A model generated the notes under the pieces. That model did not search any database. It was not told the DNA's origin and saw only the letters and a list, made by a program, of their open reading frames with translations. The position numbers and the translations under genes were made by a program. Positions 1 to 64,000 of a DNA stretch of 64,000 nucleotides are shown in pieces (within the stretch, counting starts at the first letter, position 1; every line of letters begins with the position of its first letter). The stretch comes from Endomicrobiia bacterium (GTDB lineage: Bacteria > Elusimicrobiota > Endomicrobiia > DTEH01), in contig JBCNUU010000004.1 in the NCBI GenBank assembly GCA_039630545.1, positions 77,207-141,206 of the forward strand, written 5' to 3'.

Positions 1-905
1 AAAATTAGTTTTAACAGGGGAAATTTTTTATAATCTATATTGTAAAATTTTATTTTATTTAAGTCTTTAGTTGAAAGATTTTTAAAAGACCCATTAATTC
101 TTTTCCCTATACACATACCTAAAGCATAAGAAATTGGAATTCTCATGTCAGGATAAAAAAGCACAGCCTTGATATTTCCATCTATAAATTCTACCATTGA
201 ATGAATTAAAGATTGAGGATGAATCACTATATCTATATTTTGATAGGGCACATCAAACAAAAAATGTGCTTCTATGTATTCAAAACCTTTATTAACTAAG
301 GTAGCTGAATCTACAGAAATTTTTTTACCCATCTTCCAGACAGGATGAGTTATAATTTTTTCTGGTGTTTTATTTTTAATTTTTTTTCTAAATAGAGGTC
401 CTCCTGAAGCAGTTAAAATTATCTTTTTTATACTTTCTTTTTTTTCATTGTTTAAACATTGCAAGATTGCAACATGTTCACTATCTACAGGCACAAGGAA
501 TATATTGTTTTTTCTCACTTCTCTCATTAAAATATCACCAGCTACTACTAAAGTTTCTTTATTCGCTAAAGCTATATTTTTTATTTTCTTTCTAATAGCA
601 AAAAAAGTAGGCTTAAGTCCACCTATTCCAACTATAGCATTCACTAATATATCAGGATTTGTCTTATCTATTAACTCTAAAAGTCCTTCTTCTCCCCAAA
701 AAATTTTTTTTCCAAAAAATTTTTTTCTACTTTTATCTACTATGCAAACATATGGAACTTTGAACTCTTTTGCTTGTAGCTGTAATAACTCTACATTACT
801 TTTTGAAGCTAACCCTACTACCTCAAATTGATCTCTATTTGCCGAAATTACATCTAATACACTTCTACCAATCGAACCAGAAGAACCTAAAATTAAAACT
901 TTCAT
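1..905 (-). CDS. dxr: 1-deoxy-D-xylulose 5-phosphate reductoisomerase, 3' end truncated by the window edge (absent from the ORF track)
   Basis: Manual translation from ATG at 905 gives MKVLILGSSGSIG...ALANKETLV...PVDSEH...LTASGGP...HPVWKMGKKISVDSATLVNKGFE...HPQSLIHSMVEF, all DXR motifs. It follows uppS-cdsA as usual. Confidence 0.96.
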   Translation of the reverse strand, partial: MKVLILGSSGSIGRSVLDVISANRDQFEVVGLASKSNVELLQLQAKEFKVPYVCIVDKSRKKFFGKKIFWGEEGLLELIDKTNPDILVNAIVGIGGLKPTFFAIRKKIKNIALANKETLVVAGDILMREVRKNNIFLVPVDSEHVAILQCLNNEKKESIKKIILTASGGPLFRKKIKNKTPEKIITHPVWKMGKKISVDSATLVNKGFEYIEAHFLFDVPYQNIDIVIHPQSLIHSMVEFIDGNIKAVLFYPDMRIPISYALGMCIGKRINGSFKNLSTKDLNKIKFYNIDYKKFPLLKLI

Positions 906-907
906 TT

Positions 908-1732
908 TTATTTTAAAAAAAACAGAATTAAGTAATAAAAAATTGGCCCTGTAAACAGAAAACTATCAAATCTATCCATCATACCACCATGTCCAAATAA
1001 TAAATTATCTGAATCTTTAAACCCACAATCTCTTTTTATAAGAGATTCAGTAAGATCAGACAAAGTGGCAAGGGGTGTAATTATTAAACTTAAAATTATT
1101 AAATCTCTAAATTTAATAGTTGTATCTATTTGAAAAATTCTGCTAAAAAATAAAAAAGCTAATATCCCAGAAATAATACTACTTGTAAATCCAACAACAG
1201 TTTTTTTAGGACTTATTATTGAAGCTAACTTTCTTCTACCAAATAATGAACCAAAAAAATAAGCTGAGTTATCTGCTATCCATATAGTGAAAAATAAAAT
1301 ATATGTTAATTTCATACCATAATTTTTAATATCCCTTATAAGATAAAGATGGGCTAAACTCCAGGCAAACAAAAATGGAAACAAAAACCCAACACTTATC
1401 CTTCCAACAGCTCCTAGAGGTTTTTGTTTTAAAATTTCTAAAAAACATATCAAAATTAATATCAAAGTAATATTTGCTGAGGTGAAATATAAAGAAAACT
1501 TAGTAAAAACAATAGGTTCAAATATTATAGACAAAAATATAATTATGCCTACAAAAAATATAACAATCTTTGAAACTTGGTAACCTACTTTATTTACCAT
1601 ATAAGTAAATTCTTTCAAGATGTAAAATAAAATAACTAATAATAAAAATAAAAATAAAAAATTTCCATAATAAATACTAATAACTACTATTGGAATTCCA
1701 AAAATTCCGGTTAATATTCTGGGTAATAACAT
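908..1732 (-). CDS. cdsA: phosphatidate cytidylyltransferase
   Basis: Multi-TM protein with ISPKKT and SDLTESLIKRDCGFKDSDNLLFGHGGMMDRFDS motifs; lies between uppS and dxr. Confidence 0.95.
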   Translation of the reverse strand: MLLPRILTGIFGIPIVVISIYYGNFLFLFLLLVILFYILKEFTYMVNKVGYQVSKIVIFFVGIIIFLSIIFEPIVFTKFSLYFTSANITLILILICFLEILKQKPLGAVGRISVGFLFPFLFAWSLAHLYLIRDIKNYGMKLTYILFFTIWIADNSAYFFGSLFGRRKLASIISPKKTVVGFTSSIISGILAFLFFSRIFQIDTTIKFRDLIILSLIITPLATLSDLTESLIKRDCGFKDSDNLLFGHGGMMDRFDSFLFTGPIFYYLILFFLK

Positions 1733-1754
1733 ATTTATTTAATTATGTAATCAC

Positions 1755-2474
1755 TTAAGAACTTGTTATTTTACCAAATCTTCTTTCTCTACTTTGAAAT
1801 TCTTTTATTGCTAAAACAAATTCTTTAGGTGTAAAATCAGGCCAAAGTGTTTCTGTGAAATAAAGCTCAGTATATGCTATCTGCCATAACATAAAATTTG
1901 AAATTCTTAACTCTCCTGAAGTGCGAATTAAAAAATCAAGTGGCGGCAAATCTTTGGTATATAAAAATTTCTCAAATTTCTCTTCATCAATTTTTGTCAT
2001 ACCAGACTTTAAAATTTTATTCACAGCACGAATAATTTCTGAACGTCCACTGTAATTGATACATAAATTAAGTATCAAACCCGTATTATTTTTAAGCTGA
2101 TTTACCAAAGTTTCTAACATTTTTTTTGTTTTATCTTCAAGCTGAGAAATATCTCCACTGACTACTAACTTTATATTATTTTTGATTAAGTTTTTTTTTT
2201 CTCTTATTATATAATATTTCAATAAATTAAATAAACCTTCAACTTCCTGCTTTGGCCGCTGCCAATTTTCTGTGGAAAAAGCAAAAAGTGATAAACATTT
2301 TATCCCTAACTTCGCTGAGGTTTCAATTATTGATTTTACTACTTTTGCACCAGCTTTGTGCCCAAAAATCCTAGGTAATCCTCTTTTTTGAGCCCATCGT
2401 CCATTTCCATCCATTATGATACCTACATGTTTAGGAATCTTTTTTTCGTCTAGTTCTATATTCAAAAATTTCAT
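1755..2474 (-). CDS. uppS: undecaprenyl diphosphate synthase (cis-prenyltransferase)
   Basis: HVGIIMDGNGRWA, FSTENWQRP and IRTSGELRISNFMLWQ motifs. Confidence 0.97.
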   Translation of the reverse strand: MKFLNIELDEKKIPKHVGIIMDGNGRWAQKRGLPRIFGHKAGAKVVKSIIETSAKLGIKCLSLFAFSTENWQRPKQEVEGLFNLLKYYIIREKKNLIKNNIKLVVSGDISQLEDKTKKMLETLVNQLKNNTGLILNLCINYSGRSEIIRAVNKILKSGMTKIDEEKFEKFLYTKDLPPLDFLIRTSGELRISNFMLWQIAYTELYFTETLWPDFTPKEFVLAIKEFQSRERRFGKITSS

Positions 2475-2479
2475 TACAG

Positions 2480-3037
2480 TTAATTCTCCAGAATCTCTTT
2501 TGTTTTTTGCTTTAATAATTCATCTATCTTGCTTATATATGCCTCTGTAATTTTTTGGATTTGTTGTTCTGCTTGTCTTTCTTCATCTTCGGAAATTTTC
2601 TTATCTTTTTTTAGTTGACGAAGAGATTCTATGGCTGTTCTTCTTTCATTTCTTATTGCAACTCGAAAGTCCTCAGCCAACTTATTTACCTGTCGGATTA
2701 ATTCCTGGCGCCTTTCATCGGTAAGAGCAGGAACCGTAATCTTTATGGCTTTTCCATCATTAATAGGAGTAAGTCCTAGTGGCGAATTTAAAATAGCCTT
2801 TTCTATACTTACTAAATTTTTATTGTCCCACGGTCTTATTTCTATAATTTTTCCGTCTATTACATTAATATTACCAATTTGATTTAATTTCATCTTAGTA
2901 CCATAACATTCTACTTCTATGTTCTCCACCAAACTTATAGATGCTCTACCTGTCCTTATACTTAAAAATTCACTTTTGCATTTTTCTACTGTTTTTTTCA
3001 TTAAATCTTCTGTTTTAGCAAAAATTTCTTTTATCAT
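2480..3037 (-). CDS. frr: ribosome recycling factor
   Basis: SIRTGRAS, LGLTPINDG, PALTDERRQEL, RVAIRNERR. Start set at ATG 3037 because GGAGG at 3050-3054 directly abuts the TTG at 3049 used by the ORF track. Confidence 0.96.
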   Translation of the reverse strand: MIKEIFAKTEDLMKKTVEKCKSEFLSIRTGRASISLVENIEVECYGTKMKLNQIGNINVIDGKIIEIRPWDNKNLVSIEKAILNSPLGLTPINDGKAIKITVPALTDERRQELIRQVNKLAEDFRVAIRNERRTAIESLRQLKKDKKISEDEERQAEQQIQKITEAYISKIDELLKQKTKEILEN

Positions 3038-3065
3038 ATAAAATTCCAACCTCCATCAATAAAAA

Positions 3066-3767
3066 TTAAATAATGGTGGTCCCAACTTCTTCACCTTTTA
3101 TAGCTCTTAAAAGATTCCCTTTTTTATACAAATTAAAAACTTTTACTGGTAGATTATTTTCCATACATAACGAAAATGCAGTTGTATCCATTATTTTTAA
3201 ACCCTTATTAATAGCTTCTATAAATGTAAGTTTTTTGTATCTTTTAGCTTTTGGATTCTTTTTAGGATCATCGTCATAAACTCCATCTACTTGTGTTGCT
3301 TTTAATAATACTTCAGCATTTATCTCTATAGCCCTTAAAGCTGCTGTAGTATCTGTGGTAAAATAAGGATTACCAGTCCCTGCAGCAAAAATCACAATCC
3401 TTCCTTTCTCAAGATGACGAATAGCTCTTCTTCTTATATATGGTTCTGCTATTTTAGGCATCTCAATTGCTGACATTACCCTTGTGTGAAGCCCTATAGA
3501 TTCTAATACTGATTGTAGTGCTAATGCATTTATTACTGTAGCCAACATTCCCATATAATCTGCTGTAGTACGTTCTATAAAACTTACATTTTTCCCTCTT
3601 AAAATATTACCAGCACCTACTACTATCCCAAGCTGGACTTTATACTTTTCTACTGCTGTTTTTATTTCATCTGCAAGTTCATTTAAAGAAGTTTCTGAAA
3701 TACCAAAATTAGAAGACTTTTCACCAATACTTTCACCTGAAATTTTGAGCATTATTCTTCTATACAT
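3066..3767 (-). CDS. pyrH: UMP kinase
   Basis: LKISGE, ADYMGMLATVINALALQ, GTGNPYFTTDTTAALRA; tsf-pyrH-frr synteny. Confidence 0.97.
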   Translation of the reverse strand: MYRRIMLKISGESIGEKSSNFGISETSLNELADEIKTAVEKYKVQLGIVVGAGNILRGKNVSFIERTTADYMGMLATVINALALQSVLESIGLHTRVMSAIEMPKIAEPYIRRRAIRHLEKGRIVIFAAGTGNPYFTTDTTAALRAIEINAEVLLKATQVDGVYDDDPKKNPKAKRYKKLTFIEAINKGLKIMDTTAFSLCMENNLPVKVFNLYKKGNLLRAIKGEEVGTTII

Positions 3768-3850
3768 AAAATCTCTCCTCTTTTAAAAAGATTTACTTCA
3801 TTGACAAGAACTAAAAGGAAAGAAATTATGGTTATCTTCTACCATTATTT

Positions 3851-4486
3851 TTAATTTAATTCTTCACCTAATACATATCTAACAAATCTACGAATGGTAA
3901 TGTTTTCTTGAAGTTTTGATATTGTTTGAAGTAATAAATCTTTTACTTTTTGTTTTCCCTGAGGATCTCTAATATAAGGTTGTTCTAAAAGACATGTTTC
4001 CTCATAAAACTTTGTCAGTTTTCCCTCAATAACTTTCTCTAATACACTCTCAGGTTTATCTTTATATTTTTCTTCAGTAAGTAGTTGTTTTTTATATATC
4101 TCTTTTTCCCTTTCTAATACCTCTTGTGGAACATCTTCTTTTTTAATCCACTTAGGGCCACAAGCAGCAATTTGCATACAGATTTCTTTAGCTAAGTTTC
4201 TGAATTCTTCAGTTCTAGCAACAAAATCAGTCTCACAATTTATTTCAAGCATTACACCTATTCTATCACCAGGATGAATATAGGATATAATAATTCCATT
4301 ATTTCCTGGTTTACTTGCAGACTTTGATAATGCTTTAACTATCCCTCGTTCTCTTAATAGAGTTATTGCTTTTTCTATATCATAGTTTGTTTCTTCTAAA
4401 ACCTTTTTACAATCTAAAATTCCTGCTCCTGTAGCGCTCCTCAGTTTCTGCAGAAGTTTAATTTGTTCTACATTATTACTTGCCAT
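3851..4486 (-). CDS. tsf: elongation factor Ts (short form)
   Basis: LRSATGAGILDCKKVL, EINCETDFVAR, LLEQPYIRD; downstream of rpsB. Confidence 0.97.
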   Translation of the reverse strand: MASNNVEQIKLLQKLRSATGAGILDCKKVLEETNYDIEKAITLLRERGIVKALSKSASKPGNNGIIISYIHPGDRIGVMLEINCETDFVARTEEFRNLAKEICMQIAACGPKWIKKEDVPQEVLEREKEIYKKQLLTEEKYKDKPESVLEKVIEGKLTKFYEETCLLEQPYIRDPQGKQKVKDLLLQTISKLQENITIRRFVRYVLGEELN

Positions 4487-4488
4487 AT

Positions 4489-5280
4489 CTATCCTCCCTG
4501 AATATCTTCTTTTGATAAATCAATTTCTTTAGAAATTTCTTCTTCTGATAATGGCTCAGATACAGGTATCTCTTCAGCTGATGTAGTCTGCTGTAATAGT
4601 TTTTTATTGCCTTCAATTACTGCATCTGCTATAGTAGAACATACAAGTTTAATTGACCTTATTGCGTCGTCGTTTGCAGGAATAGGATACTCTATTAAAT
4701 CGGGATCAGCATCTGTATCACATATTCCAACAATTGGTATTTTCATTCTTTTTGCTTCCTTTACAGCAATTTGTTCATATACAACATCCACAATAAAAAC
4801 TATATCAGGAAGTTTTTCCATGTTTCTTATACCTTCTAACATTTTTTGTAATTTTAACATCTTTTTTAGCATCATCTTTGCTTCTTTCTTTTTTAACTTT
4901 TCAAACAATCCCTCTTTCTGCATCTTTTCAAGTTCTTCTAATTTCTTAACGGATTTTCTAATAGTTTCAAAATTTGTCAATATGCCTGGAAGCCATTTGT
5001 AATTTACAAAATAAGCACCACATCTTTCTGCCTCCTGCTTTAGAGTCTGTTGCGCTTGGGGCTTCGTACCTACAAAGAGTATTTTTTTTCCTTCAGCAAT
5101 TGAGTCTTTCACAAAACTATAGGCTCTTCTTATTTCCCTTACAGTTTTTTGTAAGTCAAGAATATGAATTTTGTTTCTTGCACCAAAAATATATGGTTTC
5201 ATTTTGGGATTCCACTTCCTTGTTTGATGCCCAAAATGAACACCTGCTTCCAATAATGTTTTTAAAGTAACATTTACCAT
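4489..5280 (-). CDS. rpsB: 30S ribosomal protein S2
   Basis: LLEAGVHFGHQTRKWNPKM, PIPANDDAIRSI. Confidence 0.98.
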   Translation of the reverse strand: MVNVTLKTLLEAGVHFGHQTRKWNPKMKPYIFGARNKIHILDLQKTVREIRRAYSFVKDSIAEGKKILFVGTKPQAQQTLKQEAERCGAYFVNYKWLPGILTNFETIRKSVKKLEELEKMQKEGLFEKLKKKEAKMMLKKMLKLQKMLEGIRNMEKLPDIVFIVDVVYEQIAVKEAKRMKIPIVGICDTDADPDLIEYPIPANDDAIRSIKLVCSTIADAVIEGNKKLLQQTTSAEEIPVSEPLSEEEISKEIDLSKEDIQGG

Positions 5281-5324
5281 TTTTTTCTCCTTTTGTAAAA
5301 AATATTAAAAATATTATAAATTTA

Positions 5325-5351
5325 AGTATAAAATTATAAACTACTTTTCAA
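5325..5351 (-). promoter_or_regulatory. candidate housekeeping promoter for the rpsB operon (TTGAAA-N15-TATACT)
   Basis: -35-like hexamer at 5346-5351 and -10-like hexamer at 5325-5330 on the minus strand; AGGAG RBS before rpsB. The region is very AT-rich, so a chance match is possible. Confidence 0.4.
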
Positions 5352-6186
5352 TAGTTAGTTGAAATTTTTCAATTTCTTTTTTCTTTTCAAGGGGAAATTT
5401 TGAATCAATACTTTTGGTTGGACATTTTAGTTTGCAAACTCCACAGTTATTACAATTTGTATATTTCATTATAGCTAAATTTTCTTCTAAATATATATCA
5501 GAAACAGGACATGATTTTACGCATATCCCGCAACCTATACATCCAACAGAACAAATCTGTCTTACTACTATACCCTTGTCTTTTGAACTACAAAGTATGT
5601 GAACATAATAATTGCATGGTACTAATTTTATTAGCTTATTAGGACAAACCCTCACACATAATCCACATCCAGTGCATTTAAGAGGATCAACCTCTGCTAC
5701 ATTGTTTTTAATAAAAATAGCATCAAAAGGACATACTTCTACACAATCCCCAAAACCTAAACATCCATATTTACACATTTTTTGACCATCAAAATACTTA
5801 TCAGCTATATCACATCTTTTAATTCCTTTATATATAAATTCATCCTTTGCGAAATTTCCTCCTTTGCATAGAACTACAGCTACTGTCCTTTGAAGATTTT
5901 CAACTTCTTTACCTAAAATATTTGCTATTTTTTTGCTCACATCAGGACCACCCGGTTTACATAAAGTGATCTCTACGCTATCTTTCAAGATTGCCTCAGC
6001 ATATTGTTCACATCCTGGATAACCACAAGCACCACAGTTAACACCAGGAAGGACTAAAACTATCTGTTCTTTTAGAGGATCTTCTTCAACTTTAAACTTT
6101 TTTGCAGCAACACTAAGTAGCATACCTATAACTACACTTGTGGTTCCCATTACTAATAAAGATTGTATTATAATAGATTCATTCAT
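5341..6186 (-). CDS. rnfB: Rnf complex subunit B (polyferredoxin)
   Basis: N-terminal TM helix, LPGVNCGACGYPGC FeS domain, several CxxCxxCxxxCP motifs; last gene of rnfCDGEAB. Confidence 0.94.
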   Translation of the reverse strand: MNESIIIQSLLVMGTTSVVIGMLLSVAAKKFKVEEDPLKEQIVLVLPGVNCGACGYPGCEQYAEAILKDSVEITLCKPGGPDVSKKIANILGKEVENLQRTVAVVLCKGGNFAKDEFIYKGIKRCDIADKYFDGQKMCKYGCLGFGDCVEVCPFDAIFIKNNVAEVDPLKCTGCGLCVRVCPNKLIKLVPCNYYVHILCSSKDKGIVVRQICSVGCIGCGICVKSCPVSDIYLEENLAIMKYTNCNNCGVCKLKCPTKSIDSKFPLEKKKEIEKFQLTIEK

Positions 6187-6189
6187 AAC

Positions 6190-6777
6190 CTAAAACCCAA
6201 ATAATCCTATTAAACCCATAAATGACAAAGACATCAAAGCTGAAGTAACAAAAACTATACCGTAACCTTTTGCTGCATTAGGTAAAGGTGCTAATTCTAT
6301 TCTTTCTCTTATTGATGAAAAAAGAATAATTGCTAAAGTATAACCTATTGCTGTACCAGAAGAAAAAACAATTGTTTGAAGAAGTGAATACTGATAATCT
6401 ACCACAAGAAAAGCCACAGCTAATATAGCACAATTAGTAGTAATCAATGGTAAATATATCCCCAGAGCTTTAAATAAACCTGGTAAAAACTTTTTCATAA
6501 ATAATTCTACAAGTTGAACAAGTGAAGAAATTATCAATATGAAAACAATTATTTTCAAAAATTCAAGATTTAATGGTAACAACACAAAATAATAAAGAAA
6601 CCACGAAACAACAGCTGCTAGATTCATAACAAAAAACACTGCAGCCGACATTCCTAGTGCAGAAGACAATTTATTTGAAACACCAAAAAATGAACATAAT
6701 CCTAAAAATTTCATTAAAATTATATTATTTACAAAGATAGATGAAATAAAAATTCCTAATAGAGAAATATTATTCAT
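6190..6777 (-). CDS. rnfA: Rnf complex subunit A
   Basis: FLGLCSFFGVS, LGIYLPLITTNCAIL; multi-TM. Confidence 0.95.
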   Translation of the reverse strand: MNNISLLGIFISSIFVNNIILMKFLGLCSFFGVSNKLSSALGMSAAVFFVMNLAAVVSWFLYYFVLLPLNLEFLKIIVFILIISSLVQLVELFMKKFLPGLFKALGIYLPLITTNCAILAVAFLVVDYQYSLLQTIVFSSGTAIGYTLAIILFSSIRERIELAPLPNAAKGYGIVFVTSALMSLSFMGLIGLFGF

Positions 6778-7451
6778 TTGTTCTTAAGAAACTCCATACA
6801 TGTGGATTTTAAGCTACAACCTTCACATGATGAAGGAAGGTTACTTATAATTTTTGTTTTTTTAATTAACTTGTTTTCTATATACTTTGTAATAGTAATT
6901 ACCACACCTGCAGCTAAAAATCCTCCTGGTGGTAAAACCATTATAACTGCTGGATAAGAAAACAATTCTTTTGAACCAAAAATTGTTCCTGAACCTAAAA
7001 GTTCTCTTATTATTCCTAAAATGACTATTGCTAAAAAAAAGCCTCCACCCATACTAATACCATCTACAAATGAATAAAAAATGTTATTCTTAGAGGCAAA
7101 AGCTTCAGCTCTTGCTAAAATTATACAATTAACCACTATTAATGGAATAAAAACGCCTAAACTTTCTGAAAGAGTAGGAAAGTAGGCTTTTATTGTATAA
7201 TCAACTATGGTGGTAAATGTAGCTATTACTACTATAAAAATAGGTATTCTAATATTATGCGGGATTATCCTCCTTATAAGTGAAATCAAAATATTCGAAC
7301 AAGTAAGAACAAATGTAGCTGCTAACCCCATACCTACAGCATCATTAGCTGTAGTTGAACATGCTAAAAAGGGACAAAGTCCTATCATCATTATAAGAAC
7401 AGGATTTTCTTTTAGAATACCTCTTAGTATTATTTCAAAAATTTTTCTCAT
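6774..7451 (-). CDS. rnfE: Rnf complex subunit E
   Basis: ENPVLIMMIGLCPFLA, FIPLIVVNCIILARAE, LPPGGF. Confidence 0.95.
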   Translation of the reverse strand: MRKIFEIILRGILKENPVLIMMIGLCPFLACSTTANDAVGMGLAATFVLTCSNILISLIRRIIPHNIRIPIFIVVIATFTTIVDYTIKAYFPTLSESLGVFIPLIVVNCIILARAEAFASKNNIFYSFVDGISMGGGFFLAIVILGIIRELLGSGTIFGSKELFSYPAVIMVLPPGGFLAAGVVITITKYIENKLIKKTKIISNLPSSCEGCSLKSTCMEFLKNK

Positions 7452-8137
7452 TGTTGTGGTTGTATTTCTTGTTGAAGATATGTTGTAGTTAACTGCTCTA
7501 AAACAGCAGAAAATGAACTTTTTTTAGTATTTGATTGCATGCGTTGCGGTTTTATCTGTAAACTATAATGTTCCTGTTGAACCTTTGACAATGACAAAAT
7601 ATATTTATTTAACTCCTCATCTAAAAGTAATTCCTGTAAAGAATTAGTAATTGCTTTTGAGGTTATAGTAGCACCTGTGATAGCATCAATTTTTCCTTGA
7701 ACATTATCTTTCTTAAGTACTAATTCTTGAGGTACTTTATCAATAAATTGTGACAAAAATTTATCTTTTGCAACATTTGCACCTAAACCTGGTGTTTCTT
7801 TATGTGAAAGTACTTTAATACCTATTATTTTTAAAGGAACTTCAGGTTTTATTCCCACCAGATACTCTATGGGCCCACCATATCCTTTACAAGAATTTTT
7901 TACTAAAATACCTATAAGAGTATTTTTTTCATCGAAACATTCTTCTATATTAAGTTTTTCTAAACTTTTCACAACAAAATTTTCCATATGTGGTATTATT
8001 TGTTTTTTAAGTTTTACTTCTTTTTGTACTTTATTTAACTGAATGCGAGGTTGAGTTTTAACATATAAAAAAGATAAACTTACAGCAGAAAAACAACATA
8101 CAATAAATAACACTATTATCATGTTAAGTGTTTTCAT
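7448..8137 (-). CDS. rnfG: Rnf complex subunit G (FMN-binding)
   Basis: N-terminal TM, GYGGPI, HKETPGLG, flavinylation motif DAITGATITS. Confidence 0.94.
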   Translation of the reverse strand: MKTLNMIIVLFIVCCFSAVSLSFLYVKTQPRIQLNKVQKEVKLKKQIIPHMENFVVKSLEKLNIEECFDEKNTLIGILVKNSCKGYGGPIEYLVGIKPEVPLKIIGIKVLSHKETPGLGANVAKDKFLSQFIDKVPQELVLKKDNVQGKIDAITGATITSKAITNSLQELLLDEELNKYILSLSKVQQEHYSLQIKPQRMQSNTKKSSFSAVLEQLTTTYLQQEIQPQQ

Positions 8138-9072
8138 TTTTTATTATACCCAAATTTTTTACGGATGGTACTTTCATCTATCAACGGTGTAAAAAGATTC
8201 ATAAATAATATTGAAAAACATACTCCTTCTGGATAACTTCCCCAAAAACGAATAATACATGTAAGGATTCCGCAAAGTAAAGCAAATATTATTTTCCCTT
8301 TGGGAGTTACAGGAGTAGTAACAGGATCAGTTATCATAAAAATCCCACCTAAAAAAATTCCGCCAGAAAATAAATAAATCCACAGATGTCTTAAATCAAC
8401 TATTGCTGTAAACAAAGCAATAACTAATATATAAAAAACAGGTACAAAAGGATTTATATGTCTTCTAGCAACAAGATATAAGTAACCTAAAAGTAATAAA
8501 ATTACAGAAGTCTCTCCAATACATCCTGGATAATTACCTAAAATTAATGTTTTAATCTCTGGCAAAGAATTTATTTGTTCAGGAAAATGTTTTAAAACAG
8601 TAAGAGGGGTTGCAGAAGTAATTCCGTCAATACTAAAATTCCCCATATGCTGAGGAAACGCAATATGAACAAAAGCTCTTCCTATTAGTGCCGGATTAAA
8701 CGGATTATATCCTAAACCTCCATAAAAATGTTTAGCAAATACAATAGCTATAAAACATCCAATTGCAACAATCCATATAGGAATTTTAGGTGGAAGTGTA
8801 TAAGCAAAAAGTATACCTGTAATAACACAACTTAAATCATAAATTGTAGTTTTCTGTTTTCTTAAAAAATTTACAAATAATTCAAATAAAATTGAAAAAA
8901 CTACCGAAGCCAGTATAACTAAAGCAACATAGTATCCAAAAAATATCACCGCACCGATCCCAGCTGGAATTAAGGCAAATATGGTGTCTCTCATCATTGT
9001 AGAAATAGTGTGGGTGGCTCTTACATGAGGAGCTGGAGTGATATAATATTCTTTTTCGTTTTGTGTTTGCAT
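8134..9072 (-). CDS. rnfD: Rnf complex subunit D
   Basis: GGLGYNPFNPA, FMN motif DGITSATPL, GCIGETS, FMITDPVTTP. Confidence 0.95.
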   Translation of the reverse strand: MQTQNEKEYYITPAPHVRATHTISTMMRDTIFALIPAGIGAVIFFGYYVALVILASVVFSILFELFVNFLRKQKTTIYDLSCVITGILFAYTLPPKIPIWIVAIGCFIAIVFAKHFYGGLGYNPFNPALIGRAFVHIAFPQHMGNFSIDGITSATPLTVLKHFPEQINSLPEIKTLILGNYPGCIGETSVILLLLGYLYLVARRHINPFVPVFYILVIALFTAIVDLRHLWIYLFSGGIFLGGIFMITDPVTTPVTPKGKIIFALLCGILTCIIRFWGSYPEGVCFSILFMNLFTPLIDESTIRKKFGYNKK

Positions 9073-9080
9073 GAAAATAT

Positions 9081-10385
9081 TTATCTGTTTATATTTTGTA
9101 TCTTTAAAAATTCTTTTGCATATTTTATCTGAGATACTATTGGTCTTTTAGCAACACATATATAAGAACAACATCCACATTCAATACAATCATATAATGA
9201 ATATTTCTGTAATTTTTCCCATTTTTTGTGCTCTATGTAAACACTTAAAAAATTAGGCATAAGTTTCATAGGACAAACAGATATACATTTAGCACACCTT
9301 ATACATTGGAAGTAAAAATCATCAATCTGATTTGTTAAAAAAATTATACCCGAAGTACCTTTAATAACAGGTGTATCTAATGTTTTCTGTGCAATACCCA
9401 TCATTGGACCACCCATTATTATTTTGTTTATATCTGTAAGATCAATATTTAAAATATGTACTATATCTTTAATAGAAATTCCTATTGGAAGTATAAAATT
9501 TCCTATTCTATTTATATTTCCGGAAATAGTGACTGCTCTTTCTATAAGAGGTATTCCTTTTGTAATACATCTATATATTGCTACTAAAGTAGAAACATTA
9601 TGTACTATAACACCAACATCCATCGGCAAACCACCTGACGGAACTTCTCTGTTAAGTACTGTTTTTATAAGTTGTTTTTCTGCCCCTTGAGGATATCTAG
9701 TTTTTACAACTTTCACTTCTACATTTGGAACTTTTTCAACTTTCTGTTTAATTTTATAAATTGCTTCGGGTTTGTTATCTTCTATTACTACTATACCTTT
9801 CATAGCATCAACTATATACATAACTATTCTTAAACCTTCTACCACTTCATCATAGTATTCCTGCATAACTCTATCATCGACTGTTAAATAAGGCTCACAC
9901 TCACATCCATTTGCAATAACATAATCTATTAGTTTATCTTTAGGAGGATTTAATTTAATATGTGTAGGAAACATAGCACCACCTAAACCAACAACTCCAC
10001 TTTCTTTAATATGGTTGACAAGTTCTTCTTTTGGAAATCTATGATAGTCTTTATATTTAGAAGAAAATTCAACAGATGTATTTTTACCATCATTTTCTAT
10101 TATTATAGCGGGCATTTTTCTACACAAAGTGGGATGATAAATTTCTTTTATATCTATGACCTTTCCAGAAACCGGAGAGTGTAAATTTGAAGATATTAAA
10201 CCATCTGCTTCAGCTATTTTTTGACCTTTTAAAACATAATCTCCTGTCTTAACTAGAGGTTTCGATATCTTGCCTGCATGTTGCTGAAGATGCAAATATA
10301 AATACTGAGGTAAAGGCAGAGTTTCAAATCTGTAATGTCTCGATTTTTTTTCTTCTTTTGGATGTAAACCTCCATAAAATCCCAT
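9081..10385 (-). CDS. rnfC: Rnf complex subunit C
   Basis: GVVGLGGAMFPTHIK, NGCECEPYLT, YPQGAEKQLI, GGPMMG, two CxxCxxCxxxC clusters. Confidence 0.96.
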   Translation of the reverse strand: MGFYGGLHPKEEKKSRHYRFETLPLPQYLYLHLQQHAGKISKPLVKTGDYVLKGQKIAEADGLISSNLHSPVSGKVIDIKEIYHPTLCRKMPAIIIENDGKNTSVEFSSKYKDYHRFPKEELVNHIKESGVVGLGGAMFPTHIKLNPPKDKLIDYVIANGCECEPYLTVDDRVMQEYYDEVVEGLRIVMYIVDAMKGIVVIEDNKPEAIYKIKQKVEKVPNVEVKVVKTRYPQGAEKQLIKTVLNREVPSGGLPMDVGVIVHNVSTLVAIYRCITKGIPLIERAVTISGNINRIGNFILPIGISIKDIVHILNIDLTDINKIIMGGPMMGIAQKTLDTPVIKGTSGIIFLTNQIDDFYFQCIRCAKCISVCPMKLMPNFLSVYIEHKKWEKLQKYSLYDCIECGCCSYICVAKRPIVSQIKYAKEFLKIQNINR

Positions 10386-10398
10386 ATTAATTAAGCCT

Positions 10399-11289
10399 CT
10401 AGTTACTTTTTTCTAATATTTGATACTTTTCAACATTAACTTTAATAAAATCTTCCCAGATTTGAAGTAAATGTTTATTTTCTTCCTGAAATAAGTGTTG
10501 AAATCTTTTTTGAAGTTTCAAAAATTCCTCTATTGGTTTTAATTCTTTAAGTTTCTTTACTTTCGTTAAAACTCCATTTTCATATTCTATTAATGGGAAA
10601 AGACCAGTTTCTACTGCTAATTCCGCAATTTTTATAGACAAACTTGGATCATATCCCCAACCTAATGGACATGGAGCAAAAATATAAATAAATTTAGCAC
10701 CTTTTATCTTTATGGCTTTCTTAACTTTATTTTGTAAATCCACAGGATAACATATAGTGGCTGTAGCTATGTAACTACACCTATGCGCTAAAGCAATATC
10801 AATCAAATTTTTTTTCCATGTGATATTCCCATACGAATTTCTACCTACAGGAGATGTACCTGTATTTGCCCCAACAGGAGAAGTTCCACTTCTTTGAATT
10901 CCAGTGTTCATGTAAGCTTCATTATCGTAACATATACTTAACACATTGTGACCTCTTTCCCATAGACCTGAAAAAGCTTGAAATCCAATATCTGCAAAAC
11001 CACCATCTCCTGCCTGCGCTATTACATTAACATCAGTTTTACCTAAATACTTTAAAGCTTTTTCTATACCAGAAGCTACAGCAGCTGCATTTTCAAAAAG
11101 AGAATGGATAAAAGGAACCCTCCACGAAGTATAAGGATAACCTGTGGAAAATACTTCCAGACACCCTGTGTTATTCACCACTATAGTATTAGGTCCTGCA
11201 GCATCTATTACTAACCTTGCCGCTAATGATTGCCCACATCCCGCACATGCTGTATGACCTGGTGTAAATAAAATTTTTTCGTCAATCAT
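10399..11289 (-). CDS. porB: pyruvate/2-oxoacid:ferredoxin oxidoreductase beta subunit (TPP-binding)
   Basis: GHTACAGCG, GDGGFADIG, YDNEAYMNTGIQRSG, PCPLGW. Substrate (pyruvate or another 2-oxoacid) cannot be proven from sequence. Confidence 0.88.
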   Translation of the reverse strand: MIDEKILFTPGHTACAGCGQSLAARLVIDAAGPNTIVVNNTGCLEVFSTGYPYTSWRVPFIHSLFENAAAVASGIEKALKYLGKTDVNVIAQAGDGGFADIGFQAFSGLWERGHNVLSICYDNEAYMNTGIQRSGTSPVGANTGTSPVGRNSYGNITWKKNLIDIALAHRCSYIATATICYPVDLQNKVKKAIKIKGAKFIYIFAPCPLGWGYDPSLSIKIAELAVETGLFPLIEYENGVLTKVKKLKELKPIEEFLKLQKRFQHLFQEENKHLLQIWEDFIKVNVEKYQILEKSN

Positions 11290-11300
11290 ATATCCTCCAG

Positions 11301-12488
11301 TTAGATATAACTTCCTAAATTTTTTTCATTTATTCCTATAAATTTAGAAGAAAAAATTTCTTTTTCTGTATAAAGTTGTTCTATCTCTTCCAATGAAACG
11401 TCTCTTCCGCCAAGCCCACAGATATATCCTGAAATCTTTGGTAGCTTAGAAATGCCACTATTTTGAGCATAATTATAAACAGATGTCACTATGTCGCTAT
11501 ACAATCCACCTGTATGTCCTAAAGATATATCTTTTTCTAAAACTATTACTCTATTAAACTTTGATAAAATTCTACCAATTTCTGCAGGAAATGGTCTGTA
11601 GGTAATTATTCGTAAAAGACCAACTTTTTCGTTTTTTTCTCTTAGTCTATCAATTGTGTCTTTTATAGGTCCTGATAAAGAACCAAAGGTTACATACACT
11701 GTATCAGCGTCTTCTAAGTAGTATTCTTCATAAAATCCATAAGATTTTCTTCCAAACATTTTTGTGAATTCTTCCGCAATTTTCGGAATTTTGCTTTTAA
11801 CTTCATTAAGCATTGTATGATGAATTGCATATCTTGTCTCCATATACCATTCTGGACCAACTAATGCTCCAAATGTAAGAGGGTTTTCTGGATCAAGCTT
11901 ATAGATAGGATTATATGGAGGCAAAAACTTGTCTACCAACTCTTGGGAAGGCAACTCTACTGCCTCATAACCATGACTTAAAACAAATCCATCGATATTT
12001 ACTATAACGGGAAGCATAACTTCTGGATCTTCGGCTAGTTTAAAAGCTTGAATATGAAGATCACAAGCTTCCTGAATATTTTCAGCAAAAAATAAAATTG
12101 CTCCAGAATCTCTTACACTCATAATATCCTGTTGATCATTCCAGATATTAATCGGTGCTGAAACTGCTCTGTTTACACAACACATTACTACAGGCAACCT
12201 TAAACCAGCTATATTAAATATAACCTCTGCCATAAGCAACAAACCTTGAGAAGAAGTAGAACTATATACTCTAACTCCGGTAGCTGATGCACCCAGAATA
12301 CAACTCGCAGCAGAATGTTCAGATTCTACATTCACAATTTCAGCTTTTAATTCTCCATTTGCAATAAGGGAAGAAAGTTCTTCAGGAATATGTGTTTGAG
12401 GAGTAATAGGATAAGCAGCAATTACTCCGGGTCTGCATAGAGCTACGGTTTTTGCTATTGAAGTTGCCCCTTCTAAAAATTGTTTCAT
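11301..12488 (-). CDS. porA: pyruvate/2-oxoacid:ferredoxin oxidoreductase alpha subunit
   Basis: AAYPITPQT, VESEHSA, TSSQGLLLMAE, GLGGRD. Start set at ATG 12488 to avoid overlap with porD. Confidence 0.9.
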   Translation of the reverse strand: MKQFLEGATSIAKTVALCRPGVIAAYPITPQTHIPEELSSLIANGELKAEIVNVESEHSAASCILGASATGVRVYSSTSSQGLLLMAEVIFNIAGLRLPVVMCCVNRAVSAPINIWNDQQDIMSVRDSGAILFFAENIQEACDLHIQAFKLAEDPEVMLPVIVNIDGFVLSHGYEAVELPSQELVDKFLPPYNPIYKLDPENPLTFGALVGPEWYMETRYAIHHTMLNEVKSKIPKIAEEFTKMFGRKSYGFYEEYYLEDADTVYVTFGSLSGPIKDTIDRLREKNEKVGLLRIITYRPFPAEIGRILSKFNRVIVLEKDISLGHTGGLYSDIVTSVYNYAQNSGISKLPKISGYICGLGGRDVSLEEIEQLYTEKEIFSSKFIGINEKNLGSYI

Positions 12489-12513
12489 AATTATTCTCCC
12501 TGCAATAAAAAAA

Positions 12514-12762
12514 CTATTCCTCAACCATTATTATATCTTTTACTGGACATATCTCAACGCACATTCCACAACCTTTACAATAGTCTAAATTTGCATCATA
12601 ATTTTTTTTAGAGCCACTTACACACCCCTCTGGACATATTAAATAACACATCCTACATCCTGTACAATTTTTGTGTAAAAATTTTGGTTTTTTACCCATT
12701 CTCCAGCTTCCAGTTTTATTTTTTAATCCAGTGGCTGAAGGTAATATCATTTTAGCAAACAT
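12514..12762 (-). CDS. porD: 2-oxoacid:ferredoxin oxidoreductase delta subunit (2x[4Fe-4S])
   Basis: KTGSWR, CTGCRMCYLICP and YCKGCGMCVEICP. Confidence 0.9.
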   Translation of the reverse strand: MFAKMILPSATGLKNKTGSWRMGKKPKFLHKNCTGCRMCYLICPEGCVSGSKKNYDANLDYCKGCGMCVEICPVKDIIMVEE

Positions 12763-12777
12763 ATTATTCCTCCATAC

Positions 12778-13317
12778 TTAAACCGACACGTTATCTTTAG
12801 CCCAATTATACCCTGCTTCGGCTAATTTTAAATTTGCTTCCAAAACTTTTCCTTTAAATCTTTCTTTTATTGCCTCATAAAGTATCTCTATTTTAATATC
12901 TGAATCAACCACACAAAAAGCGCCCAAAAGAACTGTGTTTGCAAAAATTTTTCCAGTAATTTCTTGAGAAATTCTGTTTGCAGGTATAGAAATAATTTTT
13001 TTTCCATAAGGTGTGTAATCTTTTTGAGAATTTATTATACAAATAGCTTTTTCTTTCAAGCTATTTACCACATTTTGGCTTTCAAAAAGTGTCTCATCTA
13101 CCACTATTGCATAGTCAGCTATCTTTATTCTTGTTCTTAACCTTATAGGCTTGTCGCCATATCTCAAAAAAGCATTCATTGGTGCTCCCATTCTTGCAGC
13201 TCCAAAATGAGGAAAGGCATATGCGTGTTTACCTATTTTTACCAACGCAGAGCCCAAGATTTGTGCTGTGGTAATTGCTCCTTGACCTGCTCTTGCAAAA
13301 ATTATTATCTCTTTCAT
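12778..13317 (-). CDS. porC: 2-oxoacid:ferredoxin oxidoreductase gamma subunit
   Basis: ARAGQGAITTA, FPHFGAARMGAP, NTVLLGAF. Confidence 0.88.
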   Translation of the reverse strand: MKEIIIFARAGQGAITTAQILGSALVKIGKHAYAFPHFGAARMGAPMNAFLRYGDKPIRLRTRIKIADYAIVVDETLFESQNVVNSLKEKAICIINSQKDYTPYGKKIISIPANRISQEITGKIFANTVLLGAFCVVDSDIKIEILYEAIKERFKGKVLEANLKLAEAGYNWAKDNVSV

Positions 13318-13344
13318 AATTTTTAGATAGATTATTATTCATTA

Positions 13345-13530
13345 TTATTCTATTATAATAGCTTCTGTAGGACAATTCTCAGCAGCTTCTTTTACTTTAT
13401 CTTCATATTCTACCGGTACAACATCGGTTTTTACTATTGCAGAATCTTCACCCATTTCAAATACTTCTGGACAGGTATCAGCACATAGCCCACAAGCGGT
13501 GCACAAATCTTTATCTATTTTTACTTTCAT
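13345..13530 (-). CDS. fdx: single-cluster ferredoxin
   Basis: 61 aa, acidic, CTACGLCADTCP...NCPTEAI; strong AAGGAGG RBS. Confidence 0.93.
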   Translation of the reverse strand: MKVKIDKDLCTACGLCADTCPEVFEMGEDSAIVKTDVVPVEYEDKVKEAAENCPTEAIIIE

Positions 13531-13564
13531 ATCATAGCCCTCCTTTTAAAAAATTAGAGATAAA

Positions 13565-13591
13565 TTTATAAAATTATAAAATTTTTGTCAA
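13565..13591 (-). promoter_or_regulatory. candidate promoter for the fdx-por-rnf operon (TTGACA-N15-TATAAA, or N17-TAAATT)
   Basis: Perfect TTGACA at 13586-13591 on the minus strand; -10 candidates at 13565-13570 and 13563-13568. Confidence 0.55.
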
Positions 13592-14751
13592 CAATAAAGA
13601 GCAACATATTTTTCTATAATTTTTTCTATAGATAACGAATTTATATCAAAATTTTTGTTTATGCATTTTTTATAATTTTCTGGATTGTAATCTAAATAAA
13701 ACTCTAAAATTTTAAAAGTAAATTCAGAGATTATTTTATTTCTTTTATTTTCAAGAGAGACTATATAATTTTTATCTAAATAATCAGATACCCCCTCAAC
13801 ACCTGTAGAAATCACAGGTTTTTTAAAATAAATAGATTCTAAAACCACATTTGGAGAACCTTCCCACCAGGAAGTAAGCAAAACTAAGTCAGAAGCATTT
13901 ATGTAGTCATAGACATTTTCTTTATATCCTATGAATTTAACATTATTTTCCACATTAAGTTTTTTAGCATAATTTTTAAGAAAAACCATCATTTCTCCAT
14001 CTCCAACTACTATAAAAATAAAATCTCTATTATATTTTTTCAATTGTATATATTCTGCAAAACTTTTTATCACTTCCAACAAAAGATCGTATCCTTTCTG
14101 AATGTGTAATCTTCCTACAGAGAGTACTAAGAAAGTGTCTTTTTTTATCCCTAAAGAAGACCTTATCTGTTGTGGAGAAAAAATAACCTTGAATTCTTCT
14201 TTTAACAGAGCATTAGGAATTATTTCTATTTTATAGGGAGGAATTTTTTGTGAGGAAATTATAAAACTTTTAAGTTCATTAGAATTCACAGTAATTTTAT
14301 CAACAAAAAAATTGCTGAACCTTAACAAAAACTTCTGCCATTTTTTTTGTTTTTCTGCTACTCTTTCAGAACAAATTAGCTTTGTTTTCCATCTTAAAAG
14401 TTTTAAAAATCTGGCAAAAATATTTGCCTGAAATAAAAAACTATGAATTATTTCTGGCTTCTGTTTAAAAAATAAAAAAATAAGTTTTATTAAAGCAAAA
14501 GGAAAAAATAAAAAATTTAATAGAAAAAAGTCATGAAGTGACAAATCGTAAACTGGGATTTGGAGTTTTTCAAATTTTTTCCTGAATCTTCCTTTTCTTT
14601 TTAAAGATATTAAAAATATTTTATAACTGTAATTCTTTTTAAGAGTTTTTAAAAGAATATAAAGCTGCCTCTGAGTCCCACCATAATCAAGGGAAGTTAT
14701 AATGTAAAATATAACTTTATTTTTTACTTTCAACTCTTTCAATGTATTCAC
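13588..14751 (-). CDS. GT4-family (GT-B) glycosyltransferase
   Basis: ITSLDYGGTQRQL, VGRLHIQKGYD, EGSPNVVLES (EX7E). Start uncertain (GTG 14751 or TTG 14733); both overlap the end of efp. Confidence 0.88.
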   Translation of the reverse strand: MNTLKELKVKNKVIFYIITSLDYGGTQRQLYILLKTLKKNYSYKIFLISLKRKGRFRKKFEKLQIPVYDLSLHDFFLLNFLFFPFALIKLIFLFFKQKPEIIHSFLFQANIFARFLKLLRWKTKLICSERVAEKQKKWQKFLLRFSNFFVDKITVNSNELKSFIISSQKIPPYKIEIIPNALLKEEFKVIFSPQQIRSSLGIKKDTFLVLSVGRLHIQKGYDLLLEVIKSFAEYIQLKKYNRDFIFIVVGDGEMMVFLKNYAKKLNVENNVKFIGYKENVYDYINASDLVLLTSWWEGSPNVVLESIYFKKPVISTGVEGVSDYLDKNYIVSLENKRNKIISEFTFKILEFYLDYNPENYKKCINKNFDINSLSIEKIIEKYVALYC

Positions 14752-15292
14752 CAGTTCTAGTATCTACTTTTACTACATCTCCTACCTCTACAAACAAAGG
14801 AACCAATATCTCAACTCCTGTTTCCAATGTGGCTGGCTTCATCACATTACTCACACTATCTCCGCGAATTCCTGGAACAGTATGAATAACTTTAAGTTCT
14901 ACTGCAATAGGAAGTTCTACTCCTAAAAATTCCTCGTTAAGGTATAGACCTTCTACCTCTAAGTTTTCTTTTAAAAACTTAGCTGCTTCGCCAAGCTGTT
15001 TTTTAGGAATTTGAATTTCTTCAAAAGTTTCCATGTCCATAAAGACAAAATTATCTCCTGCTTGATACATGTATTGTTTCTTTTTTCTTACAAGATCAAC
15101 TGTTTCAAATTTTTCTCCTGATTTAAATGTTCTTTCTATTATGCTGCCTGTCCTAATGTTTCTTAACTTAGTTCTCATTACAGCACCACCCTTACCTGGC
15201 TTGTGATGCTGATACCACAAAATAGAATAAATCTCGTTATCAACCTTAATACACAAACCTTCCTTAAACTCAGAAGTGTCAATTGTAACCAT
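14717..15292 (-). CDS. efp: elongation factor P
   Basis: HHKPGKGGA loop, TFKSGEKF, KPATLETG, VPLFVEVGD, DTRTGEY; AGGAGGT RBS. Confidence 0.98.
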   Translation of the reverse strand: MVTIDTSEFKEGLCIKVDNEIYSILWYQHHKPGKGGAVMRTKLRNIRTGSIIERTFKSGEKFETVDLVRKKKQYMYQAGDNFVFMDMETFEEIQIPKKQLGEAAKFLKENLEVEGLYLNEEFLGVELPIAVELKVIHTVPGIRGDSVSNVMKPATLETGVEILVPLFVEVGDVVKVDTRTGEYIERVESKK

Positions 15293-15340
15293 AATTCATC
15301 ACCTCCTTTTATTCAAGGAACATTCAATGTTTTTTTAAAA

Positions 15341-15367
15341 AATATAAAAAGAGAAATTTGATATCAA
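15341..15367 (-). promoter_or_regulatory. candidate promoter for efp (TTGATA-N15-TATATT, or N17-TATTTT)
   Basis: Hexamers at 15362-15367 and 15341-15346 on the minus strand, in the 147-bp gap upstream of efp. Confidence 0.4.
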
Positions 15368-15439
15368 CTATTTTAAAAACTTATATAAAGAACTGTTAAG
15401 TTTTAATTCTATAAAAGTTAAAGTTGGGAGATAAATAAA

Positions 15440-16462
15440 TTATACAATATAAGAAGATAAAATTTCATAGTAATTTTCTTTACAAAGAATATCATCTTCT
15501 ATTCTTAAACCAAATTTATTATTAAAGTATATACCTGGTTCTATAGTTACAACCATACCTTCTTTAAGAATGCTTTCATCTTTTGAAGATATCCTAGGTG
15601 ACTCATGAACTTCAATGCCAATTCCATGACCTGTGGAATGTAAATAATTTTTTTCTAAACCTATTTTCCTAAAATATTCCTTTGCGAATATATCTATGTC
15701 TTTTACTTTGGTTCCTTTTTTACACATAGAAATTAAGTTTTGTTGTAAGAATTTTAATTTAAAATACAACTCTTTAATTTTCGGATGTTTATCTAAATTA
15801 TACATTCTGGTTATATCACAACAATAACCATTATATTTACATCCAATATCTATTAGTATAATGCTTTCTTTTTTAAATTTCTTGTTGGTTGGAATATGGT
15901 GTGGATAAGAAGTGTTGCTATCAAAGGCTACTATCGGATCAAATGCTGGCTCTACATTATTTTCTATAAATTTCTTTAATATAAAATTTTTTACTTCAAC
16001 TTCTTTTACACCTACTTTTATAAATTCTTTTACCTCTTTTAAAATTTTTTGTGTAATTTTTAGTGCCTGTTTTATGTTTTTTATCTCCTCCTCACTTTTT
16101 ATTTTTCTTAGATTAATTATTATATCACTAAACACAACATTAAAATGTTTTCTTAAAATTTTGTAATCTTTAACTGGAATATTATCAGTGTCTAAAAGCA
16201 ACAGTTTATTTTTTATATCAAGATTCAAAACCTGTTTTACCAGATTTTCGCCTATAACTATGTGGTTTTGATTAAAAATTTTCTTTATCTGTCCATAAAA
16301 CATCTCAGATGTTAAAACTTTAACAGAATTTTTAGAAATTGCTAAACAATAACCATTATAATTTTTACCAGTTAAATAAAATAAATTATTGTTATTTAAT
16401 ACTAACAGAACATTATTATTATCAAGAAGTTTCTGGATTGAACTTATTTTTTCTGTAACCAT
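15440..16462 (-). CDS. Xaa-Pro aminopeptidase/prolidase (M24 family)
   Basis: IDIGCKYNGYCCDITR, HSTGHGIGIEVHE, TIEPGIY, GLRIEDD; occupies the usual position upstream of efp. Confidence 0.92.
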   Translation of the reverse strand: MVTEKISSIQKLLDNNNVLLVLNNNNLFYLTGKNYNGYCLAISKNSVKVLTSEMFYGQIKKIFNQNHIVIGENLVKQVLNLDIKNKLLLLDTDNIPVKDYKILRKHFNVVFSDIIINLRKIKSEEEIKNIKQALKITQKILKEVKEFIKVGVKEVEVKNFILKKFIENNVEPAFDPIVAFDSNTSYPHHIPTNKKFKKESIILIDIGCKYNGYCCDITRMYNLDKHPKIKELYFKLKFLQQNLISMCKKGTKVKDIDIFAKEYFRKIGLEKNYLHSTGHGIGIEVHESPRISSKDESILKEGMVVTIEPGIYFNNKFGLRIEDDILCKENYYEILSSYIV

Positions 16463-17547
16463 TGTTTAAGAAAAGAAATACTTTCAAGAATATCTTCCTG
16501 TGAAATATTCTCAAATGTTTTTACTTCTCCTATTCTAATAGGTAAAACAAATCTATAATTTTTTTGATAAACTTTTTTATCAAATTTAATAAATTTAAAT
16601 ACTTCTCTTTCAGGAATGTTCAACAAATTATTATTAAATTTTTGATTTTTTGTGTAAGTATTAATTAACTCCAGAATCATATCGAAATCTTTCTTGGGTA
16701 AAATTTTAAGTCTGAAAGATAGATAGCTTTCTGCAATTAAACCTAAAATAACAGCTTCACCATGAGAATAAATTTTGTAACGATTTGAAGCTTCTATAGC
16801 ATGGGCGATGGTATGTCCTAAGTTTAACTTTTCTCTTATTGTTGTTTTTTCCTTTTCATCTTTTTTAACAATTTCAAGTTTTGTTTTTATACATTCAAAA
16901 ATTAAATCTTTAGAAAAAGTTTCAAACTTAATTATTAGTTCGCCAAAAAAAATTTCTTTTTTAGAATTTAGAAGATCAAAAATTTTTTTGTTCAAAATTG
17001 AGTATTTCAAAACTTCTCCAAGACCATTATATATTTCCTTTAATGGCAGACTCTTTAATAAACTGACATCACAAAAAATAATTCTTGGTTGATAAAAACT
17101 GCCAACTAAATTTTTCCCATATTTTAAGTTTATAGCTGTCTTTCCTCCAATTGAAGAATCTACCATCGCAAGAAGAGTGGTAGGAATCTGAATATATTCT
17201 ATACCTCGCATATAAATCGAAGACACAAAACCCACAAGATCTCCTAAAACACCTCCACCAAATATTAAGACTAAACTTTTTCTGTCTACCTTAAAGTTTA
17301 AAAATTTATAAAGTACTAACTCAACGAATTTTAAAGATTTTATTTTTTCTCCCTCTGGCAAAAATAATACCTTACAGTCAAAATTAGTAAACTTATTTTT
17401 ATATAAATCCCATAATTTCTTATGAGTAACCAATAACAAATTTGTATAATTAAGGTTTTCTTTTTTTATTACATAAGGAAGCTGCTCTAAGCATTCCAAA
17501 TAAACAGATATATCTTTTGTATCTTTAAGTTTTATCTCTGTTTTCAT
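16444..17547 (-). CDS. aroB: 3-dehydroquinate synthase
   Basis: GGGVLGDLVGF, PTTLLAMVDSSIGGKT, LNLGHTIAHAIE, HGEAV. Confidence 0.96.
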   Translation of the reverse strand: MKTEIKLKDTKDISVYLECLEQLPYVIKKENLNYTNLLLVTHKKLWDLYKNKFTNFDCKVLFLPEGEKIKSLKFVELVLYKFLNFKVDRKSLVLIFGGGVLGDLVGFVSSIYMRGIEYIQIPTTLLAMVDSSIGGKTAINLKYGKNLVGSFYQPRIIFCDVSLLKSLPLKEIYNGLGEVLKYSILNKKIFDLLNSKKEIFFGELIIKFETFSKDLIFECIKTKLEIVKKDEKEKTTIREKLNLGHTIAHAIEASNRYKIYSHGEAVILGLIAESYLSFRLKILPKKDFDMILELINTYTKNQKFNNNLLNIPEREVFKFIKFDKKVYQKNYRFVLPIRIGEVKTFENISQEDILESISFLKQWLQKK

Positions 17548-17549
17548 TT

Positions 17550-18062
17550 TTAAAGTCTGGTGCGAAGATATTCAAAAATATTATTTACTACTTCTTGTAT
17601 TGACAAGTTATCTGTATTTATTCTAAAATCACAATTCTTATAATATTCTTCTCTCTGATTAAGAAGTCTTTTTATTTCTTCTAAAGGGTTAGGTTTATTA
17701 AGTAATGGCCTTATTCCTGGTTGTTTTTTTAGTCTTTCATATATCACTTCAGGACTTGCATATAGGTTAATAACTATTCCGTTTCTTCTTAAATTTTCCA
17801 TATTTTCTTTTCTTATAACCACTCCTCCACCTGTAGAGATAACGGTTTTGTCTCTTTCGGACACTTCTTTTACTACATCTGATTCCACATCTCTAAAATA
17901 ATTTTCACCAAACTTATTAAAAATTTCTGAAATTGTAAGTCCTAGCTTTTTTTCAATAATTTCATCTGTATCAACATAATCATATCCAAGAATGTCTTTA
18001 AGTCTTGTTCCTACAGAAGTTTTTCCACTACACATGAAACCTGTAAGAACTATATTGACCAT
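17550..18062 (-). CDS. aroK: shikimate kinase
   Basis: GFMCSGKT P-loop, DTD, FRDVE, STGGGVV, RPLL. Confidence 0.96.
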   Translation of the reverse strand: MVNIVLTGFMCSGKTSVGTRLKDILGYDYVDTDEIIEKKLGLTISEIFNKFGENYFRDVESDVVKEVSERDKTVISTGGGVVIRKENMENLRRNGIVINLYASPEVIYERLKKQPGIRPLLNKPNPLEEIKRLLNQREEYYKNCDFRINTDNLSIQEVVNNIFEYLRTRL

Positions 18063-18669
18063 CTATTGCTCCTGTGGCTTTTAAAAATTCTAAAGCAATA
18101 ACAAAATGTCCCTGCAAAGTAGGATGAATACCATCTGCAGCCCAGTATTCAGGTGACTTTATTTTTGATAACTTTTCAAATATGCTGTAGAGTGGAACAA
18201 CTATTCCGTTATATTTTTTTGACAAAAATTTAACTATCTCACATTTTTCTTCAACAGATTTTTTAATCTTTCTGTGATATTTATCTATCTCTAAAATGAA
18301 AGGTTCCATCAGGATAAAGTATGGATTTTTTAATTTTTGTTTTGATAATTTTAAAATTTCTTCATAACTTTTAAGGTAATCATCATTAGATATATTTTTG
18401 TTACAATCATTTATACCTATAAGAATAGATATCACATCCGCACCTAAATCTATACAATCATCTACCCAACGATTTTTAAGATCTAAAACAGTATCACCAG
18501 ATATACCTCTGTTAAAAAATTCTAATTCTAACTGTGGATAAATCGCCTTTAACCATGCAGCAACTATAAAAACATAACCTTCTCCCAACCCAGAACTGCT
18601 ATAATTCCTGTTTGAATCTGTGATGCTATCTCCCTGGAATAAAATTTTTTGTTTATACTTAAATATCAT
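18028..18669 (-). CDS. SGNH/GDSL hydrolase
   Basis: All four blocks present: FQGDSIT, NRGISGD, IGIND, DGIHP. No signal peptide. Confidence 0.92.
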   Translation of the reverse strand: MIFKYKQKILFQGDSITDSNRNYSSSGLGEGYVFIVAAWLKAIYPQLELEFFNRGISGDTVLDLKNRWVDDCIDLGADVISILIGINDCNKNISNDDYLKSYEEILKLSKQKLKNPYFILMEPFILEIDKYHRKIKKSVEEKCEIVKFLSKKYNGIVVPLYSIFEKLSKIKSPEYWAADGIHPTLQGHFVIALEFLKATGAIDGQYSSYRFHV

Positions 18670-19823
18670 AGTTTTGATATTAATTTACAAAAGTTGTTAA
18701 AATTAATGATAGTTTCTTTAAGAGAGTCTCCACCAAATTTTTCAAGAAATTCTTCAGCTAAACAAATAGCCAACATAGCTTCAGCTATTACACTACACGA
18801 GGGAACAGCAACTATATCGCTTCTTATTATTTCTGCTTTGCACTTCTTTTTAGTTTTTAACTCCACGGTATTCAACGGAGCCATCAAAGTAGGAATCGGC
18901 TTCATTGTACATCTTATAATTATAGGCATTCCATTAGAAATACCACCTTCAATACCTCCTGCATGATTTGTTCTTCTAAAAAAGCCTTTTTTTGTAGAAT
19001 AAAAAATTTCATCATGAACTTGAGAACCATAATAATCTGAATAGTTTTTACCCAAACCTATTTCTATTGATTTCAAAGCAGGTATCGACATAAGGTAATA
19101 AGAAATTCTTGCATTTAATCTTTTATCCCATTGTATATGGCTTCCTAAACCTACAGGAACTCCTAAAGCAAATACAACAAAATCTCCACCTAAAGTGTCT
19201 TTTTTTTCTTTAGTTTCATCTATGAGCTTTAATATCTGTTTTTCTTTATTTTTCTCCGGAAACCTTATAGATGAATTTTCTGCTAAGCAATGAAGTTTTT
19301 TTAGTTCCTTATCTTTAAAATTTATATAATTTCTTGTCAATTCTATTCTATAAATTTTTACTACAAATGAACCTATAAATATTCCAAAATTTTCCAAAAA
19401 CTGTTTACATATACTACCAGCAGCTACCCTTGCTGCTGTTTCTCTAGCTGAGGCTCTTTCAGCAATATTTTTTATATCCTCAGTTAAGAACTTCAAACAA
19501 CCAGAAAGATCGGCATGTCCTGGTCTCGGTTTACTTAAAATATCTTTAATTTTTTCTCCGACAAAATCTTCTTTTCTGTAATCATTGTTGTATATCAAAA
19601 TACCAATAGGAGAACCTATTGTTTGAGAATATCTTACTCCAGAAATAATTTCAAATCTATCCTCTTCAAAGTTTTGTCTGGAGCCACGTCCATATCCTTT
19701 TTTTCTTCTGTGAAGTTCTTTTTTTATTTTTTCTTCTGAAATTTTTACTCCAGCCGGAATACCTTCTATGAATGCCAATATTGCTTTATTATGAGACTCT
19801 CCTGCAGTGAAAAATTTTATCAT
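18666..19823 (-). CDS. aroC: chorismate synthase
   Basis: TAGESH, PRPGHADL, ERASARETAARVAAG, GGIEGGISNG, MKPIPTL, RSD. Confidence 0.97.
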   Translation of the reverse strand: MIKFFTAGESHNKAILAFIEGIPAGVKISEEKIKKELHRRKKGYGRGSRQNFEEDRFEIISGVRYSQTIGSPIGILIYNNDYRKEDFVGEKIKDILSKPRPGHADLSGCLKFLTEDIKNIAERASARETAARVAAGSICKQFLENFGIFIGSFVVKIYRIELTRNYINFKDKELKKLHCLAENSSIRFPEKNKEKQILKLIDETKEKKDTLGGDFVVFALGVPVGLGSHIQWDKRLNARISYYLMSIPALKSIEIGLGKNYSDYYGSQVHDEIFYSTKKGFFRRTNHAGGIEGGISNGMPIIIRCTMKPIPTLMAPLNTVELKTKKKCKAEIIRSDIVAVPSCSVIAEAMLAICLAEEFLEKFGGDSLKETIINFNNFCKLISKL

Positions 19824-19852
19824 AACAGTTAAATATCTCCTTTTTGAATTAT

Positions 19853-21226
19853 TTATAAAACTTTATCTATATCAAAAATTGAAGAGATAAACTGAATATC
19901 TATGCTTTGTGAAGATAATGATATATTTTTTTTATTTTCAAAAGGTAATATCAATTTTTTATATCCTAACTTTGAAATCTCATTTAACCTCTCATTTACA
20001 AAACTTACAGCACGAATCTCACCATTAAGCCCTATTTCTCCTATATATACATTTTTGCTATCCACAGGTATATTTTTAAAGGAAGAATATACGGCAACAA
20101 CCAAAGCTAAATCCACTGCCGTTTCTTTTATTTTCAAACCTGCAACTACACTTATATACACATCTTCATAAACTAAATTTATACCTGCAAATTTTTCTAA
20201 AACTGATAACAAAAGCATGGTTCTGTTGTAGTCTATACCTGCAACAACTCTTCTTGGCTGAGAAAAATAAGACTTTGTAATTAATGCCTGAATTTGAGTA
20301 AGTAATGGTCGTGTCCCCTCAACTATACAGGTGGTAACGGTTCCTGAAAAATTTTTATTGTGATTAACGAAAAACTCCGAAGGATTGACTACCTCTTTAA
20401 GTCCTGAAGATGTCATTTCAAATATTCCTATTTCTGAGGAAGGACCGAAACGATTTTTATAAACTCTTAATATTCTGTAGTTCTGGGTTGTTTCTGTCTC
20501 AAAATATAAAACAGTATCTACCATATGTTCTAACAATTTAGGACCAGCTATGTCACCTTCTTTTGTAATATGGCCTAAAATAAAAACAGTAATTCCTTTA
20601 AACTTAGCAAGCCTTATTATTTCAGAAGTAATCCCCCGAATTTGTGGAATGCTTCCTTGAATATTCGGTATATTTTCAGAATAAACTGTTTGAATAGAAT
20701 CTATAATCAATACATCTGGAGAAATTTCATCTACAACTTTAAGAATATTTTCTAAAGATGTTTCAGATAGTATATATATTGCTGGGTTGTTTATTTTTAA
20801 TCTTTCAGCTCTAATTTTAAGCTGTTCAATGGATTCTTCTGCAGTAACATATAATACTTTGTAATTTTTGTCGTTAAATTTCTTTAGATTAGCAATATTA
20901 TCGGCAATCTGTAACATTAAAGTAGACTTTCCAACTCCCGGCTCACCACCAATAAGAACTATAGAACCATTAACTAAACCTCCACCTAATATTCTGTCTA
21001 ACTCAGAAATACCTGTAGAAAATTTTATCTGTTTATCTAAGAGATTTATTTCACTTAACTTAACAGCTTCTGAAGAAAAGCTAGTAATACTTTTAAGGGT
21101 ATTGTTCATCCTAAACTCAGTAAAACTATTCCAGCTACCACACTCAGGACATCTCCCTAACCACTTAAGACTTTCGTAACCGCATTCCTTACAAACAAAA
21201 TGTGTTTCTTTTATATTTTTTTTCAT
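19853..21226 (-). CDS. radA: DNA repair protein RadA/Sms
   Basis: C4 zinc finger CKECG...CPECG, GEPGVGKST, KNRFG. Confidence 0.97.
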   Translation of the reverse strand: MKKNIKETHFVCKECGYESLKWLGRCPECGSWNSFTEFRMNNTLKSITSFSSEAVKLSEINLLDKQIKFSTGISELDRILGGGLVNGSIVLIGGEPGVGKSTLMLQIADNIANLKKFNDKNYKVLYVTAEESIEQLKIRAERLKINNPAIYILSETSLENILKVVDEISPDVLIIDSIQTVYSENIPNIQGSIPQIRGITSEIIRLAKFKGITVFILGHITKEGDIAGPKLLEHMVDTVLYFETETTQNYRILRVYKNRFGPSSEIGIFEMTSSGLKEVVNPSEFFVNHNKNFSGTVTTCIVEGTRPLLTQIQALITKSYFSQPRRVVAGIDYNRTMLLLSVLEKFAGINLVYEDVYISVVAGLKIKETAVDLALVVAVYSSFKNIPVDSKNVYIGEIGLNGEIRAVSFVNERLNEISKLGYKKLILPFENKKNISLSSQSIDIQFISSIFDIDKVL

Positions 21227-21228
21227 TT

Positions 21229-23043
21229 TTATAATTTCATTAATTCAATAAATGTCTCTTTAGGAATCTCAACAGAACCTATTTGCTTCATTCTTTTTTT
21301 GCCTTCTTTTTGTTTTTCTAAAAGCTTTCTTTTTCGAGTCACATCTCCTCCATAACATTTAGCTAAAACATCTTTTTTCAAGGCAGGAATGTCTTCTCTT
21401 GCTATTATTTTACCCTGACATTTTACTTGTAAAGGAATAGTAAAAAGATGTCTCGGGATTGTCTTTTTTAGTTTTTCAAGAATTTTTAATGCTGTAGAGT
21501 ATGCTTTATCTTTATGAGATATATAACAAAAAGAATCTACAAGTTCTCCGTTTACTAATACCTCAAGCTTTACGAGGTCTGCTTCTTTAAATCCAATTTG
21601 CTGATAATCAAAAGAAGCATATCCTTTAGAAACCGATTTTATAGCATCAAAAAAATTAACTATTATTTCACTCAAAGGTATTTCTAACTCTACAACTACA
21701 TGTCTTTCATCTATAAAATCCTGATTTAAAACTTCTGCACGAAACTGTTTGCATGTTTCTATTACATTGCTTAAGTATTCTAAGGGTGTTATAACAGTAG
21801 TTTTTGTAATTGGTTCATATATTTTTTTTATTTGAAAATAATCTGGAAAGTCAGAATAGGTATTTACTATTTTTTCTTCACCATTCTGTAAGACAATTTT
21901 GTATTCAACATTCGGAAATGTCACTATTAAATCTAATTTATACTCTCTTTCTAATCTTTCTTTTACTATTTCAAGGTGCAAAGAACCCAGAAATCCACAA
22001 TGAAAACCAGCACCAAGAACTTTTGAAGATGTCGGTTTAAATTGTAAAGAATAGTCGGTTAGATGAAGCTTCTGAAGAGATATTTTTAAATGGTCATAAT
22101 CTTTGGGACTTAATGGATATATCCCAGCAAAAACAAATGGTTTAGCTTCCTTGTGTTCAGGAATTTTATTTTTTAAAAATTCTAATTCCTGTTGAGATAA
22201 ATTAATGTCAGTAATTATATCACCTATTTTCACATGATGAATATCTTTTATACCTGCTATTATGTATCCTACCTCTCCTGAAATAAGTTTATCTGTAGGA
22301 GTTAACTCTAATTTTATATAGCCGATTTCTTCAATTTTATAAACTTTATTCTCATCAAATGAGGAAAAAAACTTAAAATACATGTTTTTTTTAATTTCTC
22401 CACTTATTACTTTTACATACATTACTACAAACCTGTAGGTATCATAAAAAGCATCAAAAACCAATGCTGTGGTACATTTTAAATCTTCATATACTTTAGG
22501 TGGGGGAAAACTGTTTATTATCTCTATAAGTAACTCTTTTATACCATATCCTAATTTTGCACTTACAAGAATTGGTTTAGTGTTTATTTTCAAAAAATCT
22601 TTTATTTGTTGCTGAGTAGCTTCAACATTTGCATTTTGAAGATCTATTTTATTTATTACAGGCAAAATTTTAAGTCCTGCCTTTTTAGCTATAACTGCAT
22701 TAGAAACTGTCTGAGCCTCCACACCCTGAGTAGCGTCAACCACTAAAATTGCTCCTTCACATGCATTAACTACTCTTATTACTTCATATGTAAAATCTAC
22801 ATGACCAGGTGTATCAATTAAATTTAGAATATATTTTTGACTATTATAAAAATATTCCATTCTTATTGTTTTGGATCTTATAGTTATACCTCTTTCTCTT
22901 TCTAAATCCATACTATCTAATATCTGATCATGCATTAGCCTTTCAGGAACTGTATTGGTCAATTCTAAAAGTCTATCTGCTAGGGTGGATTTTCCATGAT
23001 CAATATGTGCTATTATGCAAAAATTTCTAATTTTGTCTATCAT
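21229..23043 (-). CDS. lepA: elongation factor 4 (LepA)
   Basis: IIAHIDHGKSTLADR, DTPGHVDF, KCYGGDVTRKRKLLEKQKEGKKRMK. Confidence 0.98.
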   Translation of the reverse strand: MIDKIRNFCIIAHIDHGKSTLADRLLELTNTVPERLMHDQILDSMDLERERGITIRSKTIRMEYFYNSQKYILNLIDTPGHVDFTYEVIRVVNACEGAILVVDATQGVEAQTVSNAVIAKKAGLKILPVINKIDLQNANVEATQQQIKDFLKINTKPILVSAKLGYGIKELLIEIINSFPPPKVYEDLKCTTALVFDAFYDTYRFVVMYVKVISGEIKKNMYFKFFSSFDENKVYKIEEIGYIKLELTPTDKLISGEVGYIIAGIKDIHHVKIGDIITDINLSQQELEFLKNKIPEHKEAKPFVFAGIYPLSPKDYDHLKISLQKLHLTDYSLQFKPTSSKVLGAGFHCGFLGSLHLEIVKERLEREYKLDLIVTFPNVEYKIVLQNGEEKIVNTYSDFPDYFQIKKIYEPITKTTVITPLEYLSNVIETCKQFRAEVLNQDFIDERHVVVELEIPLSEIIVNFFDAIKSVSKGYASFDYQQIGFKEADLVKLEVLVNGELVDSFCYISHKDKAYSTALKILEKLKKTIPRHLFTIPLQVKCQGKIIAREDIPALKKDVLAKCYGGDVTRKRKLLEKQKEGKKRMKQIGSVEIPKETFIELMKL

Positions 23044-23055
23044 ATTAATTTTTAT

Positions 23056-24807
23056 TTATATTTCAGAAGGATGCTTTTTTTCTAAAACTTCTCTTATTTT
23101 TTTATAATCGTCAGTTAAAAAAATCTCTTCAATTAAACCTTTTGCTTCGGAAAAAGTTGTAGATCTTATAACTTTTTTTAATTTCAGTACAGAAGCAGGT
23201 GGAACACTTAACTCATCTATTTCTAATCCAATTAATACTTTAGTAAATCCAACATCAGCAGCCATTTCTCCACAAATTGAAACTGGCTTTTTGTTTTTAT
23301 GAGCTGCCTCTACTATATGTTTTATCATTCTCAAAACAGAAATATGCAATGGTTCATAAAGTTCAGCTACATTCTCGTTATGTCTGTCAACTGCTAATGT
23401 AAACTGAATTAAATCATTTGTGCCAATAGATACAAAGTCCACTTTTTTTGACAAAATATCACAAGCAATAGCTGCTGAAGGTGTTTCTATCATTATACCA
23501 ACAGGTATATTTTCATCAAACTTTATATTTTGTTGTTTTAATTCATTTTTTATTTCTTGCAAAAACTTCTTTAATTCTTCAACTTCCTTTATGGTAGAAA
23601 TCAAAGGGAACATAATTTTAACGTTTTTTTTATAAGATGCTCTAAGAATTGCTCTTATCTGTGTTTTAAATATATCTTTATACTTAAAAGCAAGTCTTAT
23701 CCCTCTCAAACCTAAAGCAGGCACACTTTCTGGGATAACACCTTCTAAACCTAATTTAGAAAGTTTATCTGAACCAATATCAAATGTCCTGATAGTTACT
23801 GGATATGGATACATTTTTTCTACCACATATTTATAGTCTCTGAAAAGTTCTTCTTCCGAAGGCAAACTTGTTCTGCTAATATATTGATATTCTGTCCTAT
23901 AAAGACCTATGCCCTCTGCTGCACAACTAATAACTGCATCTATTTCTTTTGGGGAATCTATGTTGCATACAAGTCCAATTTTTCTATGATCTATCGTTTC
24001 ACAAGAAAGTGTTTTCAAAGAAATGAGCATCTCTTTTTCCTTAAGAAGCTTTTTATGTAATTCTTCATATCTTCTTTTTGTTTCATTAGATGGATTTAAT
24101 ATAACTATGCCCTTAAATGCATCTATAATAATATCATCACCCTCTTCTATATCTTCAGAAGTAATGCCTCTTAGACCAACTACAGAAGGAACTTCTAAAC
24201 CTTGAGAAGCAATTGAAACATGGGAAGTTTTAGTCCCAACTTCTATTACAAAACCTTTACATTTTTTTTCTTTTATTACAATTACATCATGTGGATTTAA
24301 AGTATGAGCTATTATTATATCATCCTGTGTTGCATTTTCTAAGCTTTTTCTTTGTTTACCTGTAATGTTTCTAAAAAGTTTTCTGCCAACATCATGAATA
24401 TCAGTGGATCTTCCTTTAAAATATTCATCCTCAGACATTTCAAACATTTGAATTACACGATTAAGAGCACTACTTAAAGCATATTCAATGCTTAACTCCT
24501 GCTCTTCCACCATTCTAATAACATCGCTTGTAAATAATTTATCTTCTAATATAGTAACATATCCTTCAATTAAATCTGCATGTTGTTTACCAAGAGCCTT
24601 AAGGATTCTATCTTTTGTATCCATAAGCTGCTTTTTTGTTAACTCTAATGCTTCTTTATATCTAGTTATTTCTTTTTTGATATTTTCTTTTGGAATTTTT
24701 TTCACAGGAATAAAAAATAAATCTTCGCCTTGTTCAAGTAAAAATGCTTTTCCTATGGCTATCCCTTCACAACCACTTATTCCTGTTAATATCTTTTCTT
24801 TTTTCAT
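23056..24807 (-). CDS. ptsI: PTS enzyme I
   Basis: Phospho-His motif GTKTSHVSI, GIGLYRTE, LGLRGIR, SIGTNDLIQF, ICGEMA. Confidence 0.95.
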   Translation of the reverse strand: MKKEKILTGISGCEGIAIGKAFLLEQGEDLFFIPVKKIPKENIKKEITRYKEALELTKKQLMDTKDRILKALGKQHADLIEGYVTILEDKLFTSDVIRMVEEQELSIEYALSSALNRVIQMFEMSEDEYFKGRSTDIHDVGRKLFRNITGKQRKSLENATQDDIIIAHTLNPHDVIVIKEKKCKGFVIEVGTKTSHVSIASQGLEVPSVVGLRGITSEDIEEGDDIIIDAFKGIVILNPSNETKRRYEELHKKLLKEKEMLISLKTLSCETIDHRKIGLVCNIDSPKEIDAVISCAAEGIGLYRTEYQYISRTSLPSEEELFRDYKYVVEKMYPYPVTIRTFDIGSDKLSKLGLEGVIPESVPALGLRGIRLAFKYKDIFKTQIRAILRASYKKNVKIMFPLISTIKEVEELKKFLQEIKNELKQQNIKFDENIPVGIMIETPSAAIACDILSKKVDFVSIGTNDLIQFTLAVDRHNENVAELYEPLHISVLRMIKHIVEAAHKNKKPVSICGEMAADVGFTKVLIGLEIDELSVPPASVLKLKKVIRSTTFSEAKGLIEEIFLTDDYKKIREVLEKKHPSEI

Positions 24808-25058
24808 ATTGACTTAAAAAATTCTTTTATATCAACCATAGCTTCTTTTTCATCTTCTCCATCAACTATTACTTTTATTTTATCACCACATGTAATTACT
24901 AATGCTAAAACCTCTAAAACACTTTTAGCATCTGCTATTTGGTTTCCTTTTATTATTTTTATATCAGATTTATATTTCGAAGTAACACTTATAAGTCTAC
25001 TTACGGGTCTAATATGTAATCCTAATTCATCATTAACAGTAAATTCTTCTTCTATCAT
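24804..25058 (-). CDS. ptsH: phosphocarrier protein HPr
   Basis: GLHIRP (His15) and DAKSVL (Ser46 region). ATG at 25058 overlaps the IID stop codon (TAATG). Confidence 0.92.
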   Translation of the reverse strand: MIEEEFTVNDELGLHIRPVSRLISVTSKYKSDIKIIKGNQIADAKSVLEVLALVITCGDKIKVIVDGEDEKEAMVDIKEFFKSI

Positions 25059-25816
25059 TACTTTATTACCAACCAATAAAATAAAAAATTAACTAAAAAC
25101 AAAAAAACAACAACTAAACTCCAATTAATTTTTCTACTTAACAACATGGACAAAAAAATATTAAACCAAAAAAGAATTACATCCCTTTTTATATCTAATA
25201 GAGATAAACTATAAACAAAAGAAACTATTAAAAGTATTATTATTCCCAAACTTCTTATTAACTTTACAACCTTCTGTGGCCCAAATTTTGCAATTTTTTC
25301 TATTATCTGATAACTGTAGTGATAGCCCAAATATAATCCAACTATTCTTATAGGGATATGACCTATTAAATTGTATATAAGCAAAAATCCAATCAAACCT
25401 GGCAAAATATTCAATTCATTATAGAAATTTTTACCATGAAGCAAAAAATAACTACAAACTAAAACACTGCAAAAAACTCGCCAGCTAGACCATATAAGTC
25501 TGTCTCCTATAGCCGCAACAGGCCCTGCAAGCATAGTTTTATTTCTTATTACTTCATCCTGGCTGACTTCACCTTTAAGATATTTTTCTTCCATCTTCAT
25601 AGTTATACCTAAAATTATACTTGCAAAATATGGATGCGTATTAAAAAAACCAAAATGTAGTTTCACTTTTTTTGCTAATTTTTCTTTATCTTTATACAAT
25701 CTTTTTAAAAATGGAATAATACTAAATGCAAACCCAACATTCTGCATACGTTCATAATTCCAGACACACTCTAAAAAAAGACTTCTTATAAAAACACAAA
25801 AAATTGATGATTTCAT
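25058..25816 (-). CDS. PTS mannose/fructose/sorbose family IID component
   Basis: WNYERMQNVGF, FFNTHPY, GPVAAIGDRLIW. Confidence 0.92.
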   Translation of the reverse strand: MKSSIFCVFIRSLFLECVWNYERMQNVGFAFSIIPFLKRLYKDKEKLAKKVKLHFGFFNTHPYFASIILGITMKMEEKYLKGEVSQDEVIRNKTMLAGPVAAIGDRLIWSSWRVFCSVLVCSYFLLHGKNFYNELNILPGLIGFLLIYNLIGHIPIRIVGLYLGYHYSYQIIEKIAKFGPQKVVKLIRSLGIIILLIVSFVYSLSLLDIKRDVILFWFNIFLSMLLSRKINWSLVVVFLFLVNFLFYWLVIK

Positions 25817-25823
25817 TTAAGAA

Positions 25824-26432
25824 TCATTTTTCAAGAAAATGATTAATACATATACCTATTCCTAAAGCAGGTAAAATACTTATTAAACTATGCACATCAA
25901 AAATTATCCTTGATGGCAAAAACTTACATAACACACATAACAAATACCCTAAAGAGGAAAAGGAAATAAGATAAAACAGTACTGTCCTTAAATATGTGAA
26001 AATTATCCCATAAAATATCAAAAGGTTTATTCTTTTAATCACAACTTCATTTTTTGCAGTGTCTACCCAGCTTAATACAACTGAGTTTAAAGAACGGGTA
26101 AGCATATCTACATATTTATATAAAAATCCTATAAAAAATCCAAATATTAAAGATAATATCAGACATCCACTAATCTCAAAACCCACAATACTAAAAACAG
26201 TAGAAGATGTTGCATCTACTGGAACTTTGATTCCCACAGGTATTTCTATAATATATAACAATTCAAATAAAACTCCTATAAGTAAACCATATTGAGGAAT
26301 ACCTAAAAAATATCCAAAAATTCCTCCTACAACTATGGGTCTGCTTATCATAAATTGTCCAAAAACTAAAATATCCAAATGAATCAAACCAGCCAATAAA
26401 GACGAAACCAAAATTTTAAAACTAACAAACAT
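25824..26432 (-). CDS. PTS mannose/fructose/sorbose family IIC component (short)
   Basis: FGQFMISRPIVVG...G..GLLIGVLFELL...PVG..VP; hydrophobic; directly upstream of IID. Confidence 0.85.
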   Translation of the reverse strand: MFVSFKILVSSLLAGLIHLDILVFGQFMISRPIVVGGIFGYFLGIPQYGLLIGVLFELLYIIEIPVGIKVPVDATSSTVFSIVGFEISGCLILSLIFGFFIGFLYKYVDMLTRSLNSVVLSWVDTAKNEVVIKRINLLIFYGIIFTYLRTVLFYLISFSSLGYLLCVLCKFLPSRIIFDVHSLISILPALGIGICINHFLEK

Positions 26433-26434
26433 AT

Positions 26435-28477
26435 TTATTTCACCTTTAAAGTTATTTCCGTATGATATGATTGCAAAGGTAAAACTTCAAACTCAAATCT
26501 ACATCCTATACATACCCCCTGATAATTTCTCTCAAAACCTGCTTCTGAAAGAGAAATCGTTTCTATAGGAAATCTCCAAAATTTTATATCATAGGGTGAG
26601 AGAACTTCTATTTTAAAGTGTTTAATGTTGTCTTTAAATTCTAATTTATTAGTAACCTCTTCTTTTATTTCTTGTTGACTATCTCCAAAAATCAAAAAAT
26701 TAAACTCTACAAGAAAACATAAACTGCTGAGATCTTTTGAGGATATATTTTTTATAACATATTTGCATGTGATACTATCATCTTTAAAGAAATATTTTTT
26801 TTGTACTTCTATTTTATATTTTATGTCTTTAAAAATACAACCCACCCTTGAAAGCTCAACCTCAAAAGACTCTTTGTCTATATTATTTACTTTATAACTT
26901 TCTAATGTAAAATCTCCTAAATCCTTATATCTGGCTTTGTAGAAATCTTCAATTGTAATATCTTTATCTAAAAAATGATCTAAGAAACTATATCTGTTGT
27001 GCCAGTCATAGTAGATTTTCTCAGATAAATTCTTTTCTTTAGTTAAAACTATATCATGAATTGTTTTTACATCTTCAATATTATTTTTAAAATTATTTTT
27101 TTCAAATTCTAAAAGTCTATGATGATATGCTTCCTTTTTTCTTGATAAGACATTTAGAAGATTTTTATTGTAGTTTTTAAGGTCTATCTCATAAATACAA
27201 CCACCATAAGAAGGTTTTATATAAGAAATAATATTTTTTGTTGAAACACATATTTCATCGTGAGTGTCTATATCAAAATCTTTAACATAAATTCCTTCTT
27301 TAAGAATTTCTTTTTCAACATCTATAAGATTTTCATAAACTGCTTCTCTTAAATGGGGTAAATAAAGCCCACCAAAAACTCCATGCCAATAAGCACAGTT
27401 GCATTGTGCTTTATATAGTTTTTTAATTAATGTTTTTTTAGTTTTTTTAAGTTCAACAGACAAATTTATCATCTTTTTATGCATATTATTTGCTTCTGGA
27501 TACTTACTTAAGAAGTTTTTCCAATAACCACCATGGATAAACTGTTTTAATACTTCTTTATTAGAGATACTCTCTATTTCTTTTATTAATTTTTCAAATA
27601 ACATCTGAGTAGAAGTAGGAAGTGTCCATTCTCCCATTTCAAAATAAGATGCTGTAGGTAGATATATTCTATCTTTGGGAGGTTTTAATTCAATAAACTC
27701 AGAAAAAGTAAGCGTTTCTAACCACTCATTATTTTCTACTATTTTTTCTAAAAAGTTTCTAAGCCACTTATTTTCATACACATGTTCATAAGTTTTAGGC
27801 CATACTCCAAATTTCTCCCCATCATCACCCATGGTTACAGAAACCGGAGTTGATAAATTATCTTTAAAATTGGAAAAAAATATAATATTTTCTTCTACGC
27901 TTTTAAAAGGTATATAGTATCTAAGAGTCTGTAATATCGGAAAAACATAAAGTGATCTTCCTTCTTCTTCAGTCAAATAGTAATCTGTAAGTACAGGATT
28001 TTCTAATCTGTTTATACCGGCCATGTAAAATATATAGTCATCAACCAAAGTATATTTCAGTCCACACTCAGCTATATCTTTAACTATATTTTGTTCCCAT
28101 ACTCTTTCTGTAAGCCATAAACCTTTAGGCTCTATATCAAATGTTTTAAATATAAACTCATTCATCATCATTATCTGTCCATAACGGTCTTTTTGTAAAA
28201 TAGCACTTAAAATCGGCTCATAATACCCTCCCGAAAAAATCTCAACCTGTTTTCTTTTAACCATTTCTTTAACTTTTTCTATATATTCTGGATGTTTATC
28301 TTTGAAGTAATCCCAGAGTATACCTGAACAATGTAGTGAGAATTTTATCTTCGGATATTCAAATAGCAAATCTATAAATGGTTTATATGCTTTGTTATAA
28401 GCTTCCTCAATCACACTTTCAAAATTTCCAACTGGTTGATGATTATGAATGCATAGAAGAAAATATAATTTGTTCAT
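26435..28477 (-). CDS. GH57 4-alpha-glucanotransferase/alpha-amylase
   Basis: HNHQPVGNF, GGYYEPIL, WLTERVWE, GDDGEKFGVWP, AQCNCAYWHGVFGGLYLPHLR, C-terminal SLSEAGFERNYQG. No signal peptide. Confidence 0.93.
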   Translation of the reverse strand: MNKLYFLLCIHNHQPVGNFESVIEEAYNKAYKPFIDLLFEYPKIKFSLHCSGILWDYFKDKHPEYIEKVKEMVKRKQVEIFSGGYYEPILSAILQKDRYGQIMMMNEFIFKTFDIEPKGLWLTERVWEQNIVKDIAECGLKYTLVDDYIFYMAGINRLENPVLTDYYLTEEEGRSLYVFPILQTLRYYIPFKSVEENIIFFSNFKDNLSTPVSVTMGDDGEKFGVWPKTYEHVYENKWLRNFLEKIVENNEWLETLTFSEFIELKPPKDRIYLPTASYFEMGEWTLPTSTQMLFEKLIKEIESISNKEVLKQFIHGGYWKNFLSKYPEANNMHKKMINLSVELKKTKKTLIKKLYKAQCNCAYWHGVFGGLYLPHLREAVYENLIDVEKEILKEGIYVKDFDIDTHDEICVSTKNIISYIKPSYGGCIYEIDLKNYNKNLLNVLSRKKEAYHHRLLEFEKNNFKNNIEDVKTIHDIVLTKEKNLSEKIYYDWHNRYSFLDHFLDKDITIEDFYKARYKDLGDFTLESYKVNNIDKESFEVELSRVGCIFKDIKYKIEVQKKYFFKDDSITCKYVIKNISSKDLSSLCFLVEFNFLIFGDSQQEIKEEVTNKLEFKDNIKHFKIEVLSPYDIKFWRFPIETISLSEAGFERNYQGVCIGCRFEFEVLPLQSYHTEITLKVK

Positions 28478-29004
28478 AAATACCTCTTTTTGCTTTTTAC
28501 AATTTCTTCTATTTCTAAAATTTTTTCATTAATCAAAATTTTTGGATCATCAGGTAAAACATAATACTCAAGTTTTACATTAAGTGCATCTAACTTTTTA
28601 ATAATTTCTAAATCTTCTAAACTTAAAAAAAGTGCCTTATATATCTGTACCCTTGACTCTATATGTCTTATGCCACCAACATTAACCGGCGGAGGCAAAA
28701 AATTAAAAATAGTGTTTTTTATTTTTAAAACTAAATCATATAACTCCTTCAATGATGAAATTAATATTATTGTTTTAATTTTTTCAAATTCACCAGCAAC
28801 TATTTTCTCTGAAGTAGACTCTAAAGACAAGCACTCCAGCTTTACAGCTTCGGGTGTTGAAACTAAATATAAACTTCTCTGTAGCGGGTCACAAGAAACA
28901 ACATCAGACGCTACTACTATCTTTTCAATCTTTAATGGCTTAACCCAACCTTCTATCACCTGACCATGCAGAAGTCTATCATCTATTCTTATTATATAAC
29001 CCAT
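28474..29004 (-). CDS. PTS mannose/sorbose family IIB component
   Basis: IRIDDRLLHGQV (phospho-His), VNVGGI. Confidence 0.92.
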   Translation of the reverse strand: MGYIIRIDDRLLHGQVIEGWVKPLKIEKIVVASDVVSCDPLQRSLYLVSTPEAVKLECLSLESTSEKIVAGEFEKIKTIILISSLKELYDLVLKIKNTIFNFLPPPVNVGGIRHIESRVQIYKALFLSLEDLEIIKKLDALNVKLEYYVLPDDPKILINEKILEIEEIVKSKKRYL

Positions 29005-29007
29005 GTT

Positions 29008-29430
29008 TTATATTTTATTTTTAAAGAACTCATTTACATTAGAAATACTCTTTTTAGATTCATCTATAACCCTGTTAATATATTCTTGAATATCGTTAAT
29101 TGAGGAAAATTCCCTTAGATGAACTGCTGAAATTAGCATACATAAATTAATCCCGCTTACTATATATACATTTTCATAGTTTTTGCATAGACGTAATGAT
29201 GCATTACATGGAGTTCCACCTAGCATATCCGTAAACACCACAACATATTCTGTGTTTAATTTTTTAATAAGATCTTCTATACTTTCACATACTGTCTGAA
29301 GAGTCATATTGGAAGAAATAGAAAAGCTCTCAATATTTGCCTTTTCACCAACTATGGAAAACAAAGTATTCTTAAAAGCTTCAGCTAAGTTTCCATGAGT
29401 AATTATTATTATCCCCACATCCATAACCAT
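29008..29430 (-). CDS. PTS mannose/fructose family IIA component
   Basis: IIITHG, FTDMLGGTPCN, VSGINL. Confidence 0.92.
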   Translation of the reverse strand: MVMDVGIIIITHGNLAEAFKNTLFSIVGEKANIESFSISSNMTLQTVCESIEDLIKKLNTEYVVVFTDMLGGTPCNASLRLCKNYENVYIVSGINLCMLISAVHLREFSSINDIQEYINRVIDESKKSISNVNEFFKNKI

Positions 29431-29432
29431 TT

Positions 29433-30410
29433 CTACCTATTAAGTAAACTAACAATTGTTTTTGCTACTTTGTCAGGATTGTGTCTTACAAATTTTATAT
29501 TTTTTGATTTTTCAACAAAATTATCTATTATTACACCTTTTTTTACTAATTTTTTAAGCTCTTTGTAATTTTCAATTTTCACAGGAAAAGATTTTGCTTT
29601 TTTATATTTTTTTAGTAATTTAGACGGCAATTTACCAGAGTTTATTATTATATAGTCAAACTTAAATTTATATTCACAATGTTCATAAATTTTCTTAATA
29701 TGTTTTTCTGCTGAATATCCCTCTGTTTCTCCTGGCTGAGTCATGATGTTACAAATATATATTTTTAGAGCTTTAGTGTTGTTTGTTATTTCTTCTATGA
29801 CTTCTTTTATAACTAAATTAGACAAAATTGAAGTAAACAAAGAACCTGGTCCTACAACTATCACATCAGCATTTTTAATCTCATCTGAGACTTCAGAATA
29901 ATGTCTCACTGTAGATGGGTTTAAAAACATTTTTTTAATAGGAGAAGTAGAGTTTGAAATTTTACTTTCTCCAAAAACTATTTCACCATTTTCAAGAATA
30001 GCTGCTAAGTCTGTAGGTTGAAGAGTGATGGGTAAAACCTTTCCTTTTATGTTCAAAATTTCAGAAATTTTTTTTATAGCTTTGTCAAAACCTTTATATA
30101 TATCAGTTAAAGCAACCACAAGTAAATTACCTAACGAATGGCCTCCAACTTCTGGTGTTTTTTTCGTAACTGGAAATCTATAACTAAAAATTTTATTAAA
30201 TATATCTTCCTTATTAGATAAAGCTAAAAGACAATTTCTTATATCTCCCGGAGGTAATACTCCAAATTCTTTTTTTAATCTCCCAGAACTTCCACCATCA
30301 TCCATTACTGTGACAACAGCTGTAATATCCAGTATTTCATATTTTTTCAACCCCCTTAGAATCGTAGATAAACCTGCGCCTCCGCCTATACAAACTATTT
30401 TTTTTTTCAT
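29433..30410 (-). CDS. yvcK: YvcK/GlmR (CofD/UPF0052) family gluconeogenesis/UDP-GlcNAc-binding factor
   Basis: IGGGAGL, DDGGSSGRL, PPGDIRNCL, GHSLGNL, GPGSLFTS, NIMTQPGET, RHNP. Confidence 0.93.
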   Translation of the reverse strand: MKKKIVCIGGGAGLSTILRGLKKYEILDITAVVTVMDDGGSSGRLKKEFGVLPPGDIRNCLLALSNKEDIFNKIFSYRFPVTKKTPEVGGHSLGNLLVVALTDIYKGFDKAIKKISEILNIKGKVLPITLQPTDLAAILENGEIVFGESKISNSTSPIKKMFLNPSTVRHYSEVSDEIKNADVIVVGPGSLFTSILSNLVIKEVIEEITNNTKALKIYICNIMTQPGETEGYSAEKHIKKIYEHCEYKFKFDYIIINSGKLPSKLLKKYKKAKSFPVKIENYKELKKLVKKGVIIDNFVEKSKNIKFVRHNPDKVAKTIVSLLNR

Positions 30411-31277
30411 CTAAATATCTCTATGAGACAAAGATACTAAATAATCATATTTATATTCTTTCTTTAAAAAATTAAGATAGCTATAAATTTCTTCTGCTAT
30501 TACTACAGACCTATGCTGCCCTCCTGTGCATCCAAATGCCAAAGTAAAGTAGCTTTTACCCTCACTTATCACATAAGGAAGTATAAATTGCAAAAGATTT
30601 TTTATGTTTTTTAAATACTCTAATGTAATGGTAGAATTTAATATAAAGTGTTTTACTTTTTTATTTCTTCCATTTAACATTTTCAAACCAGAAATATAAT
30701 TAGGATTAGGTAAAAATCTAGTATCAAACACTATGTCAGCATTAAGAGGTAAACCAAATTTATATCCAAAAGATAAAACATTTATCCTCAGTTTTTTTTT
30801 ATGTTTTTTTTCTATCAATTCGAAAATTTTCTTTTGAAGTTCAGGAATAGATAATAAAGAAGTATCAATTACCACATCAGAGAGTTTCTTTACTTTATTT
30901 AATAATTTTTGCTCTCTTTTTATAGAAGTTAATAAATCTCCACCTAAAGGATGTTTTCTACGTGTTTCTGAAAATCTTTTTAATAAAGTTTTTAAATCTG
31001 CTTCAAGAAAAATTTTAAGTATTTCTATATTATAAATTTTTTTGGAAAGTTGATTGTAAACCTCTATAAGGTCATCTACATTTTCTGCAGACCTTATATC
31101 CATTCCTATACCGAACTTAGTTCTTTTAGGAGTAGTTTTTACTAAAAAAATAAATTTATCTAAGAGTTCTACTGGAAGATTATCTACACAGAAATATCCA
31201 GTATCTTCTAATATATTAAGTACCTGACTTTTACCCGCACCTGATAACCCGGAAATAATTATTAACTTTTTAGTCAT
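30411..31277 (-). CDS. rapZ: RapZ/YvcJ P-loop RNase adapter-family protein
   Basis: SGLSGAGKS, CVDNLP, ETRRKHPL, SFGYKFG, RFLPNP, GCTGGQHRSV. Confidence 0.96.
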   Translation of the reverse strand: MTKKLIIISGLSGAGKSQVLNILEDTGYFCVDNLPVELLDKFIFLVKTTPKRTKFGIGMDIRSAENVDDLIEVYNQLSKKIYNIEILKIFLEADLKTLLKRFSETRRKHPLGGDLLTSIKREQKLLNKVKKLSDVVIDTSLLSIPELQKKIFELIEKKHKKKLRINVLSFGYKFGLPLNADIVFDTRFLPNPNYISGLKMLNGRNKKVKHFILNSTITLEYLKNIKNLLQFILPYVISEGKSYFTLAFGCTGGQHRSVVIAEEIYSYLNFLKKEYKYDYLVSLSHRDI

Positions 31278-31280
31278 TAA

Positions 31281-31739
31281 CTAAAAATTATCTTCCTGTT
31301 TTATAATTTTAATAGCTTCTTCTACTGTAGAAACATTTCTTAAAGACTCTCTAAAAAACCTATCTTTAAAAAATCTTGCTACAGCTGAAATAGCCCTTAA
31401 GTAATCACCAGTTGCTTCTAAAGGAGATAAAATCAAAAATACAAAATATACAGGTTCTCCATCTAACGAATTAAAATCAACTCCATCCGGCGCTATACCC
31501 ATAGCTCCTACTAACTTTTCTACACCAGCACATCTACCATGAGGAATAGCTACCCCAGAACCCACCCCTGTAGTGCCCACACTTTCTCTTTCCATAACAC
31601 TTTTAAATGCTTCTTCTTTATCCTTTACCCTGTTATTTTGTGCAAGGACTTCTATTAGTTCTCTTATTATTGCTTTTTTTTCTTTTGATTTTAATGGTAA
31701 TACAATAGATTTTGGATCAAGAAAGCTCATTATTTTCAT
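31281..31739 (-). CDS. ptsN: PTS IIA component, Ntr/fructose type
   Basis: ERESVGTTGVGSGVAIPHGR, FNSLDGEPV; position after hpf. Confidence 0.85.
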   Translation of the reverse strand: MKIMSFLDPKSIVLPLKSKEKKAIIRELIEVLAQNNRVKDKEEAFKSVMERESVGTTGVGSGVAIPHGRCAGVEKLVGAMGIAPDGVDFNSLDGEPVYFVFLILSPLEATGDYLRAISAVARFFKDRFFRESLRNVSTVEEAIKIIKQEDNF

Positions 31740-31759
31740 ATATCTACCCCTTTCTTTTT

Positions 31760-32299
31760 TTATTTTTCTACATAAAGATCTACAACTTCTATGTCTTTCG
31801 CAATTTTTTTAACTACTGAAACATTGTTGGTATCAATGTTAAAAAAGAACAAAATATTCTCATTTGTTGAAGCTAATTTTTCTACAGCCTCTTGTTCTGT
31901 CATTTTTTCTAAAAAAATTTTGTTTTTTGTATATTTGGTTTCATCTTTTAGTCCAAAATCTTCTATAGGAGGCAAATTTTCTTTGTTTATTTTTGAATGT
32001 TTTTTTACAGATACTATTGTCTTTTCTTTATATTTTACTAACAACTCTTTAACTTTATCAATAGCTTCATCTATCGCTGAATGTAAAACTTTATTTTGTG
32101 TTGAAACTTTTATCATTTTTTTATGATATGTATGTATCAAAACTTCTACATTATAAGTATATTTCTCTTTTTTTAAGGTTATTTCTGTTGAAGAAATTTT
32201 TGGTATATATCTTGTAATTTTTTTAAATTTTTTTTCAATATATTCTTTTATCTCTTTATTAACTTCTAAATTTCTGCTAATTATTTTTATATCTTCCAT
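31760..32299 (-). CDS. hpf: ribosome hibernation promoting factor (long HPF/RaiA family)
   Basis: IKEYIEKKFKKI, SAIDEAIDKV...KYKEK, C-terminal MTEQEAVEKL...FFFN domain. Confidence 0.85.
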   Translation of the reverse strand: MEDIKIISRNLEVNKEIKEYIEKKFKKITRYIPKISSTEITLKKEKYTYNVEVLIHTYHKKMIKVSTQNKVLHSAIDEAIDKVKELLVKYKEKTIVSVKKHSKINKENLPPIEDFGLKDETKYTKNKIFLEKMTEQEAVEKLASTNENILFFFNIDTNNVSVVKKIAKDIEVVDLYVEK

Positions 32300-32321
32300 A
32301 AGTTACTCCTTTCATTATTAA

Positions 32322-33041
32322 TTACATTCTAAATCTTTCTCCCAAATAAACTTTTCTTGCTTCCTCATCATTTATTAATTTATTCGCATCTCCATGAATT
32401 AAAACTTCACCTTTATAAATAATATAAGCTCTGTCAACTATTTGAAGGGTTTCTCTAACATTATGATCTGTAAGCAGAATCCCTATTCCTGAACTTTTAA
32501 GTTTCAAAATCAAATTCTGAAGTTCTTCAATGGTTTTAGGGTCTATGCCAACAAATGGTTCATCCAAAAGAAGATATTTGGGTTTTAAAGCAATTATCCT
32601 GGCTATCTCGCATCTTCGTTTTTCTCCACCTGATAAAGTATAGGCCTTTTGTTTTCTTAAATGAGATAAATGAAGTTCATTAAGAATATCTTCTAGCATT
32701 TTTTTTCTTTCATTTTTATTTTTATAATGTATTTCTAAAGCTGCATAAATATTTTCTTCTACTGTGAGTTTCCTAAACACAGATGGTTCCTGAGATAAAT
32801 AACCAATACCATATTTTACTCGCTTATGAACAGGAAGTTTCGACACATCTTTTCCATCAATATATATCTTACCTGAATTGATGTTTATGATACCTAAAAT
32901 GGAATAAAACATAGTAGTTTTTCCTGCTCCATTGGGCCCCAAAAGGCCAACTATCTCAGCAGGATTAACATCTATTGTGACTCCATTTAGAACACACTTA
33001 TCACCATATATTTTTTTTACATTTTCTGCTATTATCCCCAT
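32322..33041 (-). CDS. lptB: LPS export ABC transporter ATP-binding protein
   Basis: GPNGAGKTT, QEPSVFRKLTV, LSGGEKRRCEIAR, LDEP, TDHNVRETL, YLGERF. Confidence 0.96.
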   Translation of the reverse strand: MGIIAENVKKIYGDKCVLNGVTIDVNPAEIVGLLGPNGAGKTTMFYSILGIININSGKIYIDGKDVSKLPVHKRVKYGIGYLSQEPSVFRKLTVEENIYAALEIHYKNKNERKKMLEDILNELHLSHLRKQKAYTLSGGEKRRCEIARIIALKPKYLLLDEPFVGIDPKTIEELQNLILKLKSSGIGILLTDHNVRETLQIVDRAYIIYKGEVLIHGDANKLINDEEARKVYLGERFRM

Positions 33042-33047
33042 ATTTAT

Positions 33048-33722
33048 CTAGAAAATTATTTCAACCTTTCCATTTAATATAATTACTTGTTTATCAAAAT
33101 CTATTGTAGCTAACTTAGCATGACATGTTTTTATTCTAAGTTTTTCGCTTAAAGATTCAAATTTAATTTTTTTGTCTAAATCAGAATTAACTAAAAGAAA
33201 TTTATCTTTATATTTATATTCTGCAAAATCACAAAATACAGTAGTATCTTCTGTAAAAACAACCACGTTTTCTTTAAATATCATAGTGCTACTTACAGTA
33301 TCCAGGTTTATATAATTACATTTTACCTCTGCCTTTGAAAAACCGTATTCTGCTGTGTCAAAATAACTTGTAGATTTATAAATAGCATATATGTTATTTT
33401 TAAACTCAATCTGTTTGTTTTTCATGTCATAATATAAATAGAGACATTTTATTTCTACATCTAAAGGTCCCAAAGTGGAAGTATATACAAAATATACATC
33501 TTTTTCACATATTATATTTTCGTTTTCTTTATAATAAGCCTGCTGACATAATATGTAACCATTCATTATCTCAATTTTAACATTTCCATAAAAATTAACT
33601 GAGTTTGTTTTTCTATCGTATTCTGTAACATCTGATTGTATTCTTCTTATAACCTTTTCACAAAAAATACTTTTATTAAATGCAAACAAAACCAGAACAA
33701 AAAATATAAACTTATTGCGCAT
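33048..33722 (-). CDS. lptA: LptA/OstA-like periplasmic beta-jellyroll protein
   Basis: Signal peptide; repeated FYGNVKI/FKNNIYA/FKENVVV/LNGKVEI strands; between lptC and lptB. Alternative start at 33731. Confidence 0.7.
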   Translation of the reverse strand: MRNKFIFFVLVLFAFNKSIFCEKVIRRIQSDVTEYDRKTNSVNFYGNVKIEIMNGYILCQQAYYKENENIICEKDVYFVYTSTLGPLDVEIKCLYLYYDMKNKQIEFKNNIYAIYKSTSYFDTAEYGFSKAEVKCNYINLDTVSSTMIFKENVVVFTEDTTVFCDFAEYKYKDKFLLVNSDLDKKIKFESLSEKLRIKTCHAKLATIDFDKQVIILNGKVEIIF

Positions 33723-34230
33723 CAATGACATTTTTGTATATCCTTATAGTTTTAAACCCATCAAAAGTTTCAAAACCAATTCCCTTTATTACAGTTGCTT
33801 CTTTGTGAATTTCTATTTCCTTTTCAGAAAATACTTTGTTTTGAGCGTATATATATTTAATATCATATGTAATTATTTTTTCATTTTCAACTGTATGTAT
33901 GAGGGTTTTACCAAAAAAATCAATGTTTCCTGTATCATTAAAAAATCTGGCCTTTTCAAAAAAAACAGATGCTACAAAACTATCTTTATCGTATAATTTT
34001 ACTTTTCCATCTTCCACATCTACAATTTTAGCATCTTCTTTTAAGAAAGCAACTTTAGCATCCATTTCCCATAATTTCTGGCCATCTTTTACTTTCAAAA
34101 TATGAAAATCGTTAACAGTAGGCACTACAACATCCGATACTTGATTTTTATTATCTATATTTTTGACTGTATTTGTATTTTTACAGGCAAATATAAAAAA
34201 TATACTTAACAGAAAAAAAACTCTTACCAT
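33712..34230 (-). CDS. lptC: LPS export periplasmic protein LptC (probable lipoprotein)
   Basis: Lipobox FIFAC, WEMDAKVA, IKGIGFE; lpt synteny. Start set at ATG 34230, overlapping the lpxL stop. Confidence 0.82.
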   Translation of the reverse strand: MVRVFFLLSIFFIFACKNTNTVKNIDNKNQVSDVVVPTVNDFHILKVKDGQKLWEMDAKVAFLKEDAKIVDVEDGKVKLYDKDSFVASVFFEKARFFNDTGNIDFFGKTLIHTVENEKIITYDIKYIYAQNKVFSEKEIEIHKEATVIKGIGFETFDGFKTIRIYKNVIDAQ

Positions 34231-35093
34231 CTTTTGTGTATCCATACCCATTGTTCAGGATATCTAAGAATATATTGAGAAATTGTATCATTTATAAATT
34301 TTGCAAATTTTACTTTATCATTGTAGCAATCCGTATCTACAGGGATTATCTTTACAGTATATTTTCTGTCTTTTTTCCTGTAAATCAAACCTACCACAGA
34401 AGGTAGTTTATACTTTATTGCCACTTCTACAAAACCTACAGGTGTTTCTGCTTCATGTCCTAAAAATGGAATTTTTATATTATCTATACCTTTTATTTTC
34501 TGATCTACCAAAACTCCTATAAAATACTTGTTTCTTATCGCATAAAGCAGTTCTCTTATTGAATTTTTAGTGTTCCTGTTTACTACTATTTCTCCAACAC
34601 TGCTTCTTATCTTATCAACAAGCTCTCCTATCAACGGAATATATACCTGTCTTGCTATTACTGCCAAAGGAAACTTTTCTAAAGCTAATGTACAACCTAA
34701 AAGTTCCCAATTGCTAAAATGAGCAGAAAAAATAATTACACTTTTATTACTTTTTAAAAAATCTTTCAAAATTTTCTTGTCTTCAAAAGGAAATTCCACA
34801 ATTTTTTGATAAAAATATCTTACACGTTTTAATAAAAAAAACTCCATTAAGTTTATACCTAAATTTTCATAACACTTCTTAGCAATATTTATAATTTTTT
34901 TCCAAGAAAATTCCGGAAATATAAATTTTATATTTCTAAAAGCCACGGGTTTATATCTAAAATCAAATGTATAAAAAATTTTACTTAAAATCACTCCAAT
35001 AAATAAGTTTAACCTCCATGGCATTTTTTGAAAAATTTTATAAAAAATTACTATAAGGTAAGAAAGCAAAAGATTACGAAGCTTTTTAGACAT
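34224..35093 (-). CDS. lpxL: lipid A late acyltransferase (LpxL/HtrB family)
   Basis: SAHFSNWE, LVDQ, PFLG, YPEQWVWIHKRW. Alternative start TTG 35105. Confidence 0.85.
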   Translation of the reverse strand: MSKKLRNLLLSYLIVIFYKIFQKMPWRLNLFIGVILSKIFYTFDFRYKPVAFRNIKFIFPEFSWKKIINIAKKCYENLGINLMEFFLLKRVRYFYQKIVEFPFEDKKILKDFLKSNKSVIIFSAHFSNWELLGCTLALEKFPLAVIARQVYIPLIGELVDKIRSSVGEIVVNRNTKNSIRELLYAIRNKYFIGVLVDQKIKGIDNIKIPFLGHEAETPVGFVEVAIKYKLPSVVGLIYRKKDRKYTVKIIPVDTDCYNDKVKFAKFINDTISQYILRYPEQWVWIHKRW

Positions 35094-35098
35094 GACAG

Positions 35099-35659
35099 TT
35101 AACAATTAAATGTATAAAAGGAAAAAACCTCTTCAAATTTATTTTTAGCTTTAAGGATAAGTTCCGCTACTTCTCTGAACACTCCACAACCTCCATTGTA
35201 TCTGCTTATATAGCAACAAACATTTTTTACTTCTACAACAGCATCTTTAGGACAAATACTGACACCTACTCGTTTAAGAACAGGTATGTCTAACCAATCA
35301 TCTCCAATATATGCAACTTCTTTATCCTTAAGTAAAGTCTTTGAGATAATTTCATTATAAACTTCCAATTTATTTTTCACATTTGAATAAAAAAAATCCA
35401 ATTTTAGTTCTTTTGCTCTTATTTCTAACTCTTTGCAGTTTCTTCCACTTATCCATCCTAATTTTAAGTTTAGATTTGCCTTTCTTAACATGCTGTAAGC
35501 AAATCTGTCCTTTATGTTCCATATTTTAATTTCTATGTTTTTTTTATCATCTAAAATTATCATTTCTCCTTTAGTCAAAACACCATCTACATCCATAAGT
35601 AGAAGTTTTACATCTTTTAATTTAAGTAAAACTTCTTTTCTTGTTAATTTTCTTGCCAT
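35099..35659 (-). CDS. kdsC: Kdo 8-phosphate phosphatase (HAD)
   Basis: MDVDGVLT, ISGR, YIGDDWLD, GGCGVFRE. Alternative start TTG 35668. Confidence 0.92.
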   Translation of the reverse strand: MARKLTRKEVLLKLKDVKLLLMDVDGVLTKGEMIILDDKKNIEIKIWNIKDRFAYSMLRKANLNLKLGWISGRNCKELEIRAKELKLDFFYSNVKNKLEVYNEIISKTLLKDKEVAYIGDDWLDIPVLKRVGVSICPKDAVVEVKNVCCYISRYNGGCGVFREVAELILKAKNKFEEVFSFYTFNC

Positions 35660-35664
35660 GGTTA

Positions 35665-36642
35665 TCAAATTCCTTCTTGTAATATATCTCTTTCGTCTAT
35701 TATGCCAATTACTCTGTTTTTTTTATCTACAACAGGTAAATTATCACAGTTAAATTTTCTCATTTTTTCTTTAGCTTCTATTAACAACTCCTCAGGATAT
35801 GCAACTTTAGGGTTTCTGGTCATTACATCTTTTATTTTACAATTTATTATATCTATATTTTTTTGAAAATATCTTCTTAAGTCACCATCGGTAAAATACC
35901 CAATAAGCACTCCTTTGTCATCTACCACAGTTGTAGCACCTAACTTTTTTGAGGTCATTACTAATAAAGCATCTTTTACAATTGTATCAGGAGAAACTTT
36001 TGGGATAAGTTTTCCTTTCCTCATAATCTCTTTTACTTTCAAATTAAGAACTTTACCAAGATTTCCAGATGGATGAAACCTTGCAAAATCTTCTTTTTTA
36101 AAACCTTTCATTTTAGCAATTGTTATACCTAAGGCATCTCCCATTGCTAACATTGCTGTAGTAGAAGAAGTCGGTACAATATTATAAGGGCATGCTTCTT
36201 TTTGAACTTTTGTATTAATTACCACATCTGAGTATCTAGCTAGTTTTGATTTTATCTTACCTGTAAAAGAAATTATCTTTATATCAAAATTTTTTATAAC
36301 ACTTAAAACTTTTTTAATTTCTTCTGTCTCTCCAGAGTAAGAAAGAACAAGAATAACATCTTCAGGCCTTATTACTCCTAAGTCTCCGTGAAGTAATTCG
36401 ACAGGATGTAAAAAAATAGAGGAAATACCTAAAGATGAAAATGTAGAGGCAATTTTTCTTCCTACAAGACCAGATTTTCCAACACCTATTACAATAAGTT
36501 TACCTTTCAAGGATAAAAGTAACTCTACTGCTTTAACAAAATTTTCATCCAAATGGTTGATTTGAAAAAATACTTGCTGGGATTCTGTTTTTAAAACTTC
36601 TTTTGCAGTATTTAATATATAGGTATTTTTAAACTTATTCAT
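35665..36642 (-). CDS. kdsD: arabinose 5-phosphate isomerase (KdsD/KpsF/GutQ, SIS plus CBS domains)
   Basis: GVGKSGLVG, HGDLG, SYSGET, EACPYNIVPTSSTTA, FHPSGNLG, TDGDLRR. Confidence 0.94.
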   Translation of the reverse strand: MNKFKNTYILNTAKEVLKTESQQVFFQINHLDENFVKAVELLLSLKGKLIVIGVGKSGLVGRKIASTFSSLGISSIFLHPVELLHGDLGVIRPEDVILVLSYSGETEEIKKVLSVIKNFDIKIISFTGKIKSKLARYSDVVINTKVQKEACPYNIVPTSSTTAMLAMGDALGITIAKMKGFKKEDFARFHPSGNLGKVLNLKVKEIMRKGKLIPKVSPDTIVKDALLVMTSKKLGATTVVDDKGVLIGYFTDGDLRRYFQKNIDIINCKIKDVMTRNPKVAYPEELLIEAKEKMRKFNCDNLPVVDKKNRVIGIIDERDILQEGI

Positions 36643-36877
36643 TTTTTCTTTGTAGCCATGGTGTAATTTCTGGTGGTATTTTACGCATATATGGTTTTAA
36701 AAGATGGTTTAAAAGAAAAAATAAAACAATAATAAAAATATATATTAAAAGTAACACTTTTAAATACCATTTAATATCTGGTTTCCAAATGGGTTCTATA
36801 ACAAAAGGTTTATTACACTTTTTACACAATTTTGTATCTAGTTTGTTTACAAATCCACAATAAGGACATTTTATCAT
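36635..36877 (-). CDS. small zinc-ribbon protein with one transmembrane helix, function unknown
   Basis: CPYCG...CKKCN followed by a hydrophobic segment; fills the gap between xseA and kdsD, overlapping the kdsD start. Confidence 0.75.
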   Translation of the reverse strand: MIKCPYCGFVNKLDTKLCKKCNKPFVIEPIWKPDIKWYLKVLLLIYIFIIVLFFLLNHLLKPYMRKIPPEITPWLQRKNE

Positions 36878-36895
36878 AACTTTTATCTCTTTAAT

Positions 36896-38101
36896 TTAGT
36901 CATTATGTATGATTGATTTCACTGCAGAAATAAAGCTACCTTTATAAAGTTGAACTTTAACTTCTTCTTTTTCAATAAGCATCTTTGTGTCTTTCAATAT
37001 ATTACCCTTATACCACACTATAGCATATCCACGGGATAAGATATTTTGTGGTGACAAAAGTAATAGTTTCTCTTTTAATAGTTTAAGTTTACTGTTATAT
37101 TTTTCTAAGTAATGTTTTATATAAAAAATTAAATCATCTTCATAATCTAAAATTTTTTTAATTTTATCTTCATAGAAAATATGGGGATTTTTTAAAACCC
37201 TGCTGTTTTCTAAATTTTTTAATTTAGTATAATAAAACCTAAAAATTTGTCTTAAATACTGAAACAATCTTATCTTGAAATTCTCAATTTTATGTGCTAG
37301 TTCTTCTTTGCTTTTTACAACTATTTCTGCTGCGGCAGAAGGAGTAGGTGCCCTTAGGTCAGCAACATAATCTGCAATAGTATAGTCAATTTCATGTCCA
37401 ACACAAGAAATTATTGGTATTTTTGAAGCTGCAATAGCTCTTGCTACTATCTCCTCATTAAAAGCCCATAGATCCTCTATTGAACCACCACCTCTTCCCA
37501 CAAGTAAAACATCTAAATATGGAAAATTCTCGTTTAAAAACCTTATACCCTCTGCTATTTCATCTTTTGCTGTTTCTCCCTGGACCTTAACAGGATAAAG
37601 AACTATTTCCACATTAGCAAATCTTCTTCTTATTACAGTAAGTATATCTCTTATTGCGGCTCCATCTGGAGAAGTTACAACTCCAATTCTTTGCGGCAAA
37701 AGAGGAATTTGTTTTTTTCTTTTTGAATCAAAAAGACCTTCTTGTTCTAGTTTCTTTTTTAGCTGTTCAAAAGCAAGCTGAAGTTCACCAATTCCTTTCG
37801 GTGTTACATCATACACAATTAAGTCAATTTCTCCTCTTGCAGAGTAATAGTCTATTCTACCATAGCATATGACTTTAAGGCCATTTTCTAACTTAAATTT
37901 TAGCTTTTCATAAAAATCTTTAAATATAACACACTTTATCTGAGCTTTTTCATCTTTTAAAGAAAAATATATATGACCTGAAGAGTAGGTTTTTAGGTTA
38001 GATATCTCTCCTTCTACATAAACTTCTTGAAAAGCTTCTTCAACTAATGTTTTTAAAATATTGCTAAGTTGACTAACTGTAAGGACTATTTTTTCTTTCA
38101 T
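36896..38101 (-). CDS. xseA: exodeoxyribonuclease VII large subunit
   Basis: GEISN...SGHIYFSLKD, GRGGGSIEDLWAFN, GHEID, PTPSAAAE, LSRGYAI. Confidence 0.97.
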   Translation of the reverse strand: MKEKIVLTVSQLSNILKTLVEEAFQEVYVEGEISNLKTYSSGHIYFSLKDEKAQIKCVIFKDFYEKLKFKLENGLKVICYGRIDYYSARGEIDLIVYDVTPKGIGELQLAFEQLKKKLEQEGLFDSKRKKQIPLLPQRIGVVTSPDGAAIRDILTVIRRRFANVEIVLYPVKVQGETAKDEIAEGIRFLNENFPYLDVLLVGRGGGSIEDLWAFNEEIVARAIAASKIPIISCVGHEIDYTIADYVADLRAPTPSAAAEIVVKSKEELAHKIENFKIRLFQYLRQIFRFYYTKLKNLENSRVLKNPHIFYEDKIKKILDYEDDLIFYIKHYLEKYNSKLKLLKEKLLLLSPQNILSRGYAIVWYKGNILKDTKMLIEKEEVKVQLYKGSFISAVKSIIHND

Positions 38102-38104
38102 AAA

Positions 38105-38896
38105 TTAAACTTGAATGTCTCTAAAAATTATCTGTTTTATATCTAGACATTTACCTGTAACATCGTCAATTAACAATTTTACTGCATTAAATATACATAC
38201 CCCCTTAGCTACCTGAAATTTTTGAGGAACACATAATAAAAATCTTTTTAAAACTCCTTCTACTTCAAGACCTATAACTGACTCCTGAGGTCCACACATA
38301 CCTACATCTGAAATGTAACCTGTCCCATTTTTTGTTATTTTAGCATCAGCGGTAGCTACATGAGTGTGTGTGCCTAATACAGCAGAAACTCTCCCATCTA
38401 AAAAAAATCCAAAGGCATTTTTTTCAGAAGTAGCTTCTGCATGAAAATCTACTATTATAACTTTAGTTCTTGCTCTTATATCATCTATTACTTTATTTAT
38501 TGTCTTAAAAGGACAATCTAAACACTCAACTGTAAAAACCCTACCTAACAAATTTACTACACATATTTCAATATCTTTCTTTTTTACAAAACAAAAACCC
38601 TGACCTGGATTGCCTTCCGGATAATTAAGTGGACGAAGAAGTTGCGGATGAGTTATTATCTGCTGCACTTCCTTTCTTGCAAAGGTGTGATTCCCCAGTG
38701 TAATTATATCTACACCATAGCTTATTATCTCTTCAAATACACTTTTAGAAATCCCTTTTCCTCCAGCTGAATTTTCTCCGTTAGCTATTATCAAATCAAA
38801 ATTTTCTTCATAAAGCAGATTTTCTAACACATACTTTACACATTTTCTTCCAGCTTCACCAACTATGTCACCTATAAAAAGTACTTTAACAACCAT
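38105..38896 (-). CDS. ymdB: YmdB-family metallophosphoesterase
   Basis: FIGDIVG, NGENSAGG, TLGNH, DFHAEATSEK, GTHTHV, DVGMCG. Confidence 0.93.
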   Translation of the reverse strand: MVVKVLFIGDIVGEAGRKCVKYVLENLLYEENFDLIIANGENSAGGKGISKSVFEEIISYGVDIITLGNHTFARKEVQQIITHPQLLRPLNYPEGNPGQGFCFVKKKDIEICVVNLLGRVFTVECLDCPFKTINKVIDDIRARTKVIIVDFHAEATSEKNAFGFFLDGRVSAVLGTHTHVATADAKITKNGTGYISDVGMCGPQESVIGLEVEGVLKRFLLCVPQKFQVAKGVCIFNAVKLLIDDVTGKCLDIKQIIFRDIQV

Positions 38897-38901
38897 TTAG
38901 T

Positions 38902-40059
38902 TTATTTCCTTGCATATTCTTTAATCAAAGACAAGGCAATCTCATTTCTTTGAATTTGGTTTGTACCTTCATATATTTGAGTTATTTTAGCATCTCTTAC
39001 ACGTTTTTCCATAGGATATTCACGCATATATCCATAACCTCCAAATATCTGAAGAGCATCTATTGTCACCTTCATCGCTATATCTGAACAGAAAAGTTTA
39101 CACATAGCAGAAATCTTTGTATGTCTTTCTTCAGGATGAGCATCTATTGTCTTGGCTACTTGATAAAGTAAACACTTTGCTGCTTCAATTTCTGTAGCCA
39201 TATCTGCTATCATGTGCTGAATTGCTTGAAAAGAAATAATCGGTTGGCCAAATTGTTTTCTTTCTTTTGCATATTTTATAGCATCTTCAAGAGCTCCTTC
39301 TGCTATTCCTAAAGCCTGCGCAGCAACCCCTGGACGTGACATATCAAACGTCTTCATTGCTATCATAAAACCCTGTCCTTCTTTGCCTAAAAGATTTTCC
39401 TTTGGTACTTTACAGTTATCAAATATCAACTCCCTGGTGGTTGAAGCACGAATTCCCATTTTCTTTTCTTTTTTTCCAAAGGTAAAACCAGGTGTTCCTT
39501 TTTCTACTATAAAAGCAGATGCACCCCTTGCTCCTTTAGATTTGTCTGTCATTGCAATAACTGTATAAATCTCTGCTTCTCCACCGTTTGTAATAAAACA
39601 CTTAGTACCATTGAGAATATAATGGTCACCTTCAAGTTTAGCTGTAGTCTTTATAGCCCCTGCATCTGAACCAGCTTCTGGTTCTGTAAGAGCAAACGCC
39701 GCAAGCTTTCTTCCTGCAGCGATATCTGGTAGATACTTTTGTTTTTGATATTCATTGCCAAACATAAGAATAGGAAGCGTACCCAGCGCAGTCGCCGCTA
39801 AAGCTAAAGCAATACCTCCATCAACTTTAGAAAGCTCCTCTACAACTAAAACTAAATCTAAAATTTTTCCACCTGTACCTCCATATTCTTCTGGAATGTA
39901 TACTCCCATTAAGTCTGCTTTTGCTAATTCTCTGACAACATCCCACGGAAATTCTTCTGTTTCATCATAGTGCTCTCTTACAGGTTTTATTACCTTTTCA
40001 GCAATTTCTCTTGTAAGATCTACAATCATTTTTTGTTCTTCTGTTAAAAAATAATCCAT
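38902..40059 (-). CDS. acyl-CoA dehydrogenase (short-chain/butyryl-CoA-like)
   Basis: FALTEPEAGSDA, NGTKCFITNG, KMGIRAS, RKQFGQPI, QIFGGYGY, QIYEGTNQIQR. Confidence 0.95.
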   Translation of the reverse strand: MDYFLTEEQKMIVDLTREIAEKVIKPVREHYDETEEFPWDVVRELAKADLMGVYIPEEYGGTGGKILDLVLVVEELSKVDGGIALALAATALGTLPILMFGNEYQKQKYLPDIAAGRKLAAFALTEPEAGSDAGAIKTTAKLEGDHYILNGTKCFITNGGEAEIYTVIAMTDKSKGARGASAFIVEKGTPGFTFGKKEKKMGIRASTTRELIFDNCKVPKENLLGKEGQGFMIAMKTFDMSRPGVAAQALGIAEGALEDAIKYAKERKQFGQPIISFQAIQHMIADMATEIEAAKCLLYQVAKTIDAHPEERHTKISAMCKLFCSDIAMKVTIDALQIFGGYGYMREYPMEKRVRDAKITQIYEGTNQIQRNEIALSLIKEYARK

Positions 40060-40116
40060 TTTATATCCTCCTTATTAGTTAAATTTTGATTGTTTTTATA
40101 ATTAAAATTTTATTTT

Positions 40117-40145
40117 TATATACCACAAAAATTGTAAGATATCAA
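40117..40145 (-). promoter_or_regulatory. candidate promoter for the acyl-CoA dehydrogenase operon (TTGATA-N17-TATATA with extended -10 TG)
   Basis: -35 at 40140-40145, TGG-TATATA with the hexamer at 40117-40122 on the minus strand; AAGGAGG RBS downstream. Confidence 0.4.
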
Positions 40146-40160
40146 TAGAAAATAAAATTT

Positions 40161-41258
40161 TTATATAACTTTACACAGCTGCTTAAAGTAGTTTCCCCCA
40201 GCAACTTGGTTAATTAAGTTTAACTGTCTTACTCTAAGTTTAGTATCACTCCAGGTAAAATTTCCATATTTTTTATAACATTCTGTAGAATATCTTGGAG
40301 AATATGGAAATATATGATACCAGTTTAGATTAAGATTTTTCAGCCGGTCAAAGACTATTTTAAATTTCTCCTTTGTTTCTAATGGATAACCAACTATCAC
40401 ATCAGACGAAATTATTACATCAGGAATTACTTTCTTTAATCTATTTATCACCTTAAGAAACTCTCCATAAGTATAATCTCTTCTCATATCTTCCAAAATC
40501 TCATCAACAGGTGACTGGAGAGCTATATGAAAATGTGAAAAAATTCTGTTTTTATACCTGATTAAAAAATCAAAAAATTTTTCTGTTAAATCTGAAGGAT
40601 TAAGAGAAGAAAACAATAAGGTAATTTTGGGAAAAATTTTTAAAATTTTTTCTGATAAGTCTATAAAATCACCTTGAAAATTATATTTAGCAATATTGGT
40701 ACCCACAAGATATATTTCTGTATAACCATTCTTGTAAAGATGTTCTATTTCTTTTAATATATTTTCTTCAGGTCTGCTTATGAGTGGATTTCTTAAATAA
40801 GGCACAATACAATAACTGCAAAAATTGTTACAACCATCCTGTATTTTCACGTATGCTCTTTGGGGACCAAAAAATTTGGTTATAGTCTGTTCTACTTCAC
40901 ATATTTTTGGATTTATAAAAGTGTATTTGTTTTTGTTGCCTAAAAAATCAACAGGTAAGTCAACAGAAAGTCGTTCAAAAAATTTAGAATGTAAATTATG
41001 GTTACATACGTATTCAGCATAACATCCTGAAAGGATAATTCTTTTTGCATTTTTGCTTTCATTATAAACTCTTCTTATAAACTTATATACATCCCTCTCA
41101 GCAGCATAAGTAACAGCACAACTGTTTATCACAACAATATCTGCATCAAGATAATTTTCAACCACTTTTTTTCCATGCCTGACCAGGAGTTCTTTGATAA
41201 GTTGACTTTCGTACTGATTTGTTTTACAACCAAATGTTCTTATAAAATATCTATTCAT
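40161..41258 (-). CDS. mtaB: radical SAM methylthiotransferase, MtaB-like, no C-terminal TRAM domain
   Basis: UPF0004 cysteines (TFGCKTNQYES, INSCAVT, SGCYAE), KIQDGCNNFCSYCIVP, DVIVGYP, FPYSPR; dnaJ-rsmE-mtaB synteny. Confidence 0.75.
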   Translation of the reverse strand: MNRYFIRTFGCKTNQYESQLIKELLVRHGKKVVENYLDADIVVINSCAVTYAAERDVYKFIRRVYNESKNAKRIILSGCYAEYVCNHNLHSKFFERLSVDLPVDFLGNKNKYTFINPKICEVEQTITKFFGPQRAYVKIQDGCNNFCSYCIVPYLRNPLISRPEENILKEIEHLYKNGYTEIYLVGTNIAKYNFQGDFIDLSEKILKIFPKITLLFSSLNPSDLTEKFFDFLIRYKNRIFSHFHIALQSPVDEILEDMRRDYTYGEFLKVINRLKKVIPDVIISSDVIVGYPLETKEKFKIVFDRLKNLNLNWYHIFPYSPRYSTECYKKYGNFTWSDTKLRVRQLNLINQVAGGNYFKQLCKVI

Positions 41259-41271
41259 AGTTTAGTTGAAT

Positions 41272-41997
41272 TTAACAATTTTTTATATAAAAAACAATAG
41301 AAGAAGAAACTATAGCTGCTGTTTCACTTCTTAAAGTATTTTCAGAAATGTTAATAAAGAAAGTTTTTTTTTGCTGCTTTAAAAATTCTATTTCTTCTTC
41401 CGAAAAATCACCTTCCGGACCTACAAATATTCTTATGTTATTTGAGTCTTTTATCTGTTTCATAATGTCAGAGAAATTTTTTTGAGAGTTTTTATTTAAA
41501 ACAATATTCAAAAAATCAATTTTTTGTTCAAAAAATAACTCTTGTAATTTTTTAACAGATAAAAGCTCAGGCAAAAACCCACATTCAGATTGTTTTGCTG
41601 CTTCTAATATTATTTTGTTAAATCTTTCGTATCTTCTGGTGAAACTATCTAAGCCTACATTTACTCTCGTACAAATAACAGGTGTTATAGAGGTTACTCC
41701 TATTTCTGTTAATTTCTCAAGTGTAAGCTCAAACCTATCTATTTTTATTATACCTAAAATTACTTCTATATTATATTTTTTTTTATTCAAAAATTCTTTT
41801 TTTAAAATTTTAAGACCAACTTTATCTTTATCAATAAAATCTATCTTAGCTTCTGCTTTTATTCCTTTACCGTTAAAAATTTTAATAATATCAGAAAGTT
41901 TGTGCCTTTGAGTTTTTATTATATGATAAAATTCAGAAGAGTCAACTACTATGTATTCTGAGTTATCTGTAAGGTGAGGTGTATAAAACTGTGTCAT
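41272..41997 (-). CDS. rsmE: 16S rRNA m3U1498 methyltransferase
   Basis: EKLTEIGV, EAAKQSE, FVGPEGDFS, LRSETAA. Confidence 0.94.
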   Translation of the reverse strand: MTQFYTPHLTDNSEYIVVDSSEFYHIIKTQRHKLSDIIKIFNGKGIKAEAKIDFIDKDKVGLKILKKEFLNKKKYNIEVILGIIKIDRFELTLEKLTEIGVTSITPVICTRVNVGLDSFTRRYERFNKIILEAAKQSECGFLPELLSVKKLQELFFEQKIDFLNIVLNKNSQKNFSDIMKQIKDSNNIRIFVGPEGDFSEEEIEFLKQQKKTFFINISENTLRSETAAIVSSSIVFYIKNC

Positions 41998-42000
41998 AAA

Positions 42001-43092
42001 TTATATATCTAAACCTAAAGTTTTAGCATATTCACGAAGAGCATTTTTTTGACGCTCATTCAATTTCGTGGGGACTTCAATACTTATCTCCACATATAAA
42101 TCTCCCCTTTTACCAGTATGCAAATCAGGCATGCCTTTGTTTCTTATCCTGAAAACTTTATTCTGCTGTGTGCCTGCAGGAATTGCCATTTTTATCTTTC
42201 CTCCATCAACGGTAGGAACATCCACTTCTCCTCCTAATACTGCTACAGGGTAAGGAATCCCGATTTTACAAATAAGGTCGTCTCCCTGTCTTGAAAATAT
42301 TGGATGTGGTTCGATCCTTACTGCTACATACAAATCTCCAGGAGCACCTCCTTCAAGCCCAGCTTCTCCTTTTCCTTTTACTCTAATTGAAGTGCCGTTA
42401 TCTACACCAGGAGGTATTTTTACTACTATGTTTTCTTGCTGTTTAACTTTACCATGTCCTCCGCACTTCTCACATGGTATATCCACAACTTGTCCCTGAC
42501 CTCTACATCTTGGACAGGTCTCTTTAAAACTAAAAAAACCTCTACTATATCCAACATATCCAGAACCTTTACATTTGGGACAAATTTTTTTTGAAGTTCC
42601 TGCTTTTGCACCTGTACCCCTGCAAGAAGAACAAGTAACTGTATGATAAAAAGACAAAGATTTTTCTACTCCTTTAAATGCTTCTTCTAAAGTAATCGTA
42701 ACGGGAATTTCAATATCATCTCCCCTTTGAGGACCTTTTTTTGTCTGTTTTACCCCAAAAAAGTCAAACAAATCATCAAATACACTTCCAAAACCAATAT
42801 CTTGAAAAATACTTCCAAAATCTACACCTGAAAATATATCCTGTTGAGTATAAGAACTATCTATACCGGCATGACCGTACATATCATATTGCTTTCTCTT
42901 GTTAGGATCTGACAACACAGCATATGCTTCTGAAATCTCTTTAAATTTTTCACGCATCTCATCTTTTTTTTCAGGAGGATGTCTATCTGGATGGTATTGA
43001 ATAGCCAAACGTCTGTAGGCTTCTTCTATCTCTTTTTGTGAAGCGTTTCTTGAAACACCTAACACTTCGTAATAATCTTTTTTTACTGCCAT
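42001..43092 (-). CDS. dnaJ: chaperone DnaJ
   Basis: J domain with HPD, G/F-rich region, four CxxCxGxG repeats. Confidence 0.97.
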
Positions 43093-43099
43093 AAGTTTT

Positions 43100-43720
43100 T
43101 TATTTAATTCTTTTTATTAAAACATTTTTTATATAAACAGGATTAAGAGGTTTATCTCTATGATCTCTTGGAACATTTACTATTTTTTCCACCACATCTA
43201 AACCCCTTACCACCTGACCAAATATAGTGTGTCTGTTATTAAGCCATGGAGTCGGCACTACTGTAATAAAAATCTGAGAACCATTAGTGTTAGGTCCACG
43301 ATTAGCCATAGCAACTCTGCCTGGTCTGTCAAACAAAAGCTGCGGATGGAACTCGTCTTCAAACTCATATCCAGGCCCACCTGTTCCATCTCCTTTGGGG
43401 CAGCCGGTTTGTGCCATAAAGTTAGGAATTACTCTATGAAATATAAGTCCATCATAGAACCTTTTTTTAACTTTCTGGTTAGTGTTAGGATCTAACCATT
43501 CTTTTTCACCTGACGCAAGTTCTACAAAATTTTTTACAGTTTTTGGCGCATATTTTTCATAAAGCTCAAAAACAATAACTCCATAATCAGTTATTATAGC
43601 AGCATAGTATCCTTTAGGTAATCCTTTAAAAATTTTTTTTTCTAAATTTTTTTGTTGAGAAAAAATAAAATTATTTAAAAATACCAAAATAGACATCCCT
43701 ATAAAAAAAGATTTTTTCAT
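43100..43720 (-). CDS. cyclophilin-type peptidyl-prolyl isomerase with N-terminal signal peptide
   Basis: [48 protein letters not shown] + hydrophobic N-terminus. Confidence 0.94.
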
Positions 43721-43741
43721 GTTCCCTCCATTTCCAAATAA

Positions 43742-43768
43742 ATTATATTATTTTCAACAAAATATCAA
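43742..43768 (-). promoter_or_regulatory. candidate promoter for the cyclophilin-dnaJ-rsmE-mtaB operon (TTGATA-N15-TATAAT)
   Basis: -35 at 43763-43768 and perfect TATAAT at 43742-43747 on the minus strand; GGAGGG RBS at 43724-43729. Confidence 0.55.
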
Positions 43769-43843
43769 TACACGGATCCTCATTTTATTGATTAGATGTA
43801 GTGAATGTTGAAAAGTTTTCAAAAATAAAAAATTATTTTAATT

Positions 43844-46800
43844 TTATCTTATTACTCCTATCTTTCTTATAGCAGTTATTACTCCCTTTGTAGATTTTAC
43901 TTTAATCTGTGCTATATATCCACCTTTTGAAACTTTCTGCCCTGCCTGGTTTGTACCATCCCATCCACCTTCTGGAACACGATTTGCTCCTTTCTTACCA
44001 CCTTCCTGTCCTGGCTGGAATGTCCATTCTCTAACTTTAAATCCTAAAAGATCATAAATAGTCAGTGTGACCTCTGCATCTTGATTTAATAGATAAACAA
44101 TATATGTCCTCCCTTCTTCTCCACCAAGACGAATATCTACCGGGTTCGGATAATTTGAAACTTGAGAGATCACTTCTTCTGGTAAACCTGTAGATACACC
44201 ATTTGAAATCTCAGACCAGTTAGAATAACTTCCTGCATAGTTCTTAGCTCTTACACGATAATAGTAGAAATGACCTTTTTCTCTGGGTTTATTATCAGGA
44301 GTATCAGAGTTTCCAACAACAAAAGATGTTCTACTTCCTGCAACAAACCTGATTGTTCTCCAGACAGGATTTGTATCTACTCTTTCTTGAATCTCATAAC
44401 CCATAATACCTGATTCTTCATCTGAAGCTGGAGACCATTCAATAGTATAAACTCCTTCTGTAATGTCTCTGCCTGATCTATCATAATCAGACACAGGTTT
44501 AGAAGGAGCTTTTGGAGGAGTCACATCTACTCTGTATAATATTAAGGATATCACAGGTCCAGCAGTATTGCCTTGGCCTATACCATGAACACGATAAAAT
44601 GTTCCTTGATTTGTAACTTTTGTATAAGCTGGATGATCCTGTGCAGGCGTGTCGTATTTTGCTCTCTGAGTAATTCTAAATGAATTCTGTGATTTTGTTT
44701 CATAATACATTATCTCACCACCAACATATATATCTGATTTTTCTGCTGGAAAACCATCTGTAGATTCCACAAACAAGTCAAATGGTGGCGTATCCAGTCG
44801 CGAAACTGATTTGGTTAACCTTGTAACTTTTGCTGCCTGTAATGAGAGATTGGTTATAGTAAACTTTGGCGCTCTCCTGGTAGATAACCATCCACCAGGA
44901 GCAAATGCTTCTGTTAGGTTATTTACATTTGCAACATTTCCTGCTCCAACTCTATAGTCTAACACCTCAGGAGTATGTTTCCATTGAGCATAAAGTTGAG
45001 TAGTTCTGTTTGTCCATCTTTCAGGTGTATAACCCCAATCTATAATACCGTCTCTGCTAAGATCTATCTCAGGAATACCATCACCATTAACATCAGGAAC
45101 CACTGAATCCGGCTTTCCATCGCAGTTAAAATCAACATCTAAAACTCCATCTCCTGTCATATCTATAGAAAGTTTCCCATCACCTACTAAATCTATGTCA
45201 TTTTTCCTTCCATCACCATCTAGGTCTTCTAAATCGTTTGTCCCATCTTCATCTAAATCCACAAAAACTTCACCTGCTTGAGTAACTCTATCCGGCATGG
45301 TATCACCATCTACATCCACTGCTGGATATCCATCTCCAAATGGATTTGCGTATACTTGTTTTTGTGCTAATACTACCCATTTAGGCATGACTCTTGGTGC
45401 ATATTCATCTAATATCAAAACAAGCGAGCTTCTTAATGGAAATCTATTAGTAATGTGAGATTCTATTGTAGAAGGAATAGTTTCTAGTGATTTAAATGAA
45501 GTTATTTCTACTCCAACATAATGATCTTTAGTTGAAGTACCTGCCAAATCTGTTTTTCCTATGTTCCCTGCTATAAATATTCTAACAGGTGAAGTAGAGA
45601 CATACAGACCATCTTTTGGCAAACTAATTCTTGCAGCACCGGCTGAAAAATCTACTGTTGGATGAGTTACAGAGGTTATAAACAAATCAAGCGCCGGAGA
45701 GAAGAAACCATCACCATTGTCTAGCCATACAGACATTCCGGATAGATCACCTTGCCCATATCCACCAATAGCTCCTGGTGTCTGAACAGTTCCTGTTTGT
45801 GTAACATAAATTTTCTTTATTTTTACATAGTTTCTATCTGTCTGAATTGTTAGCATAATAAATGGAACATTTTGAGTTCTCTGAGGAACCTGTACGGGGG
45901 CAACTGACTCAGCAGAAACTTTCAATGTCACAGGATTTATTCTTACAAGCGATGTCTCAAAAGGATAAATATCTTGTTTTATACTTATTCCTTGAATATC
46001 TTGTTCTATTTCCAGCTGAGATGATGCTTCATTTGGATATTTAATAGTTATTGCTTCTTTACCTACAAGCTTTACTCCAACAGCGTTCCCGGCAGAAGCG
46101 TTTTCTCCTATGTCATAAGCAATAAAATATGTTTGTGGTGTAGGAGAAATTAACTGTGGTTGAACTAATGTAATTTCTTTTTGTCTGTTGAGATCGTCAT
46201 TTAGATAATACATATCGCATTTTCTTACAATACTTCCAGATGAATGATATGAAGCATAACTTCCAAGATGAGCTCTTTTTGTGATATAAAGTGCTGGATA
46301 TTCTATACCGTTTACGGCTACTGTAGCAATTTTTGTATATTCAAATATTTCGTCGTTAACTTTTACCCATAACTGAGGATGGTTTTCCGGAAAACTTCCT
46401 AAAGGAGTAGTACTTGATTTTATAACCATAAAGAAAGGAGGTCTGGTATCAGAAGAAATCTCAACCACAAGTTCCGAATAAATTTCAGAAATTAAAGTGT
46501 CTGCTGAGTCAAGTTGTTCATTGAAGTTTGCATCTTTATAGATTTTAATATATCCAACATCTGCATTTTTACCATATGGTAAAGCAGGATCAGCAGAAGA
46601 ACCTGTTTTTTCTAATCTTATTCTTTCCCATATAGCTTGTGCAACATCTGTTCTCATCTTTATTCTTAAAACAGGAACATTTTTTTCTGCCTGATATGTC
46701 CCACCTAAATTTGCTATATCTTTTGCGACATCATAAACTCTAAGTATTACTTCAGAAGGTGCTTCATAGATAGTTGTTTCAGCAGTCCTTATCGGTTTCA

Positions 46801-49800
46801 CAACAAAACTTACATCATCAGGAACCTCAACAGTTATATAGGTCTCATCTTCAACTGAAGCAGAAAATTTAGCAAATAACCTTGCAAACTCAGCTATATC
46901 GAAAGATATAAATATGTTGGTTCCTAAAGGTGAATCATCTATTACAAGAGGTGTTTTTAACTCTATATTGACTGTTTTGTCTGAAAACCTATCTGTGCCA
47001 AAGGAAAGAAGACCAGGATATTCTCCTGTAGCTGTACGAGTTGTGTCTTCTAAATCAAAAATTCCGTTGTTATTTAAATCCTTCCATATTTTGACTAATG
47101 CTATATCACCATCCACTGCTGTGCCTAACATATCAAGTTTGATACGTTTTACAGTTACTGAATTTTTATTTGATTTGAAATTAAGTCTTAAAACTCCAAC
47201 ATTTTTCTGGTTTTGATAAACACCAGGAGGCAATATTCCTTCTGCTTCAACTATCAAGGTATCTAAAGTGGGAACTATTACAGAAACTGGACTTACTATT
47301 GGGAACGCAGGATTTCCCAAAGAAGTTGCAGTCGAAACCCAGTGTCCGGCTTCTTTGGGTGCTAAATTGATGTTTGTTGGTAATGGAATAGCAACACCGA
47401 AAACTTCATTTAAATTTGATATTTGAGGATGAGTAAACTTGGCAGAAGCAGATATATCTGCTGTAACCCAGAAAATAGTTGGTGTTGTTGTAATTAATGC
47501 ATATCCACGGTTATATAAAGGATCGTTTAACATCACAGTAGCTGCAGATGCTGGATCAGGAGGAACTCCAAATTTAGCCTGCCCTAAAAATACTTCTACA
47601 TCAGGTGATATAAAGCCTGTATTAGGATCTCTATTCAGTTCTCCATCTCCGTTATCTTTCCACACCTTAATATAACTAATATCAGCATCATCTCCATTAA
47701 GTGGTGAAGGCTGGGTTCTTGTAAACTTAATTGATGGAAGTTGAACCTGAAAACCACTACAATACATAACAAGTTTCAATAAAGGAACATTCTTTTGTCC
47801 TTGAACTACTTCAAATCCTACTAAAGAACCTGAGGCGTGAGAAACAGCATAAGAACCTTCAACACCTCTCTGTACATCACTTAAGCCTTCTTGTGAAACA
47901 GAAGAGTATTTGATTATTTCGTTGTTTAATATAGCATAACCATCTTCCTTTAGCTTGTAATTTATTGCAGAAATATTTAATGGTATAAATGTATCTGTAT
48001 TGTCTATATTGGAATTTAAATAAATCGTTTCTTTTATAATCTCACCTTCTTTATTTAACCACAAAGGTTGCGCGTCTACTGTTACCATTCTTGGAGAAGG
48101 TATTATTGTTCTTAAAATTGTCTCAAATGGAATTGTAGAAGAAGATTTATCTAAATAGTTTGGCAAAGATACAGTAATGTCAGTCCATGTAGTTAAAGCA
48201 ATACCAAAAGTTTGTTCAGGATGAGCATTTTCTTCAATATCAACTGTTATAAAATATCTCTGAGAAATTTTTTCTAACTGTGCTCTTGGGGTTGTTATAA
48301 TTTTAGGTGCTACAGGGAACACAACCTGAGACATAAGTGGTTTTCCAACATTTCCAAATGTAGCTGTAGCAATACATACATCTATATCAGGATTAAGTGA
48401 ACCATTATTGTTTAAATCATACCATATCTTTATATATTTTATTTCATCAGTTAAAAGATTGTTATCAGTAGCTGACCCTGTACCATGAATGTTTATCTGT
48501 TGCCACCATGCTTCTGATTCATCTGTGTAAGCAATCAATGAAGCAATTGGCACATTTGTTTTACCCTGCTGCAGATACGCAACAACTTCTGTAGAAATAT
48601 TTATCAGCTTAAATGTGACTCTATCTGGATATTCCATTATAGAACCTATACCTGATTCTGACTTTCCTTGCGGTTTAGGACCTATTATACCAAATCTATT
48701 GGAGACATAATCTGGTTCTACTACTTTAAAGTAATCTGTAGATCTTATTGAAATACCAAGTTGAGATGCCTCATGAACTTTTGCAAGATAATTTATATCT
48801 ACTGTTATGAAATAATCTTTTGGATATTCTGAAACTATCTCTTGTCCTACCCTGTAGGGACCTAATTCATAAAAGTTACCAAGTATCCATAAGATTGCTT
48901 GCCCTGAAACTTTTGAACCTTTAGGATGAAATCTTGGCTGAGTTCCTTCTCGACCGCGCAAACAACCTGTCAGGGCATTAAGCTGCCTATCTACGCCACT
49001 GAAGTATACAACTTCAAGATTATCTGAACCATCAGAAAGAACAACCCTGCCTGGTGTTTCCGGGAATGGAGAAAAGTCAATTATTGGAGATAAAACAAGT
49101 TTTGAAACATCCTCAACATAAATTACATCAGAAGTTGTAGAAACATCTACAGCAATCTTTGTAACCGGGAATGTGTATTTCTTATCTGCTGGAGAAACAA
49201 GTGTATCTGAAGATTTATCAAATAAACCGTTATTATTTGTATCAAACCATACTTTAATGTTTTCAATATCTTCTGGTTGGTTTACTTTATTGGGGTTGTA
49301 TCTATCAAGTTTTAAACCAGTCCATATGGCTGTTCTCTGCATTGTCTGAAGTGTTAGTCTTGCAACAACTACATCTTTATCTCCTTGTGTAGCAGCTCCG
49401 GGAACCGAGAAGTTATTTGGTGAGTTTTTGTTGTAGTCTATAAGTGTCATCTCGTCGGATGTAGCTAAAACAGTAACTAAAGAGGAATAATAGCCTGGTA
49501 TGGGCAAAACTACACCTTCAGCTAACCTTATATCTGCCGAGTCAACTATAGCAGCACCATGAGTTTTGCCTATATATGCTGAGTCAGATACCTTGTAAGA
49601 TACAAAATAAGTAACGGTAGAGGGTGTTATTTCTGCGACCTGTTTAAGATAAACAACTGCTGTACGTGTTGAAAAAGCTATCCAATCACTTACACGAGTA
49701 TCCAGCGCTGGTTGGAATAATCCGTCACCTTGTTTTGGATCTCCTGTGCCATTGTCGTCTATAAACAACGCTACTCCCTTTATATCAGCATCTGTACCAC

Positions 49801-52800
49801 TACCAGTGCGCGTAATTTTGAATCCATTAAGGTAAGCAGTATATTCTTTTGTTCTTATTTTTATTCTCAACATTCCGGCATTAGGTTGTCCTTGATATAC
49901 AAAAGTAGACCTTCTTGTCTCCACAGAAGCCGCGATGTCTTCTACTAAACAATACACCTTTGCTTCTTCTCTCTTTATAGCTGAAGTGTCTGTAAATATT
50001 CTGAAGTTATTTGCTGCTACACGTGCTACACCAACAGTAGTAAGATAGTTATGATTGTTAATTTCTAATCCGAGATATGTACCGTGCTGTGCAACTGTAG
50101 AGATTCTTACACATAAGAAATAATTCTTTGAAACATTTGAAATAAATTCACTCATCCCTGTAAAGTTCCAGGCATTAGATACTGGATCATATACACCAAC
50201 TTTCACAAGTGGATCTGGAGAAGTTCCACCAAGTACCGCTTCACCTTGGAATTTACCATCACCATTAGCATCATAATAAAGACCTATCCATACATCCTGT
50301 GCCAAGGCTGTTCCCTTTTTGTCAACTCTAAGTTGTGTCCAGGTAGCTGATTCTGCAACCTGCTGTGGTAGCACTCTTAAGTTTAATCTTAACATTGGAA
50401 CGGGTGCTGGTTTTTCATAGGTGTTACCATCGCCCTGGAAAAGTGCTGTTTTACCTTGATAAATTGTTCCTTCAAGTAATTCTTGTTTTTTAGTATAGCT
50501 ATCATCGCAAGTGGATTCAGAATTATCAGCATCACCATATGCAACAGGTGCGAGGTCTGCTGGCTCAACCACAATACCACAGGTAACAACATCATCATCA
50601 GAATGTACAGGAACTTCTCTTAATATATCTCCTGTATAACCATAAATTTTATCAGGATCTTCGTCTGGCAAATTAATTGTTGCGTAGTCAGTAACAAACA
50701 CTTTAAGTGTTTCCTGGATTTGATCAATAACTTGTAATCTATTATATACACCAGCATCTGTCTTTACAAAAGTATAGTAAGTTGTTAGACTTATAGCATC
50801 TTTTAATATAACCTTTTCTGGATTACCTGAGTGAGTAAACACGATTGTGCCTTCGTACCACTGCCCATTTATATAATCACCAGCTGCAACATTGCCGTAT
50901 CTATCTCTTGCTTTTACTGTTAAAAGACCAGGTTCATGGACTCTTAACGGATTAGCAATTGTAAACGGATGATGAATTGTAAAATACTCAATAGGTGCCG
51001 GTGTGATATAATGCGTTTGATACATAGGAATTAATGTTCTTCCTGAAGAAGTTCTTCCTGAAATTTTCATAGTATGCGAACCAACTATAGTATCAAAATA
51101 ATAGAAAGTTCCAGAATCACTACCAGCTGGTATTAATACTGGTAACAAATTACCACCACCTGTCATCAATGTCCATCCAGCACCATCTAGGTCTTGAGTT
51201 GGGTCAACAGAACCATATGCTTGTGGTGAATCAATTACTTCAACAGACAATATGATATTTTCTGTAGATACAGTTACATTTCCAAACTTATCTCTGATTT
51301 CTACCGTAATTCCTGTAAATAAAGGTTCTCCGTGTTTCTTTATAACCATCTTGCCACCTTTTGCAGAAACAGTAATTGTAGAAATGTCAGTTCCTGTACC
51401 ATCAAATTGTATTGTAGTTCCTGCAATAAGTCGTCTTGGAGGTGTTACAATAGCAGGATAGTGTGGTAAGTTAGGAAGCACCCTATAAGCTCTTCTACCC
51501 TGTGTCCATAAACCTGGATTTACTATAGTATCTGCAAATAAAGTATGAGTTGTATCGTAGACTCCATACCTTACAGTAGCAAGTGTATCAATTAAATAGA
51601 AAGATGTGGTTCTATCTCCTACTCTGAAGTACGCAATTGCTTCATCTACTGTCCAGCTTGAGATAGAAGGTAAAGCAAATTTTACACTTCCAGTTGAAGA
51701 AGAAACTATTTTTATTCTTCTTGGATTATCACCAGAAACATCTGCTTCAAGAACAGGTGCTATATTCCCATAGAAATCTTCTGTCGCAAGCATCATTACC
51801 TGAGAGGTTACACCTGCAGTTAAAGTTGGTATGTAATCAGGGTCAGGTGGAATACTATATTTACCATAAATACCTAACCTTCTTATTCTGTCAGGCATAA
51901 TGAGAACTGATTGTTGAGCAGAAGCCCATGGAGTTCCGTCTCCTTTTTTGCCTAACGGTGTTGCAATAACTATTGGATATGTATTACCTACAACACTATA
52001 GTTTTCAGATGCATTTGTATCTAAGTAGTAGAATTTTTTATAGTATTCATTTGTCTCAATAACAAAGGAGGTTATTGAAATTTCAAAAACAGGTGGAGTA
52101 CCATAGGCTGGACCTCCTGTTGTTTTGCTTGAAAGTGAAAAAGAATAAGAATCATTAAATCTGGAAGTTTCTCTTATAGAAGACAACAACACAACAACTG
52201 GATAAGTGGTCCTTACAGGGTTGTTCCATCTATCTTGCAGTTCTACTTCCAACTCTAAACTATTTGGTCCAGGACCTATAGATGTGTATTCTTTCGGTGA
52301 ACCGGCTGTTAGTTTTCTTTGTGGATTATCAAATGCAGCTTTTGTGATTTCGTCAGGTTTTACTAACAAATCAAAAGAAGCCCACCTTGCTGGTTCATTA
52401 CCAAATGCTTGAATTTGTATTGTCCATTTTCCGGTTTGCGGTCTTCCGTCTTCGTTTTCTGGAATAGATGACATTTCATCATAGTATATTATTGCTACAG
52501 ATGTGGATTTAATGGAGTTGTAAAACCATATAACATAATCAGGTCCTAATGTGTTTTCTGCACCCGGAGAAGATCTGAAATCCCATTGACGCTGAGGTTG
52601 TTGTTGTTTTGCAAGTGAGTTTGTAACAAGTTGGGCCCAGGTATCACCTTGATATGTTGGATTGTCAAACTCATCTCTTCTCTGAATGACAATATACGGA
52701 GTTTCATTTCCTGCAACAAGTTCTAAAGGAGGATTTAGTGCTACTAGCCTATATGGTGTTCCTCCTATTGTGGTAATTTTTCTTGTAACTCCAACTATTC

Positions 52801-55800
52801 CTCCTGTGGAAAATTTAACCTTTGCAGAGTCTCCAAGTTTATGAGAACAATAATAGTAAAGTGGTGGATTTAGTCCAACAGCACCAGATGAATCTGTAAC
52901 AGCATAAACCACAGGCTCAGGTGGTTGAGAATCTGAAGCAGGTGAGGTGTAAGAGACAACTCCTGTTGAACCAACAACATCTATAACTTCAATGTTGACC
53001 GGTACACCACTAGATGGTACAATATTCGCATAAGCATCAGAAAGATAAGCAACAATCTGGAGTTTGCCCCAATCAGACCTGGTGCCTGCAGGAACTTTAA
53101 TCTCATAAGGATAAAATTCAGTCCCTGCTGTTGCAGTAGTTTCTACAACAAAGAAACTAGCAGGTGGTCCTGGCTGAACAAAAATGTAGGTATAAAGTGG
53201 TCCGTGTTCTCCTTCTTCACCCTGAATATTTGGATTAGGATCGCAAGGACGTTCTGAAGATATTAAAGTATTTAATGGGTTTGTCTGATATGTCTTTATC
53301 CATCTCTGTCCTGCTTTCTTTAATACAATTCCGCTAAACAGTTTTTCACCGCGATCGGCTAAAGTCCAGTCATATTCAGAAGGAAGTTCTGGTGTCTGTG
53401 GTGATGGGAAGTACTCTCCATCAAATTTTACTCTATAACCACCTAAAGCATAGGTTGTCCAGTTTATTCCTGTAGAAACTAAATTATCATATTGATCTCT
53501 TAACTGAACTTTTGCTGAAAAACCAGTTCCAGCAACAACTGTTGATGGATATTCTACTATATGCATATGGTGAACTACTGCCGGCCATATTCTTATGAAA
53601 GAAGAAATTCCAGATTGATAGTGTGGTGGCTGACCATCAATATCGACTGCTGTTAAAGTCCATGAGGAGGTTGCATGTAGAGGAACTAAGGTAAAATTAT
53701 TCGCACCATCAATTAGTGTTTTAGCTGCTGGTTCTGAATCCTTTGGATCCCATGTGTTAATCGCTACAGTTGGCATTGGCCAACCAGTTCTTACACGGTT
53801 GTTGTAGTTGTCTACAAGGTAAACCGTTGCAACAAAACTCTGGCCTGCTACATAATCTTGAATTCCTCCTGTTTTACCATATGGAGAACCTTGTATGAAT
53901 GTCTCATCAGGAACCAACACCAACAACCTTGTAGGAGTTGAGGGATTAACTGTAAATGTTGGCGAAATATCTGATTGATATAAAGGTTCTAAACCATCTA
54001 CATCTTCTACAACAAGATAATGCCAAGTGGCTGCTGTTCTTAAAACTATTGGGAATAATCCCTGTCCAGAACTTAAGGGTTCTGTTGAAGGTTCTATATC
54101 AAATGGATCTGCTGTCCTTATAGCTACTTGTGGCTGTATGGAAACATCCGTAACTAAGTTGTAATATGAATCTACTAACCTAACAGTTGCATACCACAAC
54201 TCTCCTGCTGTCATAGATAATGGAGAACCTATCTTACCATACGGTGAAATATTATACTTCCCAGGAACAGGTGTTTCACCAGGTAGTATAAGCTGAAGTT
54301 TTACTGCATTCGCAGGTTTTACAGTAAATGTCGTCACAGCAAGATCTAAAGGATTTGCAGGGTATTCTTGATATAGTGGTGGGACACCATCTACATCTCG
54401 CACTCTTAAATAATGCGTAGAGGCTGTCACAAGTGTAAAGTCAAAATATTGTTTACCAGTGACAACATCCACATCTCGTCTTGGAGGTTCTGTATCATAA
54501 TTATCCAGTGGTGAATCTGCCTGTAGCGTAACGGAAACACCTGGCACCGGATTAAAATATGCATCAGTAATTGCTGTTGTAACACTAAACTGCTGTCCTG
54601 CAACTAATAGCTGCGGTTGCCCAACTTTTCCTCTTGGATGACCACCAACAAGCGTCTGTCCAGGAAGTACCAACAAAAGTTTTGTAGGTGTTCCAGGACC
54701 TACAAAAATGTTTTGACTTCTCCCAACTGATAAAGTTGGTTCAACACCATCAATGTCTTCAACATAGACAACCTTATCTGCTGTAGCAGATGATGCTGAA
54801 ACTAAAGTTACAGGTATAACTGCTGAAGAGTATACCACAAACTGTAAGTTATTAGAAGGAGAGTACAAATCATTAGTGTTAAGCTGTACAGTAGCACCTG
54901 CTGGTAAAATTGAAGTTAAGTTCCAGTAGTCATCAGTAATTCTTACTGTGACATTGAAAGAAACTCCAGCTGTCTGGTTAGAAGGTATACCTTGTTTTCC
55001 TCCATTTGTCGAACCAGGAACATACGGTGGTCTTCCTGGATCATAAACTTCTCCAGGAACACATACATGAAGTTTCTTTGGAACATTTGGCCGGACAGGA
55101 ATTAAAGATGAAACATGCGACTGAAGCGATGGAGTGTTAGGATCGTTGTCTATTGCTGTGATGGTTTGAGGTTTTGCAGTTCTAAAATCAACATTACACA
55201 CTGCAACTCCTCCAATCATAGAAATATTTCCTGGATCTGTATCGTAGTCATCTGAAGTTGTAACTGTAATTGTCTGAGAAACTGTTGAAACAAAATTATA
55301 CCAGTTATCCACAGCGTAAATTGTTACCTGGAAAGGAACACCTGCAGTCTGACTGCTTACAGAAATACTGCTTCTTCCTTCGGGTGGAATGTTTTTACCA
55401 TTTATTTGTTGCTGAGGTGGAACAACAACAAGAAGTTTTGCTGGAACATTAGGTATTACCGGAACTTCAGAAGATATTCCCATTGTATACCCACCACCAG
55501 ATGCAGTAATTGTCACAGAAGATGCTGTAACAAGTGTTAAACTAAATAACCTCTGTCCATTAACTAAAGTTAAAGCTGTGGGATGAGTATCATATGGATC
55601 TGAAGTCCACACTGACACAAGTGGCATAGGACCTTCTTTTACTCTATTCCAGTAAGCATCACAAAGATTTACTCTTATTGTAAACCCAACACCTGCTGTT
55701 TGGGTTTTTATAGTTCCTGTTTTCCCTAAAGAAGAACCAGGAGATTCTATCTCGTCAGGCACAATAACCTGAAGTTTCTGCGGGTTATTTGGTTTCACAT

Positions 55801-58800
55801 AAACTCTTGCATATCCTTTAGCTAATGTAGGTGAAGCGTCTATGTCTTCAGCTAATATCGTCCAGGTAGAATGCGCTGTAAGAAGTGTAACAGTAAATGT
55901 TGAAATTCCACCTACAAGAGAATTTTCAGAAGGTTCAACAACCCAGCCTGGATAAGGTTGGCCAATATCTGATGCATACTGAGAAATTGAAGGAGTTAAC
56001 TTTACGAGTGAAACCTCATCGGTCAACAGGTTATAGAAAGAATCAACAGCACGAACTGTTACTGTAAACGGTACACCAGCGATTTGAATCTGTGGTGTGC
56101 CTGTCTTACCACCTGTTCCACCAATTCTGTTTTGTTCATCTACATCGTATGGTGGCTTACCTGGAAGATAACTTTCCCCTGGCAGTGTGATATGAAGTTG
56201 TTTTCCCCATGTGGATACATTCACTGTAAACACAGATGAACGATAAGAATTAAGTAAAGGAGCGTCTTGATCTTCAGCTAAAAATGTATGTGTGCCTGCT
56301 GTTACTAAACTAAATGTAAATGTTTTAGAACCGGCTTCTAAACCATAAAGCTGTGCCGACACAAATGGATCTGTAGGTGTAACTTTTATAGCAGAAACAT
56401 CATTGTCTTGTCTGTTGTTGTAGTTATCTACTGCATGAACTAAAATACTGCGTGGTATTCCTGCAGTCCAACCCGCGGGTACTCCTGAAATACCATAAGG
56501 CAATGTTGCTGAAGGATGTGAGCTTGTCTCTCCCCATTCAGGTTGTTCTCCAGGCAAATAAATTTTAAGAGATGTTGCTGTGTTAGGATTCACTTTGATG
56601 TTTGAGGTTCTATAGTTTACAAGCGTTGGCAATATAGAATTTACACTTCTTATATACCAACCAGTATCATTTCTTGAAACCAATGTCCAGGATAATACAT
56701 ACTCACCATTTATTAACTGAACTTGTTTTTGGTCTGGATAATCCCAGGGATCGTTTGACTCTAAGGTAACAATTGGCTGTGCTGAAGTTTTATTCCACCA
56801 TCTATCAACCGCACGTATAGTAATGTTAAATGGTTGACCGGCTGTCTGAGCAGAAGGTGTGCCAGAAATTCCACCCATAGTAACTGTTTCAGAACTAACA
56901 TACGGAGGTTTTCCAGGTTGTGCTGTCACACCAGGTGGCAAGATTAGCAATCTAAATGGTGTATCAGGATTTATAGATATACCACCAGTGTAATCGGATA
57001 AGTATCCGGAAGCAGTAGCTGTTGCTACTGTGACCTTTGCAGCAGCAAATCTTACTGTAAAGGTAGTTGTTCCATTTATTAGTTCCTTCGTGCGACTTAT
57101 TCTGTATACCTCATAGTCTATATCCCAGTCATCAACTAAAACGGTTACTGTTGGAGAGGCGTTAGTAAGATTATAATAAGCATCACATGCGCGAACTGTT
57201 AAATCAAAATATGTACCTGCTGTTTGAGGATATGGTGTTCCTATTCTTCCACGACCTACAGTATAACCAGGAGTTGGCACTTCACCAGGTGCATAAATTG
57301 CCAGCCTTGTTGGCACATTGGGTTTAATAAATACAGCTGAAGAAACTCCTGGAGAAACACCTGATGCTTGAGCGGTAATTGTCCAACTAGAAGATGTTAC
57401 CATCGCAACATTTGCAAAGTTAGTATAACCAAGATTTAAAGCTTGTGCTGGAGGATGTGTGTCATATGGATCCTGAGTTAAAATTGACACTAACTGTCCA
57501 GAATACACAAGATTATAATAATTATCCACTGCAAATACTGCGACATTAAAGTAAATGGTTGTACCAGCTCTAATGATAGTTCCACCAGAAACAGGCACAC
57601 CTGCAGTTTGTACAATTGGTTCTCCTTCTTTACCTGAAGTTCCGTCATATGGAGGTTTGCCTGGAATGTATTTCTGTCCAGGAAGTATCACATGTAATTT
57701 TGTAAATGAAGAAGAGGTTACGGTAAATGTAGAAGAAATATTTGTCCAGTATAAACCTCCTGTGTCAGTTGCGATTATTATATGGTACTTAAATGGTTCC
57801 CAGTAAGGAGGATTTGTATCTATTCTTTCTTGCGATGCAGTGTAGATTACTTTGCTTATTATAGCTTCACCATTAACTGTGGACTGAACAGGTTCTGTAT
57901 CATATTCATCATAAGGAGTAATAAGTTTTACATTAGCGCCAGCTGTTGGGACTAAATTCCAAAGTATGTCTGTTATTCTTACAGCAACATTAAAAGGCTG
58001 TCCAGCTACCTGAGTATGTGGAGTTCCTTCCTTACCTTTGGTAGTGTTGGGTTTAGAAACTTCACCTGGTAAAAGACATTGTAGTTTAACAGGCGGACCT
58101 GGATTTACCCAGATCAAAGATGAATCCCGTCTTCCATAATAAGGAGGATTCCCATCAGTATCTTCTGCTGTAAGCCAGTGCCATGTAGAAGCTGTAACAA
58201 GTGTAACTTTGTATATCGTTGTGCCATTAAGCAATGGTTGATATGCTGGATCCCATCCTAAACCAGTTTCTGAACCTACACCATCGTTTGGATCAGAAGA
58301 TGTAAGTGTAACTCCTGGCTGTGCTGTAGGCACAATGTTGTTAAATCTGTCCACACAATTTACAACTACATCAAAACTAACACCTGCGGTCTGTTGCATA
58401 ACAATACCAGTTTTCCCAGACGGTGAGCCGGGTTCATGTTTCTCATTAGGAACAAGAATCAAAAGTTGAACAGCATTTGCTTCAGGTGTAACTTGAATAC
58501 CACCTACAAATGTAGCGGCGTACTGTTGTGGATCAGCATTGTGAATTGCATATATTGTTAACGATTCTTGCAATCCTTGATATAACGTTGCTCTTCTTAA
58601 GTTTATCGGGAATGACTTCATACCATTCTCAAGACCAAGCGGTGTGGGATCTAGATCATACGGATCTGAAGTCCAAACTTTTACATACGGATTATCAGCT
58701 GGGTTTATATTCCAATATAAATCACAAGCTAATACTGTAACCCAATATGTCACACCTGCGGTAAGATTCTGTGGAGTGCCGTCTTTTCCGCCAACTTGTG

Positions 58801-61800
58801 GAAAGTACGGTGGTTTACCAGGATTATGTGTTTGACCTGGTACAAGCAACATCAAATACTGTGCAGGTTGTGGTGTGACAGGTACTGTTGTTTGACCGTT
58901 TGCAAGTTTTTCATATGGTGGTACACCTTCGGTTACATCCTGTGCAGTAATTAGTGTGTTTCTATTTGCAGGATCAAGTGAACCACGGTTTGCTGTGATA
59001 AGTACTAAAGTAAATGTTGCGATACTTAAGTATTCATCTGTTGTAATTAAAGTTTCTGTTGAAGGTTCACTGTCATACGAATCGTCAGTTATTATCTTGA
59101 CTACACGGGATGATTCAGCTATGTTCCACCTTGAGTCTGTCGCGTGAACTCTTATTGTAAATGAGGAACCTGCAACTTGTACCTGTGGAACACCCTGTCT
59201 TCCAGTTGGCGAACCTGGTAATGGCTGTTCACCAGGTGCTAACACTAAAAGTTTTATAGGTTTTCCAGGAAGTACTTTTATGTTCGCTGAAGTATCCGGC
59301 TGCAAATATGGATTTGCAGCTGTTGGTGCAGTTGAAGCAGTTATTTTCCATCCTTCAGTTGTTGCTGTCGCTAAAGATGTATATATTGTAACAGTTCCCA
59401 TATTTGTTGCAGCATCTAGTGGTGGTTCATAATAAGGATCTGTAGCAGAAAGTCTTACAGTGGTGTTTACAACAGGCACTGGATTCCAGTATTTGTCAAC
59501 AACGTTTACAACTACTGGATAAAGGTCACCCGCATACCATGGCGTCGGGGTACCATCTTTACCAGAAGTGTACCATCTACCAGGTACTGCTGTCTCTCCA
59601 GGAACAAGTATTTGAAGTTTTGTTGCAGAACCATAATTTGATTGTATCGGAGGTGTAATATATCTTGTAAGTTCGTTACCAGCCGCTGTAGAAACAATAA
59701 TTTTGTACGATTCACCTACCCCTCGTCTAAATTCTATCTCAAATGTTGCAAAACCGTTAGTTGTTGATTTTGTTGCAGGGTGGATATCATACGGATCTTC
59801 AGTTGTGACACTAAGCAATGCTGAAGTTGAAGTTACTAAATTCCATCTGCTATCAGTTATAAATACTGTTAAAGTAAATGGTACACCAGCCTGTTGTGGG
59901 ACAACAGTTCCTGATTTTCCTGTAGGTGAACCTGGATTATAAGTTTCATTAGGTACTAATGCTAAAAGTTTTACTGGTGGCCCAGGATTCACTATTACCT
60001 TAGGCGATACATATTCTATCATACCAGAAGCAGAAACTGTCAGTCTCCAACCTTCAGTAGTTGCTGTAACTAAGTTTCTGTCAACAAAAATTCTTCCAGC
60101 AGTAATACCTAATGAATGAGGGTCAGGTGTGTCATATGGATCTTCAGTTGTAAGCGTAGCTGTAATGTTGGTATTAGTTACATTCCAGTAGTCATCACAT
60201 ACTTGGACTATTATAGTTCTTGTGGAATCAACAACCCAAGCCTCAGGTGTACCGCTTTTTCCTTCAGGCGAACCTGGAATCCAGGTTTCACCTGGTAATA
60301 TCATCTGCATCCTTTTAGCTACATTTGGTAATACAGTAATTTTAGGTGAAACTGCATCAGGATATGCAGGCTCAACACCATCAACATCACGAATTGTAAT
60401 TGTCCAACTTGAAGGTGTAACAGCCCAACCTGAAGTTCTAAACTGAATAACAAAGTTTGTTGCGCCTGCTATAAGCTGTTTACTTGAAGGATATACTGCA
60501 TAGGGGTCAAACTCGCCAACTTTTACAGGTTGCACCCATGGCATTGGTACACCTGAATAAATTCTGTTATAAAATTTATCAACAAGGAAAACATCTATTG
60601 TAAAGTTATTTCCAGCTATCTGATCTGATGGTATTCCTTGTTTACCATATGGTGCTGGATTAACACCATTTTCCCATTTACCAGGTTCATAAGTTTCACC
60701 AGGAACTATCACATGAAGTTTCAATTCTGATAACACATCTGTCTTCGGCTGAACTGTTACTACAGAAGAAGTAGAAGTATAAAGATATGGTGCATCAGTG
60801 TCAACTGCATAAAGATATTGCTGCCCTGCAGTAACAAGGGTCACAAAGAATATTGTTGCACCGTTTACTAATTGTTGAGTTGATGGATGTATATCCCACT
60901 TATCAGAGGTGTCTATTCTTATCCAGGATGTATCATTGACTCTATTGTAGTAAAGGTCTGTAGCATAAACTGTACAACCAAAAGATACACCGGCTGTTTG
61001 TACTATAGGTGTACCTTGTTTGCCTGTTGGTGAACCTGAAACTATTGTTTCTCCGGGAAGTAAAACAAGCAACCTTGCTGGATTATTTGGCAAAACAGTA
61101 AATACTGAAGAAATATTTGAATCCATCAAAGGTGGTGTGAGATCGTAAACTGTAACAGTTTGAGTCCCAGCGGTTACGGGAATAATTGTGAAAACAGTTG
61201 TGCCTTGTTGCAACACCAAGTTTGTAGGTTCAACGTCAAACTGGTCTGAAGTTGTAAGTCTCACAGTTGAAGATAGTTCTTCTACAGATTGCCAGTTATA
61301 ATATGCATCACAAGCGTAAATCTTAACATTATATAATGCACCGGCTGTGGCGTCTTGTGGAACTCCACTTCTTCCTAAAGGAGCAAGCGGAGATATATCT
61401 TCTCCCTGTAGTACAACTAAAAGTTTATTTGTAGCTGCAGGATTTATATTTATAACCGAAGAATTGTAAGAAAGATAATCCGGATGCGTAGCGTTTATAC
61501 TCCAGGAACCTGTTGTGTAAAATACAAGATAGTAATTTGATGTACCTTGTGTAAGTGTTACAAACTTAGGTGTTTTACCATCACCAGTGTAATCCTGGAA
61601 ACCAGCACAGTCAAGGTTGATGTTTGAAACACTATCCGTTCTTCTGTTCCAGTAATAGTCTGTGATATAAACTCTTGCTAACACATTTTCACCTGCTAAA
61701 GCAGAAGATACAGTTCCTTCCTTCCCACCTGTGGAATCGGTATATGGTGGTTTACCCGCACGTGCAGTTTCGCCTGGTAGCAACACTTGAATTCTATCAT

Positions 61801-64000
61801 TTGTAGTTGATAGATTAGGCTGTACCGGGATGCCAGCCGAAGTATATGTCTGCATACTTCCTGCTGAATATACTGAAATACTCCATCCGGTATTATTCCA
61901 GTTAAGTGGATCCGTTGCTGAAACGAATGTTACTCTAAATGTCGTAGCACCTGCTATAAGTGTAAGTGTGGAAAGTTCAACATCGTAAGGATCAGTTGTT
62001 GTCAACCAACAAGCTACAAATGTTGAGGTTCTGTTATAATAATCATCTGTAGCATATACAGTCACACTAAATGGTACTCCTGCAGTTTGTGTAACTGGTG
62101 TACCTTCTTTTCCATAAGGTGCAATGTTGTACTTACCAGGTTTGTACATTTCTCCAGGTAGTACTGCCAAAAGCTTCTTTGGAACATTTGCAGTTACTGT
62201 AACAACCGGTACTGTGTAACTTGCAAGTGGATCAGCGTCCACATCTTCAACAGTGACATAATGAGTCGCTGCAGTAACAAAAGTGTGTTGTATTACTGCT
62301 TGTCCGTTAATTAAAGAAGTTAAAGCAGGTGTTGAATTGTAAACATCAGAATCTGTAACTCTTACTAAAGCTACTGCGTTAGGTTGTAAGTTCCAGTATT
62401 GATCACAACCGTATACTGTAATGTTAAAAGGAACACCTGCAGTAAATATTTGAGGTGTTCCTGTCTTACCATTAGCTGAACCAGGCATATATGTTTCACC
62501 AGGAAGCACTGCAAGAAGCTTAACAGCTGCCGCTGCCTGACAGGTTGAAACTAAGCTTGTATATGGTTGATAATAAATTCCAATACCATCAATATCTGAC
62601 GCCCTCACCGTAAACGTTCCTGCTTTAACCAATGTAATATTAAATACTTTTCTTCCGTCAATAAGTTGTTCTGATGGTGGTTCTATGTCATATGGATCCG
62701 AAGTTTCAACTTTAACTACAGGATTTCCTTCAGGCGGTGAGATACCAAACAAGTTGTCGTCAATACAGTTCCAGTAATAATCACAAGCATATACTGTTAC
62801 AGAAAACGTCAAACCTGCAGTTACAGGTTGCGGCATTCCTGATTTACCACCAGTGGTTGTGTTATATGGAGGTTTCCCCCATACTGCAACTTCACCAGGT
62901 AGTGTAACAAGAAGTTTTCTTTCAGCACCTGTTTCGTCTCTTCTTGGTTTAACTTTTACACCTTCCGTTATATAAGTCTCGTATATATTAGGTGAAATAT
63001 CGTCAGCTGTGAGTTTCCATCCAGTAGTTGTTGCAGTAATTAATTTTGGATGTTCTGGTAAAGTAGCATCTGTATTGTTTGTTGGAATTGTACAATCAAT
63101 ATATTCACCATATGTATAACTATCATATGGATCTTCTGTTGTTAGCCTTACGGTAATATCCTGTGGTGCAGCTGTAGGATTAAAGTAATCATCCACTAAC
63201 TGGATTTTTGGTTGAAAAGCATAACCAGCTTCTTGCCATGAGGATGTTCCATACTTGCCAGTTGAAGAACCAGGTTCCTCTGTTTCACCTGGTAGTATAA
63301 CAAATATTTTTGAAGGAACATTAGCGTTAACATTAAACACTTCGCCTAACTGGTCTAACAAACCTAACTCACCATCAGTTACTTTTATCCTTCGTGGTTT
63401 AGCTGTCTTTACTGTTACAGAAAATGTAGCTGTGTTGACTAAATAGGCATAAGTTGGAATAACTACAGCATATGGATCAACCTCAGTGGCTGATTTCATT
63501 ACATACACCCAAATAGTTGTCCCTGTTGTTGTTATATTCCAGTAAGTATCACATGCATTAACTGTTACAGTAAACGCAACACCTGCAGTTTGAGTTTGTG
63601 TAACAGCAGTATTTTTCCCATAAGGTGGTTGAGCATTAGGTGAACCGACCCAGTTACCTGCAACATTTTGTTGGTTAGGGACCAAAACTTGAAGTTGTGA
63701 TGCAAACCTTGGTGATACATAGAAACTCTTTGATGTCGTAGAGATATACAGTGGCGGTATACCGTCAATATCTTCAACAATAATCGTATGTGTTCCCGCA
63801 CGAACTATGTTAAGCATGTTTGTAAACACATACTGTCCTGCAACAAGTGATACAGTTGTTGGTTCAACATCGTAAGGATCGTTAGGTGTGTGAAGCTTAA
63901 CTATGGGTTCATCCAATGCAACCCTGTTCCACCAGTTGTCAGTAAGATTAACCGTTACCGTGAAAGGTGTCCCTGCAGTAAGAGGTGAAATACTTCCAGT
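43844..64000 (-). CDS. giant repetitive surface/secreted protein (at least 6,718 aa; N-terminus lies beyond the window)
   Basis: One open frame from 64000 to the stop at 43844. The frame stays open upstream of the TTG at 63916 (TGSISPLTAGTPFTVTVNLTDNWWNRVAL, itself part of a repeat). Beta-rich tandem domains, FN3-like domains and a YPNP...WDG C-terminal tail. Confidence 0.95.
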   Translation of the reverse strand, partial: TGSISPLTAGTPFTVTVNLTDNWWNRVALDEPIVKLHTPNDPYDVEPTTVSLVAGQYVFTNMLNIVRAGTHTIIVEDIDGIPPLYISTTSKSFYVSPRFASQLQVLVPNQQNVAGNWVGSPNAQPPYGKNTAVTQTQTAGVAFTVTVNACDTYWNITTTGTTIWVYVMKSATEVDPYAVVIPTYAYLVNTATFSVTVKTAKPRRIKVTDGELGLLDQLGEVFNVNANVPSKIFVILPGETEEPGSSTGKYGTSSWQEAGYAFQPKIQLVDDYFNPTAAPQDITVRLTTEDPYDSYTYGEYIDCTIPTNNTDATLPEHPKLITATTTGWKLTADDISPNIYETYITEGVKVKPRRDETGAERKLLVTLPGEVAVWGKPPYNTTTGGKSGMPQPVTAGLTFSVTVYACDYYWNCIDDNLFGISPPEGNPVVKVETSDPYDIEPPSEQLIDGRKVFNITLVKAGTFTVRASDIDGIGIYYQPYTSLVSTCQAAAAVKLLAVLPGETYMPGSANGKTGTPQIFTAGVPFNITVYGCDQYWNLQPNAVALVRVTDSDVYNSTPALTSLINGQAVIQHTFVTAATHYVTVEDVDADPLASYTVPVVTVTANVPKKLLAVLPGEMYKPGKYNIAPYGKEGTPVTQTAGVPFSVTVYATDDYYNRTSTFVACWLTTTDPYDVELSTLTLIAGATTFRVTFVSATDPLNWNNTGWSISVYSAGSMQTYTSAGIPVQPNLSTTNDRIQVLLPGETARAGKPPYTDSTGGKEGTVSSALAGENVLARVYITDYYWNRRTDSVSNINLDCAGFQDYTGDGKTPKFVTLTQGTSNYYLVFYTTGSWSINATHPDYLSYNSSVININPAATNKLLVVLQGEDISPLAPLGRSGVPQDATAGALYNVKIYACDAYYNWQSVEELSSTVRLTTSDQFDVEPTNLVLQQGTTVFTIIPVTAGTQTVTVYDLTPPLMDSNISSVFTVLPNNPARLLVLLPGETIVSGSPTGKQGTPIVQTAGVSFGCTVYATDLYYNRVNDTSWIRIDTSDKWDIHPSTQQLVNGATIFFVTLVTAGQQYLYAVDTDAPYLYTSTSSVVTVQPKTDVLSELKLHVIVPGETYEPGKWENGVNPAPYGKQGIPSDQIAGNNFTIDVFLVDKFYNRIYSGVPMPWVQPVKVGEFDPYAVYPSSKQLIAGATNFVIQFRTSGWAVTPSSWTITIRDVDGVEPAYPDAVSPKITVLPNVAKRMQMILPGETWIPGSPEGKSGTPEAWVVDSTRTIIVQVCDDYWNVTNTNITATLTTEDPYDTPDPHSLGITAGRIFVDRNLVTATTEGWRLTVSASGMIEYVSPKVIVNPGPPVKLLALVPNETYNPGSPTGKSGTVVPQQAGVPFTLTVFITDSRWNLVTSTSALLSVTTEDPYDIHPATKSTTNGFATFEIEFRRGVGESYKIIVSTAAGNELTRYITPPIQSNYGSATKLQILVPGETAVPGRWYTSGKDGTPTPWYAGDLYPVVVNVVDKYWNPVPVVNTTVRLSATDPYYEPPLDAATNMGTVTIYTSLATATTEGWKITASTAPTAANPYLQPDTSANIKVLPGKPIKLLVLAPGEQPLPGSPTGRQGVPQVQVAGSSFTIRVHATDSRWNIAESSRVVKIITDDSYDSEPSTETLITTDEYLSIATFTLVLITANRGSLDPANRNTLITAQDVTEGVPPYEKLANGQTTVPVTPQPAQYLMLLVPGQTHNPGKPPYFPQVGGKDGTPQNLTAGVTYWVTVLACDLYWNINPADNPYVKVWTSDPYDLDPTPLGLENGMKSFPINLRRATLYQGLQESLTIYAIHNADPQQYAATFVGGIQVTPEANAVQLLILVPNEKHEPGSPSGKTGIVMQQTAGVSFDVVVNCVDRFNNIVPTAQPGVTLTSSDPNDGVGSETGLGWDPAYQPLLNGTTIYKVTLVTASTWHWLTAEDTDGNPPYYGRRDSSLIWVNPGPPVKLQCLLPGEVSKPNTTKGKEGTPHTQVAGQPFNVAVRITDILWNLVPTAGANVKLITPYDEYDTEPVQSTVNGEAIISKVIYTASQERIDTNPPYWEPFKYHIIIATDTGGLYWTNISSTFTVTSSSFTKLHVILPGQKYIPGKPPYDGTSGKEGEPIVQTAGVPVSGGTIIRAGTTIYFNVAVFAVDNYYNLVYSGQLVSILTQDPYDTHPPAQALNLGYTNFANVAMVTSSSWTITAQASGVSPGVSSAVFIKPNVPTRLAIYAPGEVPTPGYTVGRGRIGTPYPQTAGTYFDLTVRACDAYYNLTNASPTVTVLVDDWDIDYEVYRISRTKELINGTTTFTVRFAAAKVTVATATASGYLSDYTGGISINPDTPFRLLILPPGVTAQPGKPPYVSSETVTMGGISGTPSAQTAGQPFNITIRAVDRWWNKTSAQPIVTLESNDPWDYPDQKQVQLINGEYVLSWTLVSRNDTGWYIRSVNSILPTLVNYRTSNIKVNPNTATSLKIYLPGEQPEWGETSSHPSATLPYGISGVPAGWTAGIPRSILVHAVDNYNNRQDNDVSAIKVTPTDPFVSAQLYGLEAGSKTFTFSLVTAGTHTFLAEDQDAPLLNSYRSSVFTVNVSTWGKQLHITLPGESYLPGKPPYDVDEQNRIGGTGGKTGTPQIQIAGVPFTVTVRAVDSFYNLLTDEVSLVKLTPSISQYASDIGQPYPGWVVEPSENSLVGGISTFTVTLLTAHSTWTILAEDIDASPTLAKGYARVYVKPNNPQKLQVIVPDEIESPGSSLGKTGTIKTQTAGVGFTIRVNLCDAYWNRVKEGPMPLVSVWTSDPYDTHPTALTLVNGQRLFSLTLVTASSVTITASGGGYTMGISSEVPVIPNVPAKLLVVVPPQQQINGKNIPPEGRSSISVSSQTAGVPFQVTIYAVDNWYNFVSTVSQTITVTTSDDYDTDPGNISMIGGVAVCNVDFRTAKPQTITAIDNDPNTPSLQSHVSSLIPVRPNVPKKLHVCVPGEVYDPGRPPYVPGSTNGGKQGIPSNQTAGVSFNVTVRITDDYWNLTSILPAGATVQLNTNDLYSPSNNLQFVVYSSAVIPVTLVSASSATADKVVYVEDIDGVEPTLSVGRSQNIFVGPGTPTKLLLVLPGQTLVGGHPRGKVGQPQLLVAGQQFSVTTAITDAYFNPVPGVSVTLQADSPLDNYDTEPPRRDVDVVTGKQYFDFTLVTASTHYLRVRDVDGVPPLYQEYPANPLDLAVTTFTVKPANAVKLQLILPGETPVPGKYNISPYGKIGSPLSMTAGELWYATVRLVDSYYNLVTDVSIQPQVAIRTADPFDIEPSTEPLSSGQGLFPIVLRTAATWHYLVVEDVDGLEPLYQSDISPTFTVNPSTPTRLLVLVPDETFIQGSPYGKTGGIQDYVAGQSFVATVYLVDNYNNRVRTGWPMPTVAINTWDPKDSEPAAKTLIDGANNFTLVPLHATSSWTLTAVDIDGQPPHYQSGISSFIRIWPAVVHHMHIVEYPSTVVAGTGFSAKVQLRDQYDNLVSTGINWTTYALGGYRVKFDGEYFPSPQTPELPSEYDWTLADRGEKLFSGIVLKKAGQRWIKTYQTNPLNTLISSERPCDPNPNIQGEEGEHGPLYTYIFVQPGPPASFFVVETTATAGTEFYPYEIKVPAGTRSDWGKLQIVAYLSDAYANIVPSSGVPVNIEVIDVVGSTGVVSYTSPASDSQPPEPVVYAVTDSSGAVGLNPPLYYYCSHKLGDSAKVKFSTGGIVGVTRKITTIGGTPYRLVALNPPLELVAGNETPYIVIQRRDEFDNPTYQGDTWAQLVTNSLAKQQQPQRQWDFRSSPGAENTLGPDYVIWFYNSIKSTSVAIIYYDEMSSIPENEDGRPQTGKWTIQIQAFGNEPARWASFDLLVKPDEITKAAFDNPQRKLTAGSPKEYTSIGPGPNSLELEVELQDRWNNPVRTTYPVVVLLSSIRETSRFNDSYSFSLSSKTTGGPAYGTPPVFEISITSFVIETNEYYKKFYYLDTNASENYSVVGNTYPIVIATPLGKKGDGTPWASAQQSVLIMPDRIRRLGIYGKYSIPPDPDYIPTLTAGVTSQVMMLATEDFYGNIAPVLEADVSGDNPRRIKIVSSSTGSVKFALPSISSWTVDEAIAYFRVGDRTTSFYLIDTLATVRYGVYDTTHTLFADTIVNPGLWTQGRRAYRVLPNLPHYPAIVTPPRRLIAGTTIQFDGTGTDISTITVSAKGGKMVIKKHGEPLFTGITVEIRDKFGNVTVSTENIILSVEVIDSPQAYGSVDPTQDLDGAGWTLMTGGGNLLPVLIPAGSDSGTFYYFDTIVGSHTMKISGRTSSGRTLIPMYQTHYITPAPIEYFTIHHPFTIANPLRVHEPGLLTVKARDRYGNVAAGDYINGQWYEGTIVFTHSGNPEKVILKDAISLTTYYTFVKTDAGVYNRLQVIDQIQETLKVFVTDYATINLPDEDPDKIYGYTGDILREVPVHSDDDVVTCGIVVEPADLAPVAYGDADNSESTCDDSYTKKQELLEGTIYQGKTALFQGDGNTYEKPAPVPMLRLNLRVLPQQVAESATWTQLRVDKKGTALAQDVWIGLYYDANGDGKFQGEAVLGGTSPDPLVKVGVYDPVSNAWNFTGMSEFISNVSKNYFLCVRISTVAQHGTYLGLEINNHNYLTTVGVARVAANNFRIFTDTSAIKREEAKVYCLVEDIAASVETRRSTFVYQGQPNAGMLRIKIRTKEYTAYLNGFKITRTGSGTDADIKGVALFIDDNGTGDPKQGDGLFQPALDTRVSDWIAFSTRTAVVYLKQVAEITPSTVTYFVSYKVSDSAYIGKTHGAAIVDSADIRLAEGVVLPIPGYYSSLVTVLATSDEMTLIDYNKNSPNNFSVPGAATQGDKDVVVARLTLQTMQRTAIWTGLKLDRYNPNKVNQPEDIENIKVWFDTNNNGLFDKSSDTLVSPADKKYTFPVTKIAVDVSTTSDVIYVEDVSKLVLSPIIDFSPFPETPGRVVLSDGSDNLEVVYFSGVDRQLNALTGCLRGREGTQPRFHPKGSKVSGQAILWILGNFYELGPYRVGQEIVSEYPKDYFITVDINYLAKVHEASQLGISIRSTDYFKVVEPDYVSNRFGIIGPKPQGKSESGIGSIMEYPDRVTFKLINISTEVVAYLQQGKTNVPIASLIAYTDESEAWWQQINIHGTGSATDNNLLTDEIKYIKIWYDLNNNGSLNPDIDVCIATATFGNVGKPLMSQVVFPVAPKIITTPRAQLEKISQRYFITVDIEENAHPEQTFGIALTTWTDITVSLPNYLDKSSSTIPFETILRTIIPSPRMVTVDAQPLWLNKEGEIIKETIYLNSNIDNTDTFIPLNISAINYKLKEDGYAILNNEIIKYSSVSQEGLSDVQRGVEGSYAVSHASGSLVGFEVVQGQKNVPLLKLVMYCSGFQVQLPSIKFTRTQPSPLNGDDADISYIKVWKDNGDGELNRDPNTGFISPDVEVFLGQAKFGVPPDPASAATVMLNDPLYNRGYALITTTPTIFWVTADISASAKFTHPQISNLNEVFGVAIPLPTNINLAPKEAGHWVSTATSLGNPAFPIVSPVSVIVPTLDTLIVEAEGILPPGVYQNQKNVGVLRLNFKSNKNSVTVKRIKLDMLGTAVDGDIALVKIWKDLNNNGIFDLEDTTRTATGEYPGLLSFGTDRFSDKTVNIELKTPLVIDDSPLGTNIFISFDIAEFARLFAKFSASVEDETYITVEVPDDVSFVVKPIRTAETTIYEAPSEVILRVYDVAKDIANLGGTYQAEKNVPVLRIKMRTDVAQAIWERIRLEKTGSSADPALPYGKNADVGYIKIYKDANFNEQLDSADTLISEIYSELVVEISSDTRPPFFMVIKSSTTPLGSFPENHPQLWVKVNDEIFEYTKIATVAVNGIEYPALYITKRAHLGSYASYHSSGSIVRKCDMYYLNDDLNRQKEITLVQPQLISPTPQTYFIAYDIGENASAGNAVGVKLVGKEAITIKYPNEASSQLEIEQDIQGISIKQDIYPFETSLVRINPVTLKVSAESVAPVQVPQRTQNVPFIMLTIQTDRNYVKIKKIYVTQTGTVQTPGAIGGYGQGDLSGMSVWLDNGDGFFSPALDLFITSVTHPTVDFSAGAARISLPKDGLYVSTSPVRIFIAGNIGKTDLAGTSTKDHYVGVEITSFKSLETIPSTIESHITNRFPLRSSLVLILDEYAPRVMPKWVVLAQKQVYANPFGDGYPAVDVDGDTMPDRVTQAGEVFVDLDEDGTNDLEDLDGDGRKNDIDLVGDGKLSIDMTGDGVLDVDFNCDGKPDSVVPDVNGDGIPEIDLSRDGIIDWGYTPERWTNRTTQLYAQWKHTPEVLDYRVGAGNVANVNNLTEAFAPGGWLSTRRAPKFTITNLSLQAAKVTRLTKSVSRLDTPPFDLFVESTDGFPAEKSDIYVGGEIMYYETKSQNSFRITQRAKYDTPAQDHPAYTKVTNQGTFYRVHGIGQGNTAGPVISLILYRVDVTPPKAPSKPVSDYDRSGRDITEGVYTIEWSPASDEESGIMGYEIQERVDTNPVWRTIRFVAGSRTSFVVGNSDTPDNKPREKGHFYYYRVRAKNYAGSYSNWSEISNGVSTGLPEEVISQVSNYPNPVDIRLGGEEGRTYIVYLLNQDAEVTLTIYDLLGFKVREWTFQPGQEGGKKGANRVPEGGWDGTNQAGQKVSKGGYIAQIKVKSTKGVITAIRKIGVIR
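45030..45319 (-). repeat. cluster of 8 DxDGDG-type acidic motifs (putative Ca2+-binding)
   Basis: DVDGDT, DLDEDG, DLDGDG, DLVGDG, DMTGDG, DFNCDG, DVNGDG, DLSRDG within ~95 aa. Confidence 0.8.
53573..64000 (-). repeat. protein-level tandem repeat array: 27 complete + 1 partial ~115-140-aa units
   Basis: Hand-aligned consensus KLLVLLPGETxxPG(x)nGKxGTPxxQTAGVxFxVTVxAxDxYWN...TxDPYDxEP...LxxG...FxVTLVTA...DxDG...SxxVxVxP. Units are diverged at the DNA level. Confidence 0.9.

Follow-up and report, generated by a model that had tools for sequence, protein, structure and literature searches.

The analysed DNA, a window of 64 kb, belongs to a genome (G000) of 1.6 Mb with 29 % GC and 95.5 % completeness. 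Its right-hand part holds a single stop-free reverse-strand frame that is open at the right edge, and this edge is the end of contig C34, so the giant gene is cut there. The frame is colinear with aa 12,640–19,358 of the giant protein of a relative (G004), at 80 % identity, and is probably, from sequence comparison, the C-terminal third of a chain of ~18,000 residues built of immunoglobulin (Ig)-like domains. The 5′ end was recovered on contig C77 with the head of another orthologue (G002) as the reference, the head of G004 being too diverged; the last 801 bases of C77 have 65 % identity to the first 270 aa of the G002 protein. The same HEAT-repeat gene stands 5′ of the giant gene on C77 and in G002, G004, G039, G214, G096 and G108. 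No contig of G000 carries the middle repeats, and ~11,200 aa between the C77 and C34 pieces, as estimated from G002, would be unassembled. The gene accounts for ~3.4 % of the genome.

Metagenome contigs from three runs (hot-spring metagenomes of one study, from at most two samples and possibly the source DNA itself) cover all 30 bins of the giant gene with no joints and no indels; one contig spans 17 kb and another extends 5.9 kb beyond the window. Among 25 single-site variants in the gene, 19 are synonymous. Comparison with two same-genus orthologues gave dN values of 0.10–0.17 and dS values of 1.1–1.5; in each of the four regions dS exceeds dN about tenfold. A chimeric or spurious frame was ruled out by the joint-free coverage, the low dN relative to dS and the synonymous variants. 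Close relatives that carry names are Endomicrobia/Elusimicrobiota MAGs.

The giant gene (window 44001–64000) has 35–41 % GC with little GC skew, and the rest (1–43800) has 25–35 % GC. The cyclophilin-type prolyl isomerase encoded beside it is a possible folding helper for the proline-rich giant. Elsewhere in the window, positions 5341–12524 encode Rnf-type proteins (RnfC, RnfD, ferredoxin-like) and a 2-oxoacid:ferredoxin oxidoreductase, which together may supply ion-motive force. Kdo, lipid A and Lpt genes, rapZ, yvcK and a mannose-type PTS run that encloses a GH57 gene make positions 23056–36642 an ordinary diderm housekeeping block.

Domain composition and complete orthologues

Table 1. Features of the giant gene and its neighbours (window coordinates unless a contig is named)
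Feature	Position	Strand	Basis or remark
C-terminal 6,718 aa of the giant gene	43844..64000	(-)	frame analysis
28 'LPGE' (A) repeats, ~125 aa each, first one partial	53576..64000	(-)	repeats 5-32 in an array of 32
~7 diverged units of ~140 aa, D-x-[YFW]-[GDN]-N motif	50621..53575	(-)	6 by pattern, 7th by eye
8 beta-sandwich modules (DxNxNG or D modules), ~170 aa, W-x-D-x-x-x-N-G loop	45410..50473	(-)	two split by inserts
Inserted all-beta domain of ~75 aa, 4 copies	48896-49153, 47801-48019, 46220-46471, 44606-44827	(-)	motif RG/A..G/DT..H
Acidic DxDGDG cluster, 5 DxD/NxDG-type motifs, aa 6225-6320	45041..45328	(-)	pattern
Two FN3-type domains, first carrying insert copy 4	44186..45028	(-)	predicted fold
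T9SS-type C-terminal sorting domain (CTD), FlgD_ig-like	43847..44182	(-)	predicted fold
Cyclophilin-type prolyl isomerase gene	43100..43720	(-)	directly downstream of giant; also in G002, not in G004
5′ end of the giant gene, 267 aa, signal-peptide-like start	G000:C77:40694-41494	(+)	3′ of HEAT-repeat gene
PorV-like barrel with TPRs (PorV-TPR), predicted CTD partner	G000:C12:54769-56376		complex model

The LPGE repeats share 33 % pairwise identity on average; their Ig fold is of the invasin/Big-1 type, to which a PGE..PG..GK.G.P loop is added. A two-repeat model (pLDDT 97.5, pTM 0.89) matched FdeC (Z 11.3, rmsd 8.1, 193 aligned), the GH2 domain 7nit (Z 11.0, rmsd 2.1, 99 aligned) and invasin (Z 10.1) in a structure search. 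The adjoining ~140-aa units matched no Pfam family and are probably Ig-like. In the beta-sandwich modules the W-x-D-x-x-x-N-G loop is a candidate Ca2+ loop. The only likeness of these modules was a weak one to BNR_assoc_N (1 of 67 members at E 0.006; Atlas row at 13 % of members), and the module and insert profiles had no match in PDB sequences and none over the Pfam cut-offs; the nearest Atlas clusters to the inserted domain are phage hypothetical proteins. Ca2+ may stiffen the filament, as the first-pass annotation of the window had proposed; the number of motifs in the DxDGDG cluster ranges from 0 to 7 across 32 orthologues. The last 974 aa were predicted with a confident fold (pLDDT 89.6), and in a structure search of this tail, which hardly covered its residues 1–461, the second FN3 domain matched titin Fn3 8oq9 (Z 13.4, rmsd 1.9, 96 aligned). 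No enzyme, toxin, LPxTG, SLH or autotransporter domain was found in the window part with Pfam (E≤0.1) or NCBIfam (E≤0.001), which gave weak FlgD_ig, GEVED, I42 and PorU-tail matches only, and hydropathy revealed no hydrophobic segment there.

Nine complete orthologues, with frames of 13,791–19,358 aa, share one architecture: a variable head of ~400–1,800 aa, 'B' repeats (59–88 per protein; whole-protein Big_13/Big_3/Big_7 matches), the LPGE array and a conserved base of 2,818–3,398 aa that ends in a T9SS-like CTD. Seven genomes of six families have an LPGE array of 32 repeats; in five other genomes the number is 37, 27, 26, 9 and 9, so a fixed number of 32 does not hold across the phylum. LPGE repeat i best matches repeat i of other genomes in 19–32 of 32 cases; because its repeats are position-orthologous, the array is old and frozen. 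A super-repeat within it was looked for and none was found. The N-terminal B-repeat array contains an old 21-domain block duplication (lag z 8.3 and 6.5), seen at aa 917–11974 of the G004 giant and aa 428–10343 of that of G039. The G002 array lacks a block of 10 repeats.

A hydrophobic N-terminal segment was detected by hydropathy in the C77 piece and in G002, G004, G230, G101 and G096; the N-termini of G039, G214 and G108 are below the cut-off yet signal-like, and the peak in G083 is at residue 194. No membrane helix was found beyond the N-terminus, with at most one N-terminal hydrophobic peak in the nine complete proteins. Enzyme families (SecA DEAD, glycoside hydrolase, peptidase) were absent by Pfam from the parts scanned, namely three proteins in full or pieced with the window and the first 716–2,078 aa of six more. 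The G002 giant has a mass of 2.0 MDa and ~128 domains. An Ig-like domain is 3.5–4 nm long, and from this domain number the giant would measure ~0.5 micrometre if fully extended.

A first-pass annotation of the window had described a single giant frame without internal stops and open at the right edge, with at least 27 LPGE repeats, about seven invasin/Big-like repeats, eight DxNxNG-loop domains, a DxDGDG cluster, two FN3-like domains, a sorting-like tail and no enzyme, toxin, LPxTG, SLH or autotransporter domain. All of this was borne out, with the counts given in Table 1; the four inserted domains had been missed, as had the invasin-like Ig nature of the LPGE repeats themselves. Its picture of a secreted, non-catalytic, extended filament of Ig domains agrees with the signal-peptide-like start now located on C77, with the Ig and FN3 folds and with the CTD. 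The chimera that it had considered was not seen in the covering contigs, homologues were found in Elusimicrobiota, and no full-length match to a characterised adhesin family emerged. It had rightly called the gene giant (>20 kb) and had underestimated the length of the filament.

Distribution in Elusimicrobiota and linkage to motor genes

A search of 301 genomes of the phylum with the tail of the giant gave at least 80 genomes with a match at E≤1e-15. Orthologues were called at E≤1e-50, with the addition of G066 on four colinear hits, and 11 weaker matches were set aside as paralogues. Among the matches listed, orthologues are present in 69 of the 301 genomes, spread over most families of the phylum, and in none of the 89 genomes of family f4 or the 88 of family f20 (177 genomes, small-genome families), which from their size and abundance we infer to be the gut families Endomicrobiaceae and Elusimicrobiaceae. 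The main FliF-FliG-TPR fusion (E≤1e-62) was found in 80 of 301 genomes; 64 genomes have both genes, five have the giant without the fusion and 16 the fusion without the giant (draft genomes), all among the matches listed. On the same basis the two genes are linked in 29 of the 64 genomes (13 families), on one strand and with the giant 2.1–9.1 kb upstream, and unlinked in 35, in counts that include kin and hence genomes that are not independent. The main fusion is absent from f4 and f20 save for one weak match each, among the matches listed, and the two to three genomes of these families that were tested retain SprA-like proteins and CTD proteins, the latter of up to 2,490 aa. This indicates that the presence of the rotor goes with that of the giant rather than with export as such.

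The gene order giant, PorV-TPR, FliF-FliG, coiled coil was observed in 18 of 19 genomes (18 picked as linked), and in 12 of the 19 MotA-MotB also fall inside this 20-kb stretch. In an unselected set, PorV-TPR was just downstream of the giant at three of four loci outside the genus. In G039 the giant is followed by a small CTD protein, the PorV-TPR barrel, a FliF_C-FliG_M-FliG_C-TPR fusion and coiled coils. When the range outside the phylum was considered, nine of ten named loci were from Elusimicrobiota/Endomicrobia and the tenth was a weak FN3 match. The LPGE profile matched 8,967 clusters, many in the generic Ig part only, and a protein search covering 1,706–4,870 aa returned four named sequences, three 'hypothetical' and one 'fibronectin type III domain'. 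In two long-contig genomes (G284:C1:28355 and G247:C4:257784) the giant tail lies in frames of ~1,000–1,100 aa, as split genes or frameshifts.

In structure searches the giant CTD matched the CTDs of PorU (Z 11.5, rmsd 2.7, 97 aligned) and PorZ (Z 11.2, rmsd 2.3, 93 aligned). A PorV-type carrier is encoded in G000 (profile match to PorV 6h3i_F, E 4e-11), and a complex model of the window CTD with the PorV-TPR protein scored 0.89, against 0.00 for the best of three controls, with contacts agreeing at ≥98 % between runs and a partner pLDDT of ≥89. The score mark, only roughly applicable with the alignments used, was reached by 116 of 157 solved and two of 215 mismatched pairs. In the model, the invariant CTD residues D44–G47, G87–Y89, K107 and G109 form the interface, with contacts on the barrel and not on the TPRs, and the giant CTD is thereby predicted to dock on this outer-membrane barrel. 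PorV-CTD complexes have already been solved, so passing this mark may show likeness only. Approximately 10 PorV-like paralogues and ~17 proteins ending in a similar CTD are encoded in G000. Several of the CTD genes adjoin a PorV-like barrel gene of their own (G000:C77:3-2915, C12:176139-178118, C6:14028-15734, C67:12128-17227, C1:33689-34405 and C1:116338-118566), which suggests that this T9SS-like system outside the Bacteroidota pairs each cargo with its own carrier. A 1,742-aa protein of G000, which matches TIGR04189 in three stretches (best E 1e-12, well short of the cut-off), appears to be a distant SprA homologue. GldM and Peptidase_C25 (PorU sortase) were matched in none of five genomes, and control genomes gave no match either.

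The linked genes carry YscJ_FliF_C, FliG_M, FliG_C, MotA_ExbB, MotB_plug, OmpA and FlbD domains, with FlbD, MotA, MotB_plug plus OmpA and FliG_M/C above the Pfam cut-offs. An FlbD-like ORF precedes MotA in four of five cases inspected, one confirmed by Pfam. The set is complete in G000 but split, with the giant on C34/C77 and the small CTD protein, PorV-TPR, the fusion and two coiled coils on C12; the MotA-MotB pair, intact-looking and with the MotB aspartate present, is on C34, ~107 kb from the giant. Long coiled-coil proteins (800–2,100 aa, proline-rich N-termini) are conserved behind the fusion (L021:271-8851, G056:C1:27163-35000, L105:4306-11566) and matched no Pfam family except a terminal TPR.

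With positive controls, the type III export gate FlhA was found in six of 301 genomes, not including G000, and the FliM/N switch (FliMN_C) in none of five. Four of the six FlhA genomes are without the main giant and the main fusion, among the matches listed, and in G101 a flagellar FlhA occurs together with both. Chemoreceptors were present in two of five genomes tested and absent from G000, G004 and G083. A c-di-GMP-I riboswitch lies upstream of the giant's unit in all three non-genus genomes tested (G039, G108 and G214); G010 and G214 have one ahead of the barrel gene, and the G000 and G004 loci showed none. A crude pattern search identified five GGDEF-motif ORFs in G000.

Comparison with known systems

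The following comparisons use the available parts of the cited sources. SprB, the gliding adhesin of Flavobacterium johnsoniae (6,497 aa, carrier SprF; PMC12635249; 10.1101/2024.01.29.577165), is likewise a giant repeat protein with a T9SS CTD and a dedicated carrier barrel. The giant is ~3 times longer, however, its carrier is PorV-like with TPRs and its linked motor is FliF-FliG/MotAB; GldM was not found in five genomes here, with a silent control. On our reading of the same two sources SprB is moved by an ion-driven rotary motor, and the giant is proposed to be moved likewise. Pfam detected no SprB-family repeats in the window, G002, G039 or aa 1–13,536 of G004. The grappling hook protein GhpA of Aureispira (5,898 aa, 52 Ig repeats, heptamer; 10.1101/2024.01.29.577165; PMC12635249) resembles the giant in having a signal peptide, a head at the distal end, a long stem of Ig domains and a T9SS sorting domain, with a barrel gene downstream. 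In contrast, the Foldseek likeness is generic only (TM 0.07–0.2), cysteines are few in the giant (0.15–0.7 %), and GhpA is described, in the text available, with a barrel and an OmpA-like anchor and no rotor genes, whereas the giant is linked to rotor genes.

The linked genes carry the same domains as the flagellar motor core (FliF, FliG, MotA5B2, FlbD/SwrD). Unlike in the flagellum, FliF and FliG are fused, FlhA is not found in 295 of 301 genomes nor FliM/N in five of five, and the candidate filament is not a flagellin-type polymer but a single polypeptide that carries a Sec signal and ends in a T9SS-type tail. The Big-1 domains of invasin, intimin and FdeC have the same fold as the LPGE repeats, which differ in their extra conserved loop; the inverse-autotransporter barrel of invasin and intimin is absent by Pfam from the giant heads scanned, and the export signal of the giant is a different one. 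Very large genes in small genomes are also known from Omnitrophota, in a source that places Elusimicrobiota among the phyla with genes of ≥10,000 aa (10.1101/2023.11.21.568195, available part). The Omnitrophota giants are reported there to contain SecA DEAD and enzyme domains and to be rich in membrane helices; no such feature was found in the parts of the giant scanned here.

Genes motAB, flbD and fliG have been reported without flagella in free-living Elusimicrobiota, their role being called unclear, and no giant protein is mentioned alongside them in the available text (10.1101/2022.07.08.499144). Huge Elusimicrobiota proteins have been noted as well, and the available parts of these sources do not describe the present family (10.1101/2023.11.21.568195; PMC11573180). 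Apart from the remark on orphan motAB, flbD and fliG, no description of a giant–PorV–rotor cluster was found in the literature, most subscription journals and bioRxiv supplements aside.

A candidate surface machine and its alternatives

The giant is a real phylum-wide surface protein and is not a member of any tested family. It is probably the output element of an undescribed rotor-stator machine. The first-pass annotation had proposed an adhesin, a host or prey attachment device or a scaffold; the surface filament stands, and what it missed is the main context, a phylum-wide orthologue heading a PorV-rotor-stator cluster. There is about an even chance that the giant is the surface filament of a flagellum-free rotary motility machine driven by FliF-FliG and MotAB. 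Motility is favoured because the rotor tracks the giant, the stator is of the wall-anchored flagellar type, and four of the six FlhA genomes are without both genes.

For such a machine, the N-terminal signal peptide seen in the sequence would direct Sec export, and the chain would then pass the SprA-like protein, for which a distant homologue is at hand. The CTD, uncleaved in keeping with the lack of a PorU sortase match in five genomes (controls silent), would stay on the PorV-TPR barrel to which it is predicted to bind, placing the conserved base next to the cell and the variable head distally, up to ~0.5 micrometre out. In the periplasm the TPR tail of the barrel may couple to the FliF-like ring of FliF-FliG-TPR, gene order being what points to this step. 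The MotA/MotB stators would turn the ring by ion-motive force and, by analogy with SprB, rotate or drag the filament to give surface movement. Expression would be controlled by c-di-GMP riboswitches in the several relatives in which these were found, and not detectably in this genus.

Several observations count against motility. All isolates of the phylum, presumably from gut lineages, are non-motile according to the available part of PMC11257099. The cluster is split in this genus and the two genes are unlinked in 35 of 64 genomes, with the giant or the fusion alone in a further 5 and 16, among the matches listed. Chemoreceptors are lacking in G000, G004 and G083, there is no riboswitch at the G000 and G004 loci, and G101 has FlhA together with giant and fusion. 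Success of the CTD-barrel model may reflect likeness to solved complexes, and the barrel has ~10 PorV-like paralogues in G000. A broader claim is held more tentatively, at somewhat less than even chances: that Elusimicrobiota move by a one-gene flagellum or gliding filament, consisting of a single ~18,000-residue chain, a minimal T9SS-like export, a PorV-like clamp and a ring of fused FliF-FliG turned by MotAB stators. Such a machine would be ancestral to the phylum, with two losses in gut lineages.

Unlikely, although the best-surviving alternative, is that the motor is a dedicated export or assembly engine. Like GldLM in the T9SS, it would drive the 2-MDa chain out through the SprA-like pore, and the filament would be a static adhesin or a grappling hook with which to hold on to surfaces, partners or prey. 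The co-loss of giant and rotor fits this equally, and it agrees with the absence of chemoreceptors from G000 and with the parallel to GhpA, as described in the available text, in variable head, Ig stem, CTD and barrel gene behind; with no GldM or PorU match in five genomes (controls silent), another energiser may be needed. However, SprA-like proteins and CTD proteins of up to 2,490 aa persist in rotor-less genomes, so the rotor is dispensable for ordinary export, and a MotB-type stator with plug and OmpA domains, plus FlbD, points to torque against the wall.

It is more doubtful still that the giant is a static adhesin or surface scaffold whose link to motor genes reflects shared c-di-GMP regulation without a physical machine. 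The predicted CTD-binding barrel stays in the rotor operon where the giant has moved away, the base is conserved over 2,800–3,400 aa and the repeats are position-orthologous across families (19–32 of 32), in contrast to adhesins that shuffle fast. In favour of this reading, G214 has one riboswitch ahead of the giant's unit and another ahead of the barrel gene, the cluster is split in 35 of 64 genomes (among the matches listed) and in this genus, and all folds of the giant are generic Ig/FN3. Least probable is a mechanosensing antenna, in which the rotor-stator would read load, as flagellar stators do in sensing surfaces, and feed c-di-GMP signalling instead of movement: the riboswitches in relatives, the GGDEF-motif ORFs in G000 (crude pattern), the missing FliM/N switch (five genomes) and the long cytoplasmic-looking coiled-coil partners are compatible with it, but no Pfam signalling domain is present on the fusion or coiled coils, and a gene of this share of the genome is costly for a sensor.

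If the motility reading is true, the machine would be a new class of bacterial motility organelle uniting flagellar and type IX parts, in which the torque module of a flagellum does without type III export and moves a filament made of one chain. This bears on the modularity of the flagellar motor and on T9SS-like export outside Bacteroidota. The giant is a candidate output for the orphan motAB, flbD and fliG genes of flagellum-less Elusimicrobiota, magnetotactic ones included (10.1101/2022.07.08.499144, available part), and a function class is offered for the unannotated huge proteins of the phylum (PMC11573180, available part).

Further rotor-like genes were observed. At G000:C2:16523-20239 a second FliF-FliG-like gene lies ahead of MotA and a pair of MotB genes; of this pair, the first is without an N-terminal helix and the second has Asn at the usual Asp site. 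A paralogous FliF-FliG gene is closely preceded by a second CTD protein of ~1,700–2,350 aa at G016:C38, G153:C1, G014:C81 and G057:C1, and likewise at G033:C29, G011:C21 and G009:C35, so a module of large CTD protein plus rotor recurs.
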